IMG/VR virus record: IMGVR_UViG_3300009446_000002
Span: 1 to 56,410 of that record
Source: a virus
DNA length: 56,410 nt
Reading direction: 5' to 3' (one strand)
Part shown: in pieces, positions 1 to 56,410 of the stretch
Layout of the letters: the number at the start of each line of letters is the position of its first letter
How positions within the stretch are numbered: the stretch's first letter is position 1
The notes under the pieces: generated by a model
Databases searched by the model: none
What the model saw: the letters and a program-made list of their open reading frames with translations, nothing else
Told to the model about the DNA's origin: nothing
Made by a program: the position numbers and the translations under genes

Positions 1-123
1 ACAACGGCTGCAGCACAAACCAGGGAAACTGTATAAATTTAACTGGCTGCGAATGCGATATAAGCTTAAGCGTTTCTGTTTCGAATTGCGTAGCTACTGC
101 TACACCTATAGGCGGTATAGGAC
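1..123. repeat. Terminal overlap, copy 1 (identical to 56288..56410); circular closure of the assembly
   Basis: Exact 123-nt identity read directly. It lies inside an ORF that stays in frame across the junction. Confidence 0.95.
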
Positions 124-569
124 CATTTACTTACGACTGGGAATTCGGCTTAACGAATACTTCTTCTAATGCACAGGCTTATAATGTAGACGGAAACTAC
201 AGCGTAACTGTTACAGATAACTTAGGCTGTACTGCAGTACAAAGTTTTGTAATTTCTGGCTGCGAATGCCTTTCTGGGAATGTAGACTGCGATATAGATA
301 TTATAACTCTAAATAATTCTAACTGTACAGTAGACGTAGAAATAAGCGGCGCCGATTGCTTAGGTAGTGGCGTTACTTATGAATTAAGGCAATACGACAA
401 CCCTATCGGATGCTTCGGCGGAACCTTACAAATAATAGAAGCTGGTCCAGTAACTTCTACTTCATTTACCCTAAATATAGATAGCGGCTTCCGTTACAGC
501 GTTCGACTTTATGACTGTAACGGGAACACCGTTTCGACTTCTATCTGTCTTCCTACTTCGAACTGCTAA
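1..569 (+). CDS. 3' part of the 1447-aa SprB-repeat, Cys-rich tail-fibre/adhesin-like protein (continues from 52513..56410 across the circular junction)
   Basis: Frame 3 is open from nt 3 to TAA 567-569. Nt 1-123 equal 56288-56410 and are in phase with the ORF starting at 52513. Encodes one more SprB-type unit (GGIGPFTYDW...NYSVTVTDNLGC). Confidence 0.8.
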   Translation, partial: NGCSTNQGNCINLTGCECDISLSVSVSNCVATATPIGGIGPFTYDWEFGLTNTSSNAQAYNVDGNYSVTVTDNLGCTAVQSFVISGCECLSGNVDCDIDIITLNNSNCTVDVEISGADCLGSGVTYELRQYDNPIGCFGGTLQIIEAGPVTSTSFTLNIDSGFRYSVRLYDCNGNTVSTSICLPTSNC

Positions 570-602
570 ATAATATTTTATAACTTTACAAAAAAACGTA
601 AT

Positions 603-1004
603 ATGAAAAATTTAATATTTATCCTTTTTATTTTTTCTTCTTCTACTGCAGTAGGTCAAAACTTAGACTTATTTAAAGAAGCGATTCTTTTTCACTTTGA
701 AGAACACGACCACCCCGAAATTCTTCCAAAGACTTCTATTACTTATACAATTTCATTAACCGAAGCCAGGAACAAAGGATATATCTTACAACTGGTTAAA
801 GGATTTTATACAGAAAGCGTAAGTAATTCAGATCGACTTTACGGCGACCATTATGTAATTATTCCTACTAATAAGGCGAACTGCAATAATTTCGAAATAG
901 AAGCCAACGGAAAAAAAATTCCTATCTGCTTTACTCTAAAAAGGTCTTCTAGAGTTCCTGGAAAAGTAGAACTTAATTTTTCGCTAAACTTAGAACACAT
1001 ATAA
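603..1004 (+). CDS. Exported hypothetical protein (Sec signal peptide, Gln at +1)
   Basis: N-terminus MKNLIFILFIFSSSTAVG|Q has an n-h-c signal-peptide layout. No other motif recognised. Confidence 0.6.
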   Translation: MKNLIFILFIFSSSTAVGQNLDLFKEAILFHFEEHDHPEILPKTSITYTISLTEARNKGYILQLVKGFYTESVSNSDRLYGDHYVIIPTNKANCNNFEIEANGKKIPICFTLKRSSRVPGKVELNFSLNLEHI

Positions 1005-1005
1005 A

Positions 1006-1410
1006 ATGATTATTAAAAAGCAGACAATACAGAACCCAATTATAGACATAATAGTAAGCGCTGCGCCTATAGTCGTAGAACTGGTTTTAAATTTAGAAAC
1101 GGTAGACGAAGCAGTCGCTAGAATATTAAGAAGGCATAGAGAACGAAAAGCAATTAGGAAAAAGCAAAAGTTTGAAATTCCGCTTTTAGGATATATCCAG
1201 GAACAAGTGGGAATAGAGAAAAGAAGATACGGAAGGACGTTAATTAATATAGCAGATAATTCGTTTTACTGCGGATATTACAGCGAAGAATTCGGCTGGT
1301 ATGTAGATTACGAAACGCAGCAAATATTAAGAATAGAGGCAATAGGCGAAGACGAAGCGAAAGTCTTACTTTCAGACCACCTAAAAAAAATAGGTTACTT
1401 AAGTATATGA
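1006..1410 (+). CDS. Hypothetical protein
   Basis: ATG ORF in a tight same-strand array. No motif recognised. Confidence 0.55.
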   Translation: MIIKKQTIQNPIIDIIVSAAPIVVELVLNLETVDEAVARILRRHRERKAIRKKQKFEIPLLGYIQEQVGIEKRRYGRTLINIADNSFYCGYYSEEFGWYVDYETQQILRIEAIGEDEAKVLLSDHLKKIGYLSI

Positions 1411-1622
1411 TTAGAAAATTAAAATTTAAGTACTACACAGGAAAAGAAAAGATCAACGGAAAGAATAGACTTTCTGGTCGTGTAAATGATTCTTTACTTT
1501 TTGATACTACAGTATTTAGGGACGAAGTAAATAACTACACAAACGTAGTAAGCGACCACCTGCAGGAAAAGGGAATTACTTTCTATTCTTTATCTATAAC
1601 TTCATATAAAAGGCTTAAGTAA
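1407..1622 (+). CDS. Hypothetical protein
   Basis: ATGA overlap with the upstream stop. Same-strand array. Confidence 0.5.
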   Translation: MIRKLKFKYYTGKEKINGKNRLSGRVNDSLLFDTTVFRDEVNNYTNVVSDHLQEKGITFYSLSITSYKRLK

Positions 1623-1853
1623 ATGGCAAAAATTATTGAAATTCCAGGAATGATATTCGTTAACGGAATGAACGACTTTAAAAGAATGCTTATAGTATAT
1701 CCAGACGGGAAAAGGGGAAAATTTGATTCTTCAAAATTTCCGCAGGGAATACTTAAGTCATATAAAGATCAAAGCGACTACAATAAAAATAAGTTAAGCT
1801 TCGATAAAAAATACGACTATATACACTTTGTAAAAATTGAAGACTGTAAATGA
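1623..1853 (+). CDS. Hypothetical protein
   Basis: Starts 1 nt after the upstream stop. Same-strand array. Confidence 0.5.
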   Translation: MAKIIEIPGMIFVNGMNDFKRMLIVYPDGKRGKFDSSKFPQGILKSYKDQSDYNKNKLSFDKKYDYIHFVKIEDCK

Positions 1854-2137
1854 TTATAATGAAAAACATATTTATATATATTGTCCCTTTAGTTCTAATG
1901 AACTGCTTTTCTGAAATGTGCAAAGACTTTGAAGAAGCAGGAATTACTTTAAACGAAGTAACAGTTAAGGGAATCACTTTAAACCCCTGCGGCTTAGACG
2001 ATATTTCTATAAAGCGATTAGCTGAAATAATAGAACCAGGTGAAACGATAAAAGTAGAATACAGTTCCGTCATTAAAGACGGAATTATAAATATGACTTT
2101 TGGAAATGGAAAAGGAAGAAAGGCAAAGGAAGAATAA
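1850..2137 (+). CDS. Hypothetical protein with N-terminal hydrophobic segment (possible signal or lipoprotein)
   Basis: ATGA overlap with the upstream stop. MIIMKNIFIYIVPLVLMNC... is a hydrophobic N-terminus ending in Cys. Confidence 0.45.
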   Translation: MIIMKNIFIYIVPLVLMNCFSEMCKDFEEAGITLNEVTVKGITLNPCGLDDISIKRLAEIIEPGETIKVEYSSVIKDGIINMTFGNGKGRKAKEE

Positions 2138-2579
2138 ATCTGCTATAGTAAAAATAGTAGACAATTCGATCGACGTAGATATAAAAAGAACGCTTAACGA
2201 AAAAGAACTTCTTCGCTATCGAAAGATTAGAGTAGAGGCGCTTTTTCGGGTTCTTAATGTTAGCGCAGAATGTAACGTAGTTTTCGAAGATAGATACAGG
2301 GGTGTTTATAATCCAATTACGAATACTTTAAGGGCAGGAAAAATTCGTTCCTTAATTGCGGAAGTAGCACATTGTAAACAGATGGAAGAAAGCGGAAAAA
2401 TAATTTTTTATTTGCGCGGAATTTTAGACTGGATTCGGGCGCCTTACTTTTCAAAAAAAGGCTATTCGAATGTTCAATATTCTACTTATGGTTCTTTAGA
2501 ATACGAAGCGCACAAAAAAATTGAAAAAGAACTTTACGAATATTATTACTTATTAATAGAAACCTTCGAATATGAGTAA
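2100..2579 (+). CDS. Hypothetical protein
   Basis: 159-aa ORF. Start is uncertain (ATG 2100 or 2106) and overlaps the upstream gene by about 35 nt. Confidence 0.5.
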   Translation: MEMEKEERQRKNKSAIVKIVDNSIDVDIKRTLNEKELLRYRKIRVEALFRVLNVSAECNVVFEDRYRGVYNPITNTLRAGKIRSLIAEVAHCKQMEESGKIIFYLRGILDWIRAPYFSKKGYSNVQYSTYGSLEYEAHKKIEKELYEYYYLLIETFEYE

Positions 2580-2775
2580 GCTACACTTCGAAAGATTACC
2601 GAAAGAAAAGCATTCAGAACTTTTAGACCTGGTTAAAAATAATATGAAAAAAAAGCTTAGGGAATTGCACGATAAATATAAATTAACGGACTTCGACTAT
2701 TCTGGCTGCTGCGCTGTAGATGGATTAATAATTCACTTAGAAAGATATATTAAGGCTGGATATTTTGGCAAGTAA
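2572..2775 (+). CDS. Hypothetical protein
   Basis: Short ORF overlapping its neighbours by a few nt. Confidence 0.45.
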   Translation: MSKLHFERLPKEKHSELLDLVKNNMKKKLRELHDKYKLTDFDYSGCCAVDGLIIHLERYIKAGYFGK

Positions 2776-2974
2776 AAACGAATTATATAAACACGTCATA
2801 GACGCTTATAAGATAGAAGAAGGAATCCAGAAAAAATTCTATCATATTCCATTAAAGCACCTGCAGACTATGGCTATTCTATACGACTACGCAGAAGGCG
2901 ACACCTACGCCACAATAGCCAAACGCTACAAAATAACAGCCAGGGCGGTCGAATACATTATAAAAGGAAGGTGA
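2765..2974 (+). CDS. Small helix-turn-helix protein (regulator or small-terminase candidate)
   Basis: TTG start. The C-terminus TYATIAKRYKITARAVEYIIKGR resembles a sigma-70 region-4/LuxR-type HTH. Lies just upstream of the head module. Confidence 0.4.
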   Translation: MASKNELYKHVIDAYKIEEGIQKKFYHIPLKHLQTMAILYDYAEGDTYATIAKRYKITARAVEYIIKGR

Positions 2975-3021
2975 AATGCACGTGATAGCGTGTATTTTAT
3001 GGGTTTTAATATAATTCCCTA

Positions 3022-3029
3022 TAGTTTTG
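3022..3029 (+). promoter_or_regulatory. Bacteroidetes-type -7 promoter box TAGTTTTG (TAnnTTTG), 5 nt before ATG 3034
   Basis: Exact TAnnTTTG in one of the few intergenic gaps. The upstream ATTCCCTATA (3014-3023) recurs at 43740-43749. Confidence 0.35.
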
Positions 3030-3033
3030 TTTT

Positions 3034-4422
3034 ATGGAAGAATTAGTAATTCCGATTTTAGAAGATATAGATTCTAGCGAATACTGGGGATTTAATGTAA
3101 AAACTTTAGTAGCTGCAGCTACAGGATTCGAAGGCGAAAGAATCCGAATTCCTATAAATACTTACGGCGGTTCTGTCTTCGAAGGCTTCGCTATCCATGC
3201 AGTAATAAAATCTTTCGACCAGGAAACTATAGCCGATGTTTTAGGCTACGTTATGTCTATAGGAACTTACATAACTACTGCAGCCGATAAGGTGACAATG
3301 CCTAAAGGTTCTTACTATATGATTCACGAACCATATAACTTCATAAGCGGAACTGCAGAAGAATCTAAAAAGAACTTCGAATTCTTAGACGGATTAGCGA
3401 ACACGATCGCGAAAGCGTATTCCGAAAAAGTAAAAAATAAGGCTGGTTTTAGCGTAGAGGAAATACGCGAAATGATGAAAGAAGAAACCTGGCTTACTGC
3501 AGAAGAAGCTTTCGAATTTGGCTTCGTAGATGAAGTAAGAAACGAAGAAGCTGTATTTAATAAATTTGACACTTCAAACTATAAAAATATTCCGATGAAA
3601 ATTAAAAAAATTCTTAATAAGAAAAAAGACACAAAGAACGGAACTTCTTTAGCTTCTGTTTTAAATAATGGAATCGAATCTATGATCTCCGACGACATGA
3701 CCAGGGCGGAAATTATTTCTGGAATGGCAGACGCGGCTGGCATAGAGTCTGGAACGGTAAACCAAATTTTAAACGGCGACATAGACTGCCCAGGCTGGGA
3801 AGACAGAATAGTGCCTTTCGCTAATTACTTAAATATTTCTCAACAGTCATTAGAAGACGCTGGAAAAACTGACGGATGCCCTTATGGGGAAACGGAAGAC
3901 AAAAAAGTCGAAGACAAAAAAACTACAAAAGACGAATTAACCTTAGCGCAAAAAGTTACAGCGAAAGTTAAAAATATTTTCGTAAAAGAAGAAAACAAAA
4001 AAGTCGAAGGCGTCGAAGAAGTTGTCGTAGAATCTGTGCAGGCTGCTTCCGAAGAAATAGCTTTAAATATGGCTTCGCAGCTTTCGGAAAGAGACGCGAA
4101 AATATCCGAACTACAGGAAACTGTAAACCAGCTTATCGAATCGAATAACGCTTTAGTAGAAGATTCGAACGAAAAAACTACACAGTTAGAAGAACTTAAC
4201 GAAAGGGCTTTTAATGATGGAAAGAAAAAAAGCGAAAAGAAGTCGCCTTCGACTATAAACATAATCGACAACAAAACGAAGCCTTCGCCAGAAAACAAAA
4301 AGAAGAAGAAAGAAGACGAAGACGAAAAGCCTTTAGCTGGCGGAATATTTATGCACACTTTAAAAACTGGGAAGAAAATTACCGTTTCTTCTTTCAAACA
4401 ATTAACTAATAAAGAAAATTAA
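3034..4422 (+). CDS. ClpP-like (S14) prohead protease fused to a coiled-coil scaffold-like C-terminal region
   Basis: GYVMSIGTYI (Ser) and YYMIHEPY (His) match ClpP-family catalytic motifs. The C-terminal ~270 aa are Glu/Lys-rich coiled coil. Confidence 0.8.
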   Translation: MEELVIPILEDIDSSEYWGFNVKTLVAAATGFEGERIRIPINTYGGSVFEGFAIHAVIKSFDQETIADVLGYVMSIGTYITTAADKVTMPKGSYYMIHEPYNFISGTAEESKKNFEFLDGLANTIAKAYSEKVKNKAGFSVEEIREMMKEETWLTAEEAFEFGFVDEVRNEEAVFNKFDTSNYKNIPMKIKKILNKKKDTKNGTSLASVLNNGIESMISDDMTRAEIISGMADAAGIESGTVNQILNGDIDCPGWEDRIVPFANYLNISQQSLEDAGKTDGCPYGETEDKKVEDKKTTKDELTLAQKVTAKVKNIFVKEENKKVEGVEEVVVESVQAASEEIALNMASQLSERDAKISELQETVNQLIESNNALVEDSNEKTTQLEELNERAFNDGKKKSEKKSPSTINIIDNKTKPSPENKKKKKEDEDEKPLAGGIFMHTLKTGKKITVSSFKQLTNKEN

Positions 4423-4427
4423 ATCCA

Positions 4428-5693
4428 ATGGAATTAGAAATCGGAAGCGGACAAAGCCTATTTTATGATAATACGGCGATGTCTCAAATGATTAAAATAG
4501 ATACTTCATCGTCTATGTACATATTCGACGAAGCTGCAATTATTACACCACGAATTGACCAGAACGCGTTAGGGTGTTACACATTTGTAAATGTAGGATC
4601 AAACGGCGAAGCTATCTTCGGTTCTTTTGATACGCCAGAATTTAACCTGCGAGGCGGTTTACAGTCGTGCGTTTGGGACCCGTTAAAGTGCGGAAATAAA
4701 TTTGGGTCTAAAAGGGTTCCTACCTGCCCAATTAACCACCAGTCGGAACTTTGTATAGACGTAGCCTGGAAAGGTTGCTGGTCTTCTTTGCTTGGTGTAG
4801 GAAATGGAAAATACGACTGGGATTCTACCCAGGGCGCCGCTGCGCTTTTAGCGAAGGCTATCGGAAATAAGTTAAGAGGAATTGGAAACGATTTCTACTA
4901 CCTTATGCACTTGGCAGGCCACCCAATGATTCAAAAAAGTTACGAAAATGGCTGGTATAAGATCAATGGAGTAGACCCGAAAAAATTCGAATGCTTTAGA
5001 CAAATGATGGCAGCCTGTAACGGCGGCTTCCTTACTATGGCAGACAGTCTTAGAAGCGTAGATAAGCTTCCGAATATGATGCTGAACATTCCCGACGCCT
5101 GGATAAGTGCAGACGGTTCTAAATTTATTGGCGACGCTATCGAATTATTTGACAGCCTTTGCGATAATTCTTCAGAAAAAATAGACGCTTTGGCGAAGGC
5201 TCCACAGAACGACAGAATGGCTTTGATCGGAGCCGCAAACCAGGACGGAAAACTTCTTATAAAAGTTTCGCCTTCTATCTTCGCAAGATATAAGAAGCAA
5301 CTGCAGCAGGAAAATAGAGGAATTCCACAGTCTTTCTATATTACGCTTTACGGCGAATCTTACGACTGCGACACTTGCGGCGACAGAATGGTAAGGGGCG
5401 CCCTTATGTACGACGACAAAATAGTCGTATGTATGGACGAGTGGAAGAAGTTCGACAGAATGTTAGGAATACATACACATAGAGCAATTTTAGCAGTACC
5501 AGGAGTTTTCGGAATTGCTTACGATGTTCTTCCAAGTGAAGAAAACGGTTACGGAATAGAGATAACCAAATGGAAAACAGACCCTTATAAGGGAATGACT
5601 TTCTTTTCTGGTGACTTCTGCGCAGGTCCGACAATTTTAGACACAGAATGCTTAACAATGGCGCTTAATATCAAAACGCCTAAAGCAGCTTAA
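4428..5693 (+). CDS. Major capsid protein candidate
   Basis: 421-aa ORF immediately downstream of the protease/scaffold gene. The assignment is positional only. Confidence 0.55.
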   Translation: MELEIGSGQSLFYDNTAMSQMIKIDTSSSMYIFDEAAIITPRIDQNALGCYTFVNVGSNGEAIFGSFDTPEFNLRGGLQSCVWDPLKCGNKFGSKRVPTCPINHQSELCIDVAWKGCWSSLLGVGNGKYDWDSTQGAAALLAKAIGNKLRGIGNDFYYLMHLAGHPMIQKSYENGWYKINGVDPKKFECFRQMMAACNGGFLTMADSLRSVDKLPNMMLNIPDAWISADGSKFIGDAIELFDSLCDNSSEKIDALAKAPQNDRMALIGAANQDGKLLIKVSPSIFARYKKQLQQENRGIPQSFYITLYGESYDCDTCGDRMVRGALMYDDKIVVCMDEWKKFDRMLGIHTHRAILAVPGVFGIAYDVLPSEENGYGIEITKWKTDPYKGMTFFSGDFCAGPTILDTECLTMALNIKTPKAA

Positions 5694-5705
5694 AAAACTT
5701 TGAAG

Positions 5706-6395
5706 ATGAAAAAGCAAATAATAAATTTAACTCTTTCCTTTATCGCTATTTATTTAGCGGTAAAGGGTTTTTTCGAACCTGCAGGGGCGGCTTTTGCTGC
5801 TTTGGGTTTAGGCGGAATCGACGCTACTTCTTCGGAAGGCTGCGAAGACTGCGACAGCGGATTAGCGCGTCTTTTGGTTTTGGAATGTGACGCTATCGAC
5901 TTAGACGCTACGGTCTTCGACCCAGAAACAGGCTGTATTACTTCCTTAGCAATTACAGGAACAGGATTAGGCGGACTTTATATTCCAGACAAAGACGACA
6001 CTTCTTTCTTAAATTTTATAGGAGAAAGACCAAACGACGGCGCTGTTCATAATGTGAATGTAGATGGATTTACAAAGTTTAAATGTTTGAATAAGAACAA
6101 AGTTTCGGAAGCAAATAAACTTAAGAAAGGCTGCTGTTTTATTCTCATAGCAGAATATAACGACTGTAATGTAATGGTAGCTGGCTTAGATATTATTTCT
6201 AACTGTTCAGTAGACGGCGAAGTAAGATTTTCGAAAAGAGAAATAAAAGGAACAGTTTCTTTGTACGGCGGAACGGGCGCAGACGAATCGAGAATGGAAG
6301 TAATTTGGTCTGGTCAACAAAGGTGCTTTACAGCGTTAGACCAGGACCTTCAAACTTTTGATGATATTTTAACGGCGGCTGGTGTAGCTGCGTAA
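5706..6395 (+). CDS. Hypothetical protein with N-terminal transmembrane or signal segment
   Basis: ATG 5706 (the track uses TTG 5700). N-terminus KKQIINLTLSFIAIYLAVKGFF is hydrophobic. Confidence 0.5.
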   Translation: MKKQIINLTLSFIAIYLAVKGFFEPAGAAFAALGLGGIDATSSEGCEDCDSGLARLLVLECDAIDLDATVFDPETGCITSLAITGTGLGGLYIPDKDDTSFLNFIGERPNDGAVHNVNVDGFTKFKCLNKNKVSEANKLKKGCCFILIAEYNDCNVMVAGLDIISNCSVDGEVRFSKREIKGTVSLYGGTGADESRMEVIWSGQQRCFTALDQDLQTFDDILTAAGVAA

Positions 6396-6405
6396 ATAAA
6401 AAAAA

Positions 6406-6846
6406 ATGGCAGAAAAAAAATACGAATATAGACTTAAGCAAAGAAGGAAGCCTGTTATTCTTCAAACGATATTCGGGCGACTTTTTAACTTAGGAACTAA
6501 GGGAGCGTTTACCAGAAATGTAGACGAAACGAAAGAAGGCGACGAAGCCTACGACCTAAAAGTCTATGAACCAGGACAGAAGGAACTGAAAGAATTCTAT
6601 AGTCGCGGAAAACAAAAGGTTGTTCTTAAAGTGGACCTATCGGAAGAAAAGGAATTTTTAGCCGAACAGGAAAGGCTATCTAGCCAGCATAAAGAACAAG
6701 TAACTACAGCAGAAAGCGAAAAGGCGGAAGAATTAAAGAAGCTTAAAGTTCAACTGCAGGAAGTACAGAAAGATACTAACCTAACCGAACAACAAAAATC
6801 GGCAAAGGTTAAAATACTACAGAATCAAATAGAAAAATTTAGTTAA
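6406..6846 (+). CDS. Coiled-coil Lys/Glu-rich hypothetical protein
   Basis: 146-aa ORF with heptad-like charged composition. Confidence 0.5.
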   Translation: MAEKKYEYRLKQRRKPVILQTIFGRLFNLGTKGAFTRNVDETKEGDEAYDLKVYEPGQKELKEFYSRGKQKVVLKVDLSEEKEFLAEQERLSSQHKEQVTTAESEKAEELKKLKVQLQEVQKDTNLTEQQKSAKVKILQNQIEKFS

Positions 6847-6864
6847 GATCAAAATGCTAAAGAC

Positions 6865-8253
6865 TTGTTTAAACTTTCAGAAAATTGCTGCGATAAGACC
6901 GACGTTAAAAAGTTTTCGCCACATAAAAAGGGCGGAAAATCATTAACGAAAAAGAATTCGAACCTGGAAAAGATTTTCGGTTTAGAGAACCCTATTCCAG
7001 ACGAACTTAAAGATTCGGAATTAACGCAGCAATTTTTTAAAACTTCGCCATATATTCCCTTTTCTGGGTCCGATAAATTTACTTCTCAATGCTTAGTGGA
7101 TAGGCTGCAGGATATGCGCTATAAATCACAGACAAAGGGCGCTGTAATGAAATCTATTAATACTTATTCTTTTAACGGTAGAATTAAAATGGTAAATTCT
7201 ATTGACAACGAATTCGACTTAGGCGTAGATTCTTCTGAATTAGTCGGCGCAGATCAAAAAATATATTTAGAATATCTTAAGGGAATAAATTTATTCGGAA
7301 GCACTTATAAGGATTTGGCTAAATGTTTGTCTAATAGCTGGCAGACCACAGGTAATGAATGGTTGGAATTAATTTTGGACGAAGAATACGGAAACAGGTT
7401 CTTCGGAATTTCTTACGTAAATCCTTCTTACATATGCTACAAAAGAACAGAAGCAGGCGAAGAACGATGGGCAGGAATTTCTAATTCATGGAATTTTGAA
7501 AACACCCAAAAAAATCCGCCGCGCGACGTTCCTATTTATCCGAATGCTGCAAGTTTTCCAGACGGAACAGTAAGAACTATCCTACACAAAAAAGACGGAC
7601 ATTTTAACTGGTACGGACGACCTAACGATATGGCCGCTTTTGTTCCACAATGGAATGAAGCTGGTATTTATGACTACTTAACAAAGGCTATTGATACAAT
7701 GTTTATCGGGCAGATCGCTTTAGAATATGAAGCAGACGGAAGAAGCGGCGGTCTTTTAGATGATGAAGACGCCAGGGCGAAAGGTTATTCTTCTTCTTTG
7801 GATAGAATAGAACAGCATTTAACGGTAGCTGGCGAACGTCCTACTTCAATGTTAATAATGAAACGACCTAAAGGCGCGAAGCCCTTTACTTTGGAGCAAA
7901 TCGAAATGATGACAAAGGAAGGCTTTGTTCGCGAAATAAAGGAAGAAATTAGAAACGATATAGTAATGCTAAGCGGATGGTCTTCGGCTTTATTAACTAT
8001 GGACCATAGTTCGGGTTTTAATTCTCAAATGTTTAAAGATATTTTTTCCGTTCTAAGCTGCACGACAGTCTTAGAACACCAGGAAGCAGTAGGCGACATT
8101 ATAAACACAGCCCTACAGATTGGGGCGGAATGGGTAGGAAACGAAGTAGCGTTTAATTCCTCTATCCAATTTATGTCGCCTGTGCAGAAATTAATAGACC
8201 AGAAAGTAGAAGAAGAAGGAAGAACAAAAATAAAAGTAGAAGAAATTGAATAA
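6865..8253 (+). CDS. Portal protein candidate
   Basis: The only ~460-aa protein in the head module. Acidic C-terminus. TTG start, with no in-frame ATG nearby. Positional inference only. Confidence 0.4.
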   Translation: MFKLSENCCDKTDVKKFSPHKKGGKSLTKKNSNLEKIFGLENPIPDELKDSELTQQFFKTSPYIPFSGSDKFTSQCLVDRLQDMRYKSQTKGAVMKSINTYSFNGRIKMVNSIDNEFDLGVDSSELVGADQKIYLEYLKGINLFGSTYKDLAKCLSNSWQTTGNEWLELILDEEYGNRFFGISYVNPSYICYKRTEAGEERWAGISNSWNFENTQKNPPRDVPIYPNAASFPDGTVRTILHKKDGHFNWYGRPNDMAAFVPQWNEAGIYDYLTKAIDTMFIGQIALEYEADGRSGGLLDDEDARAKGYSSSLDRIEQHLTVAGERPTSMLIMKRPKGAKPFTLEQIEMMTKEGFVREIKEEIRNDIVMLSGWSSALLTMDHSSGFNSQMFKDIFSVLSCTTVLEHQEAVGDIINTALQIGAEWVGNEVAFNSSIQFMSPVQKLIDQKVEEEGRTKIKVEEIE

Positions 8254-8872
8254 AGCGGACTACATAATAGGAGTAAGGGACGTATTTAATAATACTGACA
8301 TAAGCCAGGACGAAAGCCCGAAGAACGTCTGCAGATATTTAGATTGTGCAGTCTTAGCGCTTAAGAAATGTTTTGGAACTTACTATAAGCAAATTATAGG
8401 AAGCATAGCGGAATATAAAACTGCTGTTCTTTGGTGCCCAGAACTTTTCACGATCGGAAAAATAGTCTATTATGAAGGCTGCTATTACGAACGAATCGAA
8501 GAAGAAGAACACGACGTAGAGCAGGCGCCTTACTGTTCTGCAGGCTGGAAGAAGTTAGATAAGTTTAAATCTGAATGTTTAAATGAAATTTGGAACGAAC
8601 TTTCGAAATATTTATCTGCAGTAGTTCACTATGAAGCCTTTCCTTTTTTGGAATCTACGAACGATACAGACTTAGCGGCGGACTGGTATAATATAAAGAT
8701 CAGAGCGCTACAAAAGCAATGCAATAAAAGGCTGCAGATTTTGAAAGATAGAATTATAGAGATTTGCGAAGAAGGTCGCTGCCAGGAATTTTTACAAATA
8801 GATTTTGTAAACGATGTTTGCGGCAAAGCAGAATGTAAAACAGATAGTAACGGCTGCGTAGGATGGAGATAA
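8246..8872 (+). CDS. Hypothetical structural-module protein
   Basis: TTG start overlapping the upstream stop. 208 aa. Confidence 0.5.
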   Translation: MNKADYIIGVRDVFNNTDISQDESPKNVCRYLDCAVLALKKCFGTYYKQIIGSIAEYKTAVLWCPELFTIGKIVYYEGCYYERIEEEEHDVEQAPYCSAGWKKLDKFKSECLNEIWNELSKYLSAVVHYEAFPFLESTNDTDLAADWYNIKIRALQKQCNKRLQILKDRIIEICEEGRCQEFLQIDFVNDVCGKAECKTDSNGCVGWR

Positions 8873-9252
8873 TAAAAAGAAATATTCCTTACGAAGTAAG
8901 GATTCGAAAAGCGATCAAAAAAAAACTAGCGAAGGGTTTTTTAGTAGTTGAAATGTTAGAAGAAGATTCGCCCTTAATTCCTTTTCGATTAAAAAAATGT
9001 ATGGGAAACGAAGCCGAAGGAATTCCGCCCTGTATGTTTTACGATTTTCTTCGCGACGAATGCAAAAGCTGCGGCTGTATAATTGAAGATAAAGTAAAAA
9101 CGAAGACACAGCGCGACAGAGGATTAGGAAGTTTTACTTCTTTGCTTTCTGGCGGCGAAATAACCCAGACACATTGCCCAGAAGGAAGATGGAACGATAA
9201 AACAGAAGCTAATTTTTACAGAAAGAAAAAGGGACAGCCTTTAATTAAGTAA
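8863..9252 (+). CDS. Hypothetical protein with Cys cluster
   Basis: 129 aa. Contains CMFYDFLRDECKSCGC...HCPEGRW, a possible metal-binding cluster. Confidence 0.5.
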   Translation: MEIIKRNIPYEVRIRKAIKKKLAKGFLVVEMLEEDSPLIPFRLKKCMGNEAEGIPPCMFYDFLRDECKSCGCIIEDKVKTKTQRDRGLGSFTSLLSGGEITQTHCPEGRWNDKTEANFYRKKKGQPLIK

Positions 9253-9271
9253 TTTTAAAAAAAACAATATT

Positions 9272-10156
9272 ATGTTAAAAATCTTATCAAATCCGTACCA
9301 GAACGGTAACAATTTTATGAAGATGACACAAGAGGCGCAGGGGTGCTGCCCTTCGAAAAGAAAGTCTGGAATTCGTAAAATAACGGTCGCTAAACTTTCC
9401 GATATTTTCGGAATAGTTTTCGAATTTTTTACTGTGGAAAAAGGAGCCGTAAACGGTCCGCACAGGCACCAGGTTCTTATTCCAGAAGACAAAAGAACAG
9501 AATCCGGAATCGTAGAACATTTAATTTCTTTAGCCGAAGAAGCTGTCTACGTTCCTTTAACTTCGCAGCCTTTGGCTAAGCAGGCGCTTTCTATTGCCTG
9601 CAGCGGATTCGGCGCTAAGCAATGCGGACCAGGCGAAATCGTAACTTTAGAAAAAGACGGTTCGAACTTCGTTCTTTCATTTGCTACTGACTTCGATATA
9701 GTTGGATATTTAGGCGACGAAGGCGTAGTTACAGAAGAAGTAGAAACGCTGTGCGAAAAAGTCCAAATTTGCGAAGTAAGATTCCCTGTAGAAAAAGAAG
9801 GCACGATCGAAGTAGCTAATTCTGAAACAGGTGATTCCGTTATTATTGGACCATTTGCAGACGAAGAAGAAGTAGTTACGCAAATAAATACAGGGCTTCC
9901 AGTTATCGGAATAAATGTAGAAGCCGTAGAAACTAAGGCTACAGTAAAAGAAGGGTTCTGTTTAGTTCATATTAAGACAACGGATTCGAACGCCTTAACT
10001 TTTAACGGAACGGTAGGCGAAAACTGCGGCTGTGTAGAAAGCTGGGTTTCTGACGAAAAGGAAAAAGAATCTGCAGAAAGACTTAAGTTTTTAAAGGCTG
10101 CAGCTTTCGGCGGAAAGGGTTCTATCGTAGCGTTACCTGTAGCAAAAATTAAGTAA
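9272..10156 (+). CDS. Hypothetical structural-module protein
   Basis: 294-aa ORF in the head/neck region. No motif recognised. Confidence 0.55.
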   Translation: MLKILSNPYQNGNNFMKMTQEAQGCCPSKRKSGIRKITVAKLSDIFGIVFEFFTVEKGAVNGPHRHQVLIPEDKRTESGIVEHLISLAEEAVYVPLTSQPLAKQALSIACSGFGAKQCGPGEIVTLEKDGSNFVLSFATDFDIVGYLGDEGVVTEEVETLCEKVQICEVRFPVEKEGTIEVANSETGDSVIIGPFADEEEVVTQINTGLPVIGINVEAVETKATVKEGFCLVHIKTTDSNALTFNGTVGENCGCVESWVSDEKEKESAERLKFLKAAAFGGKGSIVALPVAKIK

Positions 10157-10157
10157 T

Positions 10158-10982
10158 ATGTGCAGCAGTACATTCGACATAAAGAAAAAAGGCGTCTACT
10201 ATATAGGAGTAGACGCCGCCTGCAAACTATACGCGGAAGATTTAGAAACAGGCGAAGTTACTTACTTCGATTCTATAAAGAAGTCTACGCCTGGCGGCTT
10301 ACTTGTTTTCGAATGTAACGGAAAAGAATTCTTTTTCGACATTAGCTGTATAGCAAACGCAGGAAACGATTTTGCCGCCTTTTTATTAGAATTAAAAGAA
10401 AAACTTTCTAACTGTTCTTCTGGTGAAGGAACGAACGGCGGAAGCGGCGGAAGCAGCGAAGACCCACAAATAGAAACGCATTCTTATACTTTACTTTGCG
10501 ACGAAAGCACAGGCGAAAAGAATTTTTATTTAGCATATGGAGTCTATGAAGAAACGGAAGGAATAGAGGCGATTAATTTAATTCCTGTAGGCGATTCGCC
10601 GCCGTTAGATTCTATAGAAAACTTAGAAATTTGCGGAACTACTGACGAAGACGAAGACGCAGCAAGCTGTATTTTCTGCTACGACAAAAGTTCTGGAAAT
10701 ACTTCGGGCGTAAATATGTTTAATTCGCCTAAAGATTCTATTCATGTTTCTAATATTGGCGTGGAATGGGTTCGACTTGGATTAATTACACCTACAGGAA
10801 CTTCTTTTATTCTTTTGGCTCCTGGTGAAACTATGACTTTACACAGCGAAAATAATTACTTAGGATATGAAGCAGAAATAGTTTCTGCGCCTGCTTCTGG
10901 AAATTCAAAGCCCGAAGACTTAGACCTTAAGAAAACTATTTCTAAGAAAGGTCTGGTTAAGATCAATTTTGTAAACAATTAA
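10158..10982 (+). CDS. Hypothetical structural-module protein
   Basis: 274-aa ORF abutting its neighbours. Confidence 0.55.
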   Translation: MCSSTFDIKKKGVYYIGVDAACKLYAEDLETGEVTYFDSIKKSTPGGLLVFECNGKEFFFDISCIANAGNDFAAFLLELKEKLSNCSSGEGTNGGSGGSSEDPQIETHSYTLLCDESTGEKNFYLAYGVYEETEGIEAINLIPVGDSPPLDSIENLEICGTTDEDEDAASCIFCYDKSSGNTSGVNMFNSPKDSIHVSNIGVEWVRLGLITPTGTSFILLAPGETMTLHSENNYLGYEAEIVSAPASGNSKPEDLDLKKTISKKGLVKINFVNN

Positions 10983-10993
10983 AATTTAATACT

Positions 10994-11545
10994 ATGTTAT
11001 CTATTTTTTCTAAAAACAAAAGTTTTTTATTCTGCGCTATAATTGCGCTTTTATGCTTTGCGGTCGGAATGATTGCAAATGATGTTCCTACAGGTTTAGC
11101 ATTGGCTTCATTTGGCGGAATAGGCGGCGTTATTTTTTCTTCGCCTTCGCTTAACTGCGATTTTAATGTCTTGAATTGTATTATGTGTTTTAATGCTGAA
11201 AATTTAGAAAGCGGACCTATTCCGTTTACTGACGCAGCAGGCGACCCAGCAAACCTTACAGGACTAACGCTTTCAAATACTGCAGACTTTCCAGTCTTAT
11301 TTACTTTGAATGTAGACGACGACGCAGACGCAGCGACACCAGACGTAGTTAGACATTTGATTCTATTGCCTTACGAAAGTCAAACTTTGAACTTTAACGG
11401 CGCGCCTATTACTGGAATCGCAAATATTCAAGCGGCGGCAAATCCTGTTCCTGGTAAAAACGATGTGAACGGCAAATATCCTTTAGCTACGGCGGAAGAT
11501 ATAAAGAAGCCAGGCTATGTTAAGGTCAACGGAATTAACGCATAA
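10994..11545 (+). CDS. Hypothetical membrane protein
   Basis: Two N-terminal hydrophobic stretches (FLFCAIIALLCFAVGMIA and GLALASFGGIGGVIF). Confidence 0.5.
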   Translation: MLSIFSKNKSFLFCAIIALLCFAVGMIANDVPTGLALASFGGIGGVIFSSPSLNCDFNVLNCIMCFNAENLESGPIPFTDAAGDPANLTGLTLSNTADFPVLFTLNVDDDADAATPDVVRHLILLPYESQTLNFNGAPITGIANIQAAANPVPGKNDVNGKYPLATAEDIKKPGYVKVNGINA

Positions 11546-11568
11546 AAAAAGTTCTCAAATAAGTTATT

Positions 11569-11605
11569 AGTTCCGACTTCTGGAAGCAGCGGTCGGAACT
11601 TTTTA
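11569..11605 (+). terminator. Rho-independent terminator
   Basis: Perfect 9-bp stem, AGTTCCGAC (11569-11577) with GTCGGAACT (11592-11600), followed by TTTTT. It ends 11 nt before ATG 11617. Confidence 0.75.
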
Positions 11606-11616
11606 AAACCAAAAAA

Positions 11617-13800
11617 ATGAAGTCTTTATTATTTAATATATTTTTCGTGTTTATTTCTTTCGCTTCTTTTTCACAGATCGGAACTGGCGGCGGAATAGGC
11701 GGAAGCATACAAACACCAGAAGGCGAATACCTGCCTTCCTGTGATACTATAGACTTAGGAAAAATAGTCTATCAAAAATTCTTAAACGGTAAAGACTGCG
11801 GCTGCTTCGAATGGAAGGACGAAGAATTCCAAGAAATAGAAACAGGATGCAAAAATATTATTCCTGGAAAATGTGAAATTGAATATTTCAATGAATGCTG
11901 CGTAATTTGGTTAACGGACATAGAATACGATAACAGCGCAATAGACAAAGAATGCGGATTTATAAACGGCGTAGGAAACGAAGCTATAAATATGTTCTGG
12001 GGTCTTTGGGAATACGAGGCTGTAATGTATCAAAATAATAATGTTCTTTATCCTAATGTTCAAATAGAACATTGTTCCTGGAATGAAAACTTTATAACTT
12101 CTATGATTCCAGTAGCGAACGATAATTTTCCAGACAGATTTTACTTCTTTAACGCTGGTAAAAAATCCTGGCGAATAACGAAAACTGTAAGCTGTGGACT
12201 AACTGCCCAGTTTTACGGACCTATACGCGCTACGTATTTAGAAAATACCTGCGGAAAGCCTGGCTGGTCTAAGCACGTAGGAAAGACTATTGACTTAATG
12301 CCTACTTTCAGAAGGGCGGATAAGCCTACGGAATTTCTAAAATGCTATAAGAAGGTAAATGGAAAAATAGTAAACGTAGAATATACGAAAACCGACGGAA
12401 CACCAATCGAAGACTTTATCCAATTTTTAGCAGATCAAAACGGAAAAACAAAAAACGAACTACTTAATTATAAAAGTACAGACAAAGAATGGATAGACTG
12501 CGCCGAAAGATGCGGTTTCGATTTTGGAGAATTGCCAAAATTCGAATCTAACTGCTATACTGTACAGAAAGAAATTTGCGTTTTTAACACAGAGCCGCCT
12601 ACCCAAATTTGGCTTAATAGAAGCTACTGCGAAGGAAATATTATAGCTACGGATTACTATTCTAACGACATTACTGTTTTAGAGTCCGACGAATGGGAAG
12701 AATACACAGGCGAAGTTTCGGACGTTAAAAACTGCGACGGCTCGGAAGAAATTTTGGACGAACAGGACTTCGAAACTTTATCTACTTTTTCTGGATGCGC
12801 GAAGGAAGAATTAACTATCGGATGGAATTTAGATGGTCCAGAATGTTTGTTCGACGAACAGAACCCTGTTCCTGCTATTGGTTCGGAAGTATGTTATACG
12901 TTCGAAGACTTTTTAGAAGAAAACTGCGAACTTATTATTCCTATGCAGCAAAGCCTTTCTTCTGTAAGCGGAAATACTGTCTGCTGGATTTACGACGGAA
13001 CGAATTTAGGTCCTGTTATTACTTACGATTTAATTTCTCTTACTGGCGATTATATCCAAAGCGGAAAAACAGAAACCTGTTTAGGCGGCGGCGGCGACGA
13101 ATTTAAAAAAGTAGAAGTAGAAGTCTGCCAGGTCCTATGTGTAGGCGAAGATAAAGTAATAAGAAACCTAAACGGCGAAGTAATAGAAAAAGAAGACTTA
13201 TGTTTTTCGGACTGTAGCGGAAATTATAATTCTATTTATGGAAGCTGGAATAATTCTGCCTGGTGCTACGATGAAAAGCCAGTCTTAGAATTTGTTTATA
13301 ACGACGGAAGCGTAGCTTATTATAGCGAAGGAATAAAGTTAAAAAATGTAGAACTTTCTATCTGTGGTTCGTGCTGCGAAGATGAAGGAGAAGAAGAACC
13401 TACGGAAGACCCCTGCGTATTTATTAGGTGCCCAGAAGGAACGACACCTACACCAAACGACGAAGGCGGCTGCGATTGTTTAGTAGAAGAATTTGGCGAC
13501 TCGAAAACCTGCGCAGCTACGAAAATAGGCGCTACGTTCTTTTCTTCTGCTCCTGGTTCTGGAACGCAGCAGGGCGACATTTTCTTAGGCGGAAACCTTT
13601 TAGGCTGGGGCGGATTTTTTGAAGTAGTAGATAGCGCAGGCGATACGCACATATTTAATAAAGACGATACAGTAACAGGGCTTTCTTCTGGGCAAACTCA
13701 AAGCGTAACTTTGAAAGGCTGGATTAATTGGAGCGACGGAAGAACAGAATATCAATGTAATGTAGAAGTATTAATTTCAGCAAACTTTAACGTAATATGA
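11617..13800 (+). CDS. Exported Cys-rich 727-aa protein (tail-fibre or surface-protein-like)
   Basis: Signal peptide MKSLLFNIFFVFISFASFS|Q. Many Cys residues. No catalytic motif recognised. Confidence 0.7.
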   Translation: MKSLLFNIFFVFISFASFSQIGTGGGIGGSIQTPEGEYLPSCDTIDLGKIVYQKFLNGKDCGCFEWKDEEFQEIETGCKNIIPGKCEIEYFNECCVIWLTDIEYDNSAIDKECGFINGVGNEAINMFWGLWEYEAVMYQNNNVLYPNVQIEHCSWNENFITSMIPVANDNFPDRFYFFNAGKKSWRITKTVSCGLTAQFYGPIRATYLENTCGKPGWSKHVGKTIDLMPTFRRADKPTEFLKCYKKVNGKIVNVEYTKTDGTPIEDFIQFLADQNGKTKNELLNYKSTDKEWIDCAERCGFDFGELPKFESNCYTVQKEICVFNTEPPTQIWLNRSYCEGNIIATDYYSNDITVLESDEWEEYTGEVSDVKNCDGSEEILDEQDFETLSTFSGCAKEELTIGWNLDGPECLFDEQNPVPAIGSEVCYTFEDFLEENCELIIPMQQSLSSVSGNTVCWIYDGTNLGPVITYDLISLTGDYIQSGKTETCLGGGGDEFKKVEVEVCQVLCVGEDKVIRNLNGEVIEKEDLCFSDCSGNYNSIYGSWNNSAWCYDEKPVLEFVYNDGSVAYYSEGIKLKNVELSICGSCCEDEGEEEPTEDPCVFIRCPEGTTPTPNDEGGCDCLVEEFGDSKTCAATKIGATFFSSAPGSGTQQGDIFLGGNLLGWGGFFEVVDSAGDTHIFNKDDTVTGLSSGQTQSVTLKGWINWSDGRTEYQCNVEVLISANFNVI

Positions 13801-14822
13801 AAAAGCTATTTATATTTTTATTATTAGTTCCTTCTATTGTTTTTTCACAGACAGAAGGCGAAGGAATTACTTTCGAAAAATCCTGCTGCGAAACTTCTTC
13901 TGCGTTTTCCTGCGAAGAAGTTTTCGCCTGTGAAGGCTGGGAAGATTTTTTATCCGACTTTATTCCAGAAAATTTAGACAACGACCCAGCGAACGAAATA
14001 CAGAACCTAAGTCTTTCTGGTTGTAATTTATCTATTAGTGGCGTAGCTGGTTCTATAGACATTTGTTCAATACTGCAGACATTAGAAGAAGATCGATGCG
14101 CAGGACCTTTCCACAGATCAGTAAGGGACGGCTGGGCCTTAGGAACCTGGACACCTGTAGAAAACGGAAACATAGGTCTTACTACTTTGGACTGGGACAA
14201 TATAGGAGCCGCTAGGACTTCGCCAGACTGTGTTACCGATATGATTGTAAGCGTAGACTTCGGAAACTATTATACGCAAATTAGAAGAATGAGAGCAGAT
14301 ATATATATAGATGCTAGGATATTAATAAACGGCGCTGCTGTTCTTACGGTTAACGCAATTAAGAGAATACACGAAGACGAAAGAAACGACACAAACCCAG
14401 ACGTTATTCCTGTTCAACAATATCAAACTAAACACCCTGGAAGCTATTATTACGAAAGATTAAATGTTCCTGCAGGCGCTACGGTACAGCAGCAGGTTCG
14501 CGTTCGTTATAGATTTGTAGGGGCGCAAACTTCCGCTTTCGGAAGAATAGCGCCTTCCTTATATCCTTCTGTTTCTTATGAGTTCGAACCACGTAACGAA
14601 CTTACTGCAGTAAGACTTAGCGCAGTAGAACCTTTTTGGATTTTAGCAGACGACTTCGGCGGATTATTTTACGGAATAGGAGAACCAGAAGAAGGCGCCG
14701 AAATTTTTCCAGAAATAAATTCTTATAAAAAAGGAATAGAAGAAGCAGAAGAAGAAGCAGAAAAAAAGCTATTAAGTTTTACGGAAGAAGAAGAAATTAA
14801 AGAAACCAAAAGACAAAATTAA
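13797..14822 (+). CDS. Exported tail-fibre-like protein
   Basis: Signal peptide MKKLFIFLLLVPSIVFS|Q. The motif DPANEIQNLSLSGCNLSISG resembles the NE(I/L)QxLSLSGNxLS(I/L)S motif of Bacteroidetes tail-fibre-domain surface proteins. ATGA overlap with the upstream stop. Confidence 0.7.
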   Translation: MKKLFIFLLLVPSIVFSQTEGEGITFEKSCCETSSAFSCEEVFACEGWEDFLSDFIPENLDNDPANEIQNLSLSGCNLSISGVAGSIDICSILQTLEEDRCAGPFHRSVRDGWALGTWTPVENGNIGLTTLDWDNIGAARTSPDCVTDMIVSVDFGNYYTQIRRMRADIYIDARILINGAAVLTVNAIKRIHEDERNDTNPDVIPVQQYQTKHPGSYYYERLNVPAGATVQQQVRVRYRFVGAQTSAFGRIAPSLYPSVSYEFEPRNELTAVRLSAVEPFWILADDFGGLFYGIGEPEEGAEIFPEINSYKKGIEEAEEEAEKKLLSFTEEEEIKETKRQN

Positions 14823-14826
14823 ATTT

Positions 14827-15825
14827 ATGAAAAAGTTATTACTGCTATTATTTTCTTTTCTATTGTTGATCGGATGCAAAGACGATCAGAAAAACTTAGA
14901 AAAGGTATTCGACGAAGAAATGTTTACCTGCGTAAATCCGCCTGCGTTCGAAGGAATGGAACAGCTTCTACCTAAGCCGCTTCCTGCGAAGGATTATACT
15001 TACGGCTTTATTCCTATGAAAGACGGAAGTCCGAATCCTTCAGAAGTTGTACAGCAAGTAAAGGACGGCTTAGCATTTATAAATACGAAAATGAAATATA
15101 ATTTTATTTTCGTAGAAAATCATTTAGAAGCAGACCTTCCAATAAGTACAGAACCAGGCGGAAGCTGGTCGCACTTAGGAACACATATACAGCACGTTTA
15201 TTTTTTAGATAAAAATAATCCTGTTATGAATTTCGGATGGTATGAAACGAACGCAAACAAAAGAATTCCTGGTTATTATTGGGAATACGATTTTCGCGTA
15301 GTTGTTCATGAAGCGGCGATACACTTACTTTTAGGGAAATACCACGGGCATAACCAAAGCGTAGAGAACGGCGGACACGTTTATAAGATGGAAGTAATAG
15401 CAGAAGAATTAGGTTCTATGGAATACGCTTCGCAAATATATTTTAATTTACCTTCGAATCATTTTAGGGACACTTTTAACAGAGAAGATTTAAGTAACTA
15501 TCCAGTAAAGGTTAACTGGGTCGAAGACCCAAGTAAGGCAGGATTTACGCCTTTTATAGCTACGGAAAAAGAATGGGCAGAACTTAGGGAATACTTCGGA
15601 GCGCCCGAAGGATTCGAAGACGACGACGAAGAAGTAATAGTAGCAGAAAGAGTCTGCAGACACGCGCAAGGCGATAGCGTTATTTACAAAAAATTTAATA
15701 TGATAGGCGTAGTATTAGAAGCCGTCTACGACCCTAAACAATGTAGGTATCAAATAAAATATACTACAGGCTATACAGGAATAGCAAGGGACCAAAGCTT
15801 AAGAAAATACACAAACTGTAATTAA
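14827..15825 (+). CDS. Lipoprotein, predicted surface-exposed (LLIGC lipobox, then KDD)
   Basis: MKKLLLLLFSFLLLIG|CKDDQK has a lipobox and then K-D-D at +2 to +4. A His cluster HEAAIHLLLGKYHGH is present but is not a canonical HExxH. Confidence 0.7.
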   Translation: MKKLLLLLFSFLLLIGCKDDQKNLEKVFDEEMFTCVNPPAFEGMEQLLPKPLPAKDYTYGFIPMKDGSPNPSEVVQQVKDGLAFINTKMKYNFIFVENHLEADLPISTEPGGSWSHLGTHIQHVYFLDKNNPVMNFGWYETNANKRIPGYYWEYDFRVVVHEAAIHLLLGKYHGHNQSVENGGHVYKMEVIAEELGSMEYASQIYFNLPSNHFRDTFNREDLSNYPVKVNWVEDPSKAGFTPFIATEKEWAELREYFGAPEGFEDDDEEVIVAERVCRHAQGDSVIYKKFNMIGVVLEAVYDPKQCRYQIKYTTGYTGIARDQSLRKYTNCN

Positions 15826-15840
15826 TAAATTTTAATAAAA

Positions 15841-18396
15841 ATGAAAAATAGAATTTTAATCTTATTACTGGTTTTAGTTTCTTCCGCAATGTTTGGACAA
15901 ACTAAATACCCTTACATCTCTTTCGAATGTTCAAACTGTGAATTCGTGAAGGACGTAAGTAAAGAAACAGGAAAAGTAGGTTATGACTTTACGGGTCTTA
16001 AATTGGTTAACGCCGAAGACGGAACTGTAATAGATTATATTTCTACACCTTTAGCTATTTCTTATTACGACACCTATGTAAGAATCAATAGAAAGAATTA
16101 CACCTGGGAAAGAATCGTAGGCGCTAATACTGCAGATCAATTTACTGCTAACTTTTTAAATTGCATTAAGGGCGCAGGCGCTTTACCAGAACACGAACAC
16201 GAAGACGAAAATACTTTCGCGACACAGGCACCAGCAGAAGGACCAGGCGAAGACAGTAACGAAACACCTTACGAAGAAGGCGACATAGTTATAACTTTTG
16301 CAGACGGAACTACTTTAGTGATGCCTAAGTATTGCGAACTGCAGGACACCTGCTACTTAATAGACCCAATCGTAGGCGATGGATTAGAAACAGAAATTTC
16401 TATAACTTACGACCCTGTAACGTGCGAAGAATTTATAAAAGAACTTTGTCTACCTTCTAAGGAAAGCCCCGTAGGTTATCCAGTATATGAGTTCGAAGAA
16501 ACTAATAACTGCGAAGGTATGTTCGACTTAGCAGGAAACGACACAGAATGCAGTTTTGGACCTACTACATATAAACTGGATTACGATAAGGTAGACTTCG
16601 AAAAATTTACTTCAATAGAAGTAAATGTAGACGGTTCGGTAAGCTATAAGCTTAAAGAATGTAAGACAGGTCTTTATACTATACCTTATTTAATGTGCTG
16701 CGGCCAAATGGAATTCCCACAGGAACACGAATTCGCCTACACTAAGCCGCCTATGGGTTTTCTACTGATTGAAAAAATAATTACTAACGGTTCGGAATTT
16801 TCGATCGGCGAAACTGTAGAATTCGAAATAGTAGTATGTATAGACGCAGCCAGCGACGGCGACGTAGACTTAGCTACTATGACGGACCCTATAGACGCTT
16901 CCTGCTTTGGAAATGGAATAACTATTTCTTCTACTTCTGTAGGAACTTCGACTTTTTCAAACGATCAAATAGTCTGGGATTTAGGAACTGTTTCGCTTCC
17001 TGCTCCAAATTGTCAAACTTTAAAATATAGCGCAGAAGTTACCTGCAGCGGATACGGAACTTTAGCTAATGTAGCTACTGTAGTAGGCGACGGCGACGGC
17101 GACGGAATTGTAGGCGACACAGAAGTAGACGACATAGTAACGATAACAGAACCAGCAGCAGGACCAGTTTCGGCCGCTAAGCTTACAGACCCAGCTTCGA
17201 CGGGAATTTCTGCGGCTAACGCTATCTGTAACGCTAAGCCAGACGGTAGCGAAATGATTTGCGGCGAATGCGCAGGCGCAAAAATATATTTACATAATGA
17301 ATCTACTGCAGAATTTTTGCAGGAAACAGTTACGGGTTTAACTGGCGGCGCTGTGTCTACCTGGTCTTCCGACTTAGCAGACCCTACGAAATCTATTCTT
17401 AATTTCATTACACCAGCTACAGCAGTATTTTCGAACTGCGAAGGCAAAGCTTCAAACTGGAAATTCGATAAGGAAGCCTGGGCTTTTGCTAACGGATATG
17501 TTTACGCAGCTACAGGATTTTCTAGCCTTAACGGAAACGCATTTATAAGCGATAAAAGCAATTTCGACGCCAGAAGCTTTGCAATGGAATTAATTATAGA
17601 ACCATATGCAGGCGGAAGCTGCGAAGGACAAACTTCGAACGAATGTCCTATAGTCGGAACAGAAAATATTCGAGATACGATTTGTAGACCAATTATGGCT
17701 ACTACAGGAAATGTTTCGGCTTCCTTATTATTAGAACCTAAAAGCGTAGACTGTGTAGGAAATACTTTTCTTCCATTTGTTGCTGTTATTCAAAATATGA
17801 GGAATGTCGGCTGGAACCAGCCAAATAGTCCGATAGGCTGGACTCTAAACTTTCCAGACCCTTCTACGATAACTTTTACTGGTCCTGTAGCTACCTGCGG
17901 ACCCTATTTATTCAATGCAGGAAACGGGTCTGTTTTCGAATGGTGGGCTTTTGATTTAGCAGATATGGGACAGGGCGCGGACCCGACAACGAACCAATAT
18001 ATTACGCCGTTAACCTTTTCACAGAATAGAAAGAACGGTCTTTTAGGTTGGCTTACAAAAGAAGTAAAAGCACAGCCAGACGGATTAGGAACAGCGCACA
18101 TAGTTATTAAAGCCTTGGCACATACGGTTGGCTGTGATAATTTTGATATAAGAATGAATATAGGACTGGAAAGGGCAAATGGACAGAAGGCAGGTTCGGA
18201 CGCTTCTTATACTTATTCGCTTAACGGAACTGTAGATAATTCAGTTATAGGTTTCGGCAAAAACAATAACACTACAGTAACTTTTCCAGGAGTAGGAATT
18301 CACAATATTTTTGTCACTTATCAAACCATAGACGAAGATGGAAACCCAAGAAACGCAGAAGCTTTTTCCGAATTCGAACTACATTACGGATATTAA
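15841..18396 (+). CDS. Exported 851-aa protein (tail-fibre or adhesin-like)
   Basis: Signal peptide MKNRILILLLVLVSSAMFG|Q. Large and rich in Thr, Gly and Asp. Confidence 0.7.
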   Translation: MKNRILILLLVLVSSAMFGQTKYPYISFECSNCEFVKDVSKETGKVGYDFTGLKLVNAEDGTVIDYISTPLAISYYDTYVRINRKNYTWERIVGANTADQFTANFLNCIKGAGALPEHEHEDENTFATQAPAEGPGEDSNETPYEEGDIVITFADGTTLVMPKYCELQDTCYLIDPIVGDGLETEISITYDPVTCEEFIKELCLPSKESPVGYPVYEFEETNNCEGMFDLAGNDTECSFGPTTYKLDYDKVDFEKFTSIEVNVDGSVSYKLKECKTGLYTIPYLMCCGQMEFPQEHEFAYTKPPMGFLLIEKIITNGSEFSIGETVEFEIVVCIDAASDGDVDLATMTDPIDASCFGNGITISSTSVGTSTFSNDQIVWDLGTVSLPAPNCQTLKYSAEVTCSGYGTLANVATVVGDGDGDGIVGDTEVDDIVTITEPAAGPVSAAKLTDPASTGISAANAICNAKPDGSEMICGECAGAKIYLHNESTAEFLQETVTGLTGGAVSTWSSDLADPTKSILNFITPATAVFSNCEGKASNWKFDKEAWAFANGYVYAATGFSSLNGNAFISDKSNFDARSFAMELIIEPYAGGSCEGQTSNECPIVGTENIRDTICRPIMATTGNVSASLLLEPKSVDCVGNTFLPFVAVIQNMRNVGWNQPNSPIGWTLNFPDPSTITFTGPVATCGPYLFNAGNGSVFEWWAFDLADMGQGADPTTNQYITPLTFSQNRKNGLLGWLTKEVKAQPDGLGTAHIVIKALAHTVGCDNFDIRMNIGLERANGQKAGSDASYTYSLNGTVDNSVIGFGKNNNTTVTFPGVGIHNIFVTYQTIDEDGNPRNAEAFSEFELHYGY

Positions 18397-18406
18397 AACT
18401 AAAGAA

Positions 18407-18874
18407 ATGAATACAACAGGATTATATAAACTTTTTGGTTCTATTTCATTTGCTTTCTTAGCTAATTTAATGTCGCCTATTTGGTTCTATTTGTACATTC
18501 CTTTTTTGCTTATTTTGCTGGACATTGTAGTAGGCGTTTCTGCTGCAATACTCGGAAGGAATGAAGAAATGGACCCGACAAAGTTCCGTAAGACGATCAA
18601 TAAAGTAGTGCAGTATGTAGTAGGTATTTTAGCCGCTTGGATATTAGCGCACATTATAGCAGACCTTACGATAACAGAACCAGAAATAAAAATAGTGCAG
18701 GCTGCTTTCGGCTATATGATAGCTTCTGAATTAATTTCTATATACACGCATATAAGCCACAGTACAGGGCTTCCATTACTTGAAACTATGAAGAAATTTA
18801 TTCCAGGAATGACGCCTACTAAAGAATTAAACGAAGCAGAAGAAGAAATAAATAAAACAGACATAGAAGAATAA
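18407..18874 (+). CDS. Holin, TcdE/Phage_holin_4_1-like
   Basis: Several TM helices. LLILLDIVVGVSAAILG...KFRKTINK and ASELISIYTHISHSTGLPLLETMKKFI parallel the D.vtG..A and E.iSI.eN..G.P..l motifs of TcdE-type holins. ATG 18407 is preferred over 18338, which overlaps the upstream gene by 59 nt. Confidence 0.7.
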   Translation: MNTTGLYKLFGSISFAFLANLMSPIWFYLYIPFLLILLDIVVGVSAAILGRNEEMDPTKFRKTINKVVQYVVGILAAWILAHIIADLTITEPEIKIVQAAFGYMIASELISIYTHISHSTGLPLLETMKKFIPGMTPTKELNEAEEEINKTDIEE

Positions 18875-18896
18875 ACAAGTCTTTGCAGAAGTGCAG

Positions 18897-18929
18897 AAAG
18901 CCTGGAAGCTTACGCTTTCGGGCTTTTTT
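18897..18929 (+). terminator. Rho-independent terminator
   Basis: 12-bp stem including 2 G-U pairs (AAAGCCTGGAAG with CTTTCGGGCTTT), a 6-nt loop and a T6 run. Confidence 0.7.
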
Positions 18930-18941
18930 ACGTTATATATG

Positions 18942-18954
18942 TATTATTTGTAAA
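18942..18954 (+). promoter_or_regulatory. Promoter-like element TATTATTTGTAAA (near-match to TAnnTTTG)
   Basis: Shares ATTTGTAAA with the box at 30795-30806. Both lie downstream of a terminator followed by TTTTTTACGTTAT. Confidence 0.25.
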
Positions 18955-19037
18955 TATTATTAGGAATTTACAGATATAGTCGTTATAATTGTAATAGAAA
19001 GCAATAGCGCTTATATAACTTAGCATAAATAAACACG

Positions 19038-19066
19038 AACCAGGGCTTCCGTCCTGGTTATTTTTA
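19038..19066 (+). terminator. Second hairpin plus T-run (terminator or attenuator) just upstream of 19088
   Basis: 8-bp stem AACCAGGG with TCCTGGTT, followed by ATTTTTA. Confidence 0.55.
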
Positions 19067-19087
19067 TAACCTATAATAATTAAAAAA

Positions 19088-19996
19088 ATGGAAGGAACAG
19101 ATTTTAGAAAAAAGGGCTTCGGGTCTTCCGATGCTTCCTGGATTTATCACTTTGCGCTTACAGGTTCGCTTTCGCAGAACGCCCTTCGACGGATAGCACA
19201 GATTAAAGGCTTAGTCGAAGGAATAGAAATAAGCGTTCCGCAGATGCGCTTAGGATTAGATGTAGAAGACAGGCTAACAGATTGTCTTTTAGAAAGTGAT
19301 TCTACAGTAAAAAATAATCCTATTTACTACGGCGCGGAATTCGATAATTTTACGACTTATAACCATATCGACTATACGACTTCTAAAGAATGGATAGAAC
19401 TTAAATCTACTATTAATTCGATCGAAAAGGAAGAAGAATCTTATAAGGAGCAGAACGCCTGGCACTTTATGATTAAGAAATACAATGGAATTAAGCTTCC
19501 GCTTTTCTTATATCATTACGACACTAAAGGCTTAAGCGAATCTTCGTTTAATGATATAGAAGAAGAAAGAATTACCAGGATGCAATTAGAAGAAATTTAT
19601 TACGCCCCTATAATTATACAGTTAGAAAAAGGCTTAAGAGAATTAAACGAATTCTGGGATTCTTTCGACTTTATAGAAATGAAAACCTGGTCGATGAACG
19701 CGCAGGAAGTTAAGGAAGTCGAAGCTATGGTAGTTTTAAACGACTATCTAAGAAATATTAAGGATATTGAAAAACAGATAGATAAGACGAAAGAATCGCT
19801 TCTTATGTCTATGGAAGATAAAGGAATAAAGTCTATAAAAACGCCCCTGTTTAATATTAGCTATACGGGACCAACAAAACGAAAAGGTTCTTTCGATATG
19901 AAAAAACTGCAGATAGAATTCCCAGACGTTAGATTCGATGACTACAGAAAGGAGCCTTCGCCAGTAAAGGCTAATATCAAAATACAACTTAAATAA
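19088..19996 (+). CDS. YqaJ/lambda-Exo-like PD-(D/E)xK exonuclease
   Basis: N-terminal KGFGSSDASWI matches the YqaJ GGSD-type motif. HIDYTTSKEWIELKS fits a D...E.K active site. Paired with an annealing-protein gene. Confidence 0.65.
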   Translation: MEGTDFRKKGFGSSDASWIYHFALTGSLSQNALRRIAQIKGLVEGIEISVPQMRLGLDVEDRLTDCLLESDSTVKNNPIYYGAEFDNFTTYNHIDYTTSKEWIELKSTINSIEKEEESYKEQNAWHFMIKKYNGIKLPLFLYHYDTKGLSESSFNDIEEERITRMQLEEIYYAPIIIQLEKGLRELNEFWDSFDFIEMKTWSMNAQEVKEVEAMVVLNDYLRNIKDIEKQIDKTKESLLMSMEDKGIKSIKTPLFNISYTGPTKRKGSFDMKKLQIEFPDVRFDDYRKEPSPVKANIKIQLK

Positions 19997-20011
19997 CCTA
20001 AAATTTTTACA

Positions 20012-20860
20012 ATGTCACAAAATGAAAATAATAACGCGGCTCCTGCGAACCCTACGGAAGAAGTTAATAGCAGACAAGATTTTAAAGCAATGTACGAAGC
20101 CGCTGCAGCAAAGATCGAAAAGCTAAAAGCTTCTGGAAAAGCATTAATAGAAAAGAATTTAGAACTTACGCAATACGACAGCATAAGAGAACGCGAAGCA
20201 ATTCTTAGGCACGACTTAAGAGTAGCGAAGGAATTCGCAGATTCTGGGGTCTTTGGAAAGAATAGAAACGCCCACGAAATTTATACTATAATGAAAGCTG
20301 GCGAAGAAATAGGACTTACGCCTATTCGAAGTATTACGACACTTTATTCTATTAATGGAAGAATAGAGCCGCACAGCGCAGGAATGATCGCAATACTAAC
20401 GGAAAAGAACTATGTTCCTACTTACGTAGATTCTAACGACGGAAATGTAGAAACCTGTACAGTAACAATTACTTCACCAGAAGGTAAAGTATATGTAGAA
20501 GAAGTTAGGGCGGACGACTCAATATTAGTCGGAAACTTAGAAAAAGGCGGAAATAATAAGGGTTCGAATGCGCTTAAAATTTCTTCGGAACATAAGCTTC
20601 GATTCCACGGAATAAGGAAAATATTAACTTTCCATCTTCCGCACCTTATGAAATCAGTTTCTACAGACTATAGTTCTGTAGAAAATTCTTCTTTCGCCGC
20701 TAAAATAGAAGCGATAAAAGGAAATTATAATCCAGCTTCTTCTACTAAGATCGAAGGCGAAAGCGCTACAGTAAACATAATCGACGAACCAATAGCAGAC
20801 GCCGAAGTAGTAGAGGAAAGAATCGGAATAGTCCAGCAGGCGAAAGATTTATTCGGCTAA
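20012..20860 (+). CDS. Single-strand annealing protein, RecT-like
   Basis: Lies directly downstream of the exonuclease. The core GEEIGLTPIRSITTLYSINGRIEPHSAGMIAIL resembles a RecT/Bet-type core. Family assignment is tentative. Confidence 0.45.
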   Translation: MSQNENNNAAPANPTEEVNSRQDFKAMYEAAAAKIEKLKASGKALIEKNLELTQYDSIREREAILRHDLRVAKEFADSGVFGKNRNAHEIYTIMKAGEEIGLTPIRSITTLYSINGRIEPHSAGMIAILTEKNYVPTYVDSNDGNVETCTVTITSPEGKVYVEEVRADDSILVGNLEKGGNNKGSNALKISSEHKLRFHGIRKILTFHLPHLMKSVSTDYSSVENSSFAAKIEAIKGNYNPASSTKIEGESATVNIIDEPIADAEVVEERIGIVQQAKDLFG

Positions 20861-20908
20861 AATAAGGTCTGCGTTTAATTGAGACGAAACACATTCCAAC
20901 AGCAGAAC

Positions 20909-20940
20909 GCCGAAGCCCAGAACAGAGCTTCGGCTGTTTT
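20909..20940 (+). terminator. Rho-independent terminator
   Basis: Perfect 8-bp GC-rich stem GCCGAAGC with GCTTCGGC, a 10-nt loop, then TGTTTT. Confidence 0.7.
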
Positions 20941-20965
20941 AAACAACTGTTGAAAACCCTGTTAA

Positions 20966-20973
20966 TAACTTTG
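20966..20973 (+). promoter_or_regulatory. -7 promoter box TAACTTTG, 6 nt before an ATG (21-codon mini-ORF 20979-21044)
   Basis: Exact TAnnTTTG in the largest intergenic region. Confidence 0.3.
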
Positions 20974-20986
20974 TTATTATGCTAAG

Positions 20987-20995
20987 TTATCCACA
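20987..20995 (+). promoter_or_regulatory. Perfect DnaA-box 9-mer TTATCCACA
   Basis: Exact consensus read in the sequence. A single copy could occur by chance. Confidence 0.25.
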
Positions 20996-21186
20996 CAAAA
21001 GCGCAGTAATTATTTTACTTATTGTTGAAAAACTAAGTTTATAAACATTTTCTAGTAATTATTAACAATGTTTTAAACAGGTAGAATTCTTTTATTTATA
21101 GGCACTTAGGTAACTTATCAACAGTTTACACATAACTAATAATAACTGTTCAAAATTTAATTCAAATCACTAAAACTATTACACAG

Positions 21187-21561
21187 ATGCAAAATGTTGA
21201 AAACGTACAAAAAAGAAAAGAAAACTTAAACTTTAGATTTAGACAGAATTCTTATTTCCATTCTGTCATAGATACTAATAAATTAAACAAAGCAGTTCTT
21301 AAGCTTCGCGCAATTACCAGCAGAAACTTAGCGAAGGAAATATTTTCGCTTTTGGAAAGAGACGGAAGAATGAACCAAACAGAAATAATAATAAGGCTTA
21401 GGGATTTTGACCAGCCACAAGTAGCCGAAAATTTAAGAAGGCTTTCGCTTACTGGTTGGATTAAAGTAGAGCGCAAAGGGAAGTTTAAATTCTACCAGGT
21501 AGACTTAGAACATAGTAGAAAAGTAAATGATTCTTTAAATAAATTCTTTTATGAAAAGTAG
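21187..21561 (+). CDS. Winged-helix (ArsR/MarR-like) transcriptional regulator
   Basis: LAKEIFSLLERDGRMNQTEIIIRLRDFDQPQVAENLRRLSLTGWIKVERKGKFKFYQV has a typical wHTH layout. An iteron overlaps its first codons. Confidence 0.65.
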   Translation: MQNVENVQKRKENLNFRFRQNSYFHSVIDTNKLNKAVLKLRAITSRNLAKEIFSLLERDGRMNQTEIIIRLRDFDQPQVAENLRRLSLTGWIKVERKGKFKFYQVDLEHSRKVNDSLNKFFYEK

Positions 21562-22069
21562 AAATTTAGCTTTTAGGGGTCGAATAGATTTAGAAGGAAA
21601 TTTAGTTCTGGCTAATTATACACGCCAGCAGATGAAAATACAATTTCGCGAACGATTCAAAGACACAGAAGTAAAAATAATAGTTCGTAAAGACCACCTT
21701 CCGAAAACTGGCGATCAGTTAGGCTATTTTTTCGGCGTAATAATACCCTGGATAATGTACGGAATGATTCTGCAAGGAACAGAGATTCAGATCGACAACG
21801 ACGAAGACGAAAAGGAAGTTATTAAGTTTCTGAAAGAAAAGTTCTTAGATAACGGAATCGAATTTATTTTAGAAGGCGGACTTATAGAAAAAGGTCCGCC
21901 GTCTATTGCCAGGGCAGACATAGACCAGAAGTCTAATCTTATCGAAAAATCTATACGCTTCGGAAATGAATTTTTAGGACTTATTATTCCAGAACCAAAT
22001 AGAGGTAAAAGGAAGAACGTAAAAAAGGAACTAATTAAACGCCTGGAAGAAAAAAATAACTTTAAATGA
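21551..22069 (+). CDS. Hypothetical protein (weak NinB-like resemblance)
   Basis: 172 aa, lying upstream of a NinG-like gene. KTGDQLGYFFGVIIPWI is only loosely NinB-like. Confidence 0.5.
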   Translation: MKSRNLAFRGRIDLEGNLVLANYTRQQMKIQFRERFKDTEVKIIVRKDHLPKTGDQLGYFFGVIIPWIMYGMILQGTEIQIDNDEDEKEVIKFLKEKFLDNGIEFILEGGLIEKGPPSIARADIDQKSNLIEKSIRFGNEFLGLIIPEPNRGKRKNVKKELIKRLEEKNNFK

Positions 22070-22710
22070 AAAGAACAGGAATAAATTTAGGAAGGGAAAA
22101 AGAATATGTCTGCGGATATTGTGGCGAAAAATATTCTTCTACTGTTCGCGCTAATGCTGCGCGTAAACCAGTAAATAAAAAGAAGCCCTGCGGAAAAGAA
22201 AAATGTAAAGATCAATATTTCGCGGATTTATACGGAAAGAATAAAGAGTCGAAAAAAGGCTTAAATCCATTTACGAAAAGTCGTTCCGAAAAATCTAATT
22301 TAGAAGCAGAACTACAGCACATAATTTCTAAAATAGTAATGAAGTTAGACGAAAACTTTAACTGCTTAGCTGGAAGTAAGGGCAGGGAATTCGAAGCAGG
22401 ACACGTAATACCCGTCGCCGTAAATGTAGCCTTTCGTTTTAATGTCTGGAATATCCATAAACAGGAAAAATATTCAAATAGAAGGCGCGAAGATGAAGAA
22501 ATGCAGAATGGCTTTATAGATCGGTATAGCTTAGAAATTTGGAACGAACAAATAAGAGAAGCTATTAAGAAATATAGGATTCTTAAGCTATCAAAGCCCG
22601 AACTGCGCGAATATATTAAAAACGCGAAGGACGTTCTTCGGCTCCTAAATGAAGGGCGAATTTTAAGCCGCACAGAAATAAATAATAAAATTGGTATATA
22701 TTTGCAGTAA
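22066..22710 (+). CDS. NinG/Rap-like recombination-associated protein
   Basis: N-terminal CGYCGEKY...PCGKEKCKDQYF and EAGHVIPVAVNVAFRFNVWNIHKQ resemble the NinG C..C...C..C and aGH...lRf...N motifs. Confidence 0.5.
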   Translation: MKRTGINLGREKEYVCGYCGEKYSSTVRANAARKPVNKKKPCGKEKCKDQYFADLYGKNKESKKGLNPFTKSRSEKSNLEAELQHIISKIVMKLDENFNCLAGSKGREFEAGHVIPVAVNVAFRFNVWNIHKQEKYSNRRREDEEMQNGFIDRYSLEIWNEQIREAIKKYRILKLSKPELREYIKNAKDVLRLLNEGRILSRTEINNKIGIYLQ

Positions 22711-22750
22711 CACCGTTCGACATTCGGTTATTATTTAGGTTATAAAGGAA

Positions 22751-22781
22751 GTAAGTCTGGATTCGTTCGGGCTTACTTTTT
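22751..22781 (+). terminator. Hairpin plus T-run terminator
   Basis: GTAAGTCTG pairs with CGGGCTTAC (with G-U pairs), followed by TTTTT. Confidence 0.45.
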
Positions 22782-22795
22782 AGTAAAAAAGTTTA

Positions 22796-23113
22796 ATGAA
22801 AAAAATTAACCAGGCTTTTCGAATCACTAAAAATATTAAGCTGGTTATTTTAATGCACGATTTAAAAATACAGGAAGTTCTTAATTCCGAAATTGATCGA
22901 CTATACATTAATAAAAAACTGGCATTTAATCACGCGACAGGCGCGACTTCCCAATATAAAAGAATAAAGAAAAAAGTTTTTACCCAAAGACCTATTACAA
23001 AAAGACGCAAAGAAAAATTAGAAGAATTAGCCTTACGTTATGAAATAGTAGCTTCTAAACTTTGTACCCTAATTTTATTCCACTTCGCTAAAAGTTTACA
23101 AAATGGAACTTAG
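22796..23113 (+). CDS. Hypothetical basic protein
   Basis: 105-aa ORF. No motif recognised. Confidence 0.45.
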   Translation: MKKINQAFRITKNIKLVILMHDLKIQEVLNSEIDRLYINKKLAFNHATGATSQYKRIKKKVFTQRPITKRRKEKLEELALRYEIVASKLCTLILFHFAKSLQNGT

Positions 23114-23555
23114 ACACCAGCTAATTTTTACAGCGCTGCAGGACTTTGGACTTTCCGAAATAGAAGGACCAGATTCGAACGAATTTATTCTTAAGCTAAT
23201 AAAGAAACACCTTCCGCACGTAAAGGACGACAGTCGTGCTGCCTGGTGCGGAATAATAATGGCTTACTGGCTTAATAAGTTAGGAATAGAGATTCCAAAG
23301 AAGCCTACTGTGGCCAGAAACTTTTATAATCAATTAGAGCGCTACGAATCTATAAAAGATTATAAGGACTTAAAATTCGGCGATATCGTTGTATTTTGGC
23401 GCGAAAGCCTTTCTTCCTGGAAAGGTCATGTAGGCTTAGTAATTGCTACAGACGAAAATAGAATTTTAGTCCTGGGCGGAAACCAGAACAATAGGGTTTC
23501 AATTAAATGGTATTCCGCAGCGCGTTTTATCGGCGGAAAAAGAATAAGTCAATAA
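23103..23555 (+). CDS. Endolysin candidate, TIGR02594-like NlpC/P60-CHAP cell-wall hydrolase
   Basis: LSEIEGPDSN...AAWCG (Cys)...GDIVVFWR...WKGHVGLV (His)...LGGNQNNRVS matches the TIGR02594 family pattern. Confidence 0.7.
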   Translation: MELRHQLIFTALQDFGLSEIEGPDSNEFILKLIKKHLPHVKDDSRAAWCGIIMAYWLNKLGIEIPKKPTVARNFYNQLERYESIKDYKDLKFGDIVVFWRESLSSWKGHVGLVIATDENRILVLGGNQNNRVSIKWYSAARFIGGKRISQ

Positions 23556-23566
23556 GATAGAATAAA

Positions 23567-25024
23567 TTGATAACGGCGAAAAGCAAAGCGGAAATACTTA
23601 ATAATTTAAGTAAGAGGGCAGAAAAAAGCAGAAAATCTTTTCATCATTTTTTTAAGGAATTCTTCGAAGTTGTATCTACAGAAAAACTTTCAGAAAATTG
23701 GTCCCAGAAAGTTCTTTGCGACGAACTACAGCTTTTAGGCGAATCTATTAGAGATCGTAAAGAGAAGCCGCACGACCTTTCTATAAATATTTCACCAGGA
23801 ACAGGAAAGTCTATTATTGCTTCGCAGCTTTTCCCTGTTTGGCTTTGGCTAATTGATCCGACGATAATTATTCTTTCTGGTTCTCATAACATAACCTTAG
23901 CTACAAAGAATTCAAGAAAGTCAAGGGACGTAATAGAGTCCGAAAAATTTTACTATTTATTCGGCGACGAAATAAAATTAAGGGACGACCAAAACACCGT
24001 TACACATTACGCGAACCAGAAGGGCGGCGAAAGAATAACTACTGCAGTAAGTTCTAAGCCTATTGGAGTTCACGCGCACATTCATATTATAGACGACCCA
24101 ATAGACCCAGAAGGCGTTCTTTCGGAAGCTGTTTTAAGTAAGACAAATAGATTCTTTCCAGACGTATTGGATACCAGGAAAGTAAACGAATTAATTACGC
24201 CCTTAGTTTTGATAATGCAGCGCCTACACGAAAACGACCCTTCTGCTTATATCGCTAAAAAATATCCTAATGTAAAGCAGTTAGTTTTTCCAGTTACTAC
24301 AGACTATAAAGTCGTTCCTTCGAAATACAAGCGGCGATATATTGGCGGATATTTTGACCCAATTAGATTGGGTAAAAAAGCGATAGACGCGAAGAAAAAG
24401 AAAATGTCTTCTATTCAATTTACGGCGCAGTTTGGGCAGTCGGCAACTGCACCAGAAGGAAATATTCTTAAGAAGAAAATGGTCCACGTAATTAACAGGG
24501 CGGACGTTCCTGTCCAGGTCTTCGGAAAAGAATCGGGATTCTTCGGAGACATGGCATATACTAAGAAAAAGAAGAACGACCCTTCTGGACTTTTAGAAGT
24601 AAAGCTATACAAAGACATTCTTTACATTTGGGATTTTAAGAAGTTCTGGGAAGAATTCGACGAAGCAATAGAAGAAGCCCGAAGCTGGCTAATAGAAAAA
24701 GACGAAGAAAAGTCTTCTTTCTATATTGAAAATAAGGCTTCTGGTTTGTCGATCGGTCAGCACTTAAGGACGACTTACAAAATGAATACTATAGACTATA
24801 CACACCCTGGCGGCGATAAGGAAGCGCTGCTTCGATTTATACTTAAGTATTTAGAGTCTGGGCGCGTAGTTTTCGTAAAAGGAAATTACTTAAGCGACTT
24901 CCTAAAAGTTCTTCTTTCATTCCCAAGGGTTTCACACGATGAAGAAGTAGATTGCCTTATTATGGCAGTCTTTACCTGTATAATTGAATTCGAAGGAGCA
25001 GGGCGCGAAGCTAAGGCGAGTTAG
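23567..25024 (+). CDS. terL: Terminase large subunit
   Basis: Walker-A-like SPGTGKS, Walker-B-like HIHIIDDPIDP, LIMQRLHENDP, and a C-terminal nuclease-like FYIENKASG...DEEVDCL. TTG start. Confidence 0.85.
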   Translation: MITAKSKAEILNNLSKRAEKSRKSFHHFFKEFFEVVSTEKLSENWSQKVLCDELQLLGESIRDRKEKPHDLSINISPGTGKSIIASQLFPVWLWLIDPTIIILSGSHNITLATKNSRKSRDVIESEKFYYLFGDEIKLRDDQNTVTHYANQKGGERITTAVSSKPIGVHAHIHIIDDPIDPEGVLSEAVLSKTNRFFPDVLDTRKVNELITPLVLIMQRLHENDPSAYIAKKYPNVKQLVFPVTTDYKVVPSKYKRRYIGGYFDPIRLGKKAIDAKKKKMSSIQFTAQFGQSATAPEGNILKKKMVHVINRADVPVQVFGKESGFFGDMAYTKKKKNDPSGLLEVKLYKDILYIWDFKKFWEEFDEAIEEARSWLIEKDEEKSSFYIENKASGLSIGQHLRTTYKMNTIDYTHPGGDKEALLRFILKYLESGRVVFVKGNYLSDFLKVLLSFPRVSHDEEVDCLIMAVFTCIIEFEGAGREAKAS

Positions 25025-25052
25025 AACAAATTAAGAAAATAAAAATTTATCC

Positions 25053-25060
25053 TATCTTTG
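25053..25060 (+). promoter_or_regulatory. -7 promoter box TATCTTTG, 5 nt before ATG 25065
   Basis: Exact TAnnTTTG. The same octamer occurs at 43748 and 44337. Confidence 0.35.
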
Positions 25061-25064
25061 AAAC

Positions 25065-26024
25065 ATGAAAACTTTAATTACTATAATTGTCGCTACTGTT
25101 TTAGGGCTTTCTGCAATGCCAGGCGACACAGACCAAAGAAGGAAAAAATATCGAATAGAGCAGGATATTAATAAACTTCCTTTCACTTACAAAAATATGA
25201 TTTACAATATAGACGCCGCCGTAGAAGGTGGAGCCTATATTTTTTCCGACGAAGCCTTAGCTGCTTTTTCTTCTACTTCGTGCGAATCTTCCTGCCACGT
25301 TAAAGGAAATCATTTAGCACCTAAAGGAATACAAGCAGGAACAGGAACTTACACAGACGAAAATGGAGTAAGACGAAGGGCAGAATACTTTCCTAAAGAA
25401 TTTATAGTAGATGCACCTAAAATAAATTCGCCGCAGGTAGAAAACAGCGTTTACAGAAAAAGAGTTTTACACGACTGTATTACAGATTTAACAGGGCAGG
25501 CTTCCGAGCAGTTCGGATTTTTTGCGCACGACCTGGACTGGACTTCTGTTCGAAATAATCCAGTATATAAAAATTATATGGCTATCATATTTGGCGACGA
25601 CGAAGTAACTGCTTTAAGGATAACTATTCTTTTAGTGACTTTTGAAGAATCCGTAGTTTCCAGAAATCAACCTTTTCAGCTTTGGGCGAACGGTAAAGAA
25701 ATGGATAAAAATTTCTACGACTGGCTGGACTTATTCGAAGCAAACTGCGAAAGCTGCCACAACGGAAAAGACTTAGGCGGCGAAGGTCTTATTATGGGAA
25801 AAGTAGTAGCTAAGACTGGAACAGATTTAAGCTTCCTTAGAAGTAAAGAAGTCGCTGTAAGATCAGTTTATAATAACGACGCTTTTGATAAATACGGCTG
25901 GACTGGTTCTTATTCTTCCCTTTGGGCTTTTTATAAAAAGCATTTACAAAACGAAGAAATCTATTTATCTGTAATTGAACGAAGAAGGCTTTACGCAGGA
26001 ATTAAAAAATACTTAAACGATTAA
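25065..26024 (+). CDS. Exported dihaem cytochrome-c-peroxidase (CCP/MauG)-like protein, divergent
   Basis: Signal peptide. IFSDEALAAFSSTSCESSCH (CxxxCH) and LFEANCESCHNGKD (CxxCH) sit at CCP-like spacing. The linker ITILLVTFEESVVSRNQPF resembles CCP i..AiaaFErtl....spfD. Confidence 0.6.
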   Translation: MKTLITIIVATVLGLSAMPGDTDQRRKKYRIEQDINKLPFTYKNMIYNIDAAVEGGAYIFSDEALAAFSSTSCESSCHVKGNHLAPKGIQAGTGTYTDENGVRRRAEYFPKEFIVDAPKINSPQVENSVYRKRVLHDCITDLTGQASEQFGFFAHDLDWTSVRNNPVYKNYMAIIFGDDEVTALRITILLVTFEESVVSRNQPFQLWANGKEMDKNFYDWLDLFEANCESCHNGKDLGGEGLIMGKVVAKTGTDLSFLRSKEVAVRSVYNNDAFDKYGWTGSYSSLWAFYKKHLQNEEIYLSVIERRRLYAGIKKYLND

Positions 26025-26033
26025 ATAAAAAAT

Positions 26034-26720
26034 ATGTCACGAACAAAAGCAAAATTAGCAGACATGGCTTTAGAGTTCTACACAGAACTTTATAAGTCAT
26101 CTAACGAACTGGGGTCTTTTACTGCAGCAAACGAAACAGAATCTTTAATTCGAAGATTTTTTAATGACGCACCTTTTTCAGTAAGTGCGGAAATTCAAAA
26201 AGTAAAAGACGGAACTAAGAAAAATTCCGTAACAATGGAAGCGGCTAACTCTAAAATAGTTCCTACTAATCTTAGAGGAAATAAAGTAGAATACGAATCT
26301 ACAGACTTAACGGAAAAGGATTTTTTAGCCAGCGCGGCACGACTTTCGGGCGCGAATCGTGCTGCGGATAACGAACACCACTACGAAAAAGACGCGCACC
26401 TTAAAACATTCCAGAACCAAGGCGTAAGAACATTAGGGCAGGAAGATTTAGAAGAAGTAGAAGAATTAAAGGAAATCGAAGAACCAAACGTAGAGATAAC
26501 AGAAGAAGAACTGGAAAAACAAAAGCTTTTAGTTGCGCTTAACGATATGGAAGAACCAGAAATTCTTAAGCACTTTAAAAACTATAAAGCTGTAGTTCAA
26601 TACGCAAAGCAAAACTTCGAAGTAGAAATCGGAAAGAAAGCAGAAGGCGGCTTAGAAATGTTTAAAGAATCAGTAAGGGCGCAGCTATTAAAGCTTCAAA
26701 ATGGAGAAGAAGAAGAATAG
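26034..26720 (+). CDS. Hypothetical acidic protein
   Basis: 228-aa ORF. No motif recognised. Confidence 0.55.
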   Translation: MSRTKAKLADMALEFYTELYKSSNELGSFTAANETESLIRRFFNDAPFSVSAEIQKVKDGTKKNSVTMEAANSKIVPTNLRGNKVEYESTDLTEKDFLASAARLSGANRAADNEHHYEKDAHLKTFQNQGVRTLGQEDLEEVEELKEIEEPNVEITEEELEKQKLLVALNDMEEPEILKHFKNYKAVVQYAKQNFEVEIGKKAEGGLEMFKESVRAQLLKLQNGEEEE

Positions 26721-27627
26721 CAGAATAGTAGCAAAGGTCCAGGACCCGAAGACAGGAGAAATATTTCGAAAACTACTTCTTCCTGCTTCGGCCGCAGATA
26801 TAAGTTTCGAAAAGCGAGAAGAACTGTCTGGACACGCTGCCAGAATAAACAACTACTTAGTTAGTGTATTTAAGAAAAGAGAAAAGGAAGCGCGAAAAAT
26901 GTCTAAGCGCGAAGGAAAAGAAATAAAAGCCGAAGACCTTCCCTTATCACTTTATAAGCCTAAGTATTTAAAAATGGTTAGGGAAGCGATTTTCGCTTAT
27001 TTCGAAGTCCAGAACGATAAGATAAACTGGACTAAGAAAGTTCCTTCTGGCGATATGGAAGAACATTTAGATAAGTTTCGAAAATGGCAAAACGGAAAGC
27101 TTACTATTTCAATTCTGGGGTTATACGAATATCTTTTTACAGTTATTTTTTCTTACGAACCAATAGCAAAGGAAGACGGAAAGAACTTAGAATTCGAAGT
27201 AAACGGAACGACTTACGTTATTCCCTGTTTTATAGTAGACGAAGTTTTAAACAAAAAGAAGAACCCAGACTTAACGGTCCAGGAAAACGTAGAAGTTTTC
27301 GTAGTAGAGGACTATTACAATAAAGCAATAAAAGGAAGGAACGACGAAGAAGACTATAAGCAGGCGACAGGGCAAAGTATAAAAGGCTACAAAGTAAAGG
27401 CTGCGCTTTCCTACAAAAAGAACCTTAAGAAGATAGCTATTTTTTGCAGGAAGAAAGGCGAAGAATTACCAGACGACTATATAGCTTTTAATAAATTCGT
27501 AGACGATCGAATAAAGGAACTGGCTTCTATATCAATGCAGGATGCTTTAAACGCGCTTTTTTTTTTGCGGAATACCAGCGAAATCTTTCGGAAAATCCAG
27601 ACTGTAAATTCTACTTTACGCAAGTAA
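26701..27627 (+). CDS. Hypothetical protein (zero-frame product of a probable frameshift gene)
   Basis: 308-aa ORF. Contains a T10 run at 27557-27566, 20 codons before its stop. Confidence 0.6.
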   Translation: MEKKKNSRIVAKVQDPKTGEIFRKLLLPASAADISFEKREELSGHAARINNYLVSVFKKREKEARKMSKREGKEIKAEDLPLSLYKPKYLKMVREAIFAYFEVQNDKINWTKKVPSGDMEEHLDKFRKWQNGKLTISILGLYEYLFTVIFSYEPIAKEDGKNLEFEVNGTTYVIPCFIVDEVLNKKKNPDLTVQENVEVFVVEDYYNKAIKGRNDEEDYKQATGQSIKGYKVKAALSYKKNLKKIAIFCRKKGEELPDDYIAFNKFVDDRIKELASISMQDALNALFFLRNTSEIFRKIQTVNSTLRK

Positions 27628-27869
27628 AGCCAGAACCCAGACCAAAAGAAAAGGGCGACGAATATAAAAATAGAGTAGAAAGACTTAAGAAGATCAATGA
27701 AAAAATAAATTCCAGAATAGGACATAAGGGACTATATAGAAGACTTATAAACGGTAAGTATTTTTCCAGGTCTTCTTCTGAAAAGTCAGAACTTAGCTTA
27801 GTAAAAAAAGCTAACTACGAAGAAGCTATCCAGTTAATATCTATAGAAAACGGTTCACAATATTTATAA
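27495..27869 (+). CDS. Start-codon-less -1-frame ORF (124 codons), probable C-terminal extension of the 26701 gene
   Basis: I translated it codon by codon. There is no stop from 27495 to TAA 27867-27869 and no ATG, GTG or TTG. It is the only open frame across the otherwise ORF-free gap 27628-27887. Its composition looks protein-like. Confidence 0.5.
   Translation: MRRRSNKGTGFYINAGCFKRAFFFAEYQRNLSENPDCKFYFTQVKPEPRPKEKGDEYKNRVERLKKINEKINSRIGHKGLYRRLINGKYFSRSSSEKSELSLVKKANYEEAIQLISIENGSQYL
27557..27566 (+). promoter_or_regulatory. T10 slippery homopolymer (candidate -1 frameshift or transcriptional-slippage site)
   Basis: Read as CTT TTT TTT TTG in the zero frame, which contains U UUU UUU and U UUU UUG heptamers. 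Confidence 0.5.
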
Positions 27870-27887
27870 AAATAATAATCAAAAAAA

Positions 27888-28364
27888 ATGGCAGAACAAA
27901 AAACAAAGGGACAACATTTAGCCGACAATGTTCGACAATTAAAAAGGGCAGCTAAGACTAATGGGCAAAAAGAATATGTAAATAAGTTAGACCACTTTAC
28001 GTCTGTAGTACAGAAGTACGAAATTGAACTTATGTCGATGAACGAAAAACTTTTACAGTTTCGCGAAACGACCAGGAATTCTTATAACATTCTAATAGAG
28101 CAGCAAAACAATAGAGACGGAAACGCGCGACTTAGTTGTCTACAGTTAGCCGCAAACTGTTTTGCGAATCAAAACTTAATACATAAAAATAACGCTGCAG
28201 ACAAAGGCGTAGAAATGCCAGAAGGATTAGTCTTCAATGAAGACACTATTATAACTTTATCCGATCGTTTCTTAGATTATGTAAACGGCGACAAAAAGGA
28301 ACTTCTTATTCCGAACTTAGACGACTTAGAAATTAAGAAGCCTTCTGGAATAATTACAAAATAG
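27888..28364 (+). CDS. Hypothetical protein
   Basis: 158-aa ORF. Confidence 0.55.
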   Translation: MAEQKTKGQHLADNVRQLKRAAKTNGQKEYVNKLDHFTSVVQKYEIELMSMNEKLLQFRETTRNSYNILIEQQNNRDGNARLSCLQLAANCFANQNLIHKNNAADKGVEMPEGLVFNEDTIITLSDRFLDYVNGDKKELLIPNLDDLEIKKPSGIITK

Positions 28365-28371
28365 TTTTAAG

Positions 28372-29151
28372 ATGAAAAAATGTAAGTCTTTAGATTTTAC
28401 GATAAAGCACCTACTTAAGTTTCTAAAAGAAAGCGTTAAGTATTTTCCTACGCCAGAAGGAAATAAAAAGGAAGTAGCCTGTAAGACTATTAATTCTTTC
28501 GTTATGATAGACGGACGAAAAAAAATAGAACTTTCTAACTTCGGAATAGACTTAAAAAAAGCTGCTAATAAGACTTACAGCCTGCTTCCAAAAGCAGGAA
28601 AAGACAGATTCCCTGCAGCTATAGCGAACGTAAGACCACAGGGAAGACTTTCTGGTCTTTTTGGAAGTAATGGTAAAGACTGCAGAACGATCGAATTAAT
28701 GGTAGTCGATGCGATAATAACGGACTGCGATAACTGCGGCTACTGTGGAAGTAGAAACGACTTCGAAATTCATTGCGATACTTCCGAACTTCTTAAACAT
28801 TGGCTTAATTATTTGTCGCAGATTTGCTGCGCTATTCCGTGGAAACGAAATAAGGAAACAGGTTACAAAGAATATACTACGGAAGAATGGGAATGGGTTT
28901 CTAAGCCTATGCTTAATAAATTAAAATCCGAAGGAATCATAGATGGCTACGACTTAGATAAAACCTTAACAGGAAAGCTGCAGCAGTCTTTAGATAAAAA
29001 TAACCTAAGCGCTGCTGCTACAGATTGGACAGACGGGAAAAAGTATTACGGGCGCTATTTGGAAATTACATTCTGCGAAAAACTTAAATGTATAGAAAGA
29101 GAATTCGAAGTTTCAGAAACAAAAAAGACACTCATTAGCGAATGCTGTTAG
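28372..29151 (+). CDS. Hypothetical Cys-rich protein
   Basis: 259 aa with a DCDNCGYCGS...HCD cluster. Confidence 0.55.
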   Translation: MKKCKSLDFTIKHLLKFLKESVKYFPTPEGNKKEVACKTINSFVMIDGRKKIELSNFGIDLKKAANKTYSLLPKAGKDRFPAAIANVRPQGRLSGLFGSNGKDCRTIELMVVDAIITDCDNCGYCGSRNDFEIHCDTSELLKHWLNYLSQICCAIPWKRNKETGYKEYTTEEWEWVSKPMLNKLKSEGIIDGYDLDKTLTGKLQQSLDKNNLSAAATDWTDGKKYYGRYLEITFCEKLKCIEREFEVSETKKTLISECC

Positions 29152-29726
29152 AACTAATAAATAAAGCAATAGAAGAAAAACTGGAAATTTTTCTTAAAAA
29201 GGTAGTCGAAGAAATTCGCGAACAGATCAAATTACAGGGACACGAATTAACAGGAAGCCTTTCTAATTCTGTTCGTTATGAAATAAAGAAATTTCCTTCT
29301 ATAGTCCAGGGGCTTATTTTTATGGCAGATTATGGAACTTATGTAGACGCTGGTGTAGGTGCTTCGCGAATTCCTTTTTCTGGTACTGCTGCACCTGGCC
29401 AGGGACAGAAAGGAAAAACTTCTAAATATATCCAAGGCTTACAGGCTTTCTGGATGCTTAAGAAAAACCTTACAGAAAAGGAAGCGCTTTCTGCAGCTTT
29501 CGCTACAGCTAAGAAGCACAAAAAGGAAGGAATGCCAACAGCGAATTCTAAGAAGTTTTCTTTTGCGCAGAATAATAAGAGAACAGGGTTTCTGGACGAT
29601 GCTATAGATAACTTAACAGAAGAATTAGAAGTTTTAAATAATGATATTGGAAAAGAATTAAGTTTAGCTATTACGAATGTAATTTCGCGACGCGTTTTAG
29701 AATTCGAAAGAACTAATATTATTTAA
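29142..29726 (+). CDS. HK97-gp10-like head-tail/tail-completion protein (tentative)
   Basis: GHELTGSLSNSVRYEI...LIFMADYGTYVDAGVG resembles the gp10-family dTG.L..Si...Ya.yvE.G pattern. Confidence 0.4.
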   Translation: MLLELINKAIEEKLEIFLKKVVEEIREQIKLQGHELTGSLSNSVRYEIKKFPSIVQGLIFMADYGTYVDAGVGASRIPFSGTAAPGQGQKGKTSKYIQGLQAFWMLKKNLTEKEALSAAFATAKKHKKEGMPTANSKKFSFAQNNKRTGFLDDAIDNLTEELEVLNNDIGKELSLAITNVISRRVLEFERTNII

Positions 29727-30097
29727 TGCAATGGAAGCCAATTATAGAAACTTACGGCGCCTACTCTATTTCTTCGAATGGTGTAGCAAGATCAGAACTG
29801 CGACAGGGAATAAATTCTAACGGTAAAAAGTTTACTGTTCGACAGAAGTATTTAAAACCTTATATAGTAAGTTCTAATTATTATATGGTAGCGCTTAGGA
29901 TAAACGGGCAGACTGTTCGAAGATATATTCATAGATTAGTAGCTATAGAACACGTTTTAAACCCAGACCCAGAAACTTATAAATATGTAGACCATATTAA
30001 CGGAAAAAAAAGAGATAACAGGGCAGAAAATCTGCGCTGGTGTACACAAAAGCAAAATTTAAAATTCGCACGAAATGGCAAAGCAAAGAAGAAATAA
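29726..30097 (+). CDS. HNH homing endonuclease (NUMOD4-like N-terminus)
   Basis: WKPI...YSISSNGVARS and HRLVAIEHVLNP...VDHINGKKRDNRAENLRWCTQKQN are the classic HNH_3 pattern. Confidence 0.9.
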   Translation: MQWKPIIETYGAYSISSNGVARSELRQGINSNGKKFTVRQKYLKPYIVSSNYYMVALRINGQTVRRYIHRLVAIEHVLNPDPETYKYVDHINGKKRDNRAENLRWCTQKQNLKFARNGKAKKK

Positions 30098-30677
30098 AAA
30101 AAGTGAAGTAGTAGTTTACGAAACAGACATAGAGGACTTAAAATTCGATACCCAGAATGTAAATAAGCATACTTCGCGCGGAATGGAATTACTGGGAAAA
30201 TCTATCGAAGAATTTGGCGCTGGAAGATCAGTATTAACTTCTTCGGACGGCGTTTTAATCGCAGGAAATGGAGTCGTAGAAAAAGCGAAAGAAAGCGGCT
30301 ACACGAAAGTAATAACTATCGAAACGGACGGAACTACTTTAGTAAACGTAAAACGAACAGACATTAAGGCGAAGTCTAAGAAAGCTAAGAACTTAGCTTT
30401 AGCCGACAATAGAGTAGCGCAAACGAATTTATTTTTCGACTACGATAAAATAAAAGAACTATATTCCTATAATGACTTAGCGAAATTCGACCTACAGAAC
30501 TTATTCGGAGCCGAAGGCGGTGGAACTTCTGCGCCTTCTTCTGGTTCTTCTACAGGGTCTACAGATACTTCGGGCGAACTTTGTATTTTGATAATATGCG
30601 ATTCCCTAAAAGACCAGGAAGAAAGTTATAGAGATTTAAAAAAAGCTGGCTACGAAGTAGAGATTTACGCCAGGTAA
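30075..30677 (+). CDS. ParB N-terminal-domain-like protein
   Basis: DIEDLKFDTQNVNKHT...SIEEFGAGRSVLTSSDGVLIAGNGVVEKAKESGY...LALADNR fits a ParB/Srx-like fold pattern. Confidence 0.6.
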   Translation: MAKQRRNKKSEVVVYETDIEDLKFDTQNVNKHTSRGMELLGKSIEEFGAGRSVLTSSDGVLIAGNGVVEKAKESGYTKVITIETDGTTLVNVKRTDIKAKSKKAKNLALADNRVAQTNLFFDYDKIKELYSYNDLAKFDLQNLFGAEGGGTSAPSSGSSTGSTDTSGELCILIICDSLKDQEESYRDLKKAGYEVEIYAR

Positions 30678-30707
30678 AGAATTCTTTTTTGTTTTGTTCA
30701 ACGAATG

Positions 30708-30741
30708 ACCCAGTTAAAACGCTTGTTTTGCTGGGTTTTTT
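30708..30741 (+). terminator. Rho-independent terminator
   Basis: ACCCAG..AAAAC pairs with GTTTT..CTGGGT in a bulged stem, followed by T6. Confidence 0.55.
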
Positions 30742-30794
30742 ACGTTATTCGGCTTATAATGTTGTTATTTGCTACATTATTACATATGTTTACA

Positions 30795-30802
30795 TATATT
30801 TG
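30795..30802 (+). promoter_or_regulatory. -7 promoter box TATATTTG with an upstream TTTG at 30768-30771, 6 nt before GTG 30808
   Basis: Exact TAnnTTTG. A possible -33 TTTG lies 23 nt upstream. Confidence 0.35.
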
Positions 30803-30807
30803 TAAAA

Positions 30808-31032
30808 GTGAAGCATAGAATTATATATTCAATAAACAAAAAAAGAAAAGTCTTTTACTTTATTCGAAAGCCAATTCCAGAAAGCCTTTACTGCGAAGAA
30901 CTATCTACGATTTTAGTAGCTTCTAAAAAGTACAAATATTTCTTAGATCAGCTTAATAGAAAAAACCTTTTTTTAAGCTTCTTAAAAAGAACTAAGACTA
31001 TAACCGAAAAGGATTATTTAAACCTATTATAA
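30808..31032 (+). CDS. Hypothetical basic protein (GTG start; low confidence)
   Basis: Same frame as track ORF 30769 (TTG start). GTG 30808 sits at the spacing from the -7 box seen at other promoters here. Confidence 0.3.
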   Translation: MKHRIIYSINKKRKVFYFIRKPIPESLYCEELSTILVASKKYKYFLDQLNRKNLFLSFLKRTKTITEKDYLNLL

Positions 31033-31050
31033 AACACATAAATTTTAAAG

Positions 31051-31269
31051 ATGATAATTAAGAGATACGAAAAAGAATACGAAGATTTTTTAGCTGAATG
31101 CGAAGCTATGGGAACGCTGGCTTCCGACGGAAAAAAAAGTAATGATAATATCATAGTTTTCGAAGATCGCGACGAAACAGTAAAAGCGCTTCCTGTAGTA
31201 GCTAAATATTTTAGTATGTTTAGCGTAGACATACCTTTAGGAAGAATCACATTAGTAAGCAGTAAATAA
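31051..31269 (+). CDS. Hypothetical protein
   Basis: 72-aa ORF. Confidence 0.45.
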   Translation: MIIKRYEKEYEDFLAECEAMGTLASDGKKSNDNIIVFEDRDETVKALPVVAKYFSMFSVDIPLGRITLVSSK

Positions 31270-31278
31270 ATAATATAA

Positions 31279-31306
31279 GCCAGGTGCTTAGGCTCCTGGT
31301 ATTTTA
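31279..31306 (+). terminator. Weak hairpin plus T-rich tail
   Basis: CCAGG.GC pairs with GC.CCTGG, followed by TATTTT. Confidence 0.3.
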
Positions 31307-31324
31307 AACCTAAAATAAATATTT

Positions 31325-31504
31325 ATGAAAACTATTAAAGACGCTGTTATCCATTATTTGAAATTAAAAGGGTTTTTGAATCCAACAGAAAAAGAAATAG
31401 CCGAAAACCACAAATTTTTTAATAAAAGATTTAAGGGAAATTTCGAAAAAGCTAAAAAGTATGTAAATAATTTCGAATATAATCTTTGCCCTAATCAATT
31501 CTAA
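31325..31504 (+). CDS. Hypothetical 59-aa protein (below the track cut-off)
   Basis: Translated by eye: MKTIKDAVIHYLKLKGF...NLCPNQF. Fills an otherwise empty gap. Confidence 0.35.
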   Translation: MKTIKDAVIHYLKLKGFLNPTEKEIAENHKFFNKRFKGNFEKAKKYVNNFEYNLCPNQF

Positions 31505-31530
31505 TTTTTTAACCTAAAATAATACACGAA

Positions 31531-31956
31531 ATGAATTACGTATTTTTAAACGGGAACATAGGAAAGGAACCCAGAACAAAGACCTTCGATAATGGCGGAA
31601 GTAAGACCCGTCTTTCTTTAGCTACCAGCAGAAGCTACAAAGATAAGTCTGGCGAATGGCAGCAAGAAACTCAATGGCATTCAGTAGACGGCTACGGATA
31701 TATTTCTAAGACTATGCAGAAGCTACAGAAAGGCGACAGCGCGACTATATTCGGGCGCCTGGTTTATGAGTCTTACGAAACCAACGAAGGGCAGAAGAAG
31801 ACCGTCGCAATAGTAAACGCTACTAAGGTAGTAATTCACAAAAAAGGAAATTACGTAGAACCTTCTACGATCGGAACGGGTTCTGCAGAAACAGACTTCG
31901 GAATGCCAGTAGAAAACGCCCCTGCAAATCCTTCACCAGAAAGCGACTTCGAATAA
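31531..31956 (+). CDS. ssb: Single-stranded DNA-binding protein
   Basis: NYVFLNGNIGKEPRTKTF...SLATSRSYKDKSGEWQQETQWHSV...LQKGDSATIFGRLVYESYE is the canonical OB-fold SSB pattern. Gly/Pro-rich tail ending in an acidic DFE. Confidence 0.85.
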   Translation: MNYVFLNGNIGKEPRTKTFDNGGSKTRLSLATSRSYKDKSGEWQQETQWHSVDGYGYISKTMQKLQKGDSATIFGRLVYESYETNEGQKKTVAIVNATKVVIHKKGNYVEPSTIGTGSAETDFGMPVENAPANPSPESDFE

Positions 31957-32162
31957 TGGATATTTCCTACATAATCGACGAATTAGAAGTTTCTGTAACG
32001 ATCAAAAAAGAAGGCTTAATAGCTACCTTAGAAATTCCTACAGAAGAACTTACGCCGCCTACCGCAAAAAATATAGAACATTGGATAGCAGACAACGAAC
32101 CAGAATTAGAATTTTTAGAGCCGCGACATTATAGCTGCGGACACGACGAAACGCTTAATTAA
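31956..32162 (+). CDS. Hypothetical protein
   Basis: TAATG overlap with the upstream stop. 68 aa. Confidence 0.45.
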   Translation: MDISYIIDELEVSVTIKKEGLIATLEIPTEELTPPTAKNIEHWIADNEPELEFLEPRHYSCGHDETLN

Positions 32163-32184
32163 TAAAACCTTTAATAATTTAAAA

Positions 32185-33312
32185 ATGTCAGATACAAACT
32201 TAAAAGAAAAAGAAGTTATAAAGCCCGAAGTAAAATTCGAAACGGATATAGAAGCTAACTACGAAACTTACAAAGCGAAGCAGCTTAAAGTTTTAGAAGA
32301 ATTTCCATTTATAGAAGCGAAGAATTCTGCTTCTTACGACTTAGCTAAGAAAGCGCGAACAGCTTTAAGAACTGCCAGAACTTCTATTCAGAATGAAGAA
32401 AAGGATATTATTTCTAATATTACTTCTTACGTAAAAGGAAAGAAATTAGGAATACGCGCTTTAGCCAATAAGCTTATAGATATTACAAAGGCAGCAGAAC
32501 AGAAGCAGCAGGATTCCGTTACTGAATACGAAGCGCTTTTAGAGCAAAAAAAGCAGGCAAAAATTCGCGAAGAAGAACTTCGTAAGAAGGAACATTTAGA
32601 CAAAATTTCTAATTTCGAAAGTTACCACGAAGAAAGAGTCGAATTAATGACTTTAGAGACAGCGAAGGTGTTTTCCGAAAATATGAAAGACGATATTACG
32701 AAGCTGGAAGAACACGACTTCGAAGAATTTAATTTGCAGGCAGAATCCGCAATAGGAATAATAAAGGAAAAGTATAAGAAGAAATATACGGACTTAGTAA
32801 AGGCGGACGAAGCAGAAAAGGAAGCGAAAAGAGTAGCGGAAGAAGCTAAAAGATTAGCTGCAGAAAAAGAAAAGCACGACGCGGAAAGGGCGGCTTTTGA
32901 AGCAGAAAAAGAAGCGTTCGAAAAAGAGAAGAAAGAAAAGGAAGAAGCGGAAGCTGCGAAGATCGCAGAAGAACAAGCGAAAAAATTAAAAGAAGCCCAG
33001 AACAATAGACCTGCAGGCGAAGACCTTTCTAAAAGGATTCAGACGCCTACGACTTCTTCTGGTCCTGCAGTTTCTACTTCTACAATAGCAGCACCTAAGA
33101 AGATTATAGTAGAGCCGAAGCAGGAAGCCTTAGACCAGGTAGCCTTAAAAGATAAGAAGATTATTTCTTCCTATTTGACTTCTGCTTTACCAGAAGTAAG
33201 CTTCCCAGAAGGTCTTTCTGTCCAGGGAAGGGCTATCTGCGACGACTTAGAAAAAGACTTACTGGACTTTTCTTTGATATTAAGAACGAAGTTTAATAAA
33301 TACTTTGAATAA
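32185..33312 (+). CDS. Coiled-coil Ala/Glu/Lys-rich protein
   Basis: 375 aa with a long EAEKEAKRVAEEAKRLAAEKEK-type segment. Confidence 0.55.
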   Translation: MSDTNLKEKEVIKPEVKFETDIEANYETYKAKQLKVLEEFPFIEAKNSASYDLAKKARTALRTARTSIQNEEKDIISNITSYVKGKKLGIRALANKLIDITKAAEQKQQDSVTEYEALLEQKKQAKIREEELRKKEHLDKISNFESYHEERVELMTLETAKVFSENMKDDITKLEEHDFEEFNLQAESAIGIIKEKYKKKYTDLVKADEAEKEAKRVAEEAKRLAAEKEKHDAERAAFEAEKEAFEKEKKEKEEAEAAKIAEEQAKKLKEAQNNRPAGEDLSKRIQTPTTSSGPAVSTSTIAAPKKIIVEPKQEALDQVALKDKKIISSYLTSALPEVSFPEGLSVQGRAICDDLEKDLLDFSLILRTKFNKYFE

Positions 33313-33529
33313 AATACAGGTAATAGAACTATGCTACAGGTTCTTTATTCAAGCTACACAAAGAAGGGAAGGCGAAGAAAACAAATGCTTTATAATTGTA
33401 CCAGAAAAATTCTACGACATTATTTATAATAAGCCAGTCGCCTTCCCTTACTTAATTTTTAACGGCGTTACAGTCACCTTAATAAGATTAAAAACAAATT
33501 ATTTTTTCGCAGTATGGATAAAGGAATAA
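33305..33529 (+). CDS. Hypothetical protein (TTG start; uncertain)
   Basis: No in-frame ATG. Confidence 0.3.
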   Translation: MNKIQVIELCYRFFIQATQRREGEENKCFIIVPEKFYDIIYNKPVAFPYLIFNGVTVTLIRLKTNYFFAVWIKE

Positions 33530-33729
33530 ACTTAGGAGAAGACGAACCTAACTGCTTAGCAGTTTACGAAGAATACAAAGCTAAGCAGAAGTCTAAGGGA
33601 AGGAAGATCGAAGATTATATAATTTTTAAAGGCGTCTACTTAGCTTTTCAAAATGTTAAGGCTGGAAAGAAAAGCGGATTTATAATTCCAGAACCAAAAT
33701 TCGAACAAACAAAACTTAATTTAGAATGA
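33514..33729 (+). CDS. Hypothetical protein
   Basis: 71-aa ORF. Confidence 0.45.
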   Translation: MDKGINLGEDEPNCLAVYEEYKAKQKSKGRKIEDYIIFKGVYLAFQNVKAGKKSGFIIPEPKFEQTKLNLE

Positions 33730-34064
33730 GATCAATAAAAGAAACAGTAGGAAGCGAAATTTCAGAAGGCTTTATAGAATGGATAAAGAACGCCAGCAGC
33801 GAAGTTCTTTTAGAAATGGAAGAAGTACAAGAATTTACCAGGCAGATAGATATGTCCAGGAACAGAATTAGTATTTTAGAAAAAGCCAGAAATCACAAAG
33901 TTTATCTTCTACTAATGGATTACCGTTCTGTAGGAGTTAGACAAATTAGAAATAATCCTAAAAAGTGCTGCGAATTACCAGCTTACGTTCCTACAAAGTT
34001 CTGCGACAGCGAATTAAATAATACTGCCTGTAAGAATTGCGGCTATCAGTTCTATTCTAACTAA
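33726..34064 (+). CDS. Hypothetical protein with C-terminal Cys-rich (zinc-ribbon-like) tail
   Basis: ATGA overlap with the upstream stop. Contains KKCCELP...FCDSELNNTACKNCGY. Confidence 0.5.
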   Translation: MRSIKETVGSEISEGFIEWIKNASSEVLLEMEEVQEFTRQIDMSRNRISILEKARNHKVYLLLMDYRSVGVRQIRNNPKKCCELPAYVPTKFCDSELNNTACKNCGYQFYSN

Positions 34065-34083
34065 TATATTAAAACGATCAACT

Positions 34084-34167
34084 ATGTACGAATTTTTATT
34101 TAAGCTTACTGTAGCTGCTATATGTGCTTACTGTGTCTATTTTATCTATAAAGAAGAAGCATGGTAA
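34084..34167 (+). CDS. 27-aa hydrophobic peptide (speculative)
   Basis: MYEFLFKLTVAAICAYCVYFIYKEEAW, translated by eye. Overlaps the next start codon. Confidence 0.25.
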   Translation: MYEFLFKLTVAAICAYCVYFIYKEEAW

Positions 34168-34553
34168 AGGGATTCGAAGAAATAACTGCGCCACTAACGG
34201 AAAAGGAAAAGAATATCTTCCTTCCTATGGTTCGCAGAATTTTAGTTCATAGGATAGGCGAAGACTACGCTATAACGAATTTTGGAATTCGGGACATTTG
34301 CTTAGCGAACGAAGTTAAAATTTCTTCTGCCCAGGTTCGTAAGGTCGTTAATATTTTGCGCCGCCTGGGTCTTCCTACAGGAATTCTTATAGCTGGTCGT
34401 GCTGGTTATTGGGTAGAGACAGACGAAAAAAAAATTAATAACTGGCTGGAAGGAATGGAAGAACGCGTTTCTATAATGGCTTCTTCTATTAGTGCAGTCC
34501 GAAGACAGAAGTTAGAATTAAAAAATAATGTTCAATTAAAACTTTTTCAATGA
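34161..34553 (+). CDS. Hypothetical protein, possibly winged-helix DNA-binding
   Basis: ISSAQVRKVVNILRRLGLPTGILIAGRAGYWVETDE resembles a wHTH recognition helix plus wing. Confidence 0.5.
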   Translation: MVKGFEEITAPLTEKEKNIFLPMVRRILVHRIGEDYAITNFGIRDICLANEVKISSAQVRKVVNILRRLGLPTGILIAGRAGYWVETDEKKINNWLEGMEERVSIMASSISAVRRQKLELKNNVQLKLFQ

Positions 34554-34678
34554 AAGAAGACCAAAAAAAAGCAGTTATAAATTTCTTACAATCTATAGGC
34601 TGTCTTATTTTATTCGTACTATTTATTTCTTTAATCTTAAAAAGCTGCGGAACCTTAATAGGAACTTTTGGCTTCTAA
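34550..34678 (+). CDS. 42-aa single-TM peptide (speculative)
   Basis: MKEDQKKAVINFLQSIGCLILFVLFISLILKSCGTLIGTFGF. ATGA overlap with the upstream stop. Confidence 0.3.
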   Translation: MKEDQKKAVINFLQSIGCLILFVLFISLILKSCGTLIGTFGF

Positions 34679-34687
34679 AAAATACTT

Positions 34688-35059
34688 ATGAAAAATTTGA
34701 TTACACTACTTTTTATTTTTAATTCGATCGCCTCTTATTCTCAATTCCATGAAAGCAGAAGTATTCTTAATCCAGGTTATTATTCTGCCTCTACCTACTG
34801 CGGCTGTGGAAATTTTACCTACGATAAAAAGACCTGGGCGGAAAGACATAAAATAATAGATTCTAAGAATTATGTAGAGAATCCGAAATATAAAATAAGT
34901 GAAGCCCAACAGTTTTATTATTTAAAAGCAGTATATATTTTATTCGAACAGAACGTAAGGCTTCCTAAAACTGTTTCTGAATTGGAGCAAAAAATTCAAA
35001 GCGGCGCTTATATTATCTATGGCATTTTTCCATATAAGAAAAAGGTAGGAAGGGTTTAA
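34688..35059 (+). CDS. Exported hypothetical protein (signal peptide, Gln at +1)
   Basis: N-terminus MKNLITLLFIFNSIASYS|Q. Confidence 0.55.
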   Translation: MKNLITLLFIFNSIASYSQFHESRSILNPGYYSASTYCGCGNFTYDKKTWAERHKIIDSKNYVENPKYKISEAQQFYYLKAVYILFEQNVRLPKTVSELEQKIQSGAYIIYGIFPYKKKVGRV

Positions 35060-35060
35060 A

Positions 35061-35234
35061 ATGAAGAAGAAGAAAACACCAATAACAGGAAGCCATAATC
35101 TTTCCTACGAAGTAGCATTTAAGACCTGGCAGCGCGAAGGAAAGAAAGGTCTTCTTCGCTTAATGAATTCGCCGACTGAATGGATAGTAGATAAAATTAC
35201 TTTAAGATTTATAAACGAAAAATTAAATAAATGA
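35061..35234 (+). CDS. Hypothetical 57-aa protein
   Basis: Translated by eye. Its stop overlaps the next start (ATGA). Confidence 0.35.
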   Translation: MKKKKTPITGSHNLSYEVAFKTWQREGKKGLLRLMNSPTEWIVDKITLRFINEKLNK

Positions 35235-35425
35235 AATTACAGGATAGATTAAAAGCAGCAGATAAGCTTATTTTAGAATTTCAGTCTATGCGACTTCTAC
35301 AGAAGAAGTACTTTAATGAAGGTCGGGAATATAAAGTCTTAAACCAATCTAAGGCGCAGGAGAAAAAAGTCGATCAAATGATAGGCGAATACAATAACAA
35401 CGAAATACAGGGGCGGCTATGGTAG
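35231..35425 (+). CDS. Hypothetical protein
   Basis: 64-aa ORF. Confidence 0.45.
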   Translation: MKLQDRLKAADKLILEFQSMRLLQKKYFNEGREYKVLNQSKAQEKKVDQMIGEYNNNEIQGRLW

Positions 35426-35658
35426 ACAAAGAAGTAAAAGTATTAAGTAAGACTAAGCCTACTTTGATATCTGCAGGAATGCGCTTTCAGTTCGTTAACA
35501 AAAAGGGAAGGCTGGATTATTTTAAAGTCTTAGAAGTAGATGAAAAGAACGACGCTATTAAAATTCTTCATTCTTCAAACGAAGAATTTATTAAGCAGCT
35601 TTCCAGGGTGCAGGCTCAAATAGAAAAAAGCAATTTGCTAGAATATAAAACTGTTTAG
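35419..35658 (+). CDS. Hypothetical protein
   Basis: 79-aa ORF. Confidence 0.45.
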   Translation: MVDKEVKVLSKTKPTLISAGMRFQFVNKKGRLDYFKVLEVDEKNDAIKILHSSNEEFIKQLSRVQAQIEKSNLLEYKTV

Positions 35659-35660
35659 TT

Positions 35661-35831
35661 ATGCTTTATTTATTTGTCTTAGAATATTTAGGAAAAAAGA
35701 TAGTTCGAAGATTCAGTCTTAATTCGGACCTGCAGGCTTTAGAATATGGAATAATAATAGAGAACGCTACAGGCTTCGAAGTAGTTTATATTACGGATAA
35801 ATATTTAAAAGAAATTTTAAGAAAGCAATGA
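35661..35831 (+). CDS. Hypothetical 56-aa protein
   Basis: Translated by eye. ATGA overlap with the next gene. Confidence 0.35.
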   Translation: MLYLFVLEYLGKKIVRRFSLNSDLQALEYGIIIENATGFEVVYITDKYLKEILRKQ

Positions 35832-36466
35832 ACACAAATCTTACAGAAAAACTTATTCAGAAGGCGCTTTGGGAATTGTGGCAGTCACACCCTTATAAGA
35901 TAGTTAATTCCTTTTATTTTAATTCAGAACAGGACTGGCTTTCTTTTCTTACTTCTTTGTATTGCTACGAAGCAGAAATAAAGATTAGCAGATCAGATTT
36001 TCGCGCAGACTTTAAGAAAAAGAAACATAAGGAATTCGAAGCCTGCTTAAAATCTAAGAAGATCGCTGTACAGAAAGAAGGAGAATGGAAAGTAGACAGA
36101 AGAAGGGATTCGGTTATAAATATGGAACTTACAGAAATAAGGTCTTACGAAAGATTTAATAGACAGACAGGCGCAATAATAGCGAACGAAACTTTTACAG
36201 AAACGATAGGAACCAGAATTCGCTACATAGACACTACAGGAAAAAGACTTCCTAATAGATTCTGGTTCGCTACGCCCGAAGCAATGGTAAAGAAAGAAGA
36301 AGTCCCAAAACACGCAGGACTTATTTATGTAACAGAAGAAGGCGAAGCATATATAGCGAAACGTGCGCCGCTTCTTCATAACTACATTCACGACCCAAAG
36401 AAAAGCTTTAAGAAATTCTACAGGGCTTACGAAAGCGCTGTTATATCAAATTTATTCAATTACTAA
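35828..36466 (+). CDS. MmcB-like PD-(D/E)xK nuclease-fold protein (tentative)
   Basis: CYEAEIKISRSDFRADFKKK fits the E.K.SR.DF motif of MmcB-family proteins. The later NRFWFATPEAM...HAGLIYV is consistent with this. Confidence 0.45.
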   Translation: MNTNLTEKLIQKALWELWQSHPYKIVNSFYFNSEQDWLSFLTSLYCYEAEIKISRSDFRADFKKKKHKEFEACLKSKKIAVQKEGEWKVDRRRDSVINMELTEIRSYERFNRQTGAIIANETFTETIGTRIRYIDTTGKRLPNRFWFATPEAMVKKEEVPKHAGLIYVTEEGEAYIAKRAPLLHNYIHDPKKSFKKFYRAYESAVISNLFNY

Positions 36467-36476
36467 AAGAAAGAGA

Positions 36477-36674
36477 ATGCCACGAAGTAGAATTTACGAA
36501 TTCAGACAATTTAAAGAAGAACAACTTTCTGCCAGGAGGTTTTATTCAAACCTTAAGAAGCTTTGTAAGGAAGAAGGCTTAGAGTATGAAAATGTTTACT
36601 ACGCAGTAGGAAGAAAGCCAGAAGCTTTCTGGACAGATCAAAACGTAGAAGTAGAAAGATTCGAAGTACTATAG
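36477..36674 (+). CDS. Hypothetical protein
   Basis: ATG 36477 is preferred over 36363, which overlaps the upstream gene by about 100 nt. Confidence 0.4.
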   Translation: MPRSRIYEFRQFKEEQLSARRFYSNLKKLCKEEGLEYENVYYAVGRKPEAFWTDQNVEVERFEVL

Positions 36675-36769
36675 ATGATTCAAATAGCAAAAAGATTAGA
36701 AGTCTTATAACCGATCGAACAGCCAGAAGGCGAAAAGCTTATTACTTATTTAAAAATGAAAAAATAGAA

Positions 36770-36958
36770 ATGAAGTTAGTAGTATTAAAAAACGGCTTTA
36801 AATTTAAAATTTCGGCGCAACAGTTTCGGGAATTAATAATCCAGCAGGACTTAGGTTATTCTACTTTCTTTATGAAAGACAAAGAAGACCAGGAACCAGA
36901 AATTTTAATAGACATAGAAAGTATTTCCTGTATTATTTCAAGCGAAAATTTTTTGTAA
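36770..36958 (+). CDS. Hypothetical protein
   Basis: 62-aa ORF. Confidence 0.4.
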   Translation: MKLVVLKNGFKFKISAQQFRELIIQQDLGYSTFFMKDKEDQEPEILIDIESISCIISSENFL

Positions 36959-36959
36959 T

Positions 36960-37589
36960 ATGTGTTTAATTGGCTTAGAATCAGTAAACGAATCCTGCGA
37001 AGAACAGAACCTTCGATTAAAGGAATTGGTTTTCGCGGAAGATATTATTAGGAAAGTCTATAAAGACTACACAGGAATAGACCCTGGCTTTTTATTAGAA
37101 TTAGAAAGCGTTTCTGTAGGACCATTAGAAAGGGTTAGTATTAAAAAAATGACTTTTCCAATGTGCGAAATAATAGTAAGCTTTCCTGTTTATTTTATTA
37201 CAAAGAAGAAGAAGCGATATAGGGAACGAAAATTCGTCTTTGATATTGATAAACATAAGGAAGAAATTTTAAGGAAGTCTTTTTATGATAGAATGGATTC
37301 GTTAGAAGATAATTTAATCTATAGCGCCTTAATATTAGCGCCTAAAAAATACTGGCAACAGGTAGGAAGTTTTCGCAGGGCAGAACATCTTATAAATGAA
37401 CAAGAAAGGGCGCGACAAATACAAAGCCAGAAGAAGGCCAAGCTAGGATTCTATAATATAAATAAATTTATGGTCTTAAATAGGGTTCTAAATTTCCAGC
37501 TTTCTTCTTTCGATTATAGCGGCGACCTAAAAAGCTTTTTTAAAAACGAATTAAAATATCATTACAAAAAACAGAATAGCAATGTCTAA
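36960..37589 (+). CDS. Hypothetical protein
   Basis: 209-aa ORF. Confidence 0.55.
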   Translation: MCLIGLESVNESCEEQNLRLKELVFAEDIIRKVYKDYTGIDPGFLLELESVSVGPLERVSIKKMTFPMCEIIVSFPVYFITKKKKRYRERKFVFDIDKHKEEILRKSFYDRMDSLEDNLIYSALILAPKKYWQQVGSFRRAEHLINEQERARQIQSQKKAKLGFYNINKFMVLNRVLNFQLSSFDYSGDLKSFFKNELKYHYKKQNSNV

Positions 37590-38001
37590 AATTTTAGCCT
37601 GGTTATTTCCAGCAAAGCAAAAAAAGAAGTTCAATCCTAAAGAAGCGAACCTGCAGGAGTTCGAAAAGCAGTTAGAAGAAGCTGCTGCTATTAAATGCGG
37701 AAACATTCACGACTTCCGAAAAAAATACTGGGGGCATAATGTAGAATATTTAATTTCGCGCTATCCTGGCTTAGTTCATTGCGCGTCTATTTGGAGTTCG
37801 AAAAAAATTAGGGAAGGCGACATAGTTATAGACGACTTCAACAAAGGAACAGCTAAGCTTATAGTAATTCATTCGGAGCAACAGCGCGACCCTGCAGACC
37901 AGTTCTTAGTATATATGGGAATAGTTTCTTATTTGTCGGAAGAAGAAATAGACTTCTTAAAGCTGGCGGCTCCAAAGCCTAAGGGATTTATTTTAGAATA
38001 A
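37582..38001 (+). CDS. Hypothetical protein
   Basis: 139-aa ORF. Confidence 0.55.
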   Translation: MSKILAWLFPAKQKKKFNPKEANLQEFEKQLEEAAAIKCGNIHDFRKKYWGHNVEYLISRYPGLVHCASIWSSKKIREGDIVIDDFNKGTAKLIVIHSEQQRDPADQFLVYMGIVSYLSEEEIDFLKLAAPKPKGFILE

Positions 38002-38002
38002 A

Positions 38003-38299
38003 ATGGCTATTAATCCAGAACAAGAATGCTGCTGCTGTGGAATTAAGAATAGGTTCTGCGGATGTTTAGATAATCACAGAATAGAAATGCAGGCTGCATC
38101 ATTTAGAGCCGCCGCCGCTTTACAGAAATCAGCGGACGAATTAAGGCGAATAGCAGTTAAGCGATACAATAGGCACGCTGGAAGATTTAATTCGGAAGGA
38201 AGGAAGAAAAACCCTGGCTTCCTTCCGAAGTATTCTTCGCCAGTATTTAAGAAGACTTACACGAAGCCCAGGGAAGAAAGACTTTATAACTTTAACTAA
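38003..38299 (+). CDS. Hypothetical Cys-rich basic protein
   Basis: N-terminal ECCCCGIKNRFCGC. Confidence 0.45.
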   Translation: MAINPEQECCCCGIKNRFCGCLDNHRIEMQAASFRAAAALQKSADELRRIAVKRYNRHAGRFNSEGRKKNPGFLPKYSSPVFKKTYTKPREERLYNFN

Positions 38300-38316
38300 A
38301 CAACTAAAAAATCAAT

Positions 38317-38592
38317 ATGGAAAAGCAATACATAATAGAAGATAACATAGGGACTCATTCAAAAGAACATTTAGCAAAAGTTAGAACTATTTTAGAAAGA
38401 TATTTAGGCGGTCTTTTCTGGTTTCAGATTCCAACAGGCGAACAGTTCGATATAGAATGCGACTTAGGAACAGAAGATAATAAGGAATTAGACGAAGACG
38501 GAAAAAAATATCTTCACTCTATTTATATAGATCGAATAACCATAAACCACGAAGAAAGAATTTGTAAGGTTTTCACAGTTTTAGAAATATAA
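38317..38592 (+). CDS. Hypothetical protein
   Basis: 91-aa ORF. Confidence 0.45.
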   Translation: MEKQYIIEDNIGTHSKEHLAKVRTILERYLGGLFWFQIPTGEQFDIECDLGTEDNKELDEDGKKYLHSIYIDRITINHEERICKVFTVLEI

Positions 38593-38595
38593 AAA

Positions 38596-38955
38596 ATGAG
38601 TTACCAGACAGAATGTCCATACTGCCAGCACATACACAGAATAGAATTAGAAGATTATAGCGAAGACTTAATCCACGAAACAGAATGCCCAAAATGCGAA
38701 AAGCTTTTCGTTTATACTGTATCTATTCTTATAAGTATTTATTCTAAATCAGCTAACTGTTTAAATACTGGAAAGCATATTTTCGAACCTACGACTACTG
38801 GTCCTAAATGCTATACTAAGATGCGCTGCTTTACCTGCGGAACCGAAAGGCTTCCAAACGCACAAGAAATAGAAAGATATAGTATTCCAACATTTGATGA
38901 AGAACATAAAAACTTAATGTTTAAATACTGGAAAGCATATTTTTCCAAAATGTGA
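38596..38955 (+). CDS. Zinc-ribbon protein
   Basis: CPYCQH...CPKCEK and CFTCG pairs. Confidence 0.5.
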   Translation: MSYQTECPYCQHIHRIELEDYSEDLIHETECPKCEKLFVYTVSILISIYSKSANCLNTGKHIFEPTTTGPKCYTKMRCFTCGTERLPNAQEIERYSIPTFDEEHKNLMFKYWKAYFSKM

Positions 38956-38980
38956 AGAAGAACAAAAAAACTTAAATTAA

Positions 38981-39373
38981 ATGAAACACGAAAAAAAATT
39001 AGAAACGGTTTACGACCTTCCTTATTCAGCTACGATCGGAAAGCCTTCTAAGGTTAAAGACTGGTATAAAATTCTACACCAGGATAAGAAAGACTTTACT
39101 AAGAAGGATTTAAAAAAATTACAGGATACTGCTGTAGAATGGGAATTTTGCGCCTGCGGAAACCTTTGTAAATTAATTCCCAGAAATGAAAGGGGCGCCC
39201 CTAAAGATAAGATACTAATGAAGGCAGGCGGAAAGTTTTCTTTTCTGCTTACTACAGCCTGGCTTAATTACGGTTCTTATAATTGGTTCGAATGTATCTT
39301 AGAAGCTAGGTATTTGCATTCTAAAATAGAAAAAAGGGCAGGCGTTATTCTTCGCAAAATGAAACTTCTATGA
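38981..39373 (+). CDS. Hypothetical protein
   Basis: 130-aa ORF. Confidence 0.5.
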   Translation: MKHEKKLETVYDLPYSATIGKPSKVKDWYKILHQDKKDFTKKDLKKLQDTAVEWEFCACGNLCKLIPRNERGAPKDKILMKAGGKFSFLLTTAWLNYGSYNWFECILEARYLHSKIEKRAGVILRKMKLL

Positions 39374-39753
39374 TAAGCGAACAAATAAATAAAGTATTAA
39401 TAGATTCATTGAGTAAGGAATTAAGAATAGTCTTTTTTACAAAAAATAGACACCTTCAGAGCCAGACAATTTTTAGACAAATAGTCGGATATTTGACCGA
39501 CTTAGAAGAAGTATTTATTATAGGGAATAATAAAAGAATCGAATTAAGAAGTAAATCTTTTATAGAATTCAAAGTTTTAGACTTTCATAATATTAGAGGA
39601 AGGGTTTTTGATTTCGTTTTTTTAGACGAAACGACAGGAATTAAAAGGAACGACTTATCCTTAATTACAGAACTTCGGATTAGGTCTAAAAACGAACCTA
39701 TAGCCTTTAGGCTAATTAAAAAAAATCCATTTTCGCGGAACAGAAAACACTAA
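39370..39753 (+). CDS. Hypothetical protein
   Basis: ATGA overlap with the upstream stop. 127 aa. Confidence 0.5.
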   Translation: MISEQINKVLIDSLSKELRIVFFTKNRHLQSQTIFRQIVGYLTDLEEVFIIGNNKRIELRSKSFIEFKVLDFHNIRGRVFDFVFLDETTGIKRNDLSLITELRIRSKNEPIAFRLIKKNPFSRNRKH

Positions 39754-39765
39754 TATTTAAACTCT

Positions 39766-39969
39766 ATGACCAAAGAAAACAGAATAGCTTATTTAGAACT
39801 AAAGCTTAAAGCGATCAGTAAGACACCAGAACGCGACTACCTTCCAAACATAGCGCGACAATATGCAAAAAGTAAGAATAGAGACAGCCCGAACATAGAG
39901 TTATTTAGAAACAGCGAACAGGGCTTTATAGCAGGATATTACTTTAAACTTAATCGAATCAAAAAATAA
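39766..39969 (+). CDS. Hypothetical protein
   Basis: 67-aa ORF. Confidence 0.4.
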   Translation: MTKENRIAYLELKLKAISKTPERDYLPNIARQYAKSKNRDSPNIELFRNSEQGFIAGYYFKLNRIKK

Positions 39970-39976
39970 ATAAATT

Positions 39977-40108
39977 ATGGAAGAAGAATTTCAATGCTCA
40001 ATTTGCGAGGAAGTTAAAAACGAAAAAGAATTTAAAACAGACATAGACGGCGGACAAATTGAAGAAAATTTTGTTTGCGAACAATGTTATGATGAAATGA
40101 ATGATTAA
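39977..40108 (+). CDS. 43-aa zinc-ribbon peptide (speculative)
   Basis: MEEEFQCSICEEVKNEKEF...FVCEQCYDEMND, translated by eye. Two CxxC pairs. Confidence 0.3.
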   Translation: MEEEFQCSICEEVKNEKEFKTDIDGGQIEENFVCEQCYDEMND

Positions 40109-40382
40109 TCCAATGGGAAAACGACTTAACGAAGAACGCCAGAACCGTTTAGAGCCTACCAGGTACGAAAGAACTTTAAAGGAAATAGAGTCTTTAGGCT
40201 ATATCTGTTATCCTATGACAAATAAAAGCTTTCGATTTATGCACTTAGACGACTGCTGGATTACTTACTATCCATATAGCGGCTGGGCGACAGGAAAAAC
40301 AATTAAGGACGGTAGAGGATTTAAAAACCTTTATAATCAGATCAAAGAAGACGCGCCTAATATATTAAAACCTATAGAGTGA
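40101..40382 (+). CDS. Hypothetical protein
   Basis: 93-aa ORF. Confidence 0.45.
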   Translation: MINPMGKRLNEERQNRLEPTRYERTLKEIESLGYICYPMTNKSFRFMHLDDCWITYYPYSGWATGKTIKDGRGFKNLYNQIKEDAPNILKPIE

Positions 40383-40582
40383 AGAACAAAAAAAAAGAAA
40401 CTATTACGCTTAAGAACGGAAGAACAGTCTACAAAGAAGACTACTTAGTAGCAAAGACGAAGGATTTACAGGACTTCGGTTATTCTTTAGAATTAAAGGA
40501 AACCAGAAAGCAATTTAGTTTATTTCAGCAAGGGAAGAAGCTTTCTATAATAGGCGAATTTATTAAGAATGACTTCGAATAA
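40379..40582 (+). CDS. Hypothetical protein (GTG start)
   Basis: GTGA overlap with the upstream stop. Confidence 0.4.
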   Translation: MKNKKKETITLKNGRTVYKEDYLVAKTKDLQDFGYSLELKETRKQFSLFQQGKKLSIIGEFIKNDFE

Positions 40583-40660
40583 GGCGCGAACAATTAAATT
40601 TTATCCTTTTTGAAATTTTAAAACCCTTATTTTGTAGAATAAAGAATAAAAATTCCACAG

Positions 40661-41230
40661 ATGGCAAAAAGAAGCGCGAAGCATTTAGAAAAATATCAGT
40701 ACGGACAGCCAGGAAGTCCGAAGCCTGGCAGGAAGAAGGGGCAAAAAAACACGAAGACTTTAGTAAAAGCACTTTTAGAGCAGCCAGCCTTCGAACACGT
40801 TTTAGATACGCCAGCCTTCCAGCCTCTTATAAAGCGTTACGGAACCAGGAAGCATATTACACATATGGTAGCGTTAGTACAGGTTTTAATTATAGAAGGC
40901 TATAAGGGAAAAGTAACAGCGACTCGATTACTTTTAGAACTGGAAGGTTCTATTAAGAAAGGCGGCGCGAAGAAAGCTTTAGACGGCTACCGAAAAGCTT
41001 TAGACGACTATTCAGATAACGACGTTAAAAGAATGGCGGACACTATGGGAATCACTTCTTTAGTAGATGAAGCGGAAGAAGTAGAATATGAAGAAGTAAT
41101 TCCAGGGAAGAAGAAACCTGCGCGAAAAAAAGCGCCGATCAAAAAGAAGACTGCAGCGCGAAAGCCAGCGGCTAAGAAGAAGACTGCAGTAAGGAAGACG
41201 CCGCCGAAGAAGGCTGCTTCTAAGAAGTAA
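40661..41230 (+). CDS. DNA-binding protein candidate with histone-H1-like Lys/Ala/Pro-rich C-terminal tail
   Basis: C-terminus KKPARKKAPIKKKTAARKPAAKKKTAVRKTPPKKAASKK. Confidence 0.55.
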   Translation: MAKRSAKHLEKYQYGQPGSPKPGRKKGQKNTKTLVKALLEQPAFEHVLDTPAFQPLIKRYGTRKHITHMVALVQVLIIEGYKGKVTATRLLLELEGSIKKGGAKKALDGYRKALDDYSDNDVKRMADTMGITSLVDEAEEVEYEEVIPGKKKPARKKAPIKKKTAARKPAAKKKTAVRKTPPKKAASKK

Positions 41231-41254
41231 TTTTTTAACCTACAATATTTAAGA

Positions 41255-41791
41255 ATGAAAAAGAAATTAAGAATAAAAGAACTTCGCGTATTAACAAAAC
41301 GCGACCTACTTAAACACGCTGCAGAATTAGAAGCTATTATAGAAGAAGGAAATAGGGTCGATAGTAAGATATGTTCTATCATTATAAAAGCGCTAAGGTC
41401 TTCGCCTAAAAGTTTTAAGATTATAGAATACATAGACTTTTTAAAAACTAATTTGGTAAAGATTAGAAACGGATTAGATTATAGGATAGGAGAAGCCTAC
41501 CAAACTTTATTTGAAGAACAGCTTTCCTTAGAAATAGAAGGCGTATCTAAGTTCAAAATAGAAAACCCTATTCCTGGGGAAATAGTAGATACAGAAAAAT
41601 TAATTAGAAGAAATAATACTTTAAATGAAAGTCAGATAGTAGGAGAAGTTTCTGAACAGGAATTCAAGAACCCTACAGCACGTTCCGCAGAATACATTAA
41701 ATACGCTGGTGATATATACAGGAAAAGAAAAGATTTTAATAATAACCTATACTATCACCTTCAAATAATTAAGGAATTAAAGCTTACTTAA
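41255..41791 (+). CDS. Hypothetical protein
   Basis: 178-aa ORF. Confidence 0.55.
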   Translation: MKKKLRIKELRVLTKRDLLKHAAELEAIIEEGNRVDSKICSIIIKALRSSPKSFKIIEYIDFLKTNLVKIRNGLDYRIGEAYQTLFEEQLSLEIEGVSKFKIENPIPGEIVDTEKLIRRNNTLNESQIVGEVSEQEFKNPTARSAEYIKYAGDIYRKRKDFNNNLYYHLQIIKELKLT

Positions 41792-41809
41792 CTACTACAA
41801 AGAAGATCA

Positions 41810-42058
41810 ATGAAGTATAAACTTAAACTGCAAGGCGTAGAAGGCTTAATAGAATTTACTGCTACAAAAGAAACAAGATGTAAAGAAGCTATTCGAATCG
41901 CTATAGAATACGGAACAGCTATCGAAGGAATTTATAACGAAGACGGCTACAAGATTTATAACGGCTTAGAGATTGCGCAAATATCTTTAGTAAATGTTAT
42001 GGCTGTTATTTGCTTAGGAATTTTATTATTAACTGGTATTATATATGTTTTAAAATGA
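41810..42058 (+). CDS. Hypothetical protein with C-terminal TM helix
   Basis: C-terminus VNVMAVICLGILLLTGIIYVLK. Confidence 0.45.
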   Translation: MKYKLKLQGVEGLIEFTATKETRCKEAIRIAIEYGTAIEGIYNEDGYKIYNGLEIAQISLVNVMAVICLGILLLTGIIYVLK

Positions 42059-42657
42059 ACTTAACAAAAGAAGAATACGAAAAGCTACAGATAGAAAGAC
42101 CCGAATTACTTATAGTGCAGTATATTATAGAAAGCGGATTCGCTGGAATTCTACCAGGTTCGGGAACGATAGTCGATAGAAGAATCTACGAGGAAGCTAT
42201 AGCTATTCCCAGGTCTAAAGTTTTCGATAATCCAGAACCTATCGAATTCGATTTGAGTGACCCGACAGAAAAGCCTGTTTTCGCGAAAGAATTTAAATTA
42301 GGAATGAAAGTCGTAGACGAGCCAAAACCAGAATGTATGGAGTTTTTAATTATCGACGACCCAATTACTAAAACAATAAAAGAAGGAATAATTTTTGTCG
42401 ATCCCATCGGAGTAAGCGAAGAAGAAACTTTCGCTTCGGTATTTTCTTATGATTACGTAACAGGAATAACTAGCGTTTACTGTGAAGGCGAAGAAGAATT
42501 AGGATTTAAAGTAGAGAACAAAAACGACGCGCCGACTACTGGCGACTTCCGACCGAAGGAAGCAACTTATACAGCTTTCGGCGAACACGTTAAGACCTGG
42601 AAAATAAACCAGGAGGAATTACCGATCAAAAAAGACGACGAACCAACAGGAATGTGA
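42055..42657 (+). CDS. Hypothetical protein
   Basis: ATG 42055 (ATGA overlap) is preferred over TTG 42010. Confidence 0.55.
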   Translation: MNLTKEEYEKLQIERPELLIVQYIIESGFAGILPGSGTIVDRRIYEEAIAIPRSKVFDNPEPIEFDLSDPTEKPVFAKEFKLGMKVVDEPKPECMEFLIIDDPITKTIKEGIIFVDPIGVSEEETFASVFSYDYVTGITSVYCEGEEELGFKVENKNDAPTTGDFRPKEATYTAFGEHVKTWKINQEELPIKKDDEPTGM

Positions 42658-42668
42658 AACTTTAAACT

Positions 42669-42824
42669 ATGCCAAAGAACAGAATTAAGCCTTTCACTAT
42701 TTTAGGAGTATCTACCCAGGACTATATCGACCAAATGGAAGAAAGGAAAAAAATAAGCCTGGGACTAATTAGTAAAAAGACTAAGCGCAGGAAGAAGCAG
42801 TCTACACGAATTCCAAGAAACTAA
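42669..42824 (+). CDS. Hypothetical 51-aa basic protein
   Basis: Translated by eye: MPKNRIKPFTILGVSTQDYI...RIPRN. Confidence 0.3.
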   Translation: MPKNRIKPFTILGVSTQDYIDQMEERKKISLGLISKKTKRRKKQSTRIPRN

Positions 42825-42844
42825 AATTATGAAAATAACAATAA

Positions 42845-43696
42845 ATGCAGTTATCTTTTTTTGAGACATTACAGGACGTAAACTATTCAGATAAAAACGT
42901 AATGATAGGGTTAAGCGGCGGAATAAATTCTGCGGCTGCTTTAATCTATTTAGCCGAATTAGTAGAAGATAAGCCCAGTAATTTATTTCTTTATTATTCA
43001 CACCTGGAAGAACATTCTACAGATACTAAGAAGTTTGTTTTAGAATTGGTCGAATACGCTAAAGGAAAATTCGAAAACGTAGTCTTTGAGTATTCAGATA
43101 ATTCTATACTTACTTTCTTTGAAAATGAATTTAAGGGAATTCCGCAGCCTAAAATAACACCCTGTACACGCGTTTTAAAAATAAACTTAATGCTAGACTT
43201 TATGTCCAGGCATAAAATAGACATTGATATAGTCGGCTATGTTCGTCACGAATGGACCAGGATTAAAAGACAGATAGATAGGAAGGTAGAAAAGAAGGAA
43301 TACTTAATAAGACACCTTTCGGACGAAGACTGCTTTAGTATAGTCTTAAAATATTTCGGCTGGTTTCCAGAAATCTATTCTTTGAAATGGACAGACGATA
43401 GAATAAGAAAAGCAATAATAGAAAACGGACATTTACTTAATGAAAACCAGCGCGCTATAATTGCGGACTATAGTTCTAAGGGTTTTAACTGGCGGCGAAA
43501 TAGTTATAGAGTCTTCAAACATAACAACTGCTTACCATGCAAAAATATGCACCAATGGGAATTATTTTTAGTTAGAATCTTCTTCCCTTCTTACATGAAG
43601 AAGGCGGACGATTTAGCTACTAAATTAGGGTCCTACTGGGGAAGGTCTGTAGAAATAGTAGACGAAGATACAGACTGCGCTATCTGTTCAATTTAA
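42845..43696 (+). CDS. PP-loop ATP-pyrophosphatase superfamily protein (PAPS-reductase/DndC-like)
   Basis: VMIGLSGGINSAAAL is an SGGxxS PP-loop. C-terminal Cys pairs NNCLPCKN and DCAICS. Confidence 0.55.
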   Translation: MQLSFFETLQDVNYSDKNVMIGLSGGINSAAALIYLAELVEDKPSNLFLYYSHLEEHSTDTKKFVLELVEYAKGKFENVVFEYSDNSILTFFENEFKGIPQPKITPCTRVLKINLMLDFMSRHKIDIDIVGYVRHEWTRIKRQIDRKVEKKEYLIRHLSDEDCFSIVLKYFGWFPEIYSLKWTDDRIRKAIIENGHLLNENQRAIIADYSSKGFNWRRNSYRVFKHNNCLPCKNMHQWELFLVRIFFPSYMKKADDLATKLGSYWGRSVEIVDEDTDCAICSI

Positions 43697-43747
43697 AACA
43701 TCTAAAGGGACATAATTAGATGAAAATAGCTTCCGAAAAATTCCCTA

Positions 43748-43755
43748 TATCTTTG
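43748..43755 (+). promoter_or_regulatory. -7 promoter box TATCTTTG preceded by ATTCCCTATA
   Basis: Exact TAnnTTTG. ATTCCCTATA (43740-43749) is identical to 3014-3023. Confidence 0.35.
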
Positions 43756-43769
43756 GTAAAAGTTTAGTT

Positions 43770-43973
43770 ATGAAAATCACCAGACACAGGGACCAGCAAA
43801 AGAACAAAAGCGAAGAAAACTTAAACCATATCTTAAGCACATTCTGCGAAGAACTTCGAACACACGTAAAGCAATTCGAAGACGAATACGCAGTAAACCA
43901 GACGCTTAAGGAATGCCACTTCGATAAGGAAATAAGGATAAATTTAAAGGTAGGCGTAAGTATTATAAAATAA
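43770..43973 (+). CDS. Hypothetical protein
   Basis: 67-aa ORF. Confidence 0.4.
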   Translation: MKITRHRDQQKNKSEENLNHILSTFCEELRTHVKQFEDEYAVNQTLKECHFDKEIRINLKVGVSIIK

Positions 43974-43989
43974 ATAAATATATTTGCAT

Positions 43990-44063
43990 TGCGCATTGGA
44001 GCAGTTTGGTAGCTCGCGAGGGTCATATCCTTGAGGTCACAAGTTCGAATCTTGTATGCGCTA
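43990..44063 (+). tRNA. tRNA with anticodon CAT (Met, or Ile if lysidine-modified)
   Basis: Cloverleaf folded by hand. Acceptor stem 6 bp plus a T:T at 1:72. D-stem GAGC/GCTC with A14 and GG. Anticodon stem CGAGG/CCTTG, loop GTCATAT. T-stem ACAAG/CTTGT, loop TTCGAAT. No encoded CCA. Confidence 0.8.
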
Positions 44064-44080
44064 CAAAAAACACCTTAGAA

Positions 44081-44114
44081 AAAGCCCTGTTCCATTAAGT
44101 TAGAACGGGGCTTT
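44081..44114 (+). terminator. Hairpin after the tRNA (weak T-tract)
   Basis: 12-bp stem AAAGCCCTGTTC with GAACGGGGCTTT. Confidence 0.4.
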
Positions 44115-44156
44115 GTAGTATGAATAAGACGAAAATAACAGAAGAATAAAAATGCT

Positions 44157-44164
44157 TATATTTG
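44157..44164 (+). promoter_or_regulatory. -7 promoter box TATATTTG with no ORF downstream
   Basis: Exact TAnnTTTG. The next start codon of a real gene is 186 nt away. Confidence 0.3.
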
Positions 44165-44256
44165 GTTTACATATTTCCAGAAAGGATTTTTTCTAATCAA
44201 AAAAGCTATTATTATGAAATAATTAATAAATAAGAAGCAACTGTTAACACCAACTA

Positions 44257-44294
44257 AGCCCAGGAAAATAACGCTATAACGTTATTCCTGGGCT
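44257..44294 (+). terminator. Long hairpin (15 bp with a 2-nt bulge)
   Basis: AGCCCAGGAAAATAACG pairs with CGTTATTCCTGGGCT, followed by TT. Confidence 0.45.
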
Positions 44295-44336
44295 TTCCAT
44301 TATATTAAAACGGTGCGTAATATTTCTTTTTTGCTA

Positions 44337-44344
44337 TATCTTTG
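44337..44344 (+). promoter_or_regulatory. -7 promoter box TATCTTTG, 6 nt before ATG 44350 (tail-module promoter candidate)
   Basis: Exact TAnnTTTG. CTATATCTTTG is shared with 43745-43755. Confidence 0.4.
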
Positions 44345-44349
44345 TCACT

Positions 44350-47300
44350 ATGACGGAAAAGATTAGTTTAATAATCAATATAGAAGGCTCCGAAGATTCT
44401 ATTCGGGACGTAGCAAGATTAGAAGACGCGCTTTCTGGTATAGGTCAACAAATGAAAGACCTTAAAAAAGATTCTACTGGTACTTCTACCAGCTTATCCG
44501 ATGTAAAAAAAGAACTTTTAAGCCTTAAGAATTCTGGGAAGGAAACTTCCGACGAATACAAAGAACTTTCTGCACAGTCTAAAACCCTTACTGATCGACT
44601 GGAAGGAAATAAGAAAGCTGTGGAAGATTTAAAAGTAAGCCAGCGACTTCTTCGGGAAGAAAAGAAGGAAGTAAACAAAGAACTAAATAAGTCTATTAGG
44701 GACTACCAGAAATTCGGCGATTCAATTCCAGACGATTCTATCGAAGGATTAGCCAGGGCTTATTCCGATATGAGAAAAGAACTACGCCTGGTCCCTAAGC
44801 AAATTAGAGACTTAGCAGACCAGTTCGGGAAGAATGAAGTAGCGCTAAAAAGATTAGACCCAGAATTAGAAAGCGCAGTTCGTTCTTATAATGAATTACA
44901 GAAGAAAGCAAAAGATACGAAACAGGAAGTTTTAGACTTCGACCAGGGAATAAACGATTTTACTTCTAATATAGGAAATTACGCTTCCGCTTTAGACGGC
45001 TTAAACCTGGGCGGAATACTCGGAAAGATTGGCCAGGGTGCTTTAGGCTTTGCTTCTGGCGGCGTAGGCGGCGGACTTGGCGCGCTGGGTCTTCCTTCTG
45101 TTTCAGAACTTAAGGGAATAGCTGGGGTTTTAGGTCCTGCAGGAATTGTCGGAACTGCGATAGCTGCTACAGCTTTAGCTTCGGCGAATTATGCGATAGA
45201 CGTTACCAGGGAATATGAACAGCTTTTCGCGACGGTCGGAGCTATTACAGGATTAGTAGGCGAAGACTTGCAGAACGTAACTGCACGAACGAAAACACTT
45301 TCAGAAGTATTTGGACAGGAATTCGACAGAAGCTTAGAAATAGTAAACGCCACGCAGAAAGGATTCGGCGAAGATTTTAATACTACGATCGACGAAATAA
45401 CAGAAGGGCTTATTTCTTTGGGCGACTCTGAATTAGCCAGGGATAACTTCTTAGATTCCCTAAGGGAATATCCGAAGCTAATAGCTGACGCTGGTTTTTC
45501 ATTAAGAGAATTTATACAGCTTAACGTAATAGCTGCACAGGAAGGAACCTATTCGGATAAGGTAGTAGATTCTGTTAAGGAAGCAAACCTTTCACTTAAG
45601 GAACTTACGAAGACACAGTTCGACGCTTTGGAATCTACTTTAGGAAACGACTTCGCTGCAGATATAGAAAAGAGAATAAGAGAAGGAACGACTTCTTCGA
45701 AAGACGCTATTTTAGAAATAGGCGAAGCATTAGAAGAAGGCGGCGCAGACCTGCAGGACTACGCTATAATTTCAGCAGATGTTTTTAAAGGTGCAGGCGA
45801 AGATTCTGGTGGGTTTAAAGAAGTATATGAAATCGTAAAAGAATCTATAGTAGCGGCAAATGAAGAAATAGGCGAAAGTCAAAACGCCTACGAAAGAAGA
45901 CTTCGAACAAGCATAGAGGCGACCCAGGACTTAAACGAAGAACAGACCCTTTTAGCTTCACAACTTGCAGGACTTGGAACTTCATTTGATTCTATAGGAA
46001 CTAAGGCGAAAGCTTTCGGAACTTCATTACTTAACGACGTTCTTCTTAATTTTAGAGCGCTTAAAAAAGAGTTCGAAGACGGAAACGGATTAGAAGGCGT
46101 AGGAAATTTCTTAGCAAATAGTTTCGAATTAATTATACCCGACAGCGTAGAAGAATATTTCGGATTCGCAGAAGAAGGCGCAGGCGGAAGGAAAGCTGGA
46201 AGGGAAACACTAGCTGAAATTATTGCAGCCGACGCGGAAGCCCTGCAGGAAGTTAACGAAGGAATAGCAAAAGACAACGAAGCCAGAAGTAAGGCGGAAG
46301 AATTAGAAATAGAAAGGAAAAGGAAACAGGCTGCAGCTACCAGGGCGCTTAATAAATCCATAAGGGAAGAAGCACAAAGTAACGCAGCGGAAATTAAGAA
46401 GTCGGAAGCAGAAAAAAGGAAAGTAGAAAAGGACGCTGCAGCAGCAGAAAAGAAATTCGAGCAGGACAAAGAAAAGGCTGCAGCAAATATTTCTAAATTA
46501 GAAAATGAAATAGGCGACGGACAGGCGAAGCTTTTAGAAAAGAATCTTACGGACCTGGAAGAATACGAAAGACAAAAAGCGGCTTTAGTCGGCGATTCAG
46601 AAACAGAAATAGGAAAACTGTTAGGAGACGAAACACAGATAGCGCAGCAGACAGAACTTATAAAGCAGGCTTTAGACATACAGATCGCAGAACTAAAAAA
46701 GAAAAGAGAAGAAGCTTTAGATTCTGCAGCAGATAATACATTCCAGGAAGCGGAAGCTGCACTTAATAACGATCGGACTGCAGAAGAATTCGGCGCAATA
46801 ACAGATTTTAATAATGAGATAGGAACGGACGCTACAAACGCCGAAAGGATTACTGCAGAAAAAGAACTGTACGACGAACTTATAAGAATAGAGCAGGAAT
46901 ATTTAGAAAGGCGCGAACAACTAATAGAAAACGACCCTTCGTTAACGGACGAAGAAAGAATAGCTAAGCTTAAAGAGATAGCAGAAAGGGAACAGCAGAT
47001 CAACGAAGAAAAGAACCAAGTTTTAATAGACCAGGAAGAAAAGGCTGCTGCGGAACGTGCGCAGATTCAAGAAAGAAGCGCTGCAATTTTAGGAAGCGCT
47101 ATCGAAGGAATAGGAAGCGCTATAGGTTCTTTTATTGGTGACCAGGAAAAGGACGTAAAAGAATTTTACAAAGGTCTTATTAACGTAGCTATTCAAGCGT
47201 TAGAGCAGTTTCTTATAGCTTCTATTACAGCGCAGTCTTTAGCGCAGCCCGATTCCGTTGCTACATTTGGGGCAACTGCGGCGCCAAGAATTGCACTTCT

Positions 47301-47982
47301 TACAGGATTAGTAAAAGCTGCTTTCGGAATAGTTCGCGGCGCTATTGCACAATTCGAAGAAGGCGGAAACACAGACCCGAACAACTTAACACAGGCTAAA
47401 GACGCCTTCGGCTTAATGTGGCATATGAACAACGGCGGAAGAATTTCTTTTCCTGCAAAGTCTGGCGGACTTATACAGGGACCAGACCACAGTAACGGCG
47501 GCGTAAAGTTTAGAGTAAAAAAAGGCGGAAGAAGTTTTATAGGTGAAGCGCGCGGTAATGAGTTAATAATGAATGAAAGACAGCAGTCGGCTTTAGAAAG
47601 TATAGCTGGTAAAGATATTTACAAACGAATAGGAATTCCAGGGGCTTCTTCTGTGTCTCAAAATTTAGCTAACTATTACGGCGGAAGGTCTTCTGGAAGG
47701 TCTTCTGGGAATTACTTTCAATATGAAGCAGGCGGCTTTATTCCGCAGGTAGCTTCTGCAGCAGATTTTAGTTCTGCAATGCGCGGAAATATGAACTTAA
47801 GAATAAGCGAAGAAGATTCTGTTCGTAATGCCGAAATAATAGCGGAAGCTGTAGGGCAAAAACAAACAGAAGTTTTACAGCAAACGCGCGACGAAATGGT
47901 AGAACAGTTTACTACTGCTTTAGATTCAGTAAATAGATTACGCGAAAGAGAATCCGCAGCAAAGTCTTCCGCCGAAATATGA
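44350..47982 (+). CDS. Tail tape measure protein
   Basis: 1210 aa. Long coiled coils plus Gly-rich hydrophobic segments (GGVGGGLGALGLPS...). Followed by large tail genes. Confidence 0.8.
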   Translation: MTEKISLIINIEGSEDSIRDVARLEDALSGIGQQMKDLKKDSTGTSTSLSDVKKELLSLKNSGKETSDEYKELSAQSKTLTDRLEGNKKAVEDLKVSQRLLREEKKEVNKELNKSIRDYQKFGDSIPDDSIEGLARAYSDMRKELRLVPKQIRDLADQFGKNEVALKRLDPELESAVRSYNELQKKAKDTKQEVLDFDQGINDFTSNIGNYASALDGLNLGGILGKIGQGALGFASGGVGGGLGALGLPSVSELKGIAGVLGPAGIVGTAIAATALASANYAIDVTREYEQLFATVGAITGLVGEDLQNVTARTKTLSEVFGQEFDRSLEIVNATQKGFGEDFNTTIDEITEGLISLGDSELARDNFLDSLREYPKLIADAGFSLREFIQLNVIAAQEGTYSDKVVDSVKEANLSLKELTKTQFDALESTLGNDFAADIEKRIREGTTSSKDAILEIGEALEEGGADLQDYAIISADVFKGAGEDSGGFKEVYEIVKESIVAANEEIGESQNAYERRLRTSIEATQDLNEEQTLLASQLAGLGTSFDSIGTKAKAFGTSLLNDVLLNFRALKKEFEDGNGLEGVGNFLANSFELIIPDSVEEYFGFAEEGAGGRKAGRETLAEIIAADAEALQEVNEGIAKDNEARSKAEELEIERKRKQAAATRALNKSIREEAQSNAAEIKKSEAEKRKVEKDAAAAEKKFEQDKEKAAANISKLENEIGDGQAKLLEKNLTDLEEYERQKAALVGDSETEIGKLLGDETQIAQQTELIKQALDIQIAELKKKREEALDSAADNTFQEAEAALNNDRTAEEFGAITDFNNEIGTDATNAERITAEKELYDELIRIEQEYLERREQLIENDPSLTDEERIAKLKEIAEREQQINEEKNQVLIDQEEKAAAERAQIQERSAAILGSAIEGIGSAIGSFIGDQEKDVKEFYKGLINVAIQALEQFLIASITAQSLAQPDSVATFGATAAPRIALLTGLVKAAFGIVRGAIAQFEEGGNTDPNNLTQAKDAFGLMWHMNNGGRISFPAKSGGLIQGPDHSNGGVKFRVKKGGRSFIGEARGNELIMNERQQSALESIAGKDIYKRIGIPGASSVSQNLANYYGGRSSGRSSGNYFQYEAGGFIPQVASAADFSSAMRGNMNLRISEEDSVRNAEIIAEAVGQKQTEVLQQTRDEMVEQFTTALDSVNRLRERESAAKSSAEI

Positions 47983-48128
47983 AGAAATTAATACACAGGC
48001 TGGACTACTACTATGTAGAAGACTACGATATAGTAGTTTTTTACTTAGGTAAAAAATTATTCTTAACGATAGGTCGATCCAAGTTCGAAGAATACGAAAA
48101 GAAATATAGACTAAAATTTAATTCTTAA
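47979..48128 (+). CDS. Hypothetical 49-aa protein
   Basis: ATGA overlap with the tape-measure stop. Translated by eye. Confidence 0.3.
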   Translation: MKKLIHRLDYYYVEDYDIVVFYLGKKLFLTIGRSKFEEYEKKYRLKFNS

Positions 48129-48131
48129 AAT

Positions 48132-49283
48132 ATGGCTGTTATAATTGTACAGAATCCTACAAACACAGGCGGCGGCGGCGGCGGTCTTATTCCTGTAACT
48201 AATTGTATAAAATGGCTTATACAAATGACAGGCGTAGAGACAGAAACAGAATGTAAAACTTTAAAATACCAACTGTGCGACGATCAAGGGAACGAAATAT
48301 CTTCTGTGCAAACTATACAGCCGCCAGAAGGCGTATTTTTTCCGCTATCTTTTGAAAAAGATATTAAGTCTTACTTTGAAGTTAAGCCGCCGCTAGGAAA
48401 TGGAACAAACCCTTTGCCCTTCGAAAATAAAGTAAGCGTATTACTGAAATACTGGGAAGTAACAACTACTAAAACGCTGCCCTGCACATCTACGGAAGGC
48501 GCACAAATGACGGACGGGAATTACGATGTAATTAACGCTGGTGATAATTGGTTCTGTAGGTTTAACGAAAACAGACCTTTAAACATTAAGCCCGAACTTA
48601 TGGAAGTATGTAGAGATACGAAAGACTGGCTTTACTTCTGCAAGGGCGGAACGGTCGGCGCTGTTCTATATGATTCTAAAGGTCAAACAGTCGGCGACTT
48701 TGGACCGTTAACAGTATCGGACGACAATTACGTCGGCGTAGGTCCTGGGAATATTTACCCAGACGGCGTTCCTGCTCATATAGAATGTATAGAGGTTTAC
48801 GGACCAGGTATAAATTATAAGTACGTTTTTTGTTGCTGTAAAGATTCTCATATAGATATTCACTTCCAGTCTATATTAGGCGGCTTTTCTACTATGTCTT
48901 TCAATGAAACGGAATCTATAACGCTTACTACTTCACAAAGCGAAGTCTGCAGGAATTCTTCTTTCTGCAGGAAGGGCTTATCTATTTGGACAGAAGATTC
49001 TGGTTTTAGAATTTCAGAAAAAACTATTTTCAAAAAGTACAGTTTAAAAAAGACAATAGAGGCGCCCGACAGCTTAAGACAGCAGGCTTTTTTCCAGGAC
49101 TTTTTTACTTCCTGCGTTTACTACATAACGGTAAACGATAATAAGACAGAAGTAAGTTCTATCCGTATTCCTTTTATTTTGGACCCTGGGACTTTTAAAA
49201 TAATGGATAAGAAAGGCTGCTTCGAATTGAATGTTACAGGCTACATTCCTATTCCTACAAATAAGCCTTCTTCTGGATTCTAA
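48132..49283 (+). CDS. Tail/baseplate protein (distal-tail-protein position)
   Basis: 383-aa ORF directly after the tape measure gene. Positional only. Confidence 0.5.
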   Translation: MAVIIVQNPTNTGGGGGGLIPVTNCIKWLIQMTGVETETECKTLKYQLCDDQGNEISSVQTIQPPEGVFFPLSFEKDIKSYFEVKPPLGNGTNPLPFENKVSVLLKYWEVTTTKTLPCTSTEGAQMTDGNYDVINAGDNWFCRFNENRPLNIKPELMEVCRDTKDWLYFCKGGTVGAVLYDSKGQTVGDFGPLTVSDDNYVGVGPGNIYPDGVPAHIECIEVYGPGINYKYVFCCCKDSHIDIHFQSILGGFSTMSFNETESITLTTSQSEVCRNSSFCRKGLSIWTEDSGFRISEKTIFKKYSLKKTIEAPDSLRQQAFFQDFFTSCVYYITVNDNKTEVSSIRIPFILDPGTFKIMDKKGCFELNVTGYIPIPTNKPSSGF

Positions 49284-49294
49284 AAATAAAATAA

Positions 49295-52200
49295 ATGTCT
49301 ACCTGCGCTTCGATAACAATTCTTAAACAGTTTTCATTTATACCGAATCATTTAACCGATTCGAGCGGCTTTGTAAATTTAGATTTACCAGCTAAATTTT
49401 CATTCCAGGAAAACAAAGTCTTAGGAGAATTAAATGACTTAGGAAAACTTACATTTAATTACATTACTGGAATACAAATAGAGAACAGCGAAAAGAATAA
49501 GATTTTAGCGCGAAACATATTACACCCGAATAACGAATTTCGATGCGAACCTTTAGCTGCTTTAATTTCTTCTGGTTGTGCTACGAATACAGATAACGAA
49601 ATATTATTTAAAAAATATTCTAACGATAGAATAGAAGTAGACGTAGTTACGAAGGTTAACGACTGGGCAAAAAAACTGGCGCTATGTAGTCTTTCGGAAT
49701 TATACAAAGACGAAGAATTTGTTTTTACCTGCGACAATGTTTTAGCTAATATTCAAAGTCAAAACACCTACCAAGTCGGAAACCCAGGATTTACTTTTCC
49801 AGAAGCTTTCTATGGTAATTCGCATTCTTCCCAGGGCTTAGGTTATGACATTACACAAACAGACGGAACAGAAGAAGGCTGCGGAACTTCCGACGGTTCT
49901 ATAGAGTTTTCGCAGAATCCTATTACTTACAATTCGAAGAACGTCTGCAAAGCATTAACACAGCAGCGCCCCTGGTTATTTGCAGCAAATGTTTTCGAAC
50001 GCGCTTTCTGCAAAGTCGGAAAGCCTTTTAGTTCGCCTTTATTAGAAAGCGAATTTGGTAGCCGAATAATGACTTTAAATCTAAATAAGGAATACGGAAC
50101 AGGCGACGAAAAATATTTACTAAATATGGCTGCAGAACATAATACTTCTGTAGGCCCTACTACTGTTCTATGGAATGAAAAGAACGGACTGGCAGGCTGT
50201 CACTATTTACCGAATACTATCTTAGATAACGGCGGCGGATTTAACGGAAGAAATTACTGCGGCGTAGGAACCGTAAAAGTAAAAGGAAGTTTTAAATTTA
50301 GATTCGACGACGATCGCGAAAATAATAGTTTTGTTCATGTTACATTTATAAAGAGAACAAAGGGCGGCGGCGGAACTACAGGCTCAATTTATAAACAGGT
50401 TCTTATAAATGAATGGAAGAAAGACCAGGAATTCTGTATAGAGATAGACGAAGAAATTTCTATTTCAGAAAAGCAGGAACTTTGTTTGCACTATTGGCGG
50501 TCTAATTCAGATATAGAAATATTTCAGCTACAGGGTTCTTCTTTACAAATAGAAGGCTGTAGGAAACTTTGGGAAGACGGCGACGTAGTAAAAATGTCGG
50601 ACCTTATTTCTTCCGAAGTAACTGCTTTAGATTACGTTAAGGGAATAACCGAAGCTTTAAATTTAAAATGGTTCGAAGACCCGAAGACCTGCAAAATAAT
50701 TGCCTTGCAGCCTTACGAGATCACAAAGTTAGACGAAACAGTCCCAGGCTTCTTCGACGAATTAGAACTTATAGATTGGACAGAAAAAGCAAACGAAAAA
50801 AATATTTGCGTAACTGCACCAGAAATTAATTCGCCGCGTTATTGTTTACTGAAATATAAAGAAGCTACAGATTTATTTTTAAAAGATAACGAAAACTTCC
50901 CTGTAGATTTATGGAGCCGAACAATAGACCTGGGCGAAAAGTTTACTTCCGACGAAACTAAGGAAAGGGAAAACCCTTTATTCGAACCCGTAATAAATGA
51001 AACTGGCGGCGGTCTTAATTCTATGCTTCTACAAAGTAAAGACGGCGAAGACTCCTGGTGCTTAGGTAATAAGATCGCTTTTTCTTACGGTCTTCGCGAC
51101 AGCTTCCACGTAGATACTTCCGCATTCACTACAGGCGACCCGAACTTCCCTTTCGGCGACTCCTGGGAAAAGACTTCTTTCCTTAATTGTAAACACGAAG
51201 AACAGACTACGACCTTAATAGCTGGTCAATATATACCAGGCTATCTTAGTCCAGAAGGCGGCGGAACTACTTCGGAAATTCTGCAGGGTGCAGAAATAGA
51301 CTGCAATGGAATTCTAACTTATGAAATTAACGCACACGGAAATCCTCCGAACATACAGACTGCTTACCATTTATTTTGGGCGCGTTACCTTCTGGAAAGT
51401 CTGCTGCAGATTCCTTTAGAATACATAGTTCCTTTAAGCTGCAAAGAATACGGCGAAATAAATTTCCGAAATAGGTACTTAGTTACAGTAGAAGGAAAGG
51501 CTGTCTTCGCAAGGCTTACGCGCGTCTTTGATTTTCAAGCCTGCAGGAATATTCCGACTCCTGTAGAATTTATCGCTATGAAGCCCTTAGTAGAACTTTG
51601 TGGAATAATTACACCAGACGGCGGAAGCGATAACAACGAACCTATCTGCTTAAACTTTCCTTCTTTCGATTGTCAAAAGATCGGAGAAAACTGGTTCGTA
51701 AGTATAGGCGGAAGTATGGAAGCGAATATAGATTCTGTTTTATGGGAATGTAGGACGCCAGGCGGAACCTGGGAAACTTTAGGCGAAACAGGTTCTTCTA
51801 TTATGATTACGCCTGCAGACTTTGGAAGCGAACCCTGCAAAGAAGTAAAGGCTACAGTTTCTTTTCTTCCTGTAAATGGCGTAGAATGTTTACCTATTAC
51901 GCTTCCGAATAAAAAGCTTTTAAACTGCGTAGAAGTTATTCCAGTTTTAGACTGCGTAGTAACTACGCAAGGGACTCAAATCTGCGCTTCTGCCGTAGTC
52001 GATGCACAGGGCGAAGCTTATACTGCTAACCTATATGTAGATTTAAACGACGGAAACGGAAACCAGCCTTATAATGAATCTACTTTAATCTGCGGACTTA
52101 CTGCAGCGCCTACCTTCGGCGGAACGGTAGACTTTACAGAAGATAATTGCGACCCTGTAGACCTTATAGAATTGACCTGCGAAATTCCAGACTTAGTATG

Positions 52201-52516
52201 TCCAGTAGGTCCGCTTACTGCGCACTTTATATGCGACGGCGACTGCTGGACTGCAGAACGCGGCGAATACCAGGGAACAGATATAAACTTCTTAGGCTAC
52301 CAGGTAATAGATAGATTCTTATTCCGATGCTGGGACGACGAAGCGAACGATTGGGGCGAATGGTGTTTCTATAAAGAAAAAGTTTGCTGCAATAAAGTCG
52401 AATTTATGCGAACAGTAGAATTCTGCGACGCCGACTGCCCTAAGATGAAAAGCGAAATTTACACCTGCGATAAAAACAATGTAGACCCAGGACAAAACAC
52501 AGTAATAGTATTATGA
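49295..52516 (+). CDS. Large tail/baseplate protein (Tal position), C-terminal third Cys-rich
   Basis: 1073-aa ORF. Positional assignment. No signal peptide. Confidence 0.55.
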   Translation: MSTCASITILKQFSFIPNHLTDSSGFVNLDLPAKFSFQENKVLGELNDLGKLTFNYITGIQIENSEKNKILARNILHPNNEFRCEPLAALISSGCATNTDNEILFKKYSNDRIEVDVVTKVNDWAKKLALCSLSELYKDEEFVFTCDNVLANIQSQNTYQVGNPGFTFPEAFYGNSHSSQGLGYDITQTDGTEEGCGTSDGSIEFSQNPITYNSKNVCKALTQQRPWLFAANVFERAFCKVGKPFSSPLLESEFGSRIMTLNLNKEYGTGDEKYLLNMAAEHNTSVGPTTVLWNEKNGLAGCHYLPNTILDNGGGFNGRNYCGVGTVKVKGSFKFRFDDDRENNSFVHVTFIKRTKGGGGTTGSIYKQVLINEWKKDQEFCIEIDEEISISEKQELCLHYWRSNSDIEIFQLQGSSLQIEGCRKLWEDGDVVKMSDLISSEVTALDYVKGITEALNLKWFEDPKTCKIIALQPYEITKLDETVPGFFDELELIDWTEKANEKNICVTAPEINSPRYCLLKYKEATDLFLKDNENFPVDLWSRTIDLGEKFTSDETKERENPLFEPVINETGGGLNSMLLQSKDGEDSWCLGNKIAFSYGLRDSFHVDTSAFTTGDPNFPFGDSWEKTSFLNCKHEEQTTTLIAGQYIPGYLSPEGGGTTSEILQGAEIDCNGILTYEINAHGNPPNIQTAYHLFWARYLLESLLQIPLEYIVPLSCKEYGEINFRNRYLVTVEGKAVFARLTRVFDFQACRNIPTPVEFIAMKPLVELCGIITPDGGSDNNEPICLNFPSFDCQKIGENWFVSIGGSMEANIDSVLWECRTPGGTWETLGETGSSIMITPADFGSEPCKEVKATVSFLPVNGVECLPITLPNKKLLNCVEVIPVLDCVVTTQGTQICASAVVDAQGEAYTANLYVDLNDGNGNQPYNESTLICGLTAAPTFGGTVDFTEDNCDPVDLIELTCEIPDLVCPVGPLTAHFICDGDCWTAERGEYQGTDINFLGYQVIDRFLFRCWDDEANDWGEWCFYKEKVCCNKVEFMRTVEFCDADCPKMKSEIYTCDKNNVDPGQNTVIVL

Positions 52517-55500
52517 TGAAAAAAATATTTATTCTTATTCTGCTTTTTATGCTAGTCGTGCAGACTTGCTTTTCGCAGATAGACCCTTCTAATATTTGCT
52601 TATTTGACATTATAGAAGGAAATCCGTCTACAGGCGGAACGATCGAAATTACAGACGACCCTACAGGAACGCTTAATACTACTTACGACTGGGACGAATC
52701 CTGCGTAGACCTTTCTTCTTTAGAATGCGAAGTAGTTACTTTTACTTACTGTGTAGAAGGCGACTGCCCAGAACCCGAATTCGTAAACTGTGACGAAATA
52801 TGTACAGAACATGAAATAATAAAAGGCTTTACAGAATTAGACTGCGACTGGACACAAAGGCAGGACCCTGTAGCTGGTTCCGGTCCCTGGGACGTTTTTA
52901 CGCCAGGCTGTAGCGCGACAATTTGCAGCGACGGCGTTAACGACTTCTGGTTCCGACTTATTCCGAACGGAATTACTTCGGACGACGACTGCGAACTTAC
53001 AGGACCTTACGGAACTATAGACTTAAGTTTAAACGGTGCAGGAATTATGTTTAATGTAGATCAGACGCATTCTGGAACTTATACCTGGATTTGCTTCGAA
53101 GGTGACGAACTGTGCGAACAGTCTGGCGAATTCATTTTAGAAATAGAACCCTGCGACGATTGTAGCTTAATGTGCGGAAGTCCGATCGTAGAAAACAATA
53201 TTTGCGAATCTACGGACTTAGGAATAATTTCTTTTTGTATTACTGGCGGAATAGCGCCTTATTCCTGGACTACGGTAGACGGAACTATTACTTCTTCTAA
53301 TTTTTGTGAAGAACTTTTCGTAGATGCAAGCAGCGGAACTTATTTTGTAACTGTAACGGATGCGAACGACTGCGAAGTAATTTGCGAAGCAGAAATAATT
53401 TCAGAAGATAACGAAGACTTCCTTTGCGAAGTAGAAACAGAACCAGACAACTGCGCACAGTCCACAGGCGAGGCTACTGCAAACCAGACAGGCGGAACAG
53501 CGCCCTTTAGTTATCAATGGGATAACGGCGGAACTACTGAAACGATAACAGGACTTTCCGAAGGAGTTTACTGTGTAACTATTGTAGATAATTTTGGCTG
53601 TGAAGTTTCCTGCTGCGAATCCGTAATAAATGTAGAAAGTAATTTAATTTGTGATATTACAGAAACGAACGAAAGCTGCGCAGGAAACGACGGAACGCTT
53701 TCTGTAAATACTTTAAACGGTCCTGCACCGTTTTTATATAATTGGAGCAATGGACAAAATACAAACCCTATAAGCGGATTAACTGCAGGAATTTATTCTT
53801 TAACAGTTACAGACGCAGACGGCTGTTCTGCTGTTTGTGAAGGCGAAGTAGTTTACGAATGCGTTTGCGATTTAGAAATTATTTCTTTATTTCCAGAAGA
53901 CTTCTGCCCAGGTGAAGAAGGAAGCATACAGGTATTTTATTCTGGCGGAACAGCACCTTATTCTATTATTTGGTCTAATGGAGAAACTACGAACCCTATT
54001 ACTGTAAATACTGCAGGAAGTTATTCGGTAACGGTTACAGATACAAACGACTGCGAATCTATAGGCGTAGGAAATGTAAACGAATATCCTGCGCCGACTT
54101 GTTCGGTAGTAACAACGGAAACAGAATGTACTTCGCCGACAGGGACAGTAGAAGTAAATGTAGTCGGCGGAACGCCTTCTTATTCTTATTTGTGGTCGGA
54201 CGGTTCTACTTCTTCTTCTGTTACTGGACTGTCTGCAGGAATCTATTCGGTAACTGTTACAGATTCGAACGGATGCGTTACAGAATGCGAAGGCGAAGTA
54301 GAGGAATTCGAAGCGAATGATGGAAACTGTAGAACACGAATCCAGGGCGGACAATGGGAAAATACGTGCTTTATAAATTTCTGCCCTAACGATGGGCTTA
54401 TAACTTTCTTAGATGTGCAGCCAGGCGGTAATACAAATAACTGCTTTATAGTTTCGCCTTCTACAATTACTTATAATGCGAACAATGGAATAAACGGTCT
54501 TTTTGTAATAGACGATTCTATAGAAGAAGAAGGCGCCTGGGTATCAACGTGCGAAGATTCGAACGGATGCACATATAATATAACTTTCTTTTTAACAGAA
54601 GACTGCCCCTGTAATTTAGTTCCTGTTTGTTCTGCAGAAGATGAAACCTGCACAGATTACGACGACGGAATAATAGAAGTAACACCTACAGGCGCTAATT
54701 ACGTCTGGTCGGACGGACAAACAACGAATCCAGCTATAGGATTAGAACCAGGAACTTATTTTGTAACGGTAACAGATTCGAATGGATGTTCTGGAACCTG
54801 CGAAGGAGAAGTAGAAGAAGCGACTTTAGGCGGAATAGTTCTTAACGGCGACTGTTCGTCTTTAACTTGGTTCTGGTCGCCCTATCCTGGCGGTTCTGGT
54901 GCTTACTTTACTCAATGGTTTTTAGACGGCGTTTTTATTTCGAACGGCGATCCTATAACGCCGATAGGAACAGGAACTTACACAGCGATAGTTTCTTATT
55001 CTGGAACTGGTAATAATTGCGACTATACAGGACCAGGACTTTTCTTAGATTGTACTGCAGGCTGCACAGACCCAGTAGTAAGTATTTCGGGCGGATGCAC
55101 GATATTAACTTCTTCTATTTCGGGCGCCTGCCCTTCGCCTACTTATCAATGGTTTCTAAATGGTGCTGCAATTTCGGGCGCGACTTCTTCGACATATAGT
55201 CCGCCGCCTAATATTTCGGGCTTTATTAATTTACAGGTTCTTTGTTCGAATGGATGCGACGACACGTCTAACAGTATTTCTTTAAACTGCGGCTGCACAG
55301 ACCCAGTAGTAAGTATTTCGGGCGGATGCACGATGTTAACTTCTTCTATTTCGGGCGCCTGCCCTGGTGCTTCTTATCAATGGTTCTTAAATGGTTCTGC
55401 TGTTTCTGGTGCAACTTCTTCGACCTGGACACCACCTGCAGGAACTTCTGGAAATGTTCTTTTAGATGTAAATTGTAGTAACGGCTGCGGCGATTCTTCA

Positions 55501-56410
55501 AACGGAATTTCGCTTAACTGCGGCTGTACGGACCCAGTAGTAAATATTTCTGGTTCCTGTGCTTCTGGACTGTCTTCTTCTATTTCTGGTTCCTGTCCGT
55601 CGCCTTCTTATAATTGGATTTTTAACGGGAACACTATTTCGACTTCTTCTTCTGTTACTTCTTCTATAGTGCAGGCGAACGGAAACGGAACCTATTTACT
55701 TTTAGTAACTTGTTCTAATGGCTGCGGCGACAATTCGTCTATATTTATTTCAGACTGTGTAGACCCATGCGAAAGCTGTTCTATAACTGTTTCTACAAAT
55801 AGCTGCGAATTAATTTACTCAATAGTAGGCGCAGGATGCGCAGGGCGTCCCTGGCAAATACAATTCCAGGACGGCTGTTCTGGTTCTTTTGCGACAGTAT
55901 CTACAGGAAACGGAACAGGAAACGGAAGCTACACAATAGACGAAGACGGATGCTACAGAATTTTTATGCCTGCTTCTGGAAACTGCCCTGCAGAATTTTC
56001 GAACATAGCTTCTTTTTCTGGCTGTGAAGTTTCCTGCGACTGCGACGTAGTTTTGATCGACGACGGCGACTGCACACTAAGCGCAATAGTTTCGGGTTCG
56101 GCTTCTGACTGTGCAAACTACGATTTAATAATAGTTAAATTTAATTCTTCTGGCTGCAGCGGTTCTACCTGTACATTAGAATTCTTTCCAGGAGCAGCAC
56201 CAGGAACATATTTTGCAAATGATATAGAAAAGAATGCCTGTTCTTCTTATGATAACGACACAGGCTACAGGGCGACTTTGATCGGAAACAACGGCTGCAG
56301 CACAAACCAGGGAAACTGTATAAATTTAACTGGCTGCGAATGCGATATAAGCTTAAGCGTTTCTGTTTCGAATTGCGTAGCTACTGCTACACCTATAGGC
56401 GGTATAGGAC
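52513..56410 (+). CDS. 5' part of the 1447-aa exported, Cys-rich SprB-repeat protein (tail-fibre position); continues at 1..569
   Basis: ATG 52513 has an ATGA overlap with the upstream stop. I translated the whole stretch and found no stop to the window end. Signal peptide MMKKIFILILLFMLVVQTCFS|Q. At least six SprB-type units between about 53200 and 54820. Confidence 0.8.
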   Translation, partial: MMKKIFILILLFMLVVQTCFSQIDPSNICLFDIIEGNPSTGGTIEITDDPTGTLNTTYDWDESCVDLSSLECEVVTFTYCVEGDCPEPEFVNCDEICTEHEIIKGFTELDCDWTQRQDPVAGSGPWDVFTPGCSATICSDGVNDFWFRLIPNGITSDDDCELTGPYGTIDLSLNGAGIMFNVDQTHSGTYTWICFEGDELCEQSGEFILEIEPCDDCSLMCGSPIVENNICESTDLGIISFCITGGIAPYSWTTVDGTITSSNFCEELFVDASSGTYFVTVTDANDCEVICEAEIISEDNEDFLCEVETEPDNCAQSTGEATANQTGGTAPFSYQWDNGGTTETITGLSEGVYCVTIVDNFGCEVSCCESVINVESNLICDITETNESCAGNDGTLSVNTLNGPAPFLYNWSNGQNTNPISGLTAGIYSLTVTDADGCSAVCEGEVVYECVCDLEIISLFPEDFCPGEEGSIQVFYSGGTAPYSIIWSNGETTNPITVNTAGSYSVTVTDTNDCESIGVGNVNEYPAPTCSVVTTETECTSPTGTVEVNVVGGTPSYSYLWSDGSTSSSVTGLSAGIYSVTVTDSNGCVTECEGEVEEFEANDGNCRTRIQGGQWENTCFINFCPNDGLITFLDVQPGGNTNNCFIVSPSTITYNANNGINGLFVIDDSIEEEGAWVSTCEDSNGCTYNITFFLTEDCPCNLVPVCSAEDETCTDYDDGIIEVTPTGANYVWSDGQTTNPAIGLEPGTYFVTVTDSNGCSGTCEGEVEEATLGGIVLNGDCSSLTWFWSPYPGGSGAYFTQWFLDGVFISNGDPITPIGTGTYTAIVSYSGTGNNCDYTGPGLFLDCTAGCTDPVVSISGGCTILTSSISGACPSPTYQWFLNGAAISGATSSTYSPPPNISGFINLQVLCSNGCDDTSNSISLNCGCTDPVVSISGGCTMLTSSISGACPGASYQWFLNGSAVSGATSSTWTPPAGTSGNVLLDVNCSNGCGDSSNGISLNCGCTDPVVNISGSCASGLSSSISGSCPSPSYNWIFNGNTISTSSSVTSSIVQANGNGTYLLLVTCSNGCGDNSSIFISDCVDPCESCSITVSTNSCELIYSIVGAGCAGRPWQIQFQDGCSGSFATVSTGNGTGNGSYTIDEDGCYRIFMPASGNCPAEFSNIASFSGCEVSCDCDVVLIDDGDCTLSAIVSGSASDCANYDLIIVKFNSSGCSGSTCTLEFFPGAAPGTYFANDIEKNACSSYDNDTGYRATLIGNNGCSTNQGNCINLTGCECDISLSVSVSNCVATATPIGGIG
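55060..55752 (+). repeat. Three tandem 231-bp (77-aa) coding repeats inside the SprB-repeat gene
   Basis: Units start at 55060, 55291 and 55522 (GGCTG(C/T)AC(A/G)GACCCAGTAGTAA...). The first 76 nt of units 1 and 2 differ at one position. Confidence 0.85.
56288..56410. repeat. Terminal overlap, copy 2 (identical to 1..123)
   Basis: Exact identity read directly. Confidence 0.95.

What the first reader, a model, noticed from the sequence alone, without database searches (positions are those of the whole stretch)
1..56410. The palindrome CTGCAG is about 10-fold over-represented, with at least 11 copies of CCTGCAGG
Scanning every line by eye, I counted about 78 distinct CTGCAG sites, roughly one per 0.7 kb. 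I also found 11 CCTGCAGG sites, at 1559, 5778, 14469, 33010, 35729, 37650, 45136, 45750, 46242, 51540 and 55435. I assumed roughly 40% G+C. On that assumption a composition-only model predicts about 7-8 CTGCAG and well under one CCTGCAGG. One-off variants looked near expectation: CTGCAA about 14, TTGCAG about 8, GTGCAG about 9, ATGCAG about 7. I noticed no CAGCTG, a palindrome of identical composition. CTGCAG sites occur in all three codon phases (NCT-GCA-G, CTG-CAG, C-TGC-AG). At least 15 Leu-Gln pairs are encoded CTG-CAG, although CTG is otherwise a rare Leu codon here (TTA and CTT dominate). This argues for selection at the DNA level. Some sites sit in longer perfect palindromes: GTACTGCAGTAC at 229-240, CTACTGCAGTAG at 643-654 and CTTACTGCAGTAAG at 14601-14614. 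The distribution is patchy. The site is dense in the tape measure gene and absent from about 11300-14040, 20110-23140 and 37900-41150. Phages usually avoid 6-bp palindromes because they are restriction sites. An excess recalls the highly iterated palindrome HIP1 of cyanobacteria and their phages. It could mark a binding or modification motif, or a host repair bias.
Basis: seen in the sequence. Interest (0 to 1): 0.65.

Follow-up and report, generated by a model that had tools for sequence, protein, structure and literature searches.

The report
Phage genome crowded with CTGCAG palindromes
A complete 56-kb marine Bacteroidota phage genome carries 78 copies of the palindrome CTGCAG, two to four times more than its proteins, codon usage and short-word composition can explain; the cause of this real DNA-level signal is unknown, and it resembles the 'highly iterated palindromes' of cyanobacteria.

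Summary
The window holds 79 CTGCAG. That is 78 unique sites, because the contig ends overlap by 123 nt and the genome is a closed circle.

Expected CTGCAG counts are 5-7 from composition or dinucleotide shuffles and 19-21 from synonymous-codon shuffles. With dinucleotides also preserved the expectation is 27, and with all trinucleotides preserved about 39. A cross-validated context model trained only where the hexamer cannot form gives 20-31. About half of the "10-fold" is therefore low-order composition (CTG/CAG and GC are favoured). A 2-4-fold hexamer-specific excess remains, in all three codon phases.

The excess is uniform along the genome: 36% of the 214 positions where the protein allows the site carry it. 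The patchiness reflects protein composition. Only one other palindrome, CGATCG, behaves the same way. TTCGAA (109 copies), GAATTC and AAGCTT are explained by trinucleotides.

The phage encodes no DNA methyltransferase. Its relatives do not share the motif, but several have their own hyper-abundant palindrome. The best reading is a HIP-like iterated palindrome tied to host methylation, and this is unproven. Very-short-patch-type (Vsr-like) repair and "sink for avoided words" explanations were tested and are not supported.

The parts
1..56410 (.). 79 CTGCAG sites (78 unique). Start positions: 8, 232, 646, 1560, 2861, 3113, 3278, 3353, 3497, 5301, 5779, 6754, 7105, 8329, 8538, 8616, 8732, 9598, 10071, 10098, 11280, 14073, 14470, 14605, 15654, 16130, 16339, 17043, 17306, 19907, 20103, 23136, 24042, 26122, 28195, 28613, 28680, 28978, 29491, 31883, 32858, 33011, 33065, 35471, 35730, 37651, 37892, 41151, 41184, 41319, 45137, 45656, 45751, 46243, 46331, 46436, 46478, 46724, 46778, 46853, 47756, 48947, 48965, 50130, 51281, 51404, 51541, 51813, 52101, 52251, 53783, 54011, 54233, 54632, 55055, 55436, 55988, 56154, 56295
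   Evidence: All sites lie inside + strand ORFs, in phases 51/17/10. Flanking positions carry no information.
1559..55442 (.). 11 CCTGCAGG sites (a subset of the above) starting at 1559, 5778, 14469, 33010, 35729, 37650, 45136, 45750, 46242, 51540 and 55435
   Evidence: 11 observed against 0.16 expected from dinucleotide shuffles. Given the CTGCAG and heptamer counts, 5.8 are expected, so the 8-mer adds only about 2-fold.
2167..53188 (.). 19 CGATCG sites, the second hexamer-specifically enriched palindrome. Start positions: 2167, 3404, 8451, 9804, 16802, 19419, 24750, 27504, 28262, 28688, 31868, 34725, 36712, 39033, 45386, 46770, 50311, 52640, 53183
   Evidence: 19 observed against 8.4 +/- 3.1. 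The trinucleotide-preserving null gives 5.0. The masked model gives 4-8 against 18 in ORFs.
1..123 (.). Terminal overlap: bases 1-123 are identical to 56288-56410. The contig is a closed circle of 56,287 bp, and site 8 is the same site as 56295.
44350..47982 (+). Tape measure protein gene. It holds 11 CTGCAG sites among 28 synonymous opportunities (39%, the genome average).
   Evidence: PHROG tape-measure hits; opportunity count
23567..25024 (+). Terminase large subunit, used to find relatives
   Evidence: phrog_38, 2e-60. The nearest relative is 48% identical.
52513..56410 (+). Gene for a 1447-aa SprB-repeat protein with a type IX secretion (T9SS) sorting domain. It runs across the circle junction and ends at window position 569. 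This is a Bacteroidota host signature. The gene holds 10 sites among 29 opportunities.
228..241 (.). Longest perfect palindromes centred on a site: TGTACTGCAGTACA here, and also 643-654, 3109-3122 and 14601-14614
   Evidence: Four sites have arms extended by 3 or more bases, against about 1.5 expected, which is not significant.
35828..36466 (+). MmcB-like nuclease-fold protein of the PD-(D/E)XK type, with conserved D36..E50-x-K52. It is the only repair-nuclease-like gene found. A link to the motif is pure speculation.
   Evidence: AlphaFold model pLDDT is 79.5. The best Foldseek hit is 3dnx, E = 2e-4.
30075..30677 (+). ParB-like N-terminal domain protein. It matches only the ParB part of ParB-methyltransferase fusions and has no methyltransferase domain.

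Best explanation
CTGCAG, and to a lesser degree CGATCG, is a lineage-specific iterated palindrome. It is kept at high density over the whole double-stranded genome by a pressure that reads the 6-bp duplex word itself, not codons, peptides or shorter words.

My preferred mechanism runs as follows. The two words are targets of long-resident DNA methyltransferases of the host (PstI-type and PvuI-type specificity; orphan, or part of a system against which the phage is always modified). They are therefore the few palindromes that are safe in this host. Methylated copies are then positively favoured, as proposed for the HIP palindromes of cyanobacteria. Sites accumulate wherever the protein sequence allows.

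Shown:
- The excess is hexamer-specific.
- It appears in all phases.
- It is uniform along the genome.
- It occurs in a genome otherwise strongly shaped by word avoidance.
- It is not inherited from relatives.
- No phage methyltransferase exists.

Inferred:
- That a host methyltransferase recognises these words.
- That methylation, rather than another protein, is what gives the advantage.
For: - Hexamer specificity. Models trained only at positions where the hexamer cannot form predict 20-31 copies against 78 observed. CTGCAG ranks 2nd and CGATCG 3rd of 1,334 hexamers tested.
- After conditioning on proteins, codon usage and all trinucleotides, these are the only two significantly enriched palindromes of 64.
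- All three codon phases are enriched: 17 against 3-4, 51 against 14-21, and 10 against 4-6.
- The Ala codon GCA is used 77% of the time when flanked by CT..G, against 20% otherwise.
- Peptides that permit the site are themselves in excess: 117 against 80 (z = 4.2), and LQ 59 against QL 35.
- 36% of 214 opportunities are realised, homogeneously along the genome (p = 0.70).
- The same two trinucleotides in the other order, CAGCTG, are absent (0 against 11-16 expected). So a duplex hexamer is being discriminated.
- C-to-T products are in excess. The product of the inner C of CTGCAG (CTGTAG/CTACAG) is 83 against 48-62. The product of the outer C of CGATCG (TGATCG/CGATCA) is 17 against 5-8. This is as expected if those cytosines were methylated hot spots.
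- The trait is lineage-specific and recurrent. The nearest relative lacks it. Other phages of the family carry other hyper-abundant palindromes: CTCGAG 44 against 8.8, GGCGCC 30 against 10.4, GTTAAC 19 against 3.6, and CCCGGG 11-13 against 1-2.
- One relative (L141) has an SPPY-motif DNA methyltransferase next to its CCCGGG excess.
- Site density of about 1 per 0.7 kb matches the roughly 1 per kb of HIPs (PMC4390886).
Against: - No methylation data exist. The host and its genome are unknown, so the key link (a cognate methyltransferase) is untested.
- The phage itself has no methyltransferase.
- About half of the raw excess is low-order composition.
- Maximal-order Markov (71 against 78) and Karlin's measure (1.0) do not flag the word. 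Both measures are blunt when a word dominates its own sub-words.
- No site lies in the 5% of non-coding DNA.
- Why methylated sites should be advantageous to a phage is not known.
- No close relative exists with which to test site conservation.
Confidence: 0.35

Rival explanations
1. Compositional by-product. The excess has no cause of its own. It is the sum of this genome's strong strand-symmetric short-word biases (a palindromic hexamer is a trinucleotide plus its reverse complement, so biases are squared) and displacement from the many forbidden neighbouring words.
For: - The largest single factor is the CTG/CAG trinucleotide: 2.0-fold given dinucleotides, with GC at 1.35-fold.
- Maximal-order Markov expectation is 71 against 78.
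- TTCGAA, GAATTC, AAGCTT and GGCGCC, which look enriched 3-6-fold, are fully explained by trinucleotides.
- Most apparent palindrome avoidance is explained the same way: the 26 absent palindromes sum to 245 expected at zero order but only 60 under the trinucleotide null.
Against: - Preserving proteins, codon usage and every trinucleotide still gives only about 39.
- Keeping all 330 absent hexamers absent adds only about 4 copies.
- Context models of order 2-4, trained outside the opportunity positions, give 20-31.
- The two flanks act synergistically across 6 nt.
- CAGCTG, with identical trinucleotides, is absent.
Confidence: 0.2
2. A working signal of the phage itself. The sites would be repeated docking or cutting sites for a phage or host protein that acts on duplex DNA. 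Possible roles are recombination or repair (the phage has its own recombination genes and an MmcB-like nuclease-fold protein), genome compaction, or packaging.
For: - Two of the top three hexamer-specific excesses are palindromes. This fits recognition by a symmetric dimer.
- There is evidence of pressure on protein sequence.
- For HIP1, conservation analyses favoured selection over biased repair (PMC5861425).
- The phage encodes a RecE/Gam-like domain protein, SSB, NinG and a PD-(D/E)XK-type protein.
Against: - There is no flanking context, no positional pattern, and no sites in intergenic or regulatory DNA.
- No DNA-binding protein can be tied to the word.
- Relatives with homologous genes lack the motif.
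Confidence: 0.2
3. Biased repair of the very-short-patch (VSP) type. A methylcytosine-linked T:G mismatch endonuclease of the host would convert near-cognate words into CTGCAG, as the Dcm/Vsr pair does for CCWGG in E. coli.
For: - The genome shows a general CpG excess (1.32) with a TpG/CpA deficit (0.67). This is the direction expected from over-active T:G to C:G correction.
- The effect is uniform genome-wide.
Against: - The predicted deficit of T-variants is absent. TTGCAG/CTGCAA is 31 against 25-35, and CTGTAG/CTACAG is 83 against 48-62, an excess.
- No Vsr-like gene is in the phage.
- The amino-acid-level effects would need a strong drive.
Confidence: 0.1
4. An RNA-level motif. All genes are on one strand, so CUGCAG could be selected in transcripts. 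For a palindrome this cannot be told apart from DNA-level selection by strand asymmetry.
For: All 78 sites are transcribed in the sense orientation.
Against: - There is no reason for RNA motifs to be palindromic, yet both top words are.
- No positional relation to gene starts or ends was seen.
- No structure partner or context exists.
Confidence: 0.05

Closest known systems
HIP1 and alternate highly iterated palindromes of cyanobacteria (GCGATCGC; Elhai 2015, PMC4390886; Xu et al. 2018, PMC5861425)
   Same: - A short G+C-rich palindrome at about one copy per kb.
- It occurs in all reading frames and is far above compositional expectation.
- Different lineages carry different palindromes.
- The second enriched word here, CGATCG, is the core of HIP1.
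   Different: - The word here is 6 bp, not 8 bp, and GCGATCGC itself has 0 copies.
- The excess is 11-15-fold over composition and 2-4-fold over strict nulls, against 15-300-fold for HIP1.
- It lies in a Bacteroidota phage, not a cyanobacterial chromosome.
- No cognate methyltransferase is in the same genome.
- No sites lie in non-coding DNA.
- Conservation and periodicity could not be tested.
Dcm/Vsr-driven excess of CCWGG in E. coli (very-short-patch repair; own knowledge)
   Same: A methyltransferase target palindrome is over-represented genome-wide through a DNA-level process.
   Different: The hallmark deficit of the T-containing one-off words is not seen here. The excess here is much larger.
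Over-representation of the R-M site CCGG in Helicobacter genomes (Rusinov et al. 2015, PMC4687349)
   Same: A Type II recognition palindrome is over-represented in a genome under heavy R-M pressure, and the authors could not explain it.
   Different: That case concerns a cellular genome that encodes the cognate system, with a modest excess (Kr about 1.4-1.5). Here the genome is a phage without the enzyme.
Restriction-site avoidance in phages (Rusinov et al. 2018, PMC6286503)
   Same: The same genome shows it strongly:
- CAGCTG 0, CCGG 2, GGCC 11, CATG 16, CTAG 17.
- CTGRAG 3 against 85 expected.
- CTCTTC, CCCGC, CTCAG and CACTG all 0.
   Different: CTGCAG and CGATCG go the opposite way.
DNA uptake sequences (USS/DUS) and Chi sites
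   Same: Short words iterated about once per kb inside genes.
   Different: Those are asymmetric, 7-12 nt long and orientation-biased. Here the word is a bare 6-bp palindrome with no flanking conservation.

Membership tests
HIP-type iterated palindrome | A palindromic word strongly over-represented genome-wide relative to composition | tested here: met
   78 copies against 5.4-6.9 expected. Still 2-4-fold over codon-, trinucleotide- and context-aware nulls.
HIP-type iterated palindrome | Present in every reading frame and also between genes | tested here: inconclusive
   All three frames are enriched. However, 0 of 78 sites lie in the 5% of the genome that is non-coding. About 4 would be expected if sites were uniform, fewer given the low G+C there.
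HIP-type iterated palindrome | A methyltransferase specific for the word is encoded in the same genome | tested here: not met
   No DNA methyltransferase domain was found by Pfam or PHROGs. No motif IV or C5 motif occurs in any frame. The host genome is unknown, so a host enzyme is not testable.
HIP-type iterated palindrome | Sites conserved between related genomes more than neutral positions | not testable with these tools
   The nearest relative has 48% terminase identity. The about 97% variant in a second run is covered only by short low-depth contigs.
HIP1 proper | The word is GCGATCGC | tested here: not met
   GCGATCGC has 0 copies.
VSP-repair (Dcm/Vsr-type) over-representation | The T-containing one-off word (deamination product) is depleted | tested here: not met
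   TTGCAG/CTGCAA is 31 against 25-35. CTGTAG/CTACAG is 83 against 48-62.
VSP-repair (Dcm/Vsr-type) over-representation | A Vsr-type endonuclease and a C5-methyltransferase are present | tested here: not met
   Neither is in the phage. The host is not testable.
Restriction-site avoidance | The recognition word is depleted relative to a context-aware expectation | tested here: not met
   CTGCAG is enriched. By contrast, CAGCTG is 0 against 11, ATCGAT 1 against 9 and GTCGAC 0 against 6.8.
Uptake sequence / Chi-like signal | An asymmetric word with strand or orientation bias and an extended consensus | tested here: not met
   The word is palindromic, and flank information content is 0.2 bit or less at every position.
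PstI/SbfI-type R-M target that is methylated in vivo | m6A or m5C at CTGCAG in virion DNA | not testable with these tools
   Only two short-read marine metagenome runs hold the sequence.

The most novel reading that the evidence does not exclude
Phages of this Bacteroidota group each maintain, by positive selection, their own iterated hexamer palindrome. Examples are CTGCAG here and CTCGAG, GGCGCC, GTTAAC and CCCGGG in relatives. Density is about one copy per 0.3-1.3 kb, without necessarily encoding the matching methyltransferase. This would be a phage counterpart of cyanobacterial HIPs. The word would be a functional genome-wide mark, for example one that recruits a host methyltransferase or another duplex-reading protein, rather than a tolerated leftover.
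Probability: 0.2. Interest if true: 0.75.

Novelty: new variant of a known kind. Interest (0 to 1): 0.5.

Why it matters
Over-represented restriction-type palindromes are rare and unexplained. HIP1 has been an open question for decades, and the CCGG excess in H. pylori is unexplained. A 56-kb phage with 78 dispersed copies, no methyltransferase of its own, and relatives that carry other palindromes would be a small, tractable system. It could be used to ask whether iterated palindromes are made by selection or by repair bias, and what reads them.

The result also has a practical side. Palindromic hexamers respond quadratically to strand-symmetric trinucleotide bias. Both 'avoidance' and 'enrichment' calls made against composition-only models are therefore badly inflated in such genomes.

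Tried and rejected
1. 'Sink' hypothesis (CTGCAG gains what forbidden neighbours lose). Synonymous MCMC that keeps all 330 absent hexamers absent raises the expectation only from 18.8 to 23.1.
2. Longer motif or repeat family. Flanks carry no information.
3. CTRYAG (SfcI-like) degenerate motif. CTATAG is at or below expectation.
4. Significance of the longer perfect palindromes and of CCTGCAGG. These are only about 2-fold beyond what the hexamer count gives.
5. Patchiness as a feature of the motif. It is explained by where proteins allow the site.
6. A phage methyltransferase protecting the site. None was found.
7. Inheritance from relatives or a family-wide signature. The motif is absent in 112 related loci; the median observed/expected ratio is 0.55.
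8. Host identification:
   - The terminase gives only Bacteroidota prophages at 38% identity or less.
   - The SprB protein gives only repeat-level hits.
   - No match was found in INPHARED phages with the tail region or the capsid gene.
9. Karlin's Kr and maximal-order Markov as tests. Both are near 1, but they are insensitive because the word makes up 41% of all TGCA and 68% of all CTGCA.
10. Polymorphism test with the second run. Contigs are too short and the listing is truncated.
11. The MmcB-like ORF as a Vsr- or MutH-like enzyme. The fold search gives only a generic PD-(D/E)XK or DUF1052 match.
Full report
**What the window is.** The first 123 nt repeat at the end, so the contig is a closed circle of 56,287 bp. 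About 95% is coding and every credible gene is on the + strand. The genome encodes the following:
- a head maturation protease, terminase large subunit and tape measure protein;
- NinG, SSB, an HNH endonuclease, a ParB-like domain protein, a PAPS-reductase-like protein and a RecE/Gam-like domain protein;
- one tRNA-Met;
- a 1447-aa protein with SprB repeats and a type IX secretion (T9SS) sorting domain, which runs across the junction.

The sequence comes from a marine metagenome. Independent Logan contigs of the same run agree with it, with 0-1 differences. The tail region (DNA search) and the capsid gene found no match among 50,697 deposited phages. The closest terminase in 5.8 billion proteins is 48% identical. 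More distant terminase relatives sit almost only in Bacteroidota genomes. One ORF has homologues in Flavobacterium phage FL-1 and in Chryseobacterium. The host is therefore a marine member of the Bacteroidota, probably Flavobacteriia, and it cannot be identified further.

**The observation.** Exact counts agree with the hand count: 79 CTGCAG (78 unique), 11 CCTGCAGG at the stated coordinates, and no CAGCTG. G+C is 37.7%. The zero-order expectation is 6.9 and the dinucleotide-shuffle expectation is 5.4 +/- 2.1. All sites lie in + strand ORFs, in phases 51 (xCT-GCA-G), 17 (CTG-CAG) and 10 (xxC-TGC-AGx). Positions flanking the hexamer carry no information, so this is not a piece of a longer repeat.

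**How much is explained by ordinary things.** I used a ladder of null models that keep the protein sequences.

| Null model | Expected CTGCAG |
|---|---|
| Synonymous codons permuted within genes | 20.5 +/- 4.1 |
| All dinucleotides also preserved | 27.0 +/- 3.8 |
| Every trinucleotide count also preserved (well-mixed chains) | about 38.5 (range 32-48) |
| All 330 absent hexamers forced to stay absent | adds only about 4 |

The word-by-word decomposition shows where the low-order part comes from. TG and CA are depleted (0.67), but CTG/CAG is 2.0-fold over its dinucleotide expectation and GC is 1.35-fold. The 4-mers and 5-mers add 1.1-1.3-fold each. The maximal-order Markov expectation is 71, and Karlin's measure is 1.0. 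These two measures are blunt here, because the hexamer supplies 41% of all TGCA and 68% of all CTGCA.

To avoid that circularity I listed every position where synonymous codon choice could create the word. These are 212-214 'opportunities'. I masked them all regardless of outcome and trained phase-specific Markov models of order 2-4 on the rest. I then predicted the codon choice at the masked positions. The prediction is 20-31 copies against 78 observed, z = 9-13. All three phases are enriched: 17 against 3-4, 51 against 14-21, and 10 against 4-6. Among 1,334 hexamers with at least 14 copies, CTGCAG ranks second and CGATCG third. The first, TAGAGG, is a coding by-product of AGA-GGx.

Direct codon evidence agrees:
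- 17 of 59 Leu-Gln pairs are CTG-CAG against 2.3 expected.
- Ala is GCA in 77% of cases when flanked by CT..G, but in 43%, 25% or 20% with one or no flank. This is a synergy across six bases.
- Peptides that allow the site are themselves in excess. [SPTA]-A-[VADEG] is 117 against 80 (z = 4.2; the reversed-order control has z = 2.1). LQ is 59 while QL is 35.

The conclusion is that roughly half of the raw '10-fold' is low-order composition, and a genuine 2-4-fold hexamer-specific excess remains.

**Distribution.** Spacing is slightly over-dispersed (P about 0.04). However, the fraction of opportunities realised (78 of 214, 36%) is homogeneous over 4-kb bins (chi-square p = 0.70) and over the large genes. 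The tape measure gene has 11 of 28. The patchiness therefore reflects where proteins are Ala-, Leu-Gln- or Cys-rich, not the motif. The longer perfect palindromes exist but are not more frequent than chance. CCTGCAGG (11) and GCTGCAGC (9) are about 2-fold above what the hexamer and heptamer counts predict.

**The surrounding landscape.** The genome has an unusually rugged word usage:
- 26 of 64 hexamer palindromes are absent.
- CCGG occurs 2 times, GGCC 11, CATG 16 and CTAG 17.
- Asymmetric words typical of Type IIS/IIG enzymes are missing on both strands. CTGRAG is 3 against 85 expected, CTCTTC 0, CCTGA 0 against 22, CCCGC 0 against 12, CACTG 0, CTCAG 0, and CCAGAT 1 against 21-28.
- CpG is in excess (1.32) and TpG/CpA is deficient (0.67).
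- The trinucleotide GAG/CTC stands at 0.21 of expectation. The CTC codon occurs 4 times among 1365 Leu codons.

A palindromic hexamer is a trinucleotide followed by its own reverse complement, so strand-symmetric trinucleotide bias enters squared. Conditional on trinucleotides, the 26 absent palindromes have a summed expectation of 60, against 245 at zero order. That is still a real extra avoidance, with CAGCTG (0 against 11) individually significant. TTCGAA (109 copies), GAATTC (62), AAGCTT (49) and GGCGCC (14) are as expected. Only CTGCAG (78 against 38.5) and CGATCG (19 against 5.0) are significantly enriched.

**Tests of mechanism.**
- *Displacement from forbidden neighbours* is too small.
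- *VSP-type repair* predicts a deficit of the T-containing one-off words, and none is depleted. TTGCAG/CTGCAA is neutral. CTGTAG/CTACAG (83 against 48-62) and TGATCG/CGATCA (17 against 5-8) are in excess. This looks more like C-to-T decay of abundant parent sites at particular cytosines, a hint of cytosine methylation but no more than that.
- *A phage methyltransferase* is excluded. There are no Pfam or PHROG hits, and no catalytic motif in any frame.
- *ORF 35828-36466* is an MmcB-like PD-(D/E)XK-type protein. Nothing links it to the word.

**Relatives.** The nearest relative (a 64-kb contig) has CTGCAG at 5 against 2.6 expected. It has the opposite dinucleotide signature (CpG 0.57) and carries a Tet/JBP gene. 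Across 112 related loci of at least 10 kb, the median observed/expected ratio for CTGCAG is 0.55 and the maximum is 7, in a Chryseobacterium daeguense prophage region.

Several relatives have their own hyper-abundant palindromes. These remain high over dinucleotide shuffles or a second-order Markov expectation:
- L136: CTCGAG 44 against 8.8, GAGCTC 37 against 13.
- L076: GGCGCC 30 against 10.4, GGATCC 31 against 9.6.
- L079: GTTAAC 19 against 3.6.
- L148: CTCGAG 12 against 1.4.
- L100 and L141: CCCGGG 11-13 against 1-2.

L141 encodes an SPPY-motif DNA methyltransferase beside its CCCGGG excess. Only 20 kb or less per relative could be read, so the absence of a methyltransferase elsewhere means nothing. 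The trait is therefore lineage-specific, evolves fast, and recurs with different words. That points to something host- or lineage-specific that reads duplex hexamers.

**Interpretation.** The closest known phenomenon is the family of highly iterated palindromes of cyanobacteria.
- Different lineages carry different palindromes there, each matched by a methyltransferase (PMC4390886).
- Conservation argues for selection rather than repair bias (PMC5861425).
- Over-representation of R-M sites is otherwise rare and unexplained, as with CCGG in Helicobacter (PMC4687349).

This case works like a HIP, but it fails or cannot be tested on several defining features. It is a 6-mer rather than an 8-mer, the genome has no methyltransferase, no intergenic copies exist, and conservation is untestable. 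I therefore file it as a new variant, not a member.

My best guess, at about 35%, is that CTGCAG and CGATCG are targets of resident host methyltransferases and that methylated copies are favoured. The rivals are a residual compositional by-product (20%), a direct phage signal (20%), VSP-type drive (10%) and an RNA motif (5%).

**Caveats.**
- Genes were called as longest non-overlapping ORFs.
- The masked model is over-dispersed. Many hexamers reach z = 4-7, so the rank (2 of 1,334) is a safer summary than the z value.
- The trinucleotide null is conservative, because the sites contribute to the counts it preserves.

Noticed in passing
window 1-123 and 56288-56410: The ends are identical, so the contig is a closed circular assembly of 56,287 bp. 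One CTGCAG (8 = 56295) and one GCTGCAGC are counted twice in the window.
   Followed up: yes
whole window: TTCGAA occurs 109-110 times (18.9 expected at zero order), more than CTGCAG. GAATTC occurs 62 times and AAGCTT 49-50. All three are fully accounted for by trinucleotide usage (GAA/TTC 1.97-fold, AAG/CTT 1.63-fold). They are not hexamer-specific.
   Followed up: yes
whole window: The trinucleotide GAG/CTC stands at 0.21 of expectation on both strands and in all frames. The CTC codon occurs 4 times among 1365 Leu codons, and GAG is 6% of Glu codons. What remains sits mostly in TAGAG/CTCTA. Relatives range from 0.04 (L080) and 0.14-0.16 (L076, L079) to 1.95 (L136). No explanation was found.
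   Followed up: partly
whole window; L002: CpG is in excess (rho 1.32) and TpG/CpA is deficient (0.67), except in CTG/CAG. The nearest relative has the opposite signature (CpG 0.57, TpG 1.11) and carries a Tet/JBP dioxygenase gene (L002:20235-21041).
   Followed up: partly
whole window: Asymmetric words resembling Type IIS/IIG/III sites are nearly absent on both strands. CTGAAG/CTTCAG is 3 against 59 expected and CTGGAG/CTCCAG 0 against 27. CTCTTC is 0, CCTGA 0 against 22, CCCGC 0 against 12, CACTG 0, CTCAG 0, and CCAGAT 1 against 21-28. The 4-mers CCGG (2), GGCC (11), CATG (16) and CTAG (17) are also rare.
   Followed up: partly
L136, L076, L079, L148, L100, L141 (IMG/VR relatives): Other phages of the same terminase family have their own hyper-abundant hexamer palindromes (CTCGAG, GAGCTC, GGCGCC, GGATCC, GTTAAC, CCCGGG) together with many absent palindromes. 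L141:1-879 encodes an SPPY-motif DNA methyltransferase next to a CCCGGG excess.
   Followed up: partly
window 52513-56410 continuing to 569: A 1447-aa Cys-rich protein with a signal peptide, SprB repeats and a T9SS sorting-domain hit spans the circle junction. It is probably a host-recognition or tail fibre protein borrowed from Bacteroidota surface adhesins.
   Followed up: partly
window 25065-26024: The ORF directly after the terminase gene matches the di-haem cytochrome c peroxidase family (CCP_MauG, E = 2e-11). This is unusual for a phage.
   Followed up: no
window 35828-36466: A conserved MmcB-like PD-(D/E)XK-type protein (D36, E50, K52 invariant in 27 homologues). It is shared with Flavobacterium phage FL-1, Chryseobacterium prophages and T4-like Aeromonas phages. 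Its function is unknown.
   Followed up: partly
window 42845-43696 and 30075-30677: A PP-loop (SGGxNS) PAPS-reductase-like protein and a stand-alone ParB-like nuclease-domain protein. This pair is often seen in phages and is sometimes discussed in connection with DNA modification. The two genes are not adjacent here.
   Followed up: no
window 1611-1879: A second marine run holds a variant about 97% identical, in which 267 bp are replaced by 27 other bases. It also has 3-bp indels at 13386 and 14783.
   Followed up: no
L032 (Chryseobacterium daeguense DSM 19388): This is the only related locus with a clear CTGCAG excess: 13 sites spread evenly over 21 kb, against 1.9 expected at zero order and 3.9 under a second-order Markov model. 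TTCGAA is absent there (0 against 7.3).
   Followed up: partly

Follow-up and report, generated by a model that had tools for sequence, protein, structure and literature searches.

The window, a stretch of 56,410 nt that comprises positions 1 to 56,410 of the IMG/VR virus record IMGVR_UViG_3300009446_000002, carries a gene with a run of ten thymines near its 3' end, which we refer to as the recoded gene. It sits in a conserved block made up of the gene for the terminase large subunit (TerL), gene A, the recoded gene, gene D, a gene for a Neck1/tail-completion protein (gene E) and a gene for a tape-measure-like protein. The features of the locus are the following:

23567–25024, + strand: terminase large subunit, upstream anchor of the block (phrog_38, E = 2e-60)
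26034–26720, + strand: gene A, 228 aa, with an acidic C-terminal half; syntenic partner in relatives
26701–27627, + strand: zero-frame ORF of the recoded gene, 308 aa, ATG start, TAA at 27625–27627; identical to P0001
26701–27627, + strand: predicted short product of this ORF, consisting of the N-terminal domain and a non-conserved tail of 20 residues, LRNTSEIFRKIQTVNSTLRK
27492–27494, + strand: TAA closing the -1 frame 5' of the putative slip site, 21 codons before the run
27557–27566, + strand: T10, the putative slip site; zero frame CTT TTT TTT TTG, -1 frame GCT TTT TTT TTT G
27558–27564 and 27561–27567, + strand: heptamers T TTT TTT and T TTT TTG, respectively, in zero-frame phase
27567–27869, + strand: putative C-terminal domain in the -1 frame, 100 codons plus TAA; residues 290–389 of the predicted 389-aa long product
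28372–29151, + strand: gene D, 259 aa, Cys-rich, downstream partner by synteny
29142–29726, + strand: gene E, 194 aa, Neck1/tail-completion protein (HK97 gp10-like), by synteny, PF04883 and phrog_5
44350–47982, + strand: tape-measure-like protein, 1210 aa (matches the position +3 proteins of relatives, E = 1.3e-27)

The last 20 nt of gene A are shared with the start of the recoded gene. Within the gene E family, PF04883 was detected in four and phrog_5 in five of 17 members. The profiles of D and E gave nothing meaningful against PDB sequences, D gave nothing recurrent against PHROGs, and no major tail protein was identified. In related phages the tape-measure-like gene directly follows gene E, and in the window it lies about 14.6 kb away from it; from the end of the recoded gene to the tape-measure-like gene the distance is 16.5 kb in the window, with only genes D and E in between in the relatives.

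The run, C-T10-G, is the longest homopolymer of the window and its sole T-run of at least 8 nt. The zero frame stops 19 sense codons past the TTG, and the -1 frame displays 124 sense codons between TAA 27492–27494 and TAA 27867–27869, with no ATG, GTG or TTG among them; no ORF is listed for 27628–27887, and the next gene starts at 27888. A shift within the run gives a fusion of 389 aa. Since off-frame open stretches in 16 long genes of the same genome have a mean length of 11.5 codons and reach at least 100 codons in just one of 1317 cases, a -1 frame of this length is unlikely to have arisen by chance. A sequence-only reading of this DNA had described the T10 run in the 308-aa ORF with its two heptamers, the open -1 frame devoid of start codons, the stretch lacking ORFs behind it and a fusion of about 389 aa; coordinates and phase of the run held, and so did the frame, the gap (from the ORF list) and the fusion length. 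The predicted diagnostic tryptic peptides are ELASISMQDALNALFFFAEYQR, spanning the junction, for the long form and ELASISMQDALNALFFLR for the short form.

The same reading had judged that the -1 frame looks like real protein, and comparison with relatives bears this out. P0002, a homologue of 363 aa that is encoded in a single frame via T11, covers both parts, and the -1 segment of the window aligns over its full length with the C-terminus of P0002 as well as with the -1 frames of L004, L005, L006, L008, L009, L010, L012, L013 and L015. Among 189 pairs of relatives, pN/pS of the -1 frame was 0.10 past the stop of the zero frame and 0.21 where the two frames overlap, compared with 1.06 and 0.76 for the zero frame in the same regions. 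Judged by these alignments and ratios, the protein has its true, conserved C-terminal domain in the -1 segment, and it is the -1 frame, not the zero-frame tail, on which purifying selection acts. The run itself is intact in the relatives, with pS downstream of it at 0.22–0.33. A conserved, functional zero-frame tail was considered and rejected: its motif GFLxRQSF is the shadow of WFFxPPKF in the -1 frame, and the tail has a pN/pS of 0.76–1.06.

An AlphaFold2 model of the 389-aa fusion, based on an alignment of 145 sequences, revealed one compact fold with a mean pLDDT of 91 and a pTM of 0.88; a shallow alignment of three sequences had given a pLDDT of only 60, and the deeper one was used for the final model. 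In this model, a helix comprising residues 279–298 crosses the FFF junction (287–289) unbroken, and the C-terminal helices are packed into the same fold, residues 301–389 having block-mean pLDDT values of 68–92. The C-terminal 100 residues are thus predicted to complete the fold of the full-length protein. TTT makes up 65% of the Phe codons of these genes, and the FFF lies within a helix. Foldseek of the 145-sequence model revealed no structural match in the PDB (best E 1.2), and in BFVD the N15 GT protein was not significant (E = 0.9, probability 0.41). Profile searches with the N-terminal and C-terminal domains against PDB sequences found nothing meaningful, the family members showed no recurrent match to Pfam or PHROGs, and 50,697 GenBank phages searched by megablast and tblastn, with the region, the fusion and two distant members as queries, returned no match. 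Judged by the model, the fold of this protein is without a known relative. Two candidate identities were rejected, namely a major capsid protein with a scaffold upstream, in the manner of T7 10A/10B, as there was no HK97-fold match, and a portal protein, as the model has no portal fold match, even though the gene follows TerL. A protease and a probable capsid gene are found elsewhere, at 3–5.7 kb, which counts against a capsid identity of the recoded gene.

The split layout is a feature of a whole family. With the N-terminal domain profile, 199 representative clusters were found; 137 of 150 representative homologues end 3–82 residues past xFF[L/F/S] and lack the C-terminal domain, and only five of the 150 are fused. 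Ten split lineages were reached by protein searches or a DNA motif, that is, independently of the run, and all ten, with GC contents of 38–50%, carry T9 (n = 4) or T10 (n = 6) and encode the C-terminal domain in the -1 frame. The motif, KNLKKIxIxxRxxGExLP, matched two metagenome loci and nothing in IMG/VR or GTDB genomes. Altogether, 12 lineages not selected on the run displayed T9 (four), T10 (six) or T11 (two), and none had a shorter run. A scan of IMG/VR, which required at least T9 and is therefore blind to how often the run is absent, found the C-terminal domain in the -1 frame in 100 of 100 family members, and never in frame 0 or +1; of 103 sites that matched the pattern, almost all in family members, 97 were T9 in phase 2. 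Among DNA-checked relatives carrying the run, T9, T10 or T11 occupies the same codon position, and the split is kept down to about 20% amino-acid identity and across 34–50% GC. The fused, in-frame T11 was found in only two sister lineages, L001-3 and L119, and three lineages (P0054, P0067 and P0137) encode the protein at full length without any slippery run. In protein databases, the C-terminal domain is represented by two matches among 5.8 billion sequences.

Among 89 distinct sequences, a -1-frame stop lies immediately 5' of the run in nine, and the zero-frame stop may be as near as six codons 3' of it. Upstream of the run, the -1 frame has no ATG in 87 and no start codon of any kind in 78 of the 89, and in 56 there is none either upstream or within 30 codons from the start of the run. 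Due to the stops that close in on the run from both sides and the lack of starts, the position of recoding appears to be pinned to the run.

From these comparisons, it seems very likely that the T10 run is a site of programmed recoding of some kind. Standard decoding would yield the 308-aa protein, that is, the N-terminal domain with a meaningless tail of 20 residues, while a fraction of expression events would enter the -1 frame within T10 and give the full-length protein of 389 aa, so that two products would be made from one gene in some ratio. As to the machine that slips, RNA-polymerase slippage is, with rather less assurance, the route that we consider the principal one: the nascent U-tract would shift its pairing along the A-tract of the template, a single U would be added, and the U11 mRNA would be read normally as ...ALFFFAEYQ... 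The same protein would come from tandem -1 slippage of the ribosome at U UUU UUU or U UUU UUG, which may play a part as well. On nine A or T, slippage of bacterial RNA polymerase is efficient in vivo, its hybrid being 9–10 bp long, and Thermus dnaX makes productive use of a 9-nt run (PMC5009743). The runs of the family, whether split (T9/T10) or fused (T11), are as long as this RNA:DNA hybrid. Slippage of the polymerase is favoured over ribosomal frameshifting because all of these runs measure at least 9 nt, though 7 nt suffice for an X XXY YYZ heptamer, and the lack of a stimulatory structure points in the same direction. Programmed slippage calls for an A/T run of at least 9 nt inside a coding sequence, which the window possesses with its T10, and for a run that is conserved amid diverging synonymous sites and at which insertion of one nucleotide restores the protein, which was found in the 100 IMG/VR members and the ten split lineages. 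Taken together, this gene of a tailed-phage morphogenesis block probably undergoes programmed -1 recoding at its conserved poly-T run, mainly through slippage of RNA polymerase.

The sequence-only reading had already suggested that the T-run causes programmed frameshifting or transcriptional slippage, with the 389-aa fusion alongside the 308-aa product, and the family-wide split at T9/T10, where the C-terminal domain lies in frame -1, supports both parts of this proposal, the two products being predicted from comparative evidence. It had also called for a look at homologues: the T-run and the two-frame layout recur throughout a large family, and no start codon is conserved for the downstream segment. 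Its remark that T11 would simply be one plain ORF applies to the sister lineages L001-3 and L119 but not to the window, and the in-frame T11 of these lineages shows the full-length form to be the functional one; it does not make the T10 of the window an assembly error.

A purely translational route, in which ribosomes shift by -1 on U UUU UUU or U UUU UUG of a faithful U10 mRNA, is the most serious alternative, and we regard it as possible but distinctly less probable. The zero frame, NNT TTT TTT TTR, holds two canonical X XXY YYZ heptamers, and relatives display the same phase; this phasing is not independent evidence, since it is inherited with the homologous position. The shift site of P2 E/E' is T TTT TTG. 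U UUU UUG is a legitimate shift heptamer, low-level shifting on it needs no stimulator, and it would yield the same protein as slippage. Weak -1 frameshifting that does without elaborate signals is also common in phage morphogenesis genes (PMC5009743). Against this route stands the length of the run, as a heptamer needs only 6–7 T, yet in lineages with a run it never falls below nine. Furthermore, a -1 cassette would be expected to have a stimulator, be it a 3' stem-loop or pseudoknot at a spacer of 5–9 nt or a 5' element, and no stimulatory structure is enriched on either side: the mean z-scores of the minimum free energy (MFE) over 70 nt in 76 sequences were -0.31 for the 3' side (window -0.79) and +0.13 for the 5' side, both similar to control windows. 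These scores cover stem-type folding, and within this scope a stimulatory RNA structure does not seem to be conserved around the run.

Polymerase slippage as a device that delivers two products has to be weighed against another view of the split. Full-length P0054, P0067 and P0137, which have no run, imply that the short form is dispensable at least in those lineages, and the split could be a tolerated, compensated frameshift instead of a two-product device. The codon bias for TTT together with the FFF in a helix could account for part of the run conservation.

Phase variation at the DNA level, in which the tract would lengthen and shorten at replication, populations would be mixtures of OFF (T9/T10) and ON (T10/T11) genomes and the long protein would come only from ON genomes, is improbable. 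Tracts of 9–11 nt are hypermutable, and the two lineages fixed at T11 reveal that one-nucleotide changes occur and are viable; still, the OFF state dominates, with 110 DNA-verified split sites against two fused T-run lineages and, among the representatives, 137 truncated against two T-run-fused ones. Moreover, T9 is the length in each of 28 near-identical IMG/VR contigs, which come from different samples, though T10 would have matched the search pattern too, and no tract-length polymorphism was found among these near-identical genomes at consensus level. Strong purifying selection on the C-terminal domain in OFF genomes requires its regular expression there, and at low multiplicity of infection a core protein cannot come from other genomes.

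An error of sequencing or assembly, with a true T11 and a single 389-aa ORF in the window, is hardly credible. Homopolymers are error-prone, one homologous lineage does have T11 in frame, and the contig L004 is of low coverage (“2x” in its name), but the same break of the frame by the run is seen in more than 100 contigs, which stem from many projects and assemblers, none of them in frame. P0001 is carried by three contigs, and the one whose DNA was read, L007, an independent Logan assembly of SRR5754723, reproduces the T10. A systematic undercall by one base would also push the T11 lineages out of frame, and the A9 runs at 8917–8925 and 34426–34434, inside ORFs, leave their frames intact. Equally implausible is that the C-terminal segment is translated as a separate gene, through non-canonical initiation or coupling, or is the remnant of a decaying one: although the database proteins P0151 (“MQFFFERF...”) and P0152 begin inside or just before the domain, the 124-codon frame of the window and the upstream -1 frames of nearly all relatives (87/89 as to ATG) offer no such start, the modelled helix continues across the junction, fused homologues exist, and the pN/pS of 0.10 excludes decay.

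With polymerase slippage as the preferred reading, the gene can be compared with recoded genes of other systems. Closest in layout are lambda gpG/gpGT and P2 E/E+E', where a -1 shift near the 3' end of a phage morphogenesis gene adds a C-terminal domain, a frameshift that long-tailed phages conserve (PMC5009743). In both cases a short and a long protein would share their N-terminus, the arrangement is conserved over very divergent sequences, and the gene lies upstream of a tape-measure-like gene, as judged by synteny in the relatives and the window. The recoded family differs in the length of the N-terminal part (250–290 aa versus about 100–150), in its use of a 9–10 nt homopolymer instead of a heptamer, with a few members fused without a slip site, and in a model without a PDB match, N15 GT giving the non-significant hit described above. 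Moreover, the recoded gene does not adjoin the tape-measure gene, two genes in the relatives and, in the window, a further 14.6 kb lying between. In chaperone pairs of the gpG/gpGT type, the tape-measure protein is bound by the short form and the tail tube protein by the extension. A tail-chaperone gene is expected between the genes for the major tail protein and the tape-measure protein, which is not where the recoded gene lies, and the suggestion of a new recoding case outside the canonical chaperone position is supported in this respect. The conserved frameshift at the 3' end with a C-terminally extended product is present in the layout, the products being predicted; similarity in sequence or fold to chaperones was not found, which is only a weak negative as the known chaperones are very diverse.

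In terms of signal, dnaX of Thermus thermophilus (tau/gamma) is similar, having an A/T run of hybrid length in its coding sequence, products with a common N-terminus and, between related genes, a difference of one nucleotide that reverses which product needs the shift (PMC5009743). The in-frame T11 sister lineages match this reversal. In contrast, dnaX is a cellular replication gene, its long form is in frame in Thermus, as is the case only in the T11 lineages here, and mRNA heterogeneity has been demonstrated for dnaX but is only deduced for the phage gene. In type III secretion genes of Shigella (spa13, mxiE and others), slippage on A/T runs fuses two frames and provides a required C-terminal extension; for spa13, the slipped fraction amounts to 25–30% of transcripts and the extension to 112 aa (PMC5009743). 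The Shigella genes are plasmid-borne and belong to unrelated protein families, and their sites are limited to close relatives, whereas the site of the recoded family is conserved down to about 20% amino-acid identity.

The capsid genes 10A/10B of T7 and T3 and that of Lactobacillus phage A2 also belong to a structural module and produce a minor, C-terminally extended -1 isoform (PMC5009743). Those proteins are HK97-fold capsids with ribosomal heptamer sites, while the recoded protein has no HK97-fold match and its C-terminal part is predicted to be integral to the fold, not an added decoration. Transposase orfA/orfB of IS elements likewise have overlapping frames joined at a homopolymer by slippage or -1 frameshifting (PMC5009743). 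The recoded gene differs in carrying no transposase domains and in lying in a virion-assembly block.

Most known cases of programmed recoding in phage assembly genes are ribosomal frameshifts at heptamers, namely those of tail chaperones and capsid extensions, and to our knowledge no family of dsDNA phages uses RNA-polymerase slippage as a conserved feature. The present case is set apart by its gene family, which has no relative in Pfam, PHROGs or the PDB nor, by tblastn, among the 50,697 GenBank phages, by its signal, a homopolymer matching the RNA:DNA hybrid in length and hence indicative of slippage of the polymerase, and by the depth of its conservation, the split being kept at about 20% amino-acid identity. 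Gene callers cut the gene at the run, so that a core gene of these phages is wrongly described by annotation pipelines, and its C-terminal domain of about 100 residues is nearly missing from protein databases. The natural variants (split with T9 or T10, fused with T11, fused without a run) form a ready series for testing selection on the ratio of short to long protein. By analogy with gpG/gpGT, the two products would be a pair of assembly proteins of the neck/tail module, made at a fixed ratio. We tentatively put forward that a large, global and uncultured family of tailed phages might obligatorily use slippage of the host RNA polymerase on T9/T10 to produce the full-length form of a core neck/tail-module protein of a fold not seen before; this would be the first deeply conserved case of programmed transcriptional slippage in dsDNA phages, and maybe a functional counterpart of gpG/gpGT.

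The slip site and the zero-frame ORF of the recoded gene lie as follows:

27556-27567, + strand: slip site C-T10-G, read in the zero frame as CTT TTT TTT TTG
26701-27627, + strand: zero-frame ORF of 308 aa (short form)

The T10 tract is the longest homopolymer of the window and its sole T-run of at least eight nucleotides. The -1 frame is open after the TAA at 27492-27494 up to the TAA at 27867-27869, giving 124 sense codons, none of them ATG, GTG or TTG, and the listed ORFs leave a gap from 27628 to the next gene, which starts at 27888. An open frame of this length is exceptional for the window genome, since off-frame open stretches in its 16 long genes have a mean of 11.5 codons and only one out of 1317 reaches at least 100 codons. 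That sole case (12729-13103, 125 codons, Arg-rich, within ORF 11617-13800) looks, by its composition, like an off-frame artefact. A shift inside T10 is predicted to yield a product of 389 aa, the long form; run, start-less open frame and fusion, as described in the sequence-only reading, were all found again in the window sequence. The ATG of the recoded gene lies 20 nt inside the 3' end of the upstream gene A (26034-26720; overlap 26701-26720), and comparable overlaps in the related loci L004 and L015 likewise suggest translational coupling of the two genes.

Searches with the fusion as query revealed two kinds of homologue. P0002, with 363 aa and 40% identity, spans 95% of the fusion without a change of frame, and its DNA on three contigs reads TGT CTT TTT TTT TTT CGG, i.e., T11 and in frame. 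P0003 (280 aa, 38% identity) ends where the window ORF does; its contig reads GCA CTT TTT TTT TTG ACC, again T10, with the homologous C-terminal 100 residues following in the -1 frame. Judging from these sequences, the true C-terminus of the recoded protein is encoded by the -1 segment. A DNA motif from an upstream conserved peptide, the run being excluded, led to two further metagenome loci (L005 and L006); each carries T10 at the matching codon, and in each the C-terminal domain is encoded in the -1 frame. An N-terminal HMM gave 199 matches at E <= 1e-3 among 1.84 billion representative proteins. When the best 150 of these 199 were classified, 137 ended 3-82 residues (median 36) past xFF[L/F/S] at the homologous position without the C-terminal domain, five had it in frame, and the remaining eight differed, most of them having VFFCL or VFFYL, sequences whose codons would contain a T-run too. 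The residue preceding FF nearly always has a codon able to end in T (D 34, A 21, L 15, R 11, I 10, etc.). At the DNA level, six distant short members (~20-28% identity, GC 38 to 50%) displayed T10 (L008, L009) or T9 (L010, L012, L013, L015), all six with the domain in the -1 frame, while one fused member (L119) has T11 in frame and another (L120) no run at all (CAC AAG TGG CTT CTT...). Genes for PTPS and GTP cyclohydrolase I (L119 1-966), which belong to the 7-deazaguanine/queuosine precursor pathway, are found on the 62.8-kb source contig of L119 as well, a hint of DNA modification.

The sequence-only reading had asked whether homologues conserve both T-run and two-frame split, and most of them do. 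Scanning IMG/VR with the pattern GGNGARNNNYTNCC-N87-T9, which is biased to runs of at least 9 but matches longer in-frame runs equally well, gave 103 sites, of which the N-terminal HMM assigned 100 to the family. All 100 encode the C-terminal domain in the -1 frame, and not one encodes it in frame 0 or +1. These members represent 70 distinct loci; 28 are near-identical contigs from different samples, all T9. As expected for a frame without start codon, the domain is nearly invisible in protein databases, with 2 matches among 5.8 billion sequences. On one 34-kb contig (IMGVR_UViG_3300020017_000145), the recoded gene is matched at two separate places (L041 and L047), which could reflect a duplicated gene, concatemeric assembly or terminal redundancy. 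In L004 (1-3887 versus 4261-14725), a relative of the window phage adjoins TonB-dependent receptor and Por_Secre_tail (T9SS) genes; this arrangement points to a Bacteroidota genome, either with a prophage or in a chimeric contig, and is a host clue for the phage group.

Selection was assessed by pN/pS from 189 pairs of relatives whose nucleotide identity 3' of the run is 70-97%. Past the zero-frame stop, values were 0.10 for the -1 frame and 1.06 for the zero frame; in the overlap with the zero-frame tail, they were 0.21 and 0.76. A seemingly conserved zero-frame tail motif, GFLxRQSF, was rejected as a shadow of the -1-frame motif WFFxPPKF. Among 89 distinct sequences, nine have a stop codon directly 5' of the run that closes the -1 frame, and the zero-frame stop can be as near as 6 codons 3' of the run, leaving a narrow window for the shift; the T-run is the sole element common to all 89. 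AlphaFold2 modelled the 389-aa fusion from a 145-sequence alignment with a mean pLDDT of 91 and a pTM of 0.88. The FFF junction (287-289) lies within a predicted helix (279-298), and the segment read in the -1 frame is modelled as helices (block-mean pLDDT 68-92), so that in this model the long form makes up the complete fold. Foldseek found no relative of this model in the PDB (best E = 1.2) and, in BFVD, only uncharacterised proteins of uncultured phages of 226-280 aa, which resemble shortened calls of family members; the match there to phage N15 GT was not significant (E = 0.9). The recoded protein matched no Pfam or PHROG family.

Programmed recoding of some kind at the T-run is highly probable. 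As to which machine slips, RNA-polymerase slippage is modestly favoured as the main route to the long form, and ribosomal frameshifting would give the identical protein, with the junction ...NALFFFAEYQ... under either route. Ribosomal frameshifting alone, which we consider rather unlikely, fits the phase of the run (U UUU UUU and U UUU UUG). However, wherever a run was seen it measured 9-11 nt, favouring RNA-polymerase slippage, while 6-7 T's suffice for a ribosomal heptamer. In 76 sequences, no stimulatory RNA structure was enriched on either side of the T-tract (mean z -0.31 on the 3' side and +0.13 on the 5' side, same as controls), another point for polymerase slippage. PMC5009743 describes low-level unstimulated frameshifting as typical of phage assembly genes, and also, in favour of polymerase slippage, an RNA:DNA hybrid of 9-10 bp, matching the tract length, efficient in vivo slippage of bacterial RNA polymerase on 9 A or T, and productive use of such a 9-nt run in Thermus dnaX. 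In dnaX, one nucleotide swaps the product needing the shift (PMC5009743), and the in-frame T11 sister lineages resemble this, which likewise favours slippage. Tract conservation is to be read with the caveats that 65% of Phe codons in recoded genes are TTT and that FFF lies inside a predicted helix. Three lineages encode the full-length protein without any run, so that these, at least, can do without the short form.

DNA-level phase variation of the tract is disfavoured, as the consensus is near-uniformly out of frame for the C-terminal domain, near-identical contigs share identical tract lengths, and the domain is under strong selection in such out-of-frame genomes. Independent translation of the C-terminal segment is likewise disfavoured by the absence of start codons (the -1 frame upstream of the run lacks ATG in 87 of the 89 distinct sequences) and by the predicted continuity of the helix over the junction. 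An assembly error is very unlikely: the 308-aa protein (P0001) occurs on three contigs, and the one read at the DNA level, the independent Logan assembly L007, again has T10 and not the T11 that the sequence-only reading said would simply fuse the frames; a frame-breaking length is common to more than 100 contigs of many projects, none in frame, and A9 runs within other window ORFs leave frames intact.

Across the 70 distinct IMG/VR loci, the gene order that recurs is TerL (415-507 aa), A (115-224 aa), recoded gene, D (~245 aa, Cys-rich) and E (~180 aa), then a protein of 1000-1250 aa and one of ~520-560 aa. Of 17 E-family members, 4 matched HK97-gp10_like and 5 matched phrog_5 ('tail completion or Neck1'). 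The large protein of L010 matched PF10145 (PhageMin_Tail), and the 1210-aa window protein (44350-47982), homologous to those next after E in relatives (E = 1.3e-27), weakly matched tape-measure PHROGs. This gene order, the E matches and the tape-measure-like neighbour place the recoded gene in a neck/tail morphogenesis block. In the window, ~14.6 kb of accessory genes (29726-44350) separate E from the tape-measure-like gene, the two being directly adjacent in relatives; this block looks like an insertion or rearrangement and includes:

29726-30097: HNH endonuclease
30075-30677: ParB-like nuclease
42845-43696: PAPS-reductase-like protein
43990-44064: tRNA-Met

D lies directly 3' of the recoded gene in many relatives, with a 158-aa gene between them in the window. 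In the D family, the cysteines C125 and C258 are invariant or almost so, and the motifs CxGC and, at the C-terminus, GCxxC are conserved, which suggests that D (window 28372-29151) may be a metal-binding or disulfide-bonded virion protein; the family has no relative in Pfam, PHROG or PDB. Between terminase and assembly block, the window (25065-26024) and the independent contig L007 carry a di-haem cytochrome c peroxidase homologue (CCP_MauG, E = 1.3e-11 and an N-terminal hydrophobic segment in the window), an unusual cargo for a phage. All long genes of the window are on the + strand, and its ends (1-123 and 56288-56410) share a 123-bp direct repeat, showing it to be a complete circular phage genome of ~56.29 kb; an ORF of ~1459 aa crosses the ends (52474-56410, on to 566 at the left end).

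Family conservation, selection on the -1 frame and the single-fold model all support the programmed frameshift or slippage that the sequence-only reading had proposed. By analogy with gpG/gpGT of lambda-type tail assembly, we propose that short and long forms may serve as paired assembly factors made in a fixed ratio, although the recoded gene departs from these chaperones in position and fold; in the windows searched, no other gene had the canonical tail-chaperone position or a frame split. Phage morphogenesis genes with two isoforms by a -1 shift are known, and the recoded gene shares this layout, but gene family, fold and the use of a hybrid-length homopolymer, a sequence feature that points to transcriptional slippage, set it apart. 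We regard the site as a real, deeply conserved programmed recoding site; the core gene that contains it is uncharacterised and belongs to uncultured tailed phages that form a widespread group.

Follow-up and report, generated by a model that had tools for sequence, protein, structure and literature searches.

The largest gene of this phage occupies the usual site of a tail fibre or receptor-binding gene, yet its product resembles a cell-surface adhesin and starts with a predicted export signal. Is the protein a receptor-binding component of the virion, as its position would have it, or a factor exported by the infected cell, as a decoy or to remodel its surface? The sequence leans to export, and we regard as an evenly balanced proposition that the gene, expressed together with the tail genes, codes for an adhesin exported by Sec and stapled by disulfides, and not for a conventional fibre. 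The phage, whose host is probably a member of the Bacteroidota, belongs to a lineage known only from metagenomes, by the phage described here and one 12-kb relative, without a cultured host.

A gene spanning the ends of the window

The window (the whole stretch of 56,410 nt analysed here) has identical first and last 123 nt and can thus be rotated as a genome of 56,287 bp. From ATG 52513, frame 1 runs open as far as the window end and, because positions 56288–56410 duplicate 1–123, it resumes at position 124 and continues in phase to TAA 567–569. The resulting ORF has 4344 nt and encodes 1447 aa, being the largest in the genome, ahead of the tape measure gene (1210 aa):

52513..56410, + strand: 5′ part of the ORF, aa 1–1299, from the ORF reading and the end overlap
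1..569, + strand: 3′ part of the ORF; 1–123 equals 56288–56410, coding to 566, with the TAA at 567–569

Rotation and translation thus gave the junction-spanning gene that the first-pass annotation had proposed. The whole gene is, moreover, internal to contigs from two independent assemblies, ENA ERZ27241781 k141_409223 (44.4 kb; 0 mismatches over 24.3 kb) and JGI 3300027623 Ga0209828_1001754 (19 kb; 0 mismatches over 18.6 kb). Since both span the gene without a mismatch, no stop or frameshift is hidden at the junction.

Repeats and composition of the protein

In Bacteroidota, gliding and the capture of prey are driven by SprB-type adhesins, which have also been linked to phage susceptibility. 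The Pfam SprB family (PF13573) matched six stretches of the 1447-aa protein with a significant score (97.9 bits, for a gathering score of 28), and is likewise included in the precomputed Pfam annotation of an identical protein, P0001. Motif and alignment delimited seven units (aa 225–299, 301–375, 376–450, 452–526, 526–600, 697–771 and 1273–1347) following the pattern C…GG..PY.Y.W…G.Y.VTVTD.NGC, with the G, Y, T, D and C columns invariant across the seven. The first-pass annotation had claimed at least seven such units, and both this count and its nucleotide ranges hold; its unit length of around 65 aa, however, has to be corrected to about 75 aa. Beyond the SprB units, the protein contains a tandem array of 77-aa Ig-like repeats and cysteine-rich beta repeats, and is organized as follows:

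52513..52575, + strand: predicted Sec/SPI signal peptide, aa 1–21, MMKKIFILILLFMLVVQTCFS, with cleavage predicted before Q22
52576..52836, + strand: mature N-terminal region, aa 22–108, acidic and Cys-rich, with an EGNPSTGG motif also found in repeat units of the cellular adhesin P0124
52837..53205, + strand: lineage-specific N-domain, aa 109–231, with 39% identity to 2–3 copies in P0123
53185..54312, + strand: SprB-type repeats 1–5, aa 225–600, period about 75 aa, from HMM, motif and alignment
54313..54600, + strand: non-repeat insert, aa 601–696, from repeat analysis
54601..54825, + strand: SprB-type repeat 6, aa 697–771, from motif and alignment
54826..55812, + strand: second Ig-like repeat, 77 aa, around 3.5 copies with 50–80% mutual identity (Pfam BiPBP_C, PKD-like)
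55813..56328, + strand: diverged Cys-rich beta repeats, aa 1101–1272, from repeat analysis
42..266, + strand: SprB-type repeat 7, aa 1273–1347, whose first 82 nt are also at 56329–56410
267..566, + strand: C-terminal Cys-rich beta domain of around 100 aa, aa 1348–1447, resembling the internal repeats and not a T9SS C-terminal domain (CTD)

Searches for homologs of the beta repeats at aa 1101–1272 detected none, and no copy of the N-domain (aa 109–231) was found outside P0123, an ortholog described below. AF2 models of the protein (pLDDT about 36) were too poor for a fold search.

Cysteine richness, also noted in the first pass, amounts to 103 residues (7.1%), compared with a median of 2.5% among cellular homologs, whereas lysine and arginine together make up 1.0% (about 15 residues). 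The major capsid protein (3.3% Cys) and the two tail-tip candidates (3.9% and 4.0%) of this phage are also Cys-rich and do not have signal peptides; a high cysteine content is thus compatible with a virion part and cannot tell it apart from an exported protein.

The repeats have their close relatives exclusively among cellular proteins of Bacteroidota, which is consistent with the gene being a decaying or non-functional fragment of a host adhesin gene acquired by the phage. Nevertheless, we consider this extremely improbable: the ORF of 4344 nt is unbroken and has the same sequence in three assemblies, its GC content is similar to that of the neighbouring structural genes, and a distant phage with synteny encodes an ortholog of the same architecture. 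Additionally, the array of 77-aa repeats retains a recent in-frame duplication of 231 nt, visible as a DNA tandem repeat at 55054–55550.

Position in the tail module and ortholog

The genome also encodes terminase, protease and tape measure protein (TMP), and the 1447-aa ORF follows the latter and two tail-tip candidates:

44350..47982, + strand: TMP, 1210 aa, first of the tail-tip gene string, from PHROGs
48132..49283, + strand: 383-aa tail-tip candidate (Dit position), with a homolog in syntenic contig L084 (23% identity, E 4e-10)
49295..52516, + strand: 1073-aa tail-tip candidate (Tal/hub position), an ORFan whose stop overlaps the start of the 1447-aa ORF
603..1004, + strand: 133-aa ORF directly downstream of the 1447-aa ORF, with a predicted Q-rule signal peptide; its homolog adjoins the ortholog in L084
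1006..1410, + strand: 134-aa ORF whose N-terminus has a hydrophobic segment and then a basic stretch, kept beside the ortholog gene in L084 (34% identity, E 9e-13)

The Dit and Tal assignments are by position only, PDB and family searches with both ORFs being negative. The start codon of the 1447-aa ORF (52513–52515) forms the ATGA overlap that had been reported with the stop codon of the 1073-aa ORF (TGA 52514–52516).

A HMMER scan of 1.84 billion cluster representatives identified a single true ortholog, P0123, with about 30–39% identity. It is encoded in the syntenic tail module of a distant phage (contig L084) with the same gene order. The tail-fibre position assigned in the first pass, just after the TMP and two tail-tip candidates, is upheld. 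Conservation between both proteins is higher in the N-terminal than in the C-terminal part, and the C-terminus is not specifically conserved. The L084 homolog of the 133-aa ORF is also directly downstream of the ortholog, but does not have a signal peptide; the two neighbour pairs (133/113 aa and 134/148 aa) probably work with the 1447-aa protein.

This context argues against export, because a position after the TMP and tail-tip candidates, with a 4-nt overlap, is the usual site for a fibre or receptor-binding protein. The protein could then be a conventional virion part, a cytoplasmically assembled fibre, side fibre or decoration of Ig-like beads on the tail tip, with an N-terminus that does not serve for export. 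The conserved order TMP, 383 aa, 1073 aa and 1447 aa with its ATGA overlap argues for this, as does the better conservation of the N-terminal part, a fibre-like pattern. Also, SprB arrays without a signal peptide overlap the end of an upstream ORF of 900–1000 aa in unrelated viral contigs (e.g., L018, L055 and L009), and one viral contig with such a signal-less array has a weak match to a "virion structural protein" PHROG. The repeat profile further matched Ig-like domains of solved phage proteins, namely the neck whiskers gp24 (9occ, 1.4e-6), decoration proteins (5lxk and 8zvi, around 1e-5) and, weakly, Hoc (3shs, 0.07), and the "Hoc-like head decoration" family phrog_2973 matched the 1447-aa protein at 4.9e-25, although this indicates domain-level homology only. 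Against it, the PHROG matches were limited to the Ig-like families "Hoc-like", "major tail protein" and "tail protein", with none to a tail-fibre family, and the mature N-terminus is like adhesin repeat units and unlike known fibre anchors. The C-terminal ca. 480 aa of the 1073-aa ORF are variable, while its N-terminal ca. 570 aa (aa ~25–594) are homologous to a 704-aa ORF in L084; this variable part could be the receptor-binding one, and therefore the 1447-aa ORF is not needed for that role. We regard a conventional virion part, the main rival to export, as a somewhat unlikely reading.

Predicted signal peptide and possible export

The N-terminus MMKKIFILILLFMLVVQTCFSQ displays n-, h- and c-regions, with small residues at −3/−1 and a Gln at +1. 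Judged only by eye and with a hydrophobicity heuristic, the export signal suggested in the first pass looks real. The ortholog also has one, with N-terminus MNKIKSTIVLFLIASLSLTG followed by Q (predicted site …SLTG/QTLVP). By inspection, the site predicted for the 1447-aa protein, …QTCFS/QIDPS, fits the Q-rule, by which signal peptidase I (SPI) of Bacteroidetes cleaves to expose a Gln that later becomes pyroglutamate (PMC5837995; PMC10653852). The same arrangement, small-x-small before Q, occurs in 49 of the 87 cellular homologs having a hydrophobic N-terminus, and every complete cellular homolog inspected is an exported protein in which a signal peptide is paired with either a CTD or an OmpA domain. 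A lipoprotein was discarded, because VQTC does not have a small residue at −1 and the signal peptide of P0123 does not have a Cys, leaving no lipobox.

A canonical predicted signal peptide kept in a distant ortholog would send the chain to Sec, contrary to assembly in the cytoplasm. For a virion part, the hydrophobic N-terminus might instead lie within the baseplate, be covered by a chaperone or be bypassed; however, no internal start bypasses it, since the next Met is within the h-region and the following one at about aa 179. Nor does the signal peptide appear to be a neutral passenger of the repeat module, because structural-looking viral ORFs with SprB arrays do not have one. Signal- or TM-like N-termini are present in nine of the 53 phage ORFs of at least 100 aa, compared with 2.6% among 386 ORFs from other viral loci, and at least eight ORFs besides the 1447-aa ORF bear a signal. 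Among this exported set are a lipoprotein and an ORF with CxxCH that resembles MauG/di-haem peroxidases, and c-type haem proteins require export. We thus lean to export because the signal peptide is kept across ca. 30% identity and at least eight further ORFs bear a signal, one of them coding for a c-type haem protein.

Search for a T9SS sorting domain

The first-pass annotation saw no obvious T9SS C-terminal domain, a view verified here with Pfam, NCBIfam/TIGRFAM and custom HMMs with positive controls. No Pfam or NCBIfam match to the type B CTD (PF13585/TIGR04131) was found in the protein. Type A (PF18962/TIGR04183) gave 27.7 bits with Pfam and 34 bits with TIGRFAM, but this signal comes from internal repeats at 525–589 and no stretch passes alone, so that it was rejected. 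With the custom HMMs, the C-terminus scored at most 2.3 bits for CTD-A and −3 bits for CTD-B, whereas held-out controls scored 29–90 bits (CTD-A, n=6) and 97–120 bits (CTD-B, n=5).

The protein might still reach the surface of the infected cell, through Sec and then T9SS by means of a non-canonical C-terminal signal, and mimic or mask SprB-type adhesins there, resulting in superinfection exclusion or altered gliding or adhesion. Phages do encode complete SprB-repeat T9SS cargo: a 1670-aa ORF of the 642-kb phage LR756502 has SprB repeats, a signal peptide and a CTD-B (89.8 bits), as have ORFs of IMG/VR contigs L013, L051, L068 and L083 (CTD-B at 71–77 bits), and an ORF from L035 combines SprB repeats and a signal peptide with a CTD-A (46 bits). 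In L051 the cargo gene is directly after the tail sheath and tube genes. Additionally, F. johnsoniae ChiA is reportedly secreted by T9SS with a CTD that fits neither type A nor type B, and the last ca. 100 aa of the 1447-aa protein are predicted as all-beta by AF2, with low confidence. However, the scores above are far from those of the controls, the Por_Secre_tail signal comes from internal positions alone, comparison with the ortholog shows no particular conservation of the C-terminus, and no PorP/SprF-like partner is recognisable near the gene, whose neighbours have no family matches. We therefore see secretion by T9SS as quite unlikely.

A proposed route for the exported adhesin

With a host-style signal and no known surface-sorting domain, the protein is probably exported from the cytoplasm instead of following the usual tail assembly. 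From its position and the ATGA overlap, the gene would be transcribed with the late tail-tip genes and probably translationally coupled to them. The 21-residue signal peptide would direct the chain to Sec and, according to the Q-rule and the conservation in the ortholog, SPI would cut before Gln22, which would become pyroglutamate. In GhpA, a SprB-like protein of solved structure, adjacent Ig-like domains are connected by disulfides (10.1101/2024.01.29.577165). By analogy, the 102 Cys of the mature chain may form disulfides in the oxidising periplasm, so that about 15–17 beta domains of Ig-like/PKD-like type would be stapled together as a rigid, acidic rod. The periplasm would be the default fate, because there is neither a lipobox nor a recognisable T9SS sorting domain; the rod would accumulate there until lysis and then escape alongside the progeny as an unattached, multivalent adhesin. 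To our knowledge, there is no obvious precedent for a 150-kDa adhesin confined to the periplasm. Speculatively, the adhesin might bind glycans or proteins of the host envelope or the environment, and such binding could mask receptors on debris and neighbouring cells or keep the progeny on particles.

A route through two compartments would reconcile the conserved signal peptide with the position and coupling in the tail module: the protein would fold oxidatively in the periplasm and, after lysis, dock on tails or capsids, or rebind to cell surfaces as SM1 PblA/PblB do. The 102 Cys would favour an oxidising folding compartment, again by analogy with GhpA (10.1101/2024.01.29.577165). Such a route seems very unlikely to us. 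No tailed phage is known to us in which a fibre is attached after lysis. A more encompassing version, which we find unlikely, has the tail-module SprB-type adhesin routed by Sec, with around 50 disulfides made in the periplasm, and after lysis joining the virion or coating debris and neighbours, or else reaching the surface by an unrecognised T9SS signal, as part of an exported programme of about one fifth of the genome.

If the protein is indeed exported, the virion composition of Bacteroidota phages could not be read reliably from position in the tail module alone, and such phages would commit considerable resources to reshaping or exploiting the envelope of the host. Deployment after lysis or an unrecognised T9SS signal, if true, would be a new route by which phages use host-adhesin modules.

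Comparison with known systems

The 1447-aa protein shares with F. johnsoniae SprB and other cellular SprB-repeat T9SS adhesins the SprB/Ig-like repeat of ca. 75 aa, a predicted Sec signal peptide, and a low K/R, acidic composition. Thousands of Bacteroidota proteins have 25–36% identity to its repeats, and the repeat profile matched Aureispira GhpA (PDB 9flp) at 4.7e-8 in nine stretches. It differs from SprB-type adhesins in being phage-encoded, within a tail module, and 4–5 times shorter, with around three times the cysteine content of cellular homologs. Its lineage-specific N-domain and C-terminal repeats have no cellular homologs, and it does not have the CTD-A, CTD-B or OmpA end present in every complete cellular homolog inspected. 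It was thus rejected as an ortholog of F. johnsoniae SprB, being phage-borne, of 1447 versus about 6500 aa, and without a type B CTD or a sprF/PorP-like partner.

Among virion proteins, T4 Hoc, T5 pb10-type decoration proteins and neck whiskers likewise contain Ig-like/PKD-like domains, which here form a tandem array encoded in the structural region. Those proteins do not have a signal peptide and are assembled in the cytoplasm; they contain 1–4 Ig domains and are not Cys-rich, as opposed to about 15 domains in the Cys-rich 1447-aa protein. The phage T9SS cargo from LR756502, L013, L051, L068, L083 and L035 ends in a canonical CTD (46–90 bits), absent from the 1447-aa protein, and no other genes are common to those loci and this phage. 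T5 Llp, encoded beside pb5, and Cor of T1/phi80-like phages are small signal-bearing lipoproteins from the tail or receptor-binding region that act on the host envelope, whereas PblA/PblB of phage SM1 are tail-like proteins without signal peptides that become bacterial surface adhesins after lysis. Searches with PADLOC and PHROGs revealed no similarity to any of them, and the 1447-aa protein is a 150-kDa repeat array, unlike the small Llp and Cor. Finally, P. gingivalis phages encode Q-rule signal-peptide proteins of unknown function, and were proposed to exploit host secretion, possibly altering the host envelope (Matrishin et al., 2023, PMC10367356); those are temperate phages, however, and the proteins are described there without SprB repeats, giant size or tail-tip location. 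Phage particles that bear Ig-like arrays and phage proteins that have Q-rule signal peptides are each already known separately; this gene appears to combine the two, and adds a tail-tip location and the absence of a sorting domain.

The largest ORF crosses the window ends within the tail module

The window begins and ends with the same 123 nt, indicating a rotatable genome of 56,287 bp. The reading frame starting at ATG 52513 is open in frame 1 up to the window end and, after removal of the duplicated 123 nt, continues in phase to the TAA at 567–569, giving the ORF of 4344 nt and 1447 aa that was proposed in the first-pass annotation. This is the largest ORF of the genome, followed by that for the 1210-aa tape measure. 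The complete gene is internal to contigs from two independent assemblies (ENA megahit, ERZ27241781, 44.4 kb; JGI, 3300027623, 19 kb), which are identical to the rotated window at every base over 24.3 kb and 18.6 kb, respectively, and neither shows a stop or a frameshift in it. The junction-spanning ORF is thus not an assembly artefact. Its GC content (0.42–0.435) is similar to that of other structural genes.

The window corresponds to a tailed phage, as indicated by its head maturation protease, large terminase and tape measure genes. The main features of the region are:

3034..4422, plus strand, head maturation protease (2e-45)
23567..25024, plus strand, large terminase (2e-60)
44350..47982, plus strand, tape measure (TMP)
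48132..49283, plus strand, 383-aa ORF
49295..52516, plus strand, 1073-aa ORF
52513 across the junction to 567–569, plus strand, 1447-aa ORF
603..1004, plus strand, 133-aa ORF with predicted signal peptide
1006..1410, plus strand, 134-aa ORF

The 1447-aa ORF therefore does lie in the tail region, after the TMP, 383-aa and 1073-aa ORFs, and its start overlaps, as ATGA, the TGA of the 1073-aa ORF, as had been noted. This position and the ATGA coupling favor a conventional fibre or decoration protein. By position only, the 383-aa and 1073-aa ORFs are candidates for the tail-tip proteins Dit and Tal; no matches to either were found in families, PDB or phage databases, and the 1073-aa protein, with no match in INPHARED or IMG/VR, retrieved only itself among 5.8e9 proteins. 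The variable, Cys-rich C-terminal ca. 480 aa of the latter could be the real receptor-binding part. Scans for sigma-70 and Bacteroidota-type promoters were at chance level, and searches of PADLOC, NCBIfam, Pfam and PHROGs returned nothing for the conserved neighbors of the 1447-aa ORF.

Coding is on a single strand throughout. The gene order is unusual: across the junction, the TMP and tail-tip genes (44350..52516) precede the head genes, and the large terminase gene is ca. 20 kb away from the protease/capsid block (3034..8253). A lone tRNA-Met (CAT) gene is situated at 43990..44064, just 5′ of the TMP gene.

Repeats, domains and cysteine content

The 1447-aa protein is a genuine SprB-repeat protein. 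The SprB-type repeats initially recognized from the sequence alone were recovered by the Pfam SprB profile (PF13573) with 97.9 bits in six stretches (gathering score 28), and motif search, self-comparison and alignment delimited seven units; the expected number of at least seven was therefore correct, but their length is ca. 75 aa instead of ca. 65 aa. A search with the full protein yielded 6030 matches, the top ones being all cellular SprB-repeat proteins from Bacteroidota, with 25–36 % identity. The protein is organized as follows:

aa 1–21, signal-like peptide
aa 22–108, acidic, Cys-rich stretch
aa 109–231, lineage-specific N-domain
aa 225–299, 301–375, 376–450, 452–526, 526–600, 697–771 and 1273–1347, SprB units
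aa 601–696, non-repeat insert of 96 aa
aa 772–1100, second Ig-like repeat of 77 aa, ca. 3.5 copies, 50–80 % identical (Pfam BiPBP_C, 44.5 bits)
aa 1101–1272 and 1348–1447, diverged Cys-rich beta repeats

The 77-aa repeat family is also apparent in the DNA, as a 231-nt tandem repeat (55054–55550). Among solved structures, a profile of the seven SprB units matched the SprB-like grappling-hook protein GhpA from Aureispira (PDB 9flp) in nine stretches with E 4.7e-8, phage virion proteins in their Ig-like domains (neck whiskers gp24, 9occ, 1.4e-6; decoration proteins, 5lxk and 8zvi, ~1e-5), and the PKD domains of collagenases, which indicates that the SprB repeat is an Ig/PKD-like bead. In GhpA, neighboring Ig-like domains are joined by disulfides, stiffening the stem (10.1101/2024.01.29.577165). 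A conventional fibre or decoration protein is also favored by the homology to virion Ig-like domains. When aa 22–235 and aa 1260–1447 were modelled from the single sequence with AlphaFold2, the low-pLDDT models (36.8 and 36.2, respectively) gave no more than a hint of all-beta content. A word-indexed homolog search with aa 1085–1275 (55765–56337) produced no match, a weak negative because it also missed the identical stretch of P0001, a database entry identical to the 1447-aa protein; negatives of this search on Cys/Ser/Gly-rich segments need caution. The mature protein (52576..566) has a single D-[ST]-[AILMTV], the sequon for O-glycosylation in Bacteroidota, versus 7.3 ± 2.6 in shuffles, which may reflect depletion or a by-product of the repeat consensus.

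The impression of a cysteine-rich protein was also correct: it contains 103 Cys (7.1 %; 102 in the mature chain), with 1.0 % K+R and 12.5 % D+E. Lys and Arg together number only ca. 15, and the first Lys after the predicted cleavage site is near aa 104. This Cys content is about three times the median of cellular SprB-repeat homologs (2.5 %) and exceeds that of all 119 top cellular matches. The paucity of K/R was discarded as a special trait, since SprB-repeat proteins are typically low in these residues (median 1.6 %). Cysteine makes up 0–1.5 % of the replication/packaging proteins of this phage, 0 % of the TMP, and 3.3–6.2 % of the signal-less structural candidates (4428..5693, 8246..8872, 48132..49283 and 49295..52516); signal-less structural candidates in L084, a contig carrying an ortholog, are likewise Cys-rich (4.2 % and 3.7 %). 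These candidates suggest a disulfide-stabilised virion in this phage lineage. Richness in Cys was thus rejected as proof of export, because signal-less structural ORFs of the same phage are Cys-rich too (about 3–6 %), which again favors a conventional fibre or decoration protein.

A predicted signal peptide and no T9SS C-terminal domain

By inspection and a hydropathy heuristic, the N-terminus, MMKKIFILILLFMLVVQTCFS↓QIDPS, consists of a basic n-region and a 12-residue hydrophobic core, with Cys at −3, Ser at −1 and Gln at +1. It is a predicted signal peptide that fits the Bacteroidetes Q-rule, in which cleavage by signal peptidase I exposes Gln at +1 (PMC5837995; PMC10653852). A Q-rule-type ending was also present in 49 of the 87 cellular SprB-repeat homologs with a hydrophobic N-terminus. 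A lipoprotein was rejected because there is no lipobox, as was an internal start skipping the signal peptide, for which there is no suitable codon.

The Por_Secre_tail scores from Pfam and TIGRFAM arise from internal repeat positions only, with all single stretches below threshold. HMMs for type A and type B T9SS C-terminal domains (CTD-A and CTD-B) were built from the C-termini of cellular matches, with held-out proteins as controls. With the CTD-A model, the control C-termini scored 29–90 bits and the C-terminus of the 1447-aa protein (…RLYDCNGNTVSTSICLPTSNC) no more than 2.3 bits; with the CTD-B model, the scores were 97–120 bits and −3 bits, respectively. The suspected absence of a T9SS C-terminal domain was therefore upheld by Pfam, TIGRFAM and both custom HMMs. 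In the complete cellular homologs inspected, the C-terminal end is always an OmpA domain or a T9SS domain of type A or B.

A divergent ortholog in a syntenic tail module

In a HMMER search with aa 1–235 against 1.84e9 cluster representatives, P0123 was the only true ortholog (E 2e-25). This protein of 1378 aa starts with a Q-rule signal peptide, MNKIKSTIVLFLIASLSLTG↓Q, and contains two to three N-domains at 39 % identity, SprB repeats and 6.5 % Cys; a CTD-like end is absent. Its contig, L084 (11.9 kb), is syntenic with the tail module of the window:

TMP-like C-terminus; window TMP, 44350..47982, matched by position
379-aa ORF; window 48132..49283 (23 %, E 4e-10)
704-aa ORF; window 49295..52516, aa ~25–594, i.e., the N-terminal ~570 aa only (22 %, E 1e-16)
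148-aa ORF; window 1006..1410 (34 %, E 9e-13)
P0123; window 1447-aa ORF (ortholog, E 2e-25)
113-aa ORF (9375–9716); window 603..1004 (24 %, E 1e-5)

The signal peptide, N-domain, SprB array and location in the tail module are thus conserved across a deep split, and the C-terminus shows no specific conservation with P0123. For the small ORF just downstream of the big gene, a signal peptide is predicted in the window (603..1004), whereas its L084 counterpart has no space for one. No close relatives of the 1447-aa protein were found in IMG/VR, and alignments of the Dit-like ORF and the N-domain with metagenome, genome and viral contigs retrieved nothing; an alignment of the repeats proved too degenerate as a query for loci. 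The lineage is rare, being known from two contigs.

Sec export of some kind is likely for the 1447-aa protein, judging from a canonical predicted signal peptide kept despite divergence (~30 % identity), which is hard to square with cytoplasmic assembly. We consider a conventional fibre or decoration protein the main alternative, with a rather low probability.

Other predicted exported proteins of the phage

The set of predicted signal-peptide proteins is unusually large: among the 53 ORFs on the plus strand with 100 aa or more, 9 have signal- or TM-like N-termini, versus 2.6 % of 386 ORFs in IMG/VR loci. Apart from the 1447-aa ORF, predicted signal peptides occur in:

603..1004, 11617..13800, 13797..14822 and 15841..18396, plus strand, Q-rule peptides, among the nine
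14827..15825, plus strand, 332 aa, lipoprotein signal LLIG↓C and zincin-like HEAAIH motif
25065..26024, plus strand, 319 aa, weak matches to MauG/di-haem cytochrome c peroxidase (TIGR03791, 1.1e-6)
34688..35059, plus strand, 123 aa, Q-rule peptide slightly below the hydropathy threshold and so outside the nine

These seven ORFs, most with a Bacteroidota Q-rule ending, and the 1447-aa ORF represent about one fifth of the coding capacity. Four of them form a contiguous block (11617–18396) without family matches, and most signal-bearing ORFs retrieved nothing from PADLOC, NCBIfam, Pfam or PHROGs. Within the block, 14827..15825, with no family in Pfam, PHROG or NCBIfam, is a candidate exported metalloprotease. 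The product of 25065..26024 has a single CxxCH motif, CESCH, located at aa 228, as well as a single CESSCH, and may be a phage-carried periplasmic haem enzyme. Proteins with c-type haem have to be exported, which argues that signal peptides are functional in this phage.

SprB arrays in other viruses

Only one of 50,697 INPHARED records matched the array, the 642-kb phage LR756502, in which a 1670-aa ORF (L085, 5742–10754) combines a signal peptide with a CTD-B (89.8 bits). In IMG/VR, the motif Y[ST]VTVTDxNGC occurs in 81 loci, with an estimated chance expectation of ~0.03. Most of these contain signal-less arrays, with a repeat right at the protein start and overlapping the stop of an upstream ORF of 670–1000 aa. 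They belong to several families of 550–1100 aa (L018 2825–5278, L055 7388–9952, L009 2565–4688, L004 6707–9175 and ~50 other loci), one locus showing a weak PHROG match to ‘virion structural protein’, and probably belong to the virions of unrelated phages. Other loci combine signal peptide and SprB repeats with CTD-B (L013, L051, L068 and L083, 71–77 bits) or CTD-A (L035, 46 bits); in L051 (IMGVR_UViG_3300045009_000409), the cargo gene (2377–4836) is directly 3′ of the tail sheath (2.9e-72) and tube genes. From their predicted domains, the ORFs of these loci and of LR756502 are complete T9SS cargo in viruses.

No homologs of the remaining window proteins were found in the 81 loci, and this lack of other common genes indicates that SprB arrays were recruited repeatedly by unrelated phages, signal-less arrays probably for the virion and those with signal and CTD for surface display. 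By their sequences, the 1447-aa protein and P0123 appear to form a third pattern, with a signal, no CTD and a tail-tip locus. The existence of complete phage-borne cargo makes T9SS display through a cryptic CTD conceivable also for the 1447-aa protein; nevertheless, the negative CTD HMM test and the unconserved C-terminus make it improbable.

Proposed role and comparison with known systems

The explanation that we favor, with about even confidence, is a Sec-exported, disulfide-stapled protein that would be periplasmic until lysis and then act as an extracellular adhesin or blocker. It takes as observed the ORF, its repeats, the CTD absence, the gene position and the synteny. The chain would be translocated by Sec and cut before Gln22, and oxidative folding would then produce a rigid string of Ig-like beads stapled by disulfides. 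Since it has neither a lipid anchor nor a recognisable CTD, it would be retained in the periplasm up to lysis, and its multivalent adhesin or blocker activity would then be exerted extracellularly. That it docks onto virions or cells once they are lysed seems quite improbable, and a relic even more so.

In our literature search, no giant SprB-type protein that bears a signal and is encoded in a tail module turned up, nor any signal peptide on a tail fibre, nor T9SS cargo or substrates encoded by phages; Bacteroidota phage proteins with Q-rule signal peptides have already been noted (PMC10367356). Tests of their defining features indicate that the 1447-aa protein is neither an SprB ortholog nor canonical T9SS cargo, and its likeness to virion Ig-like proteins is at the domain level only.
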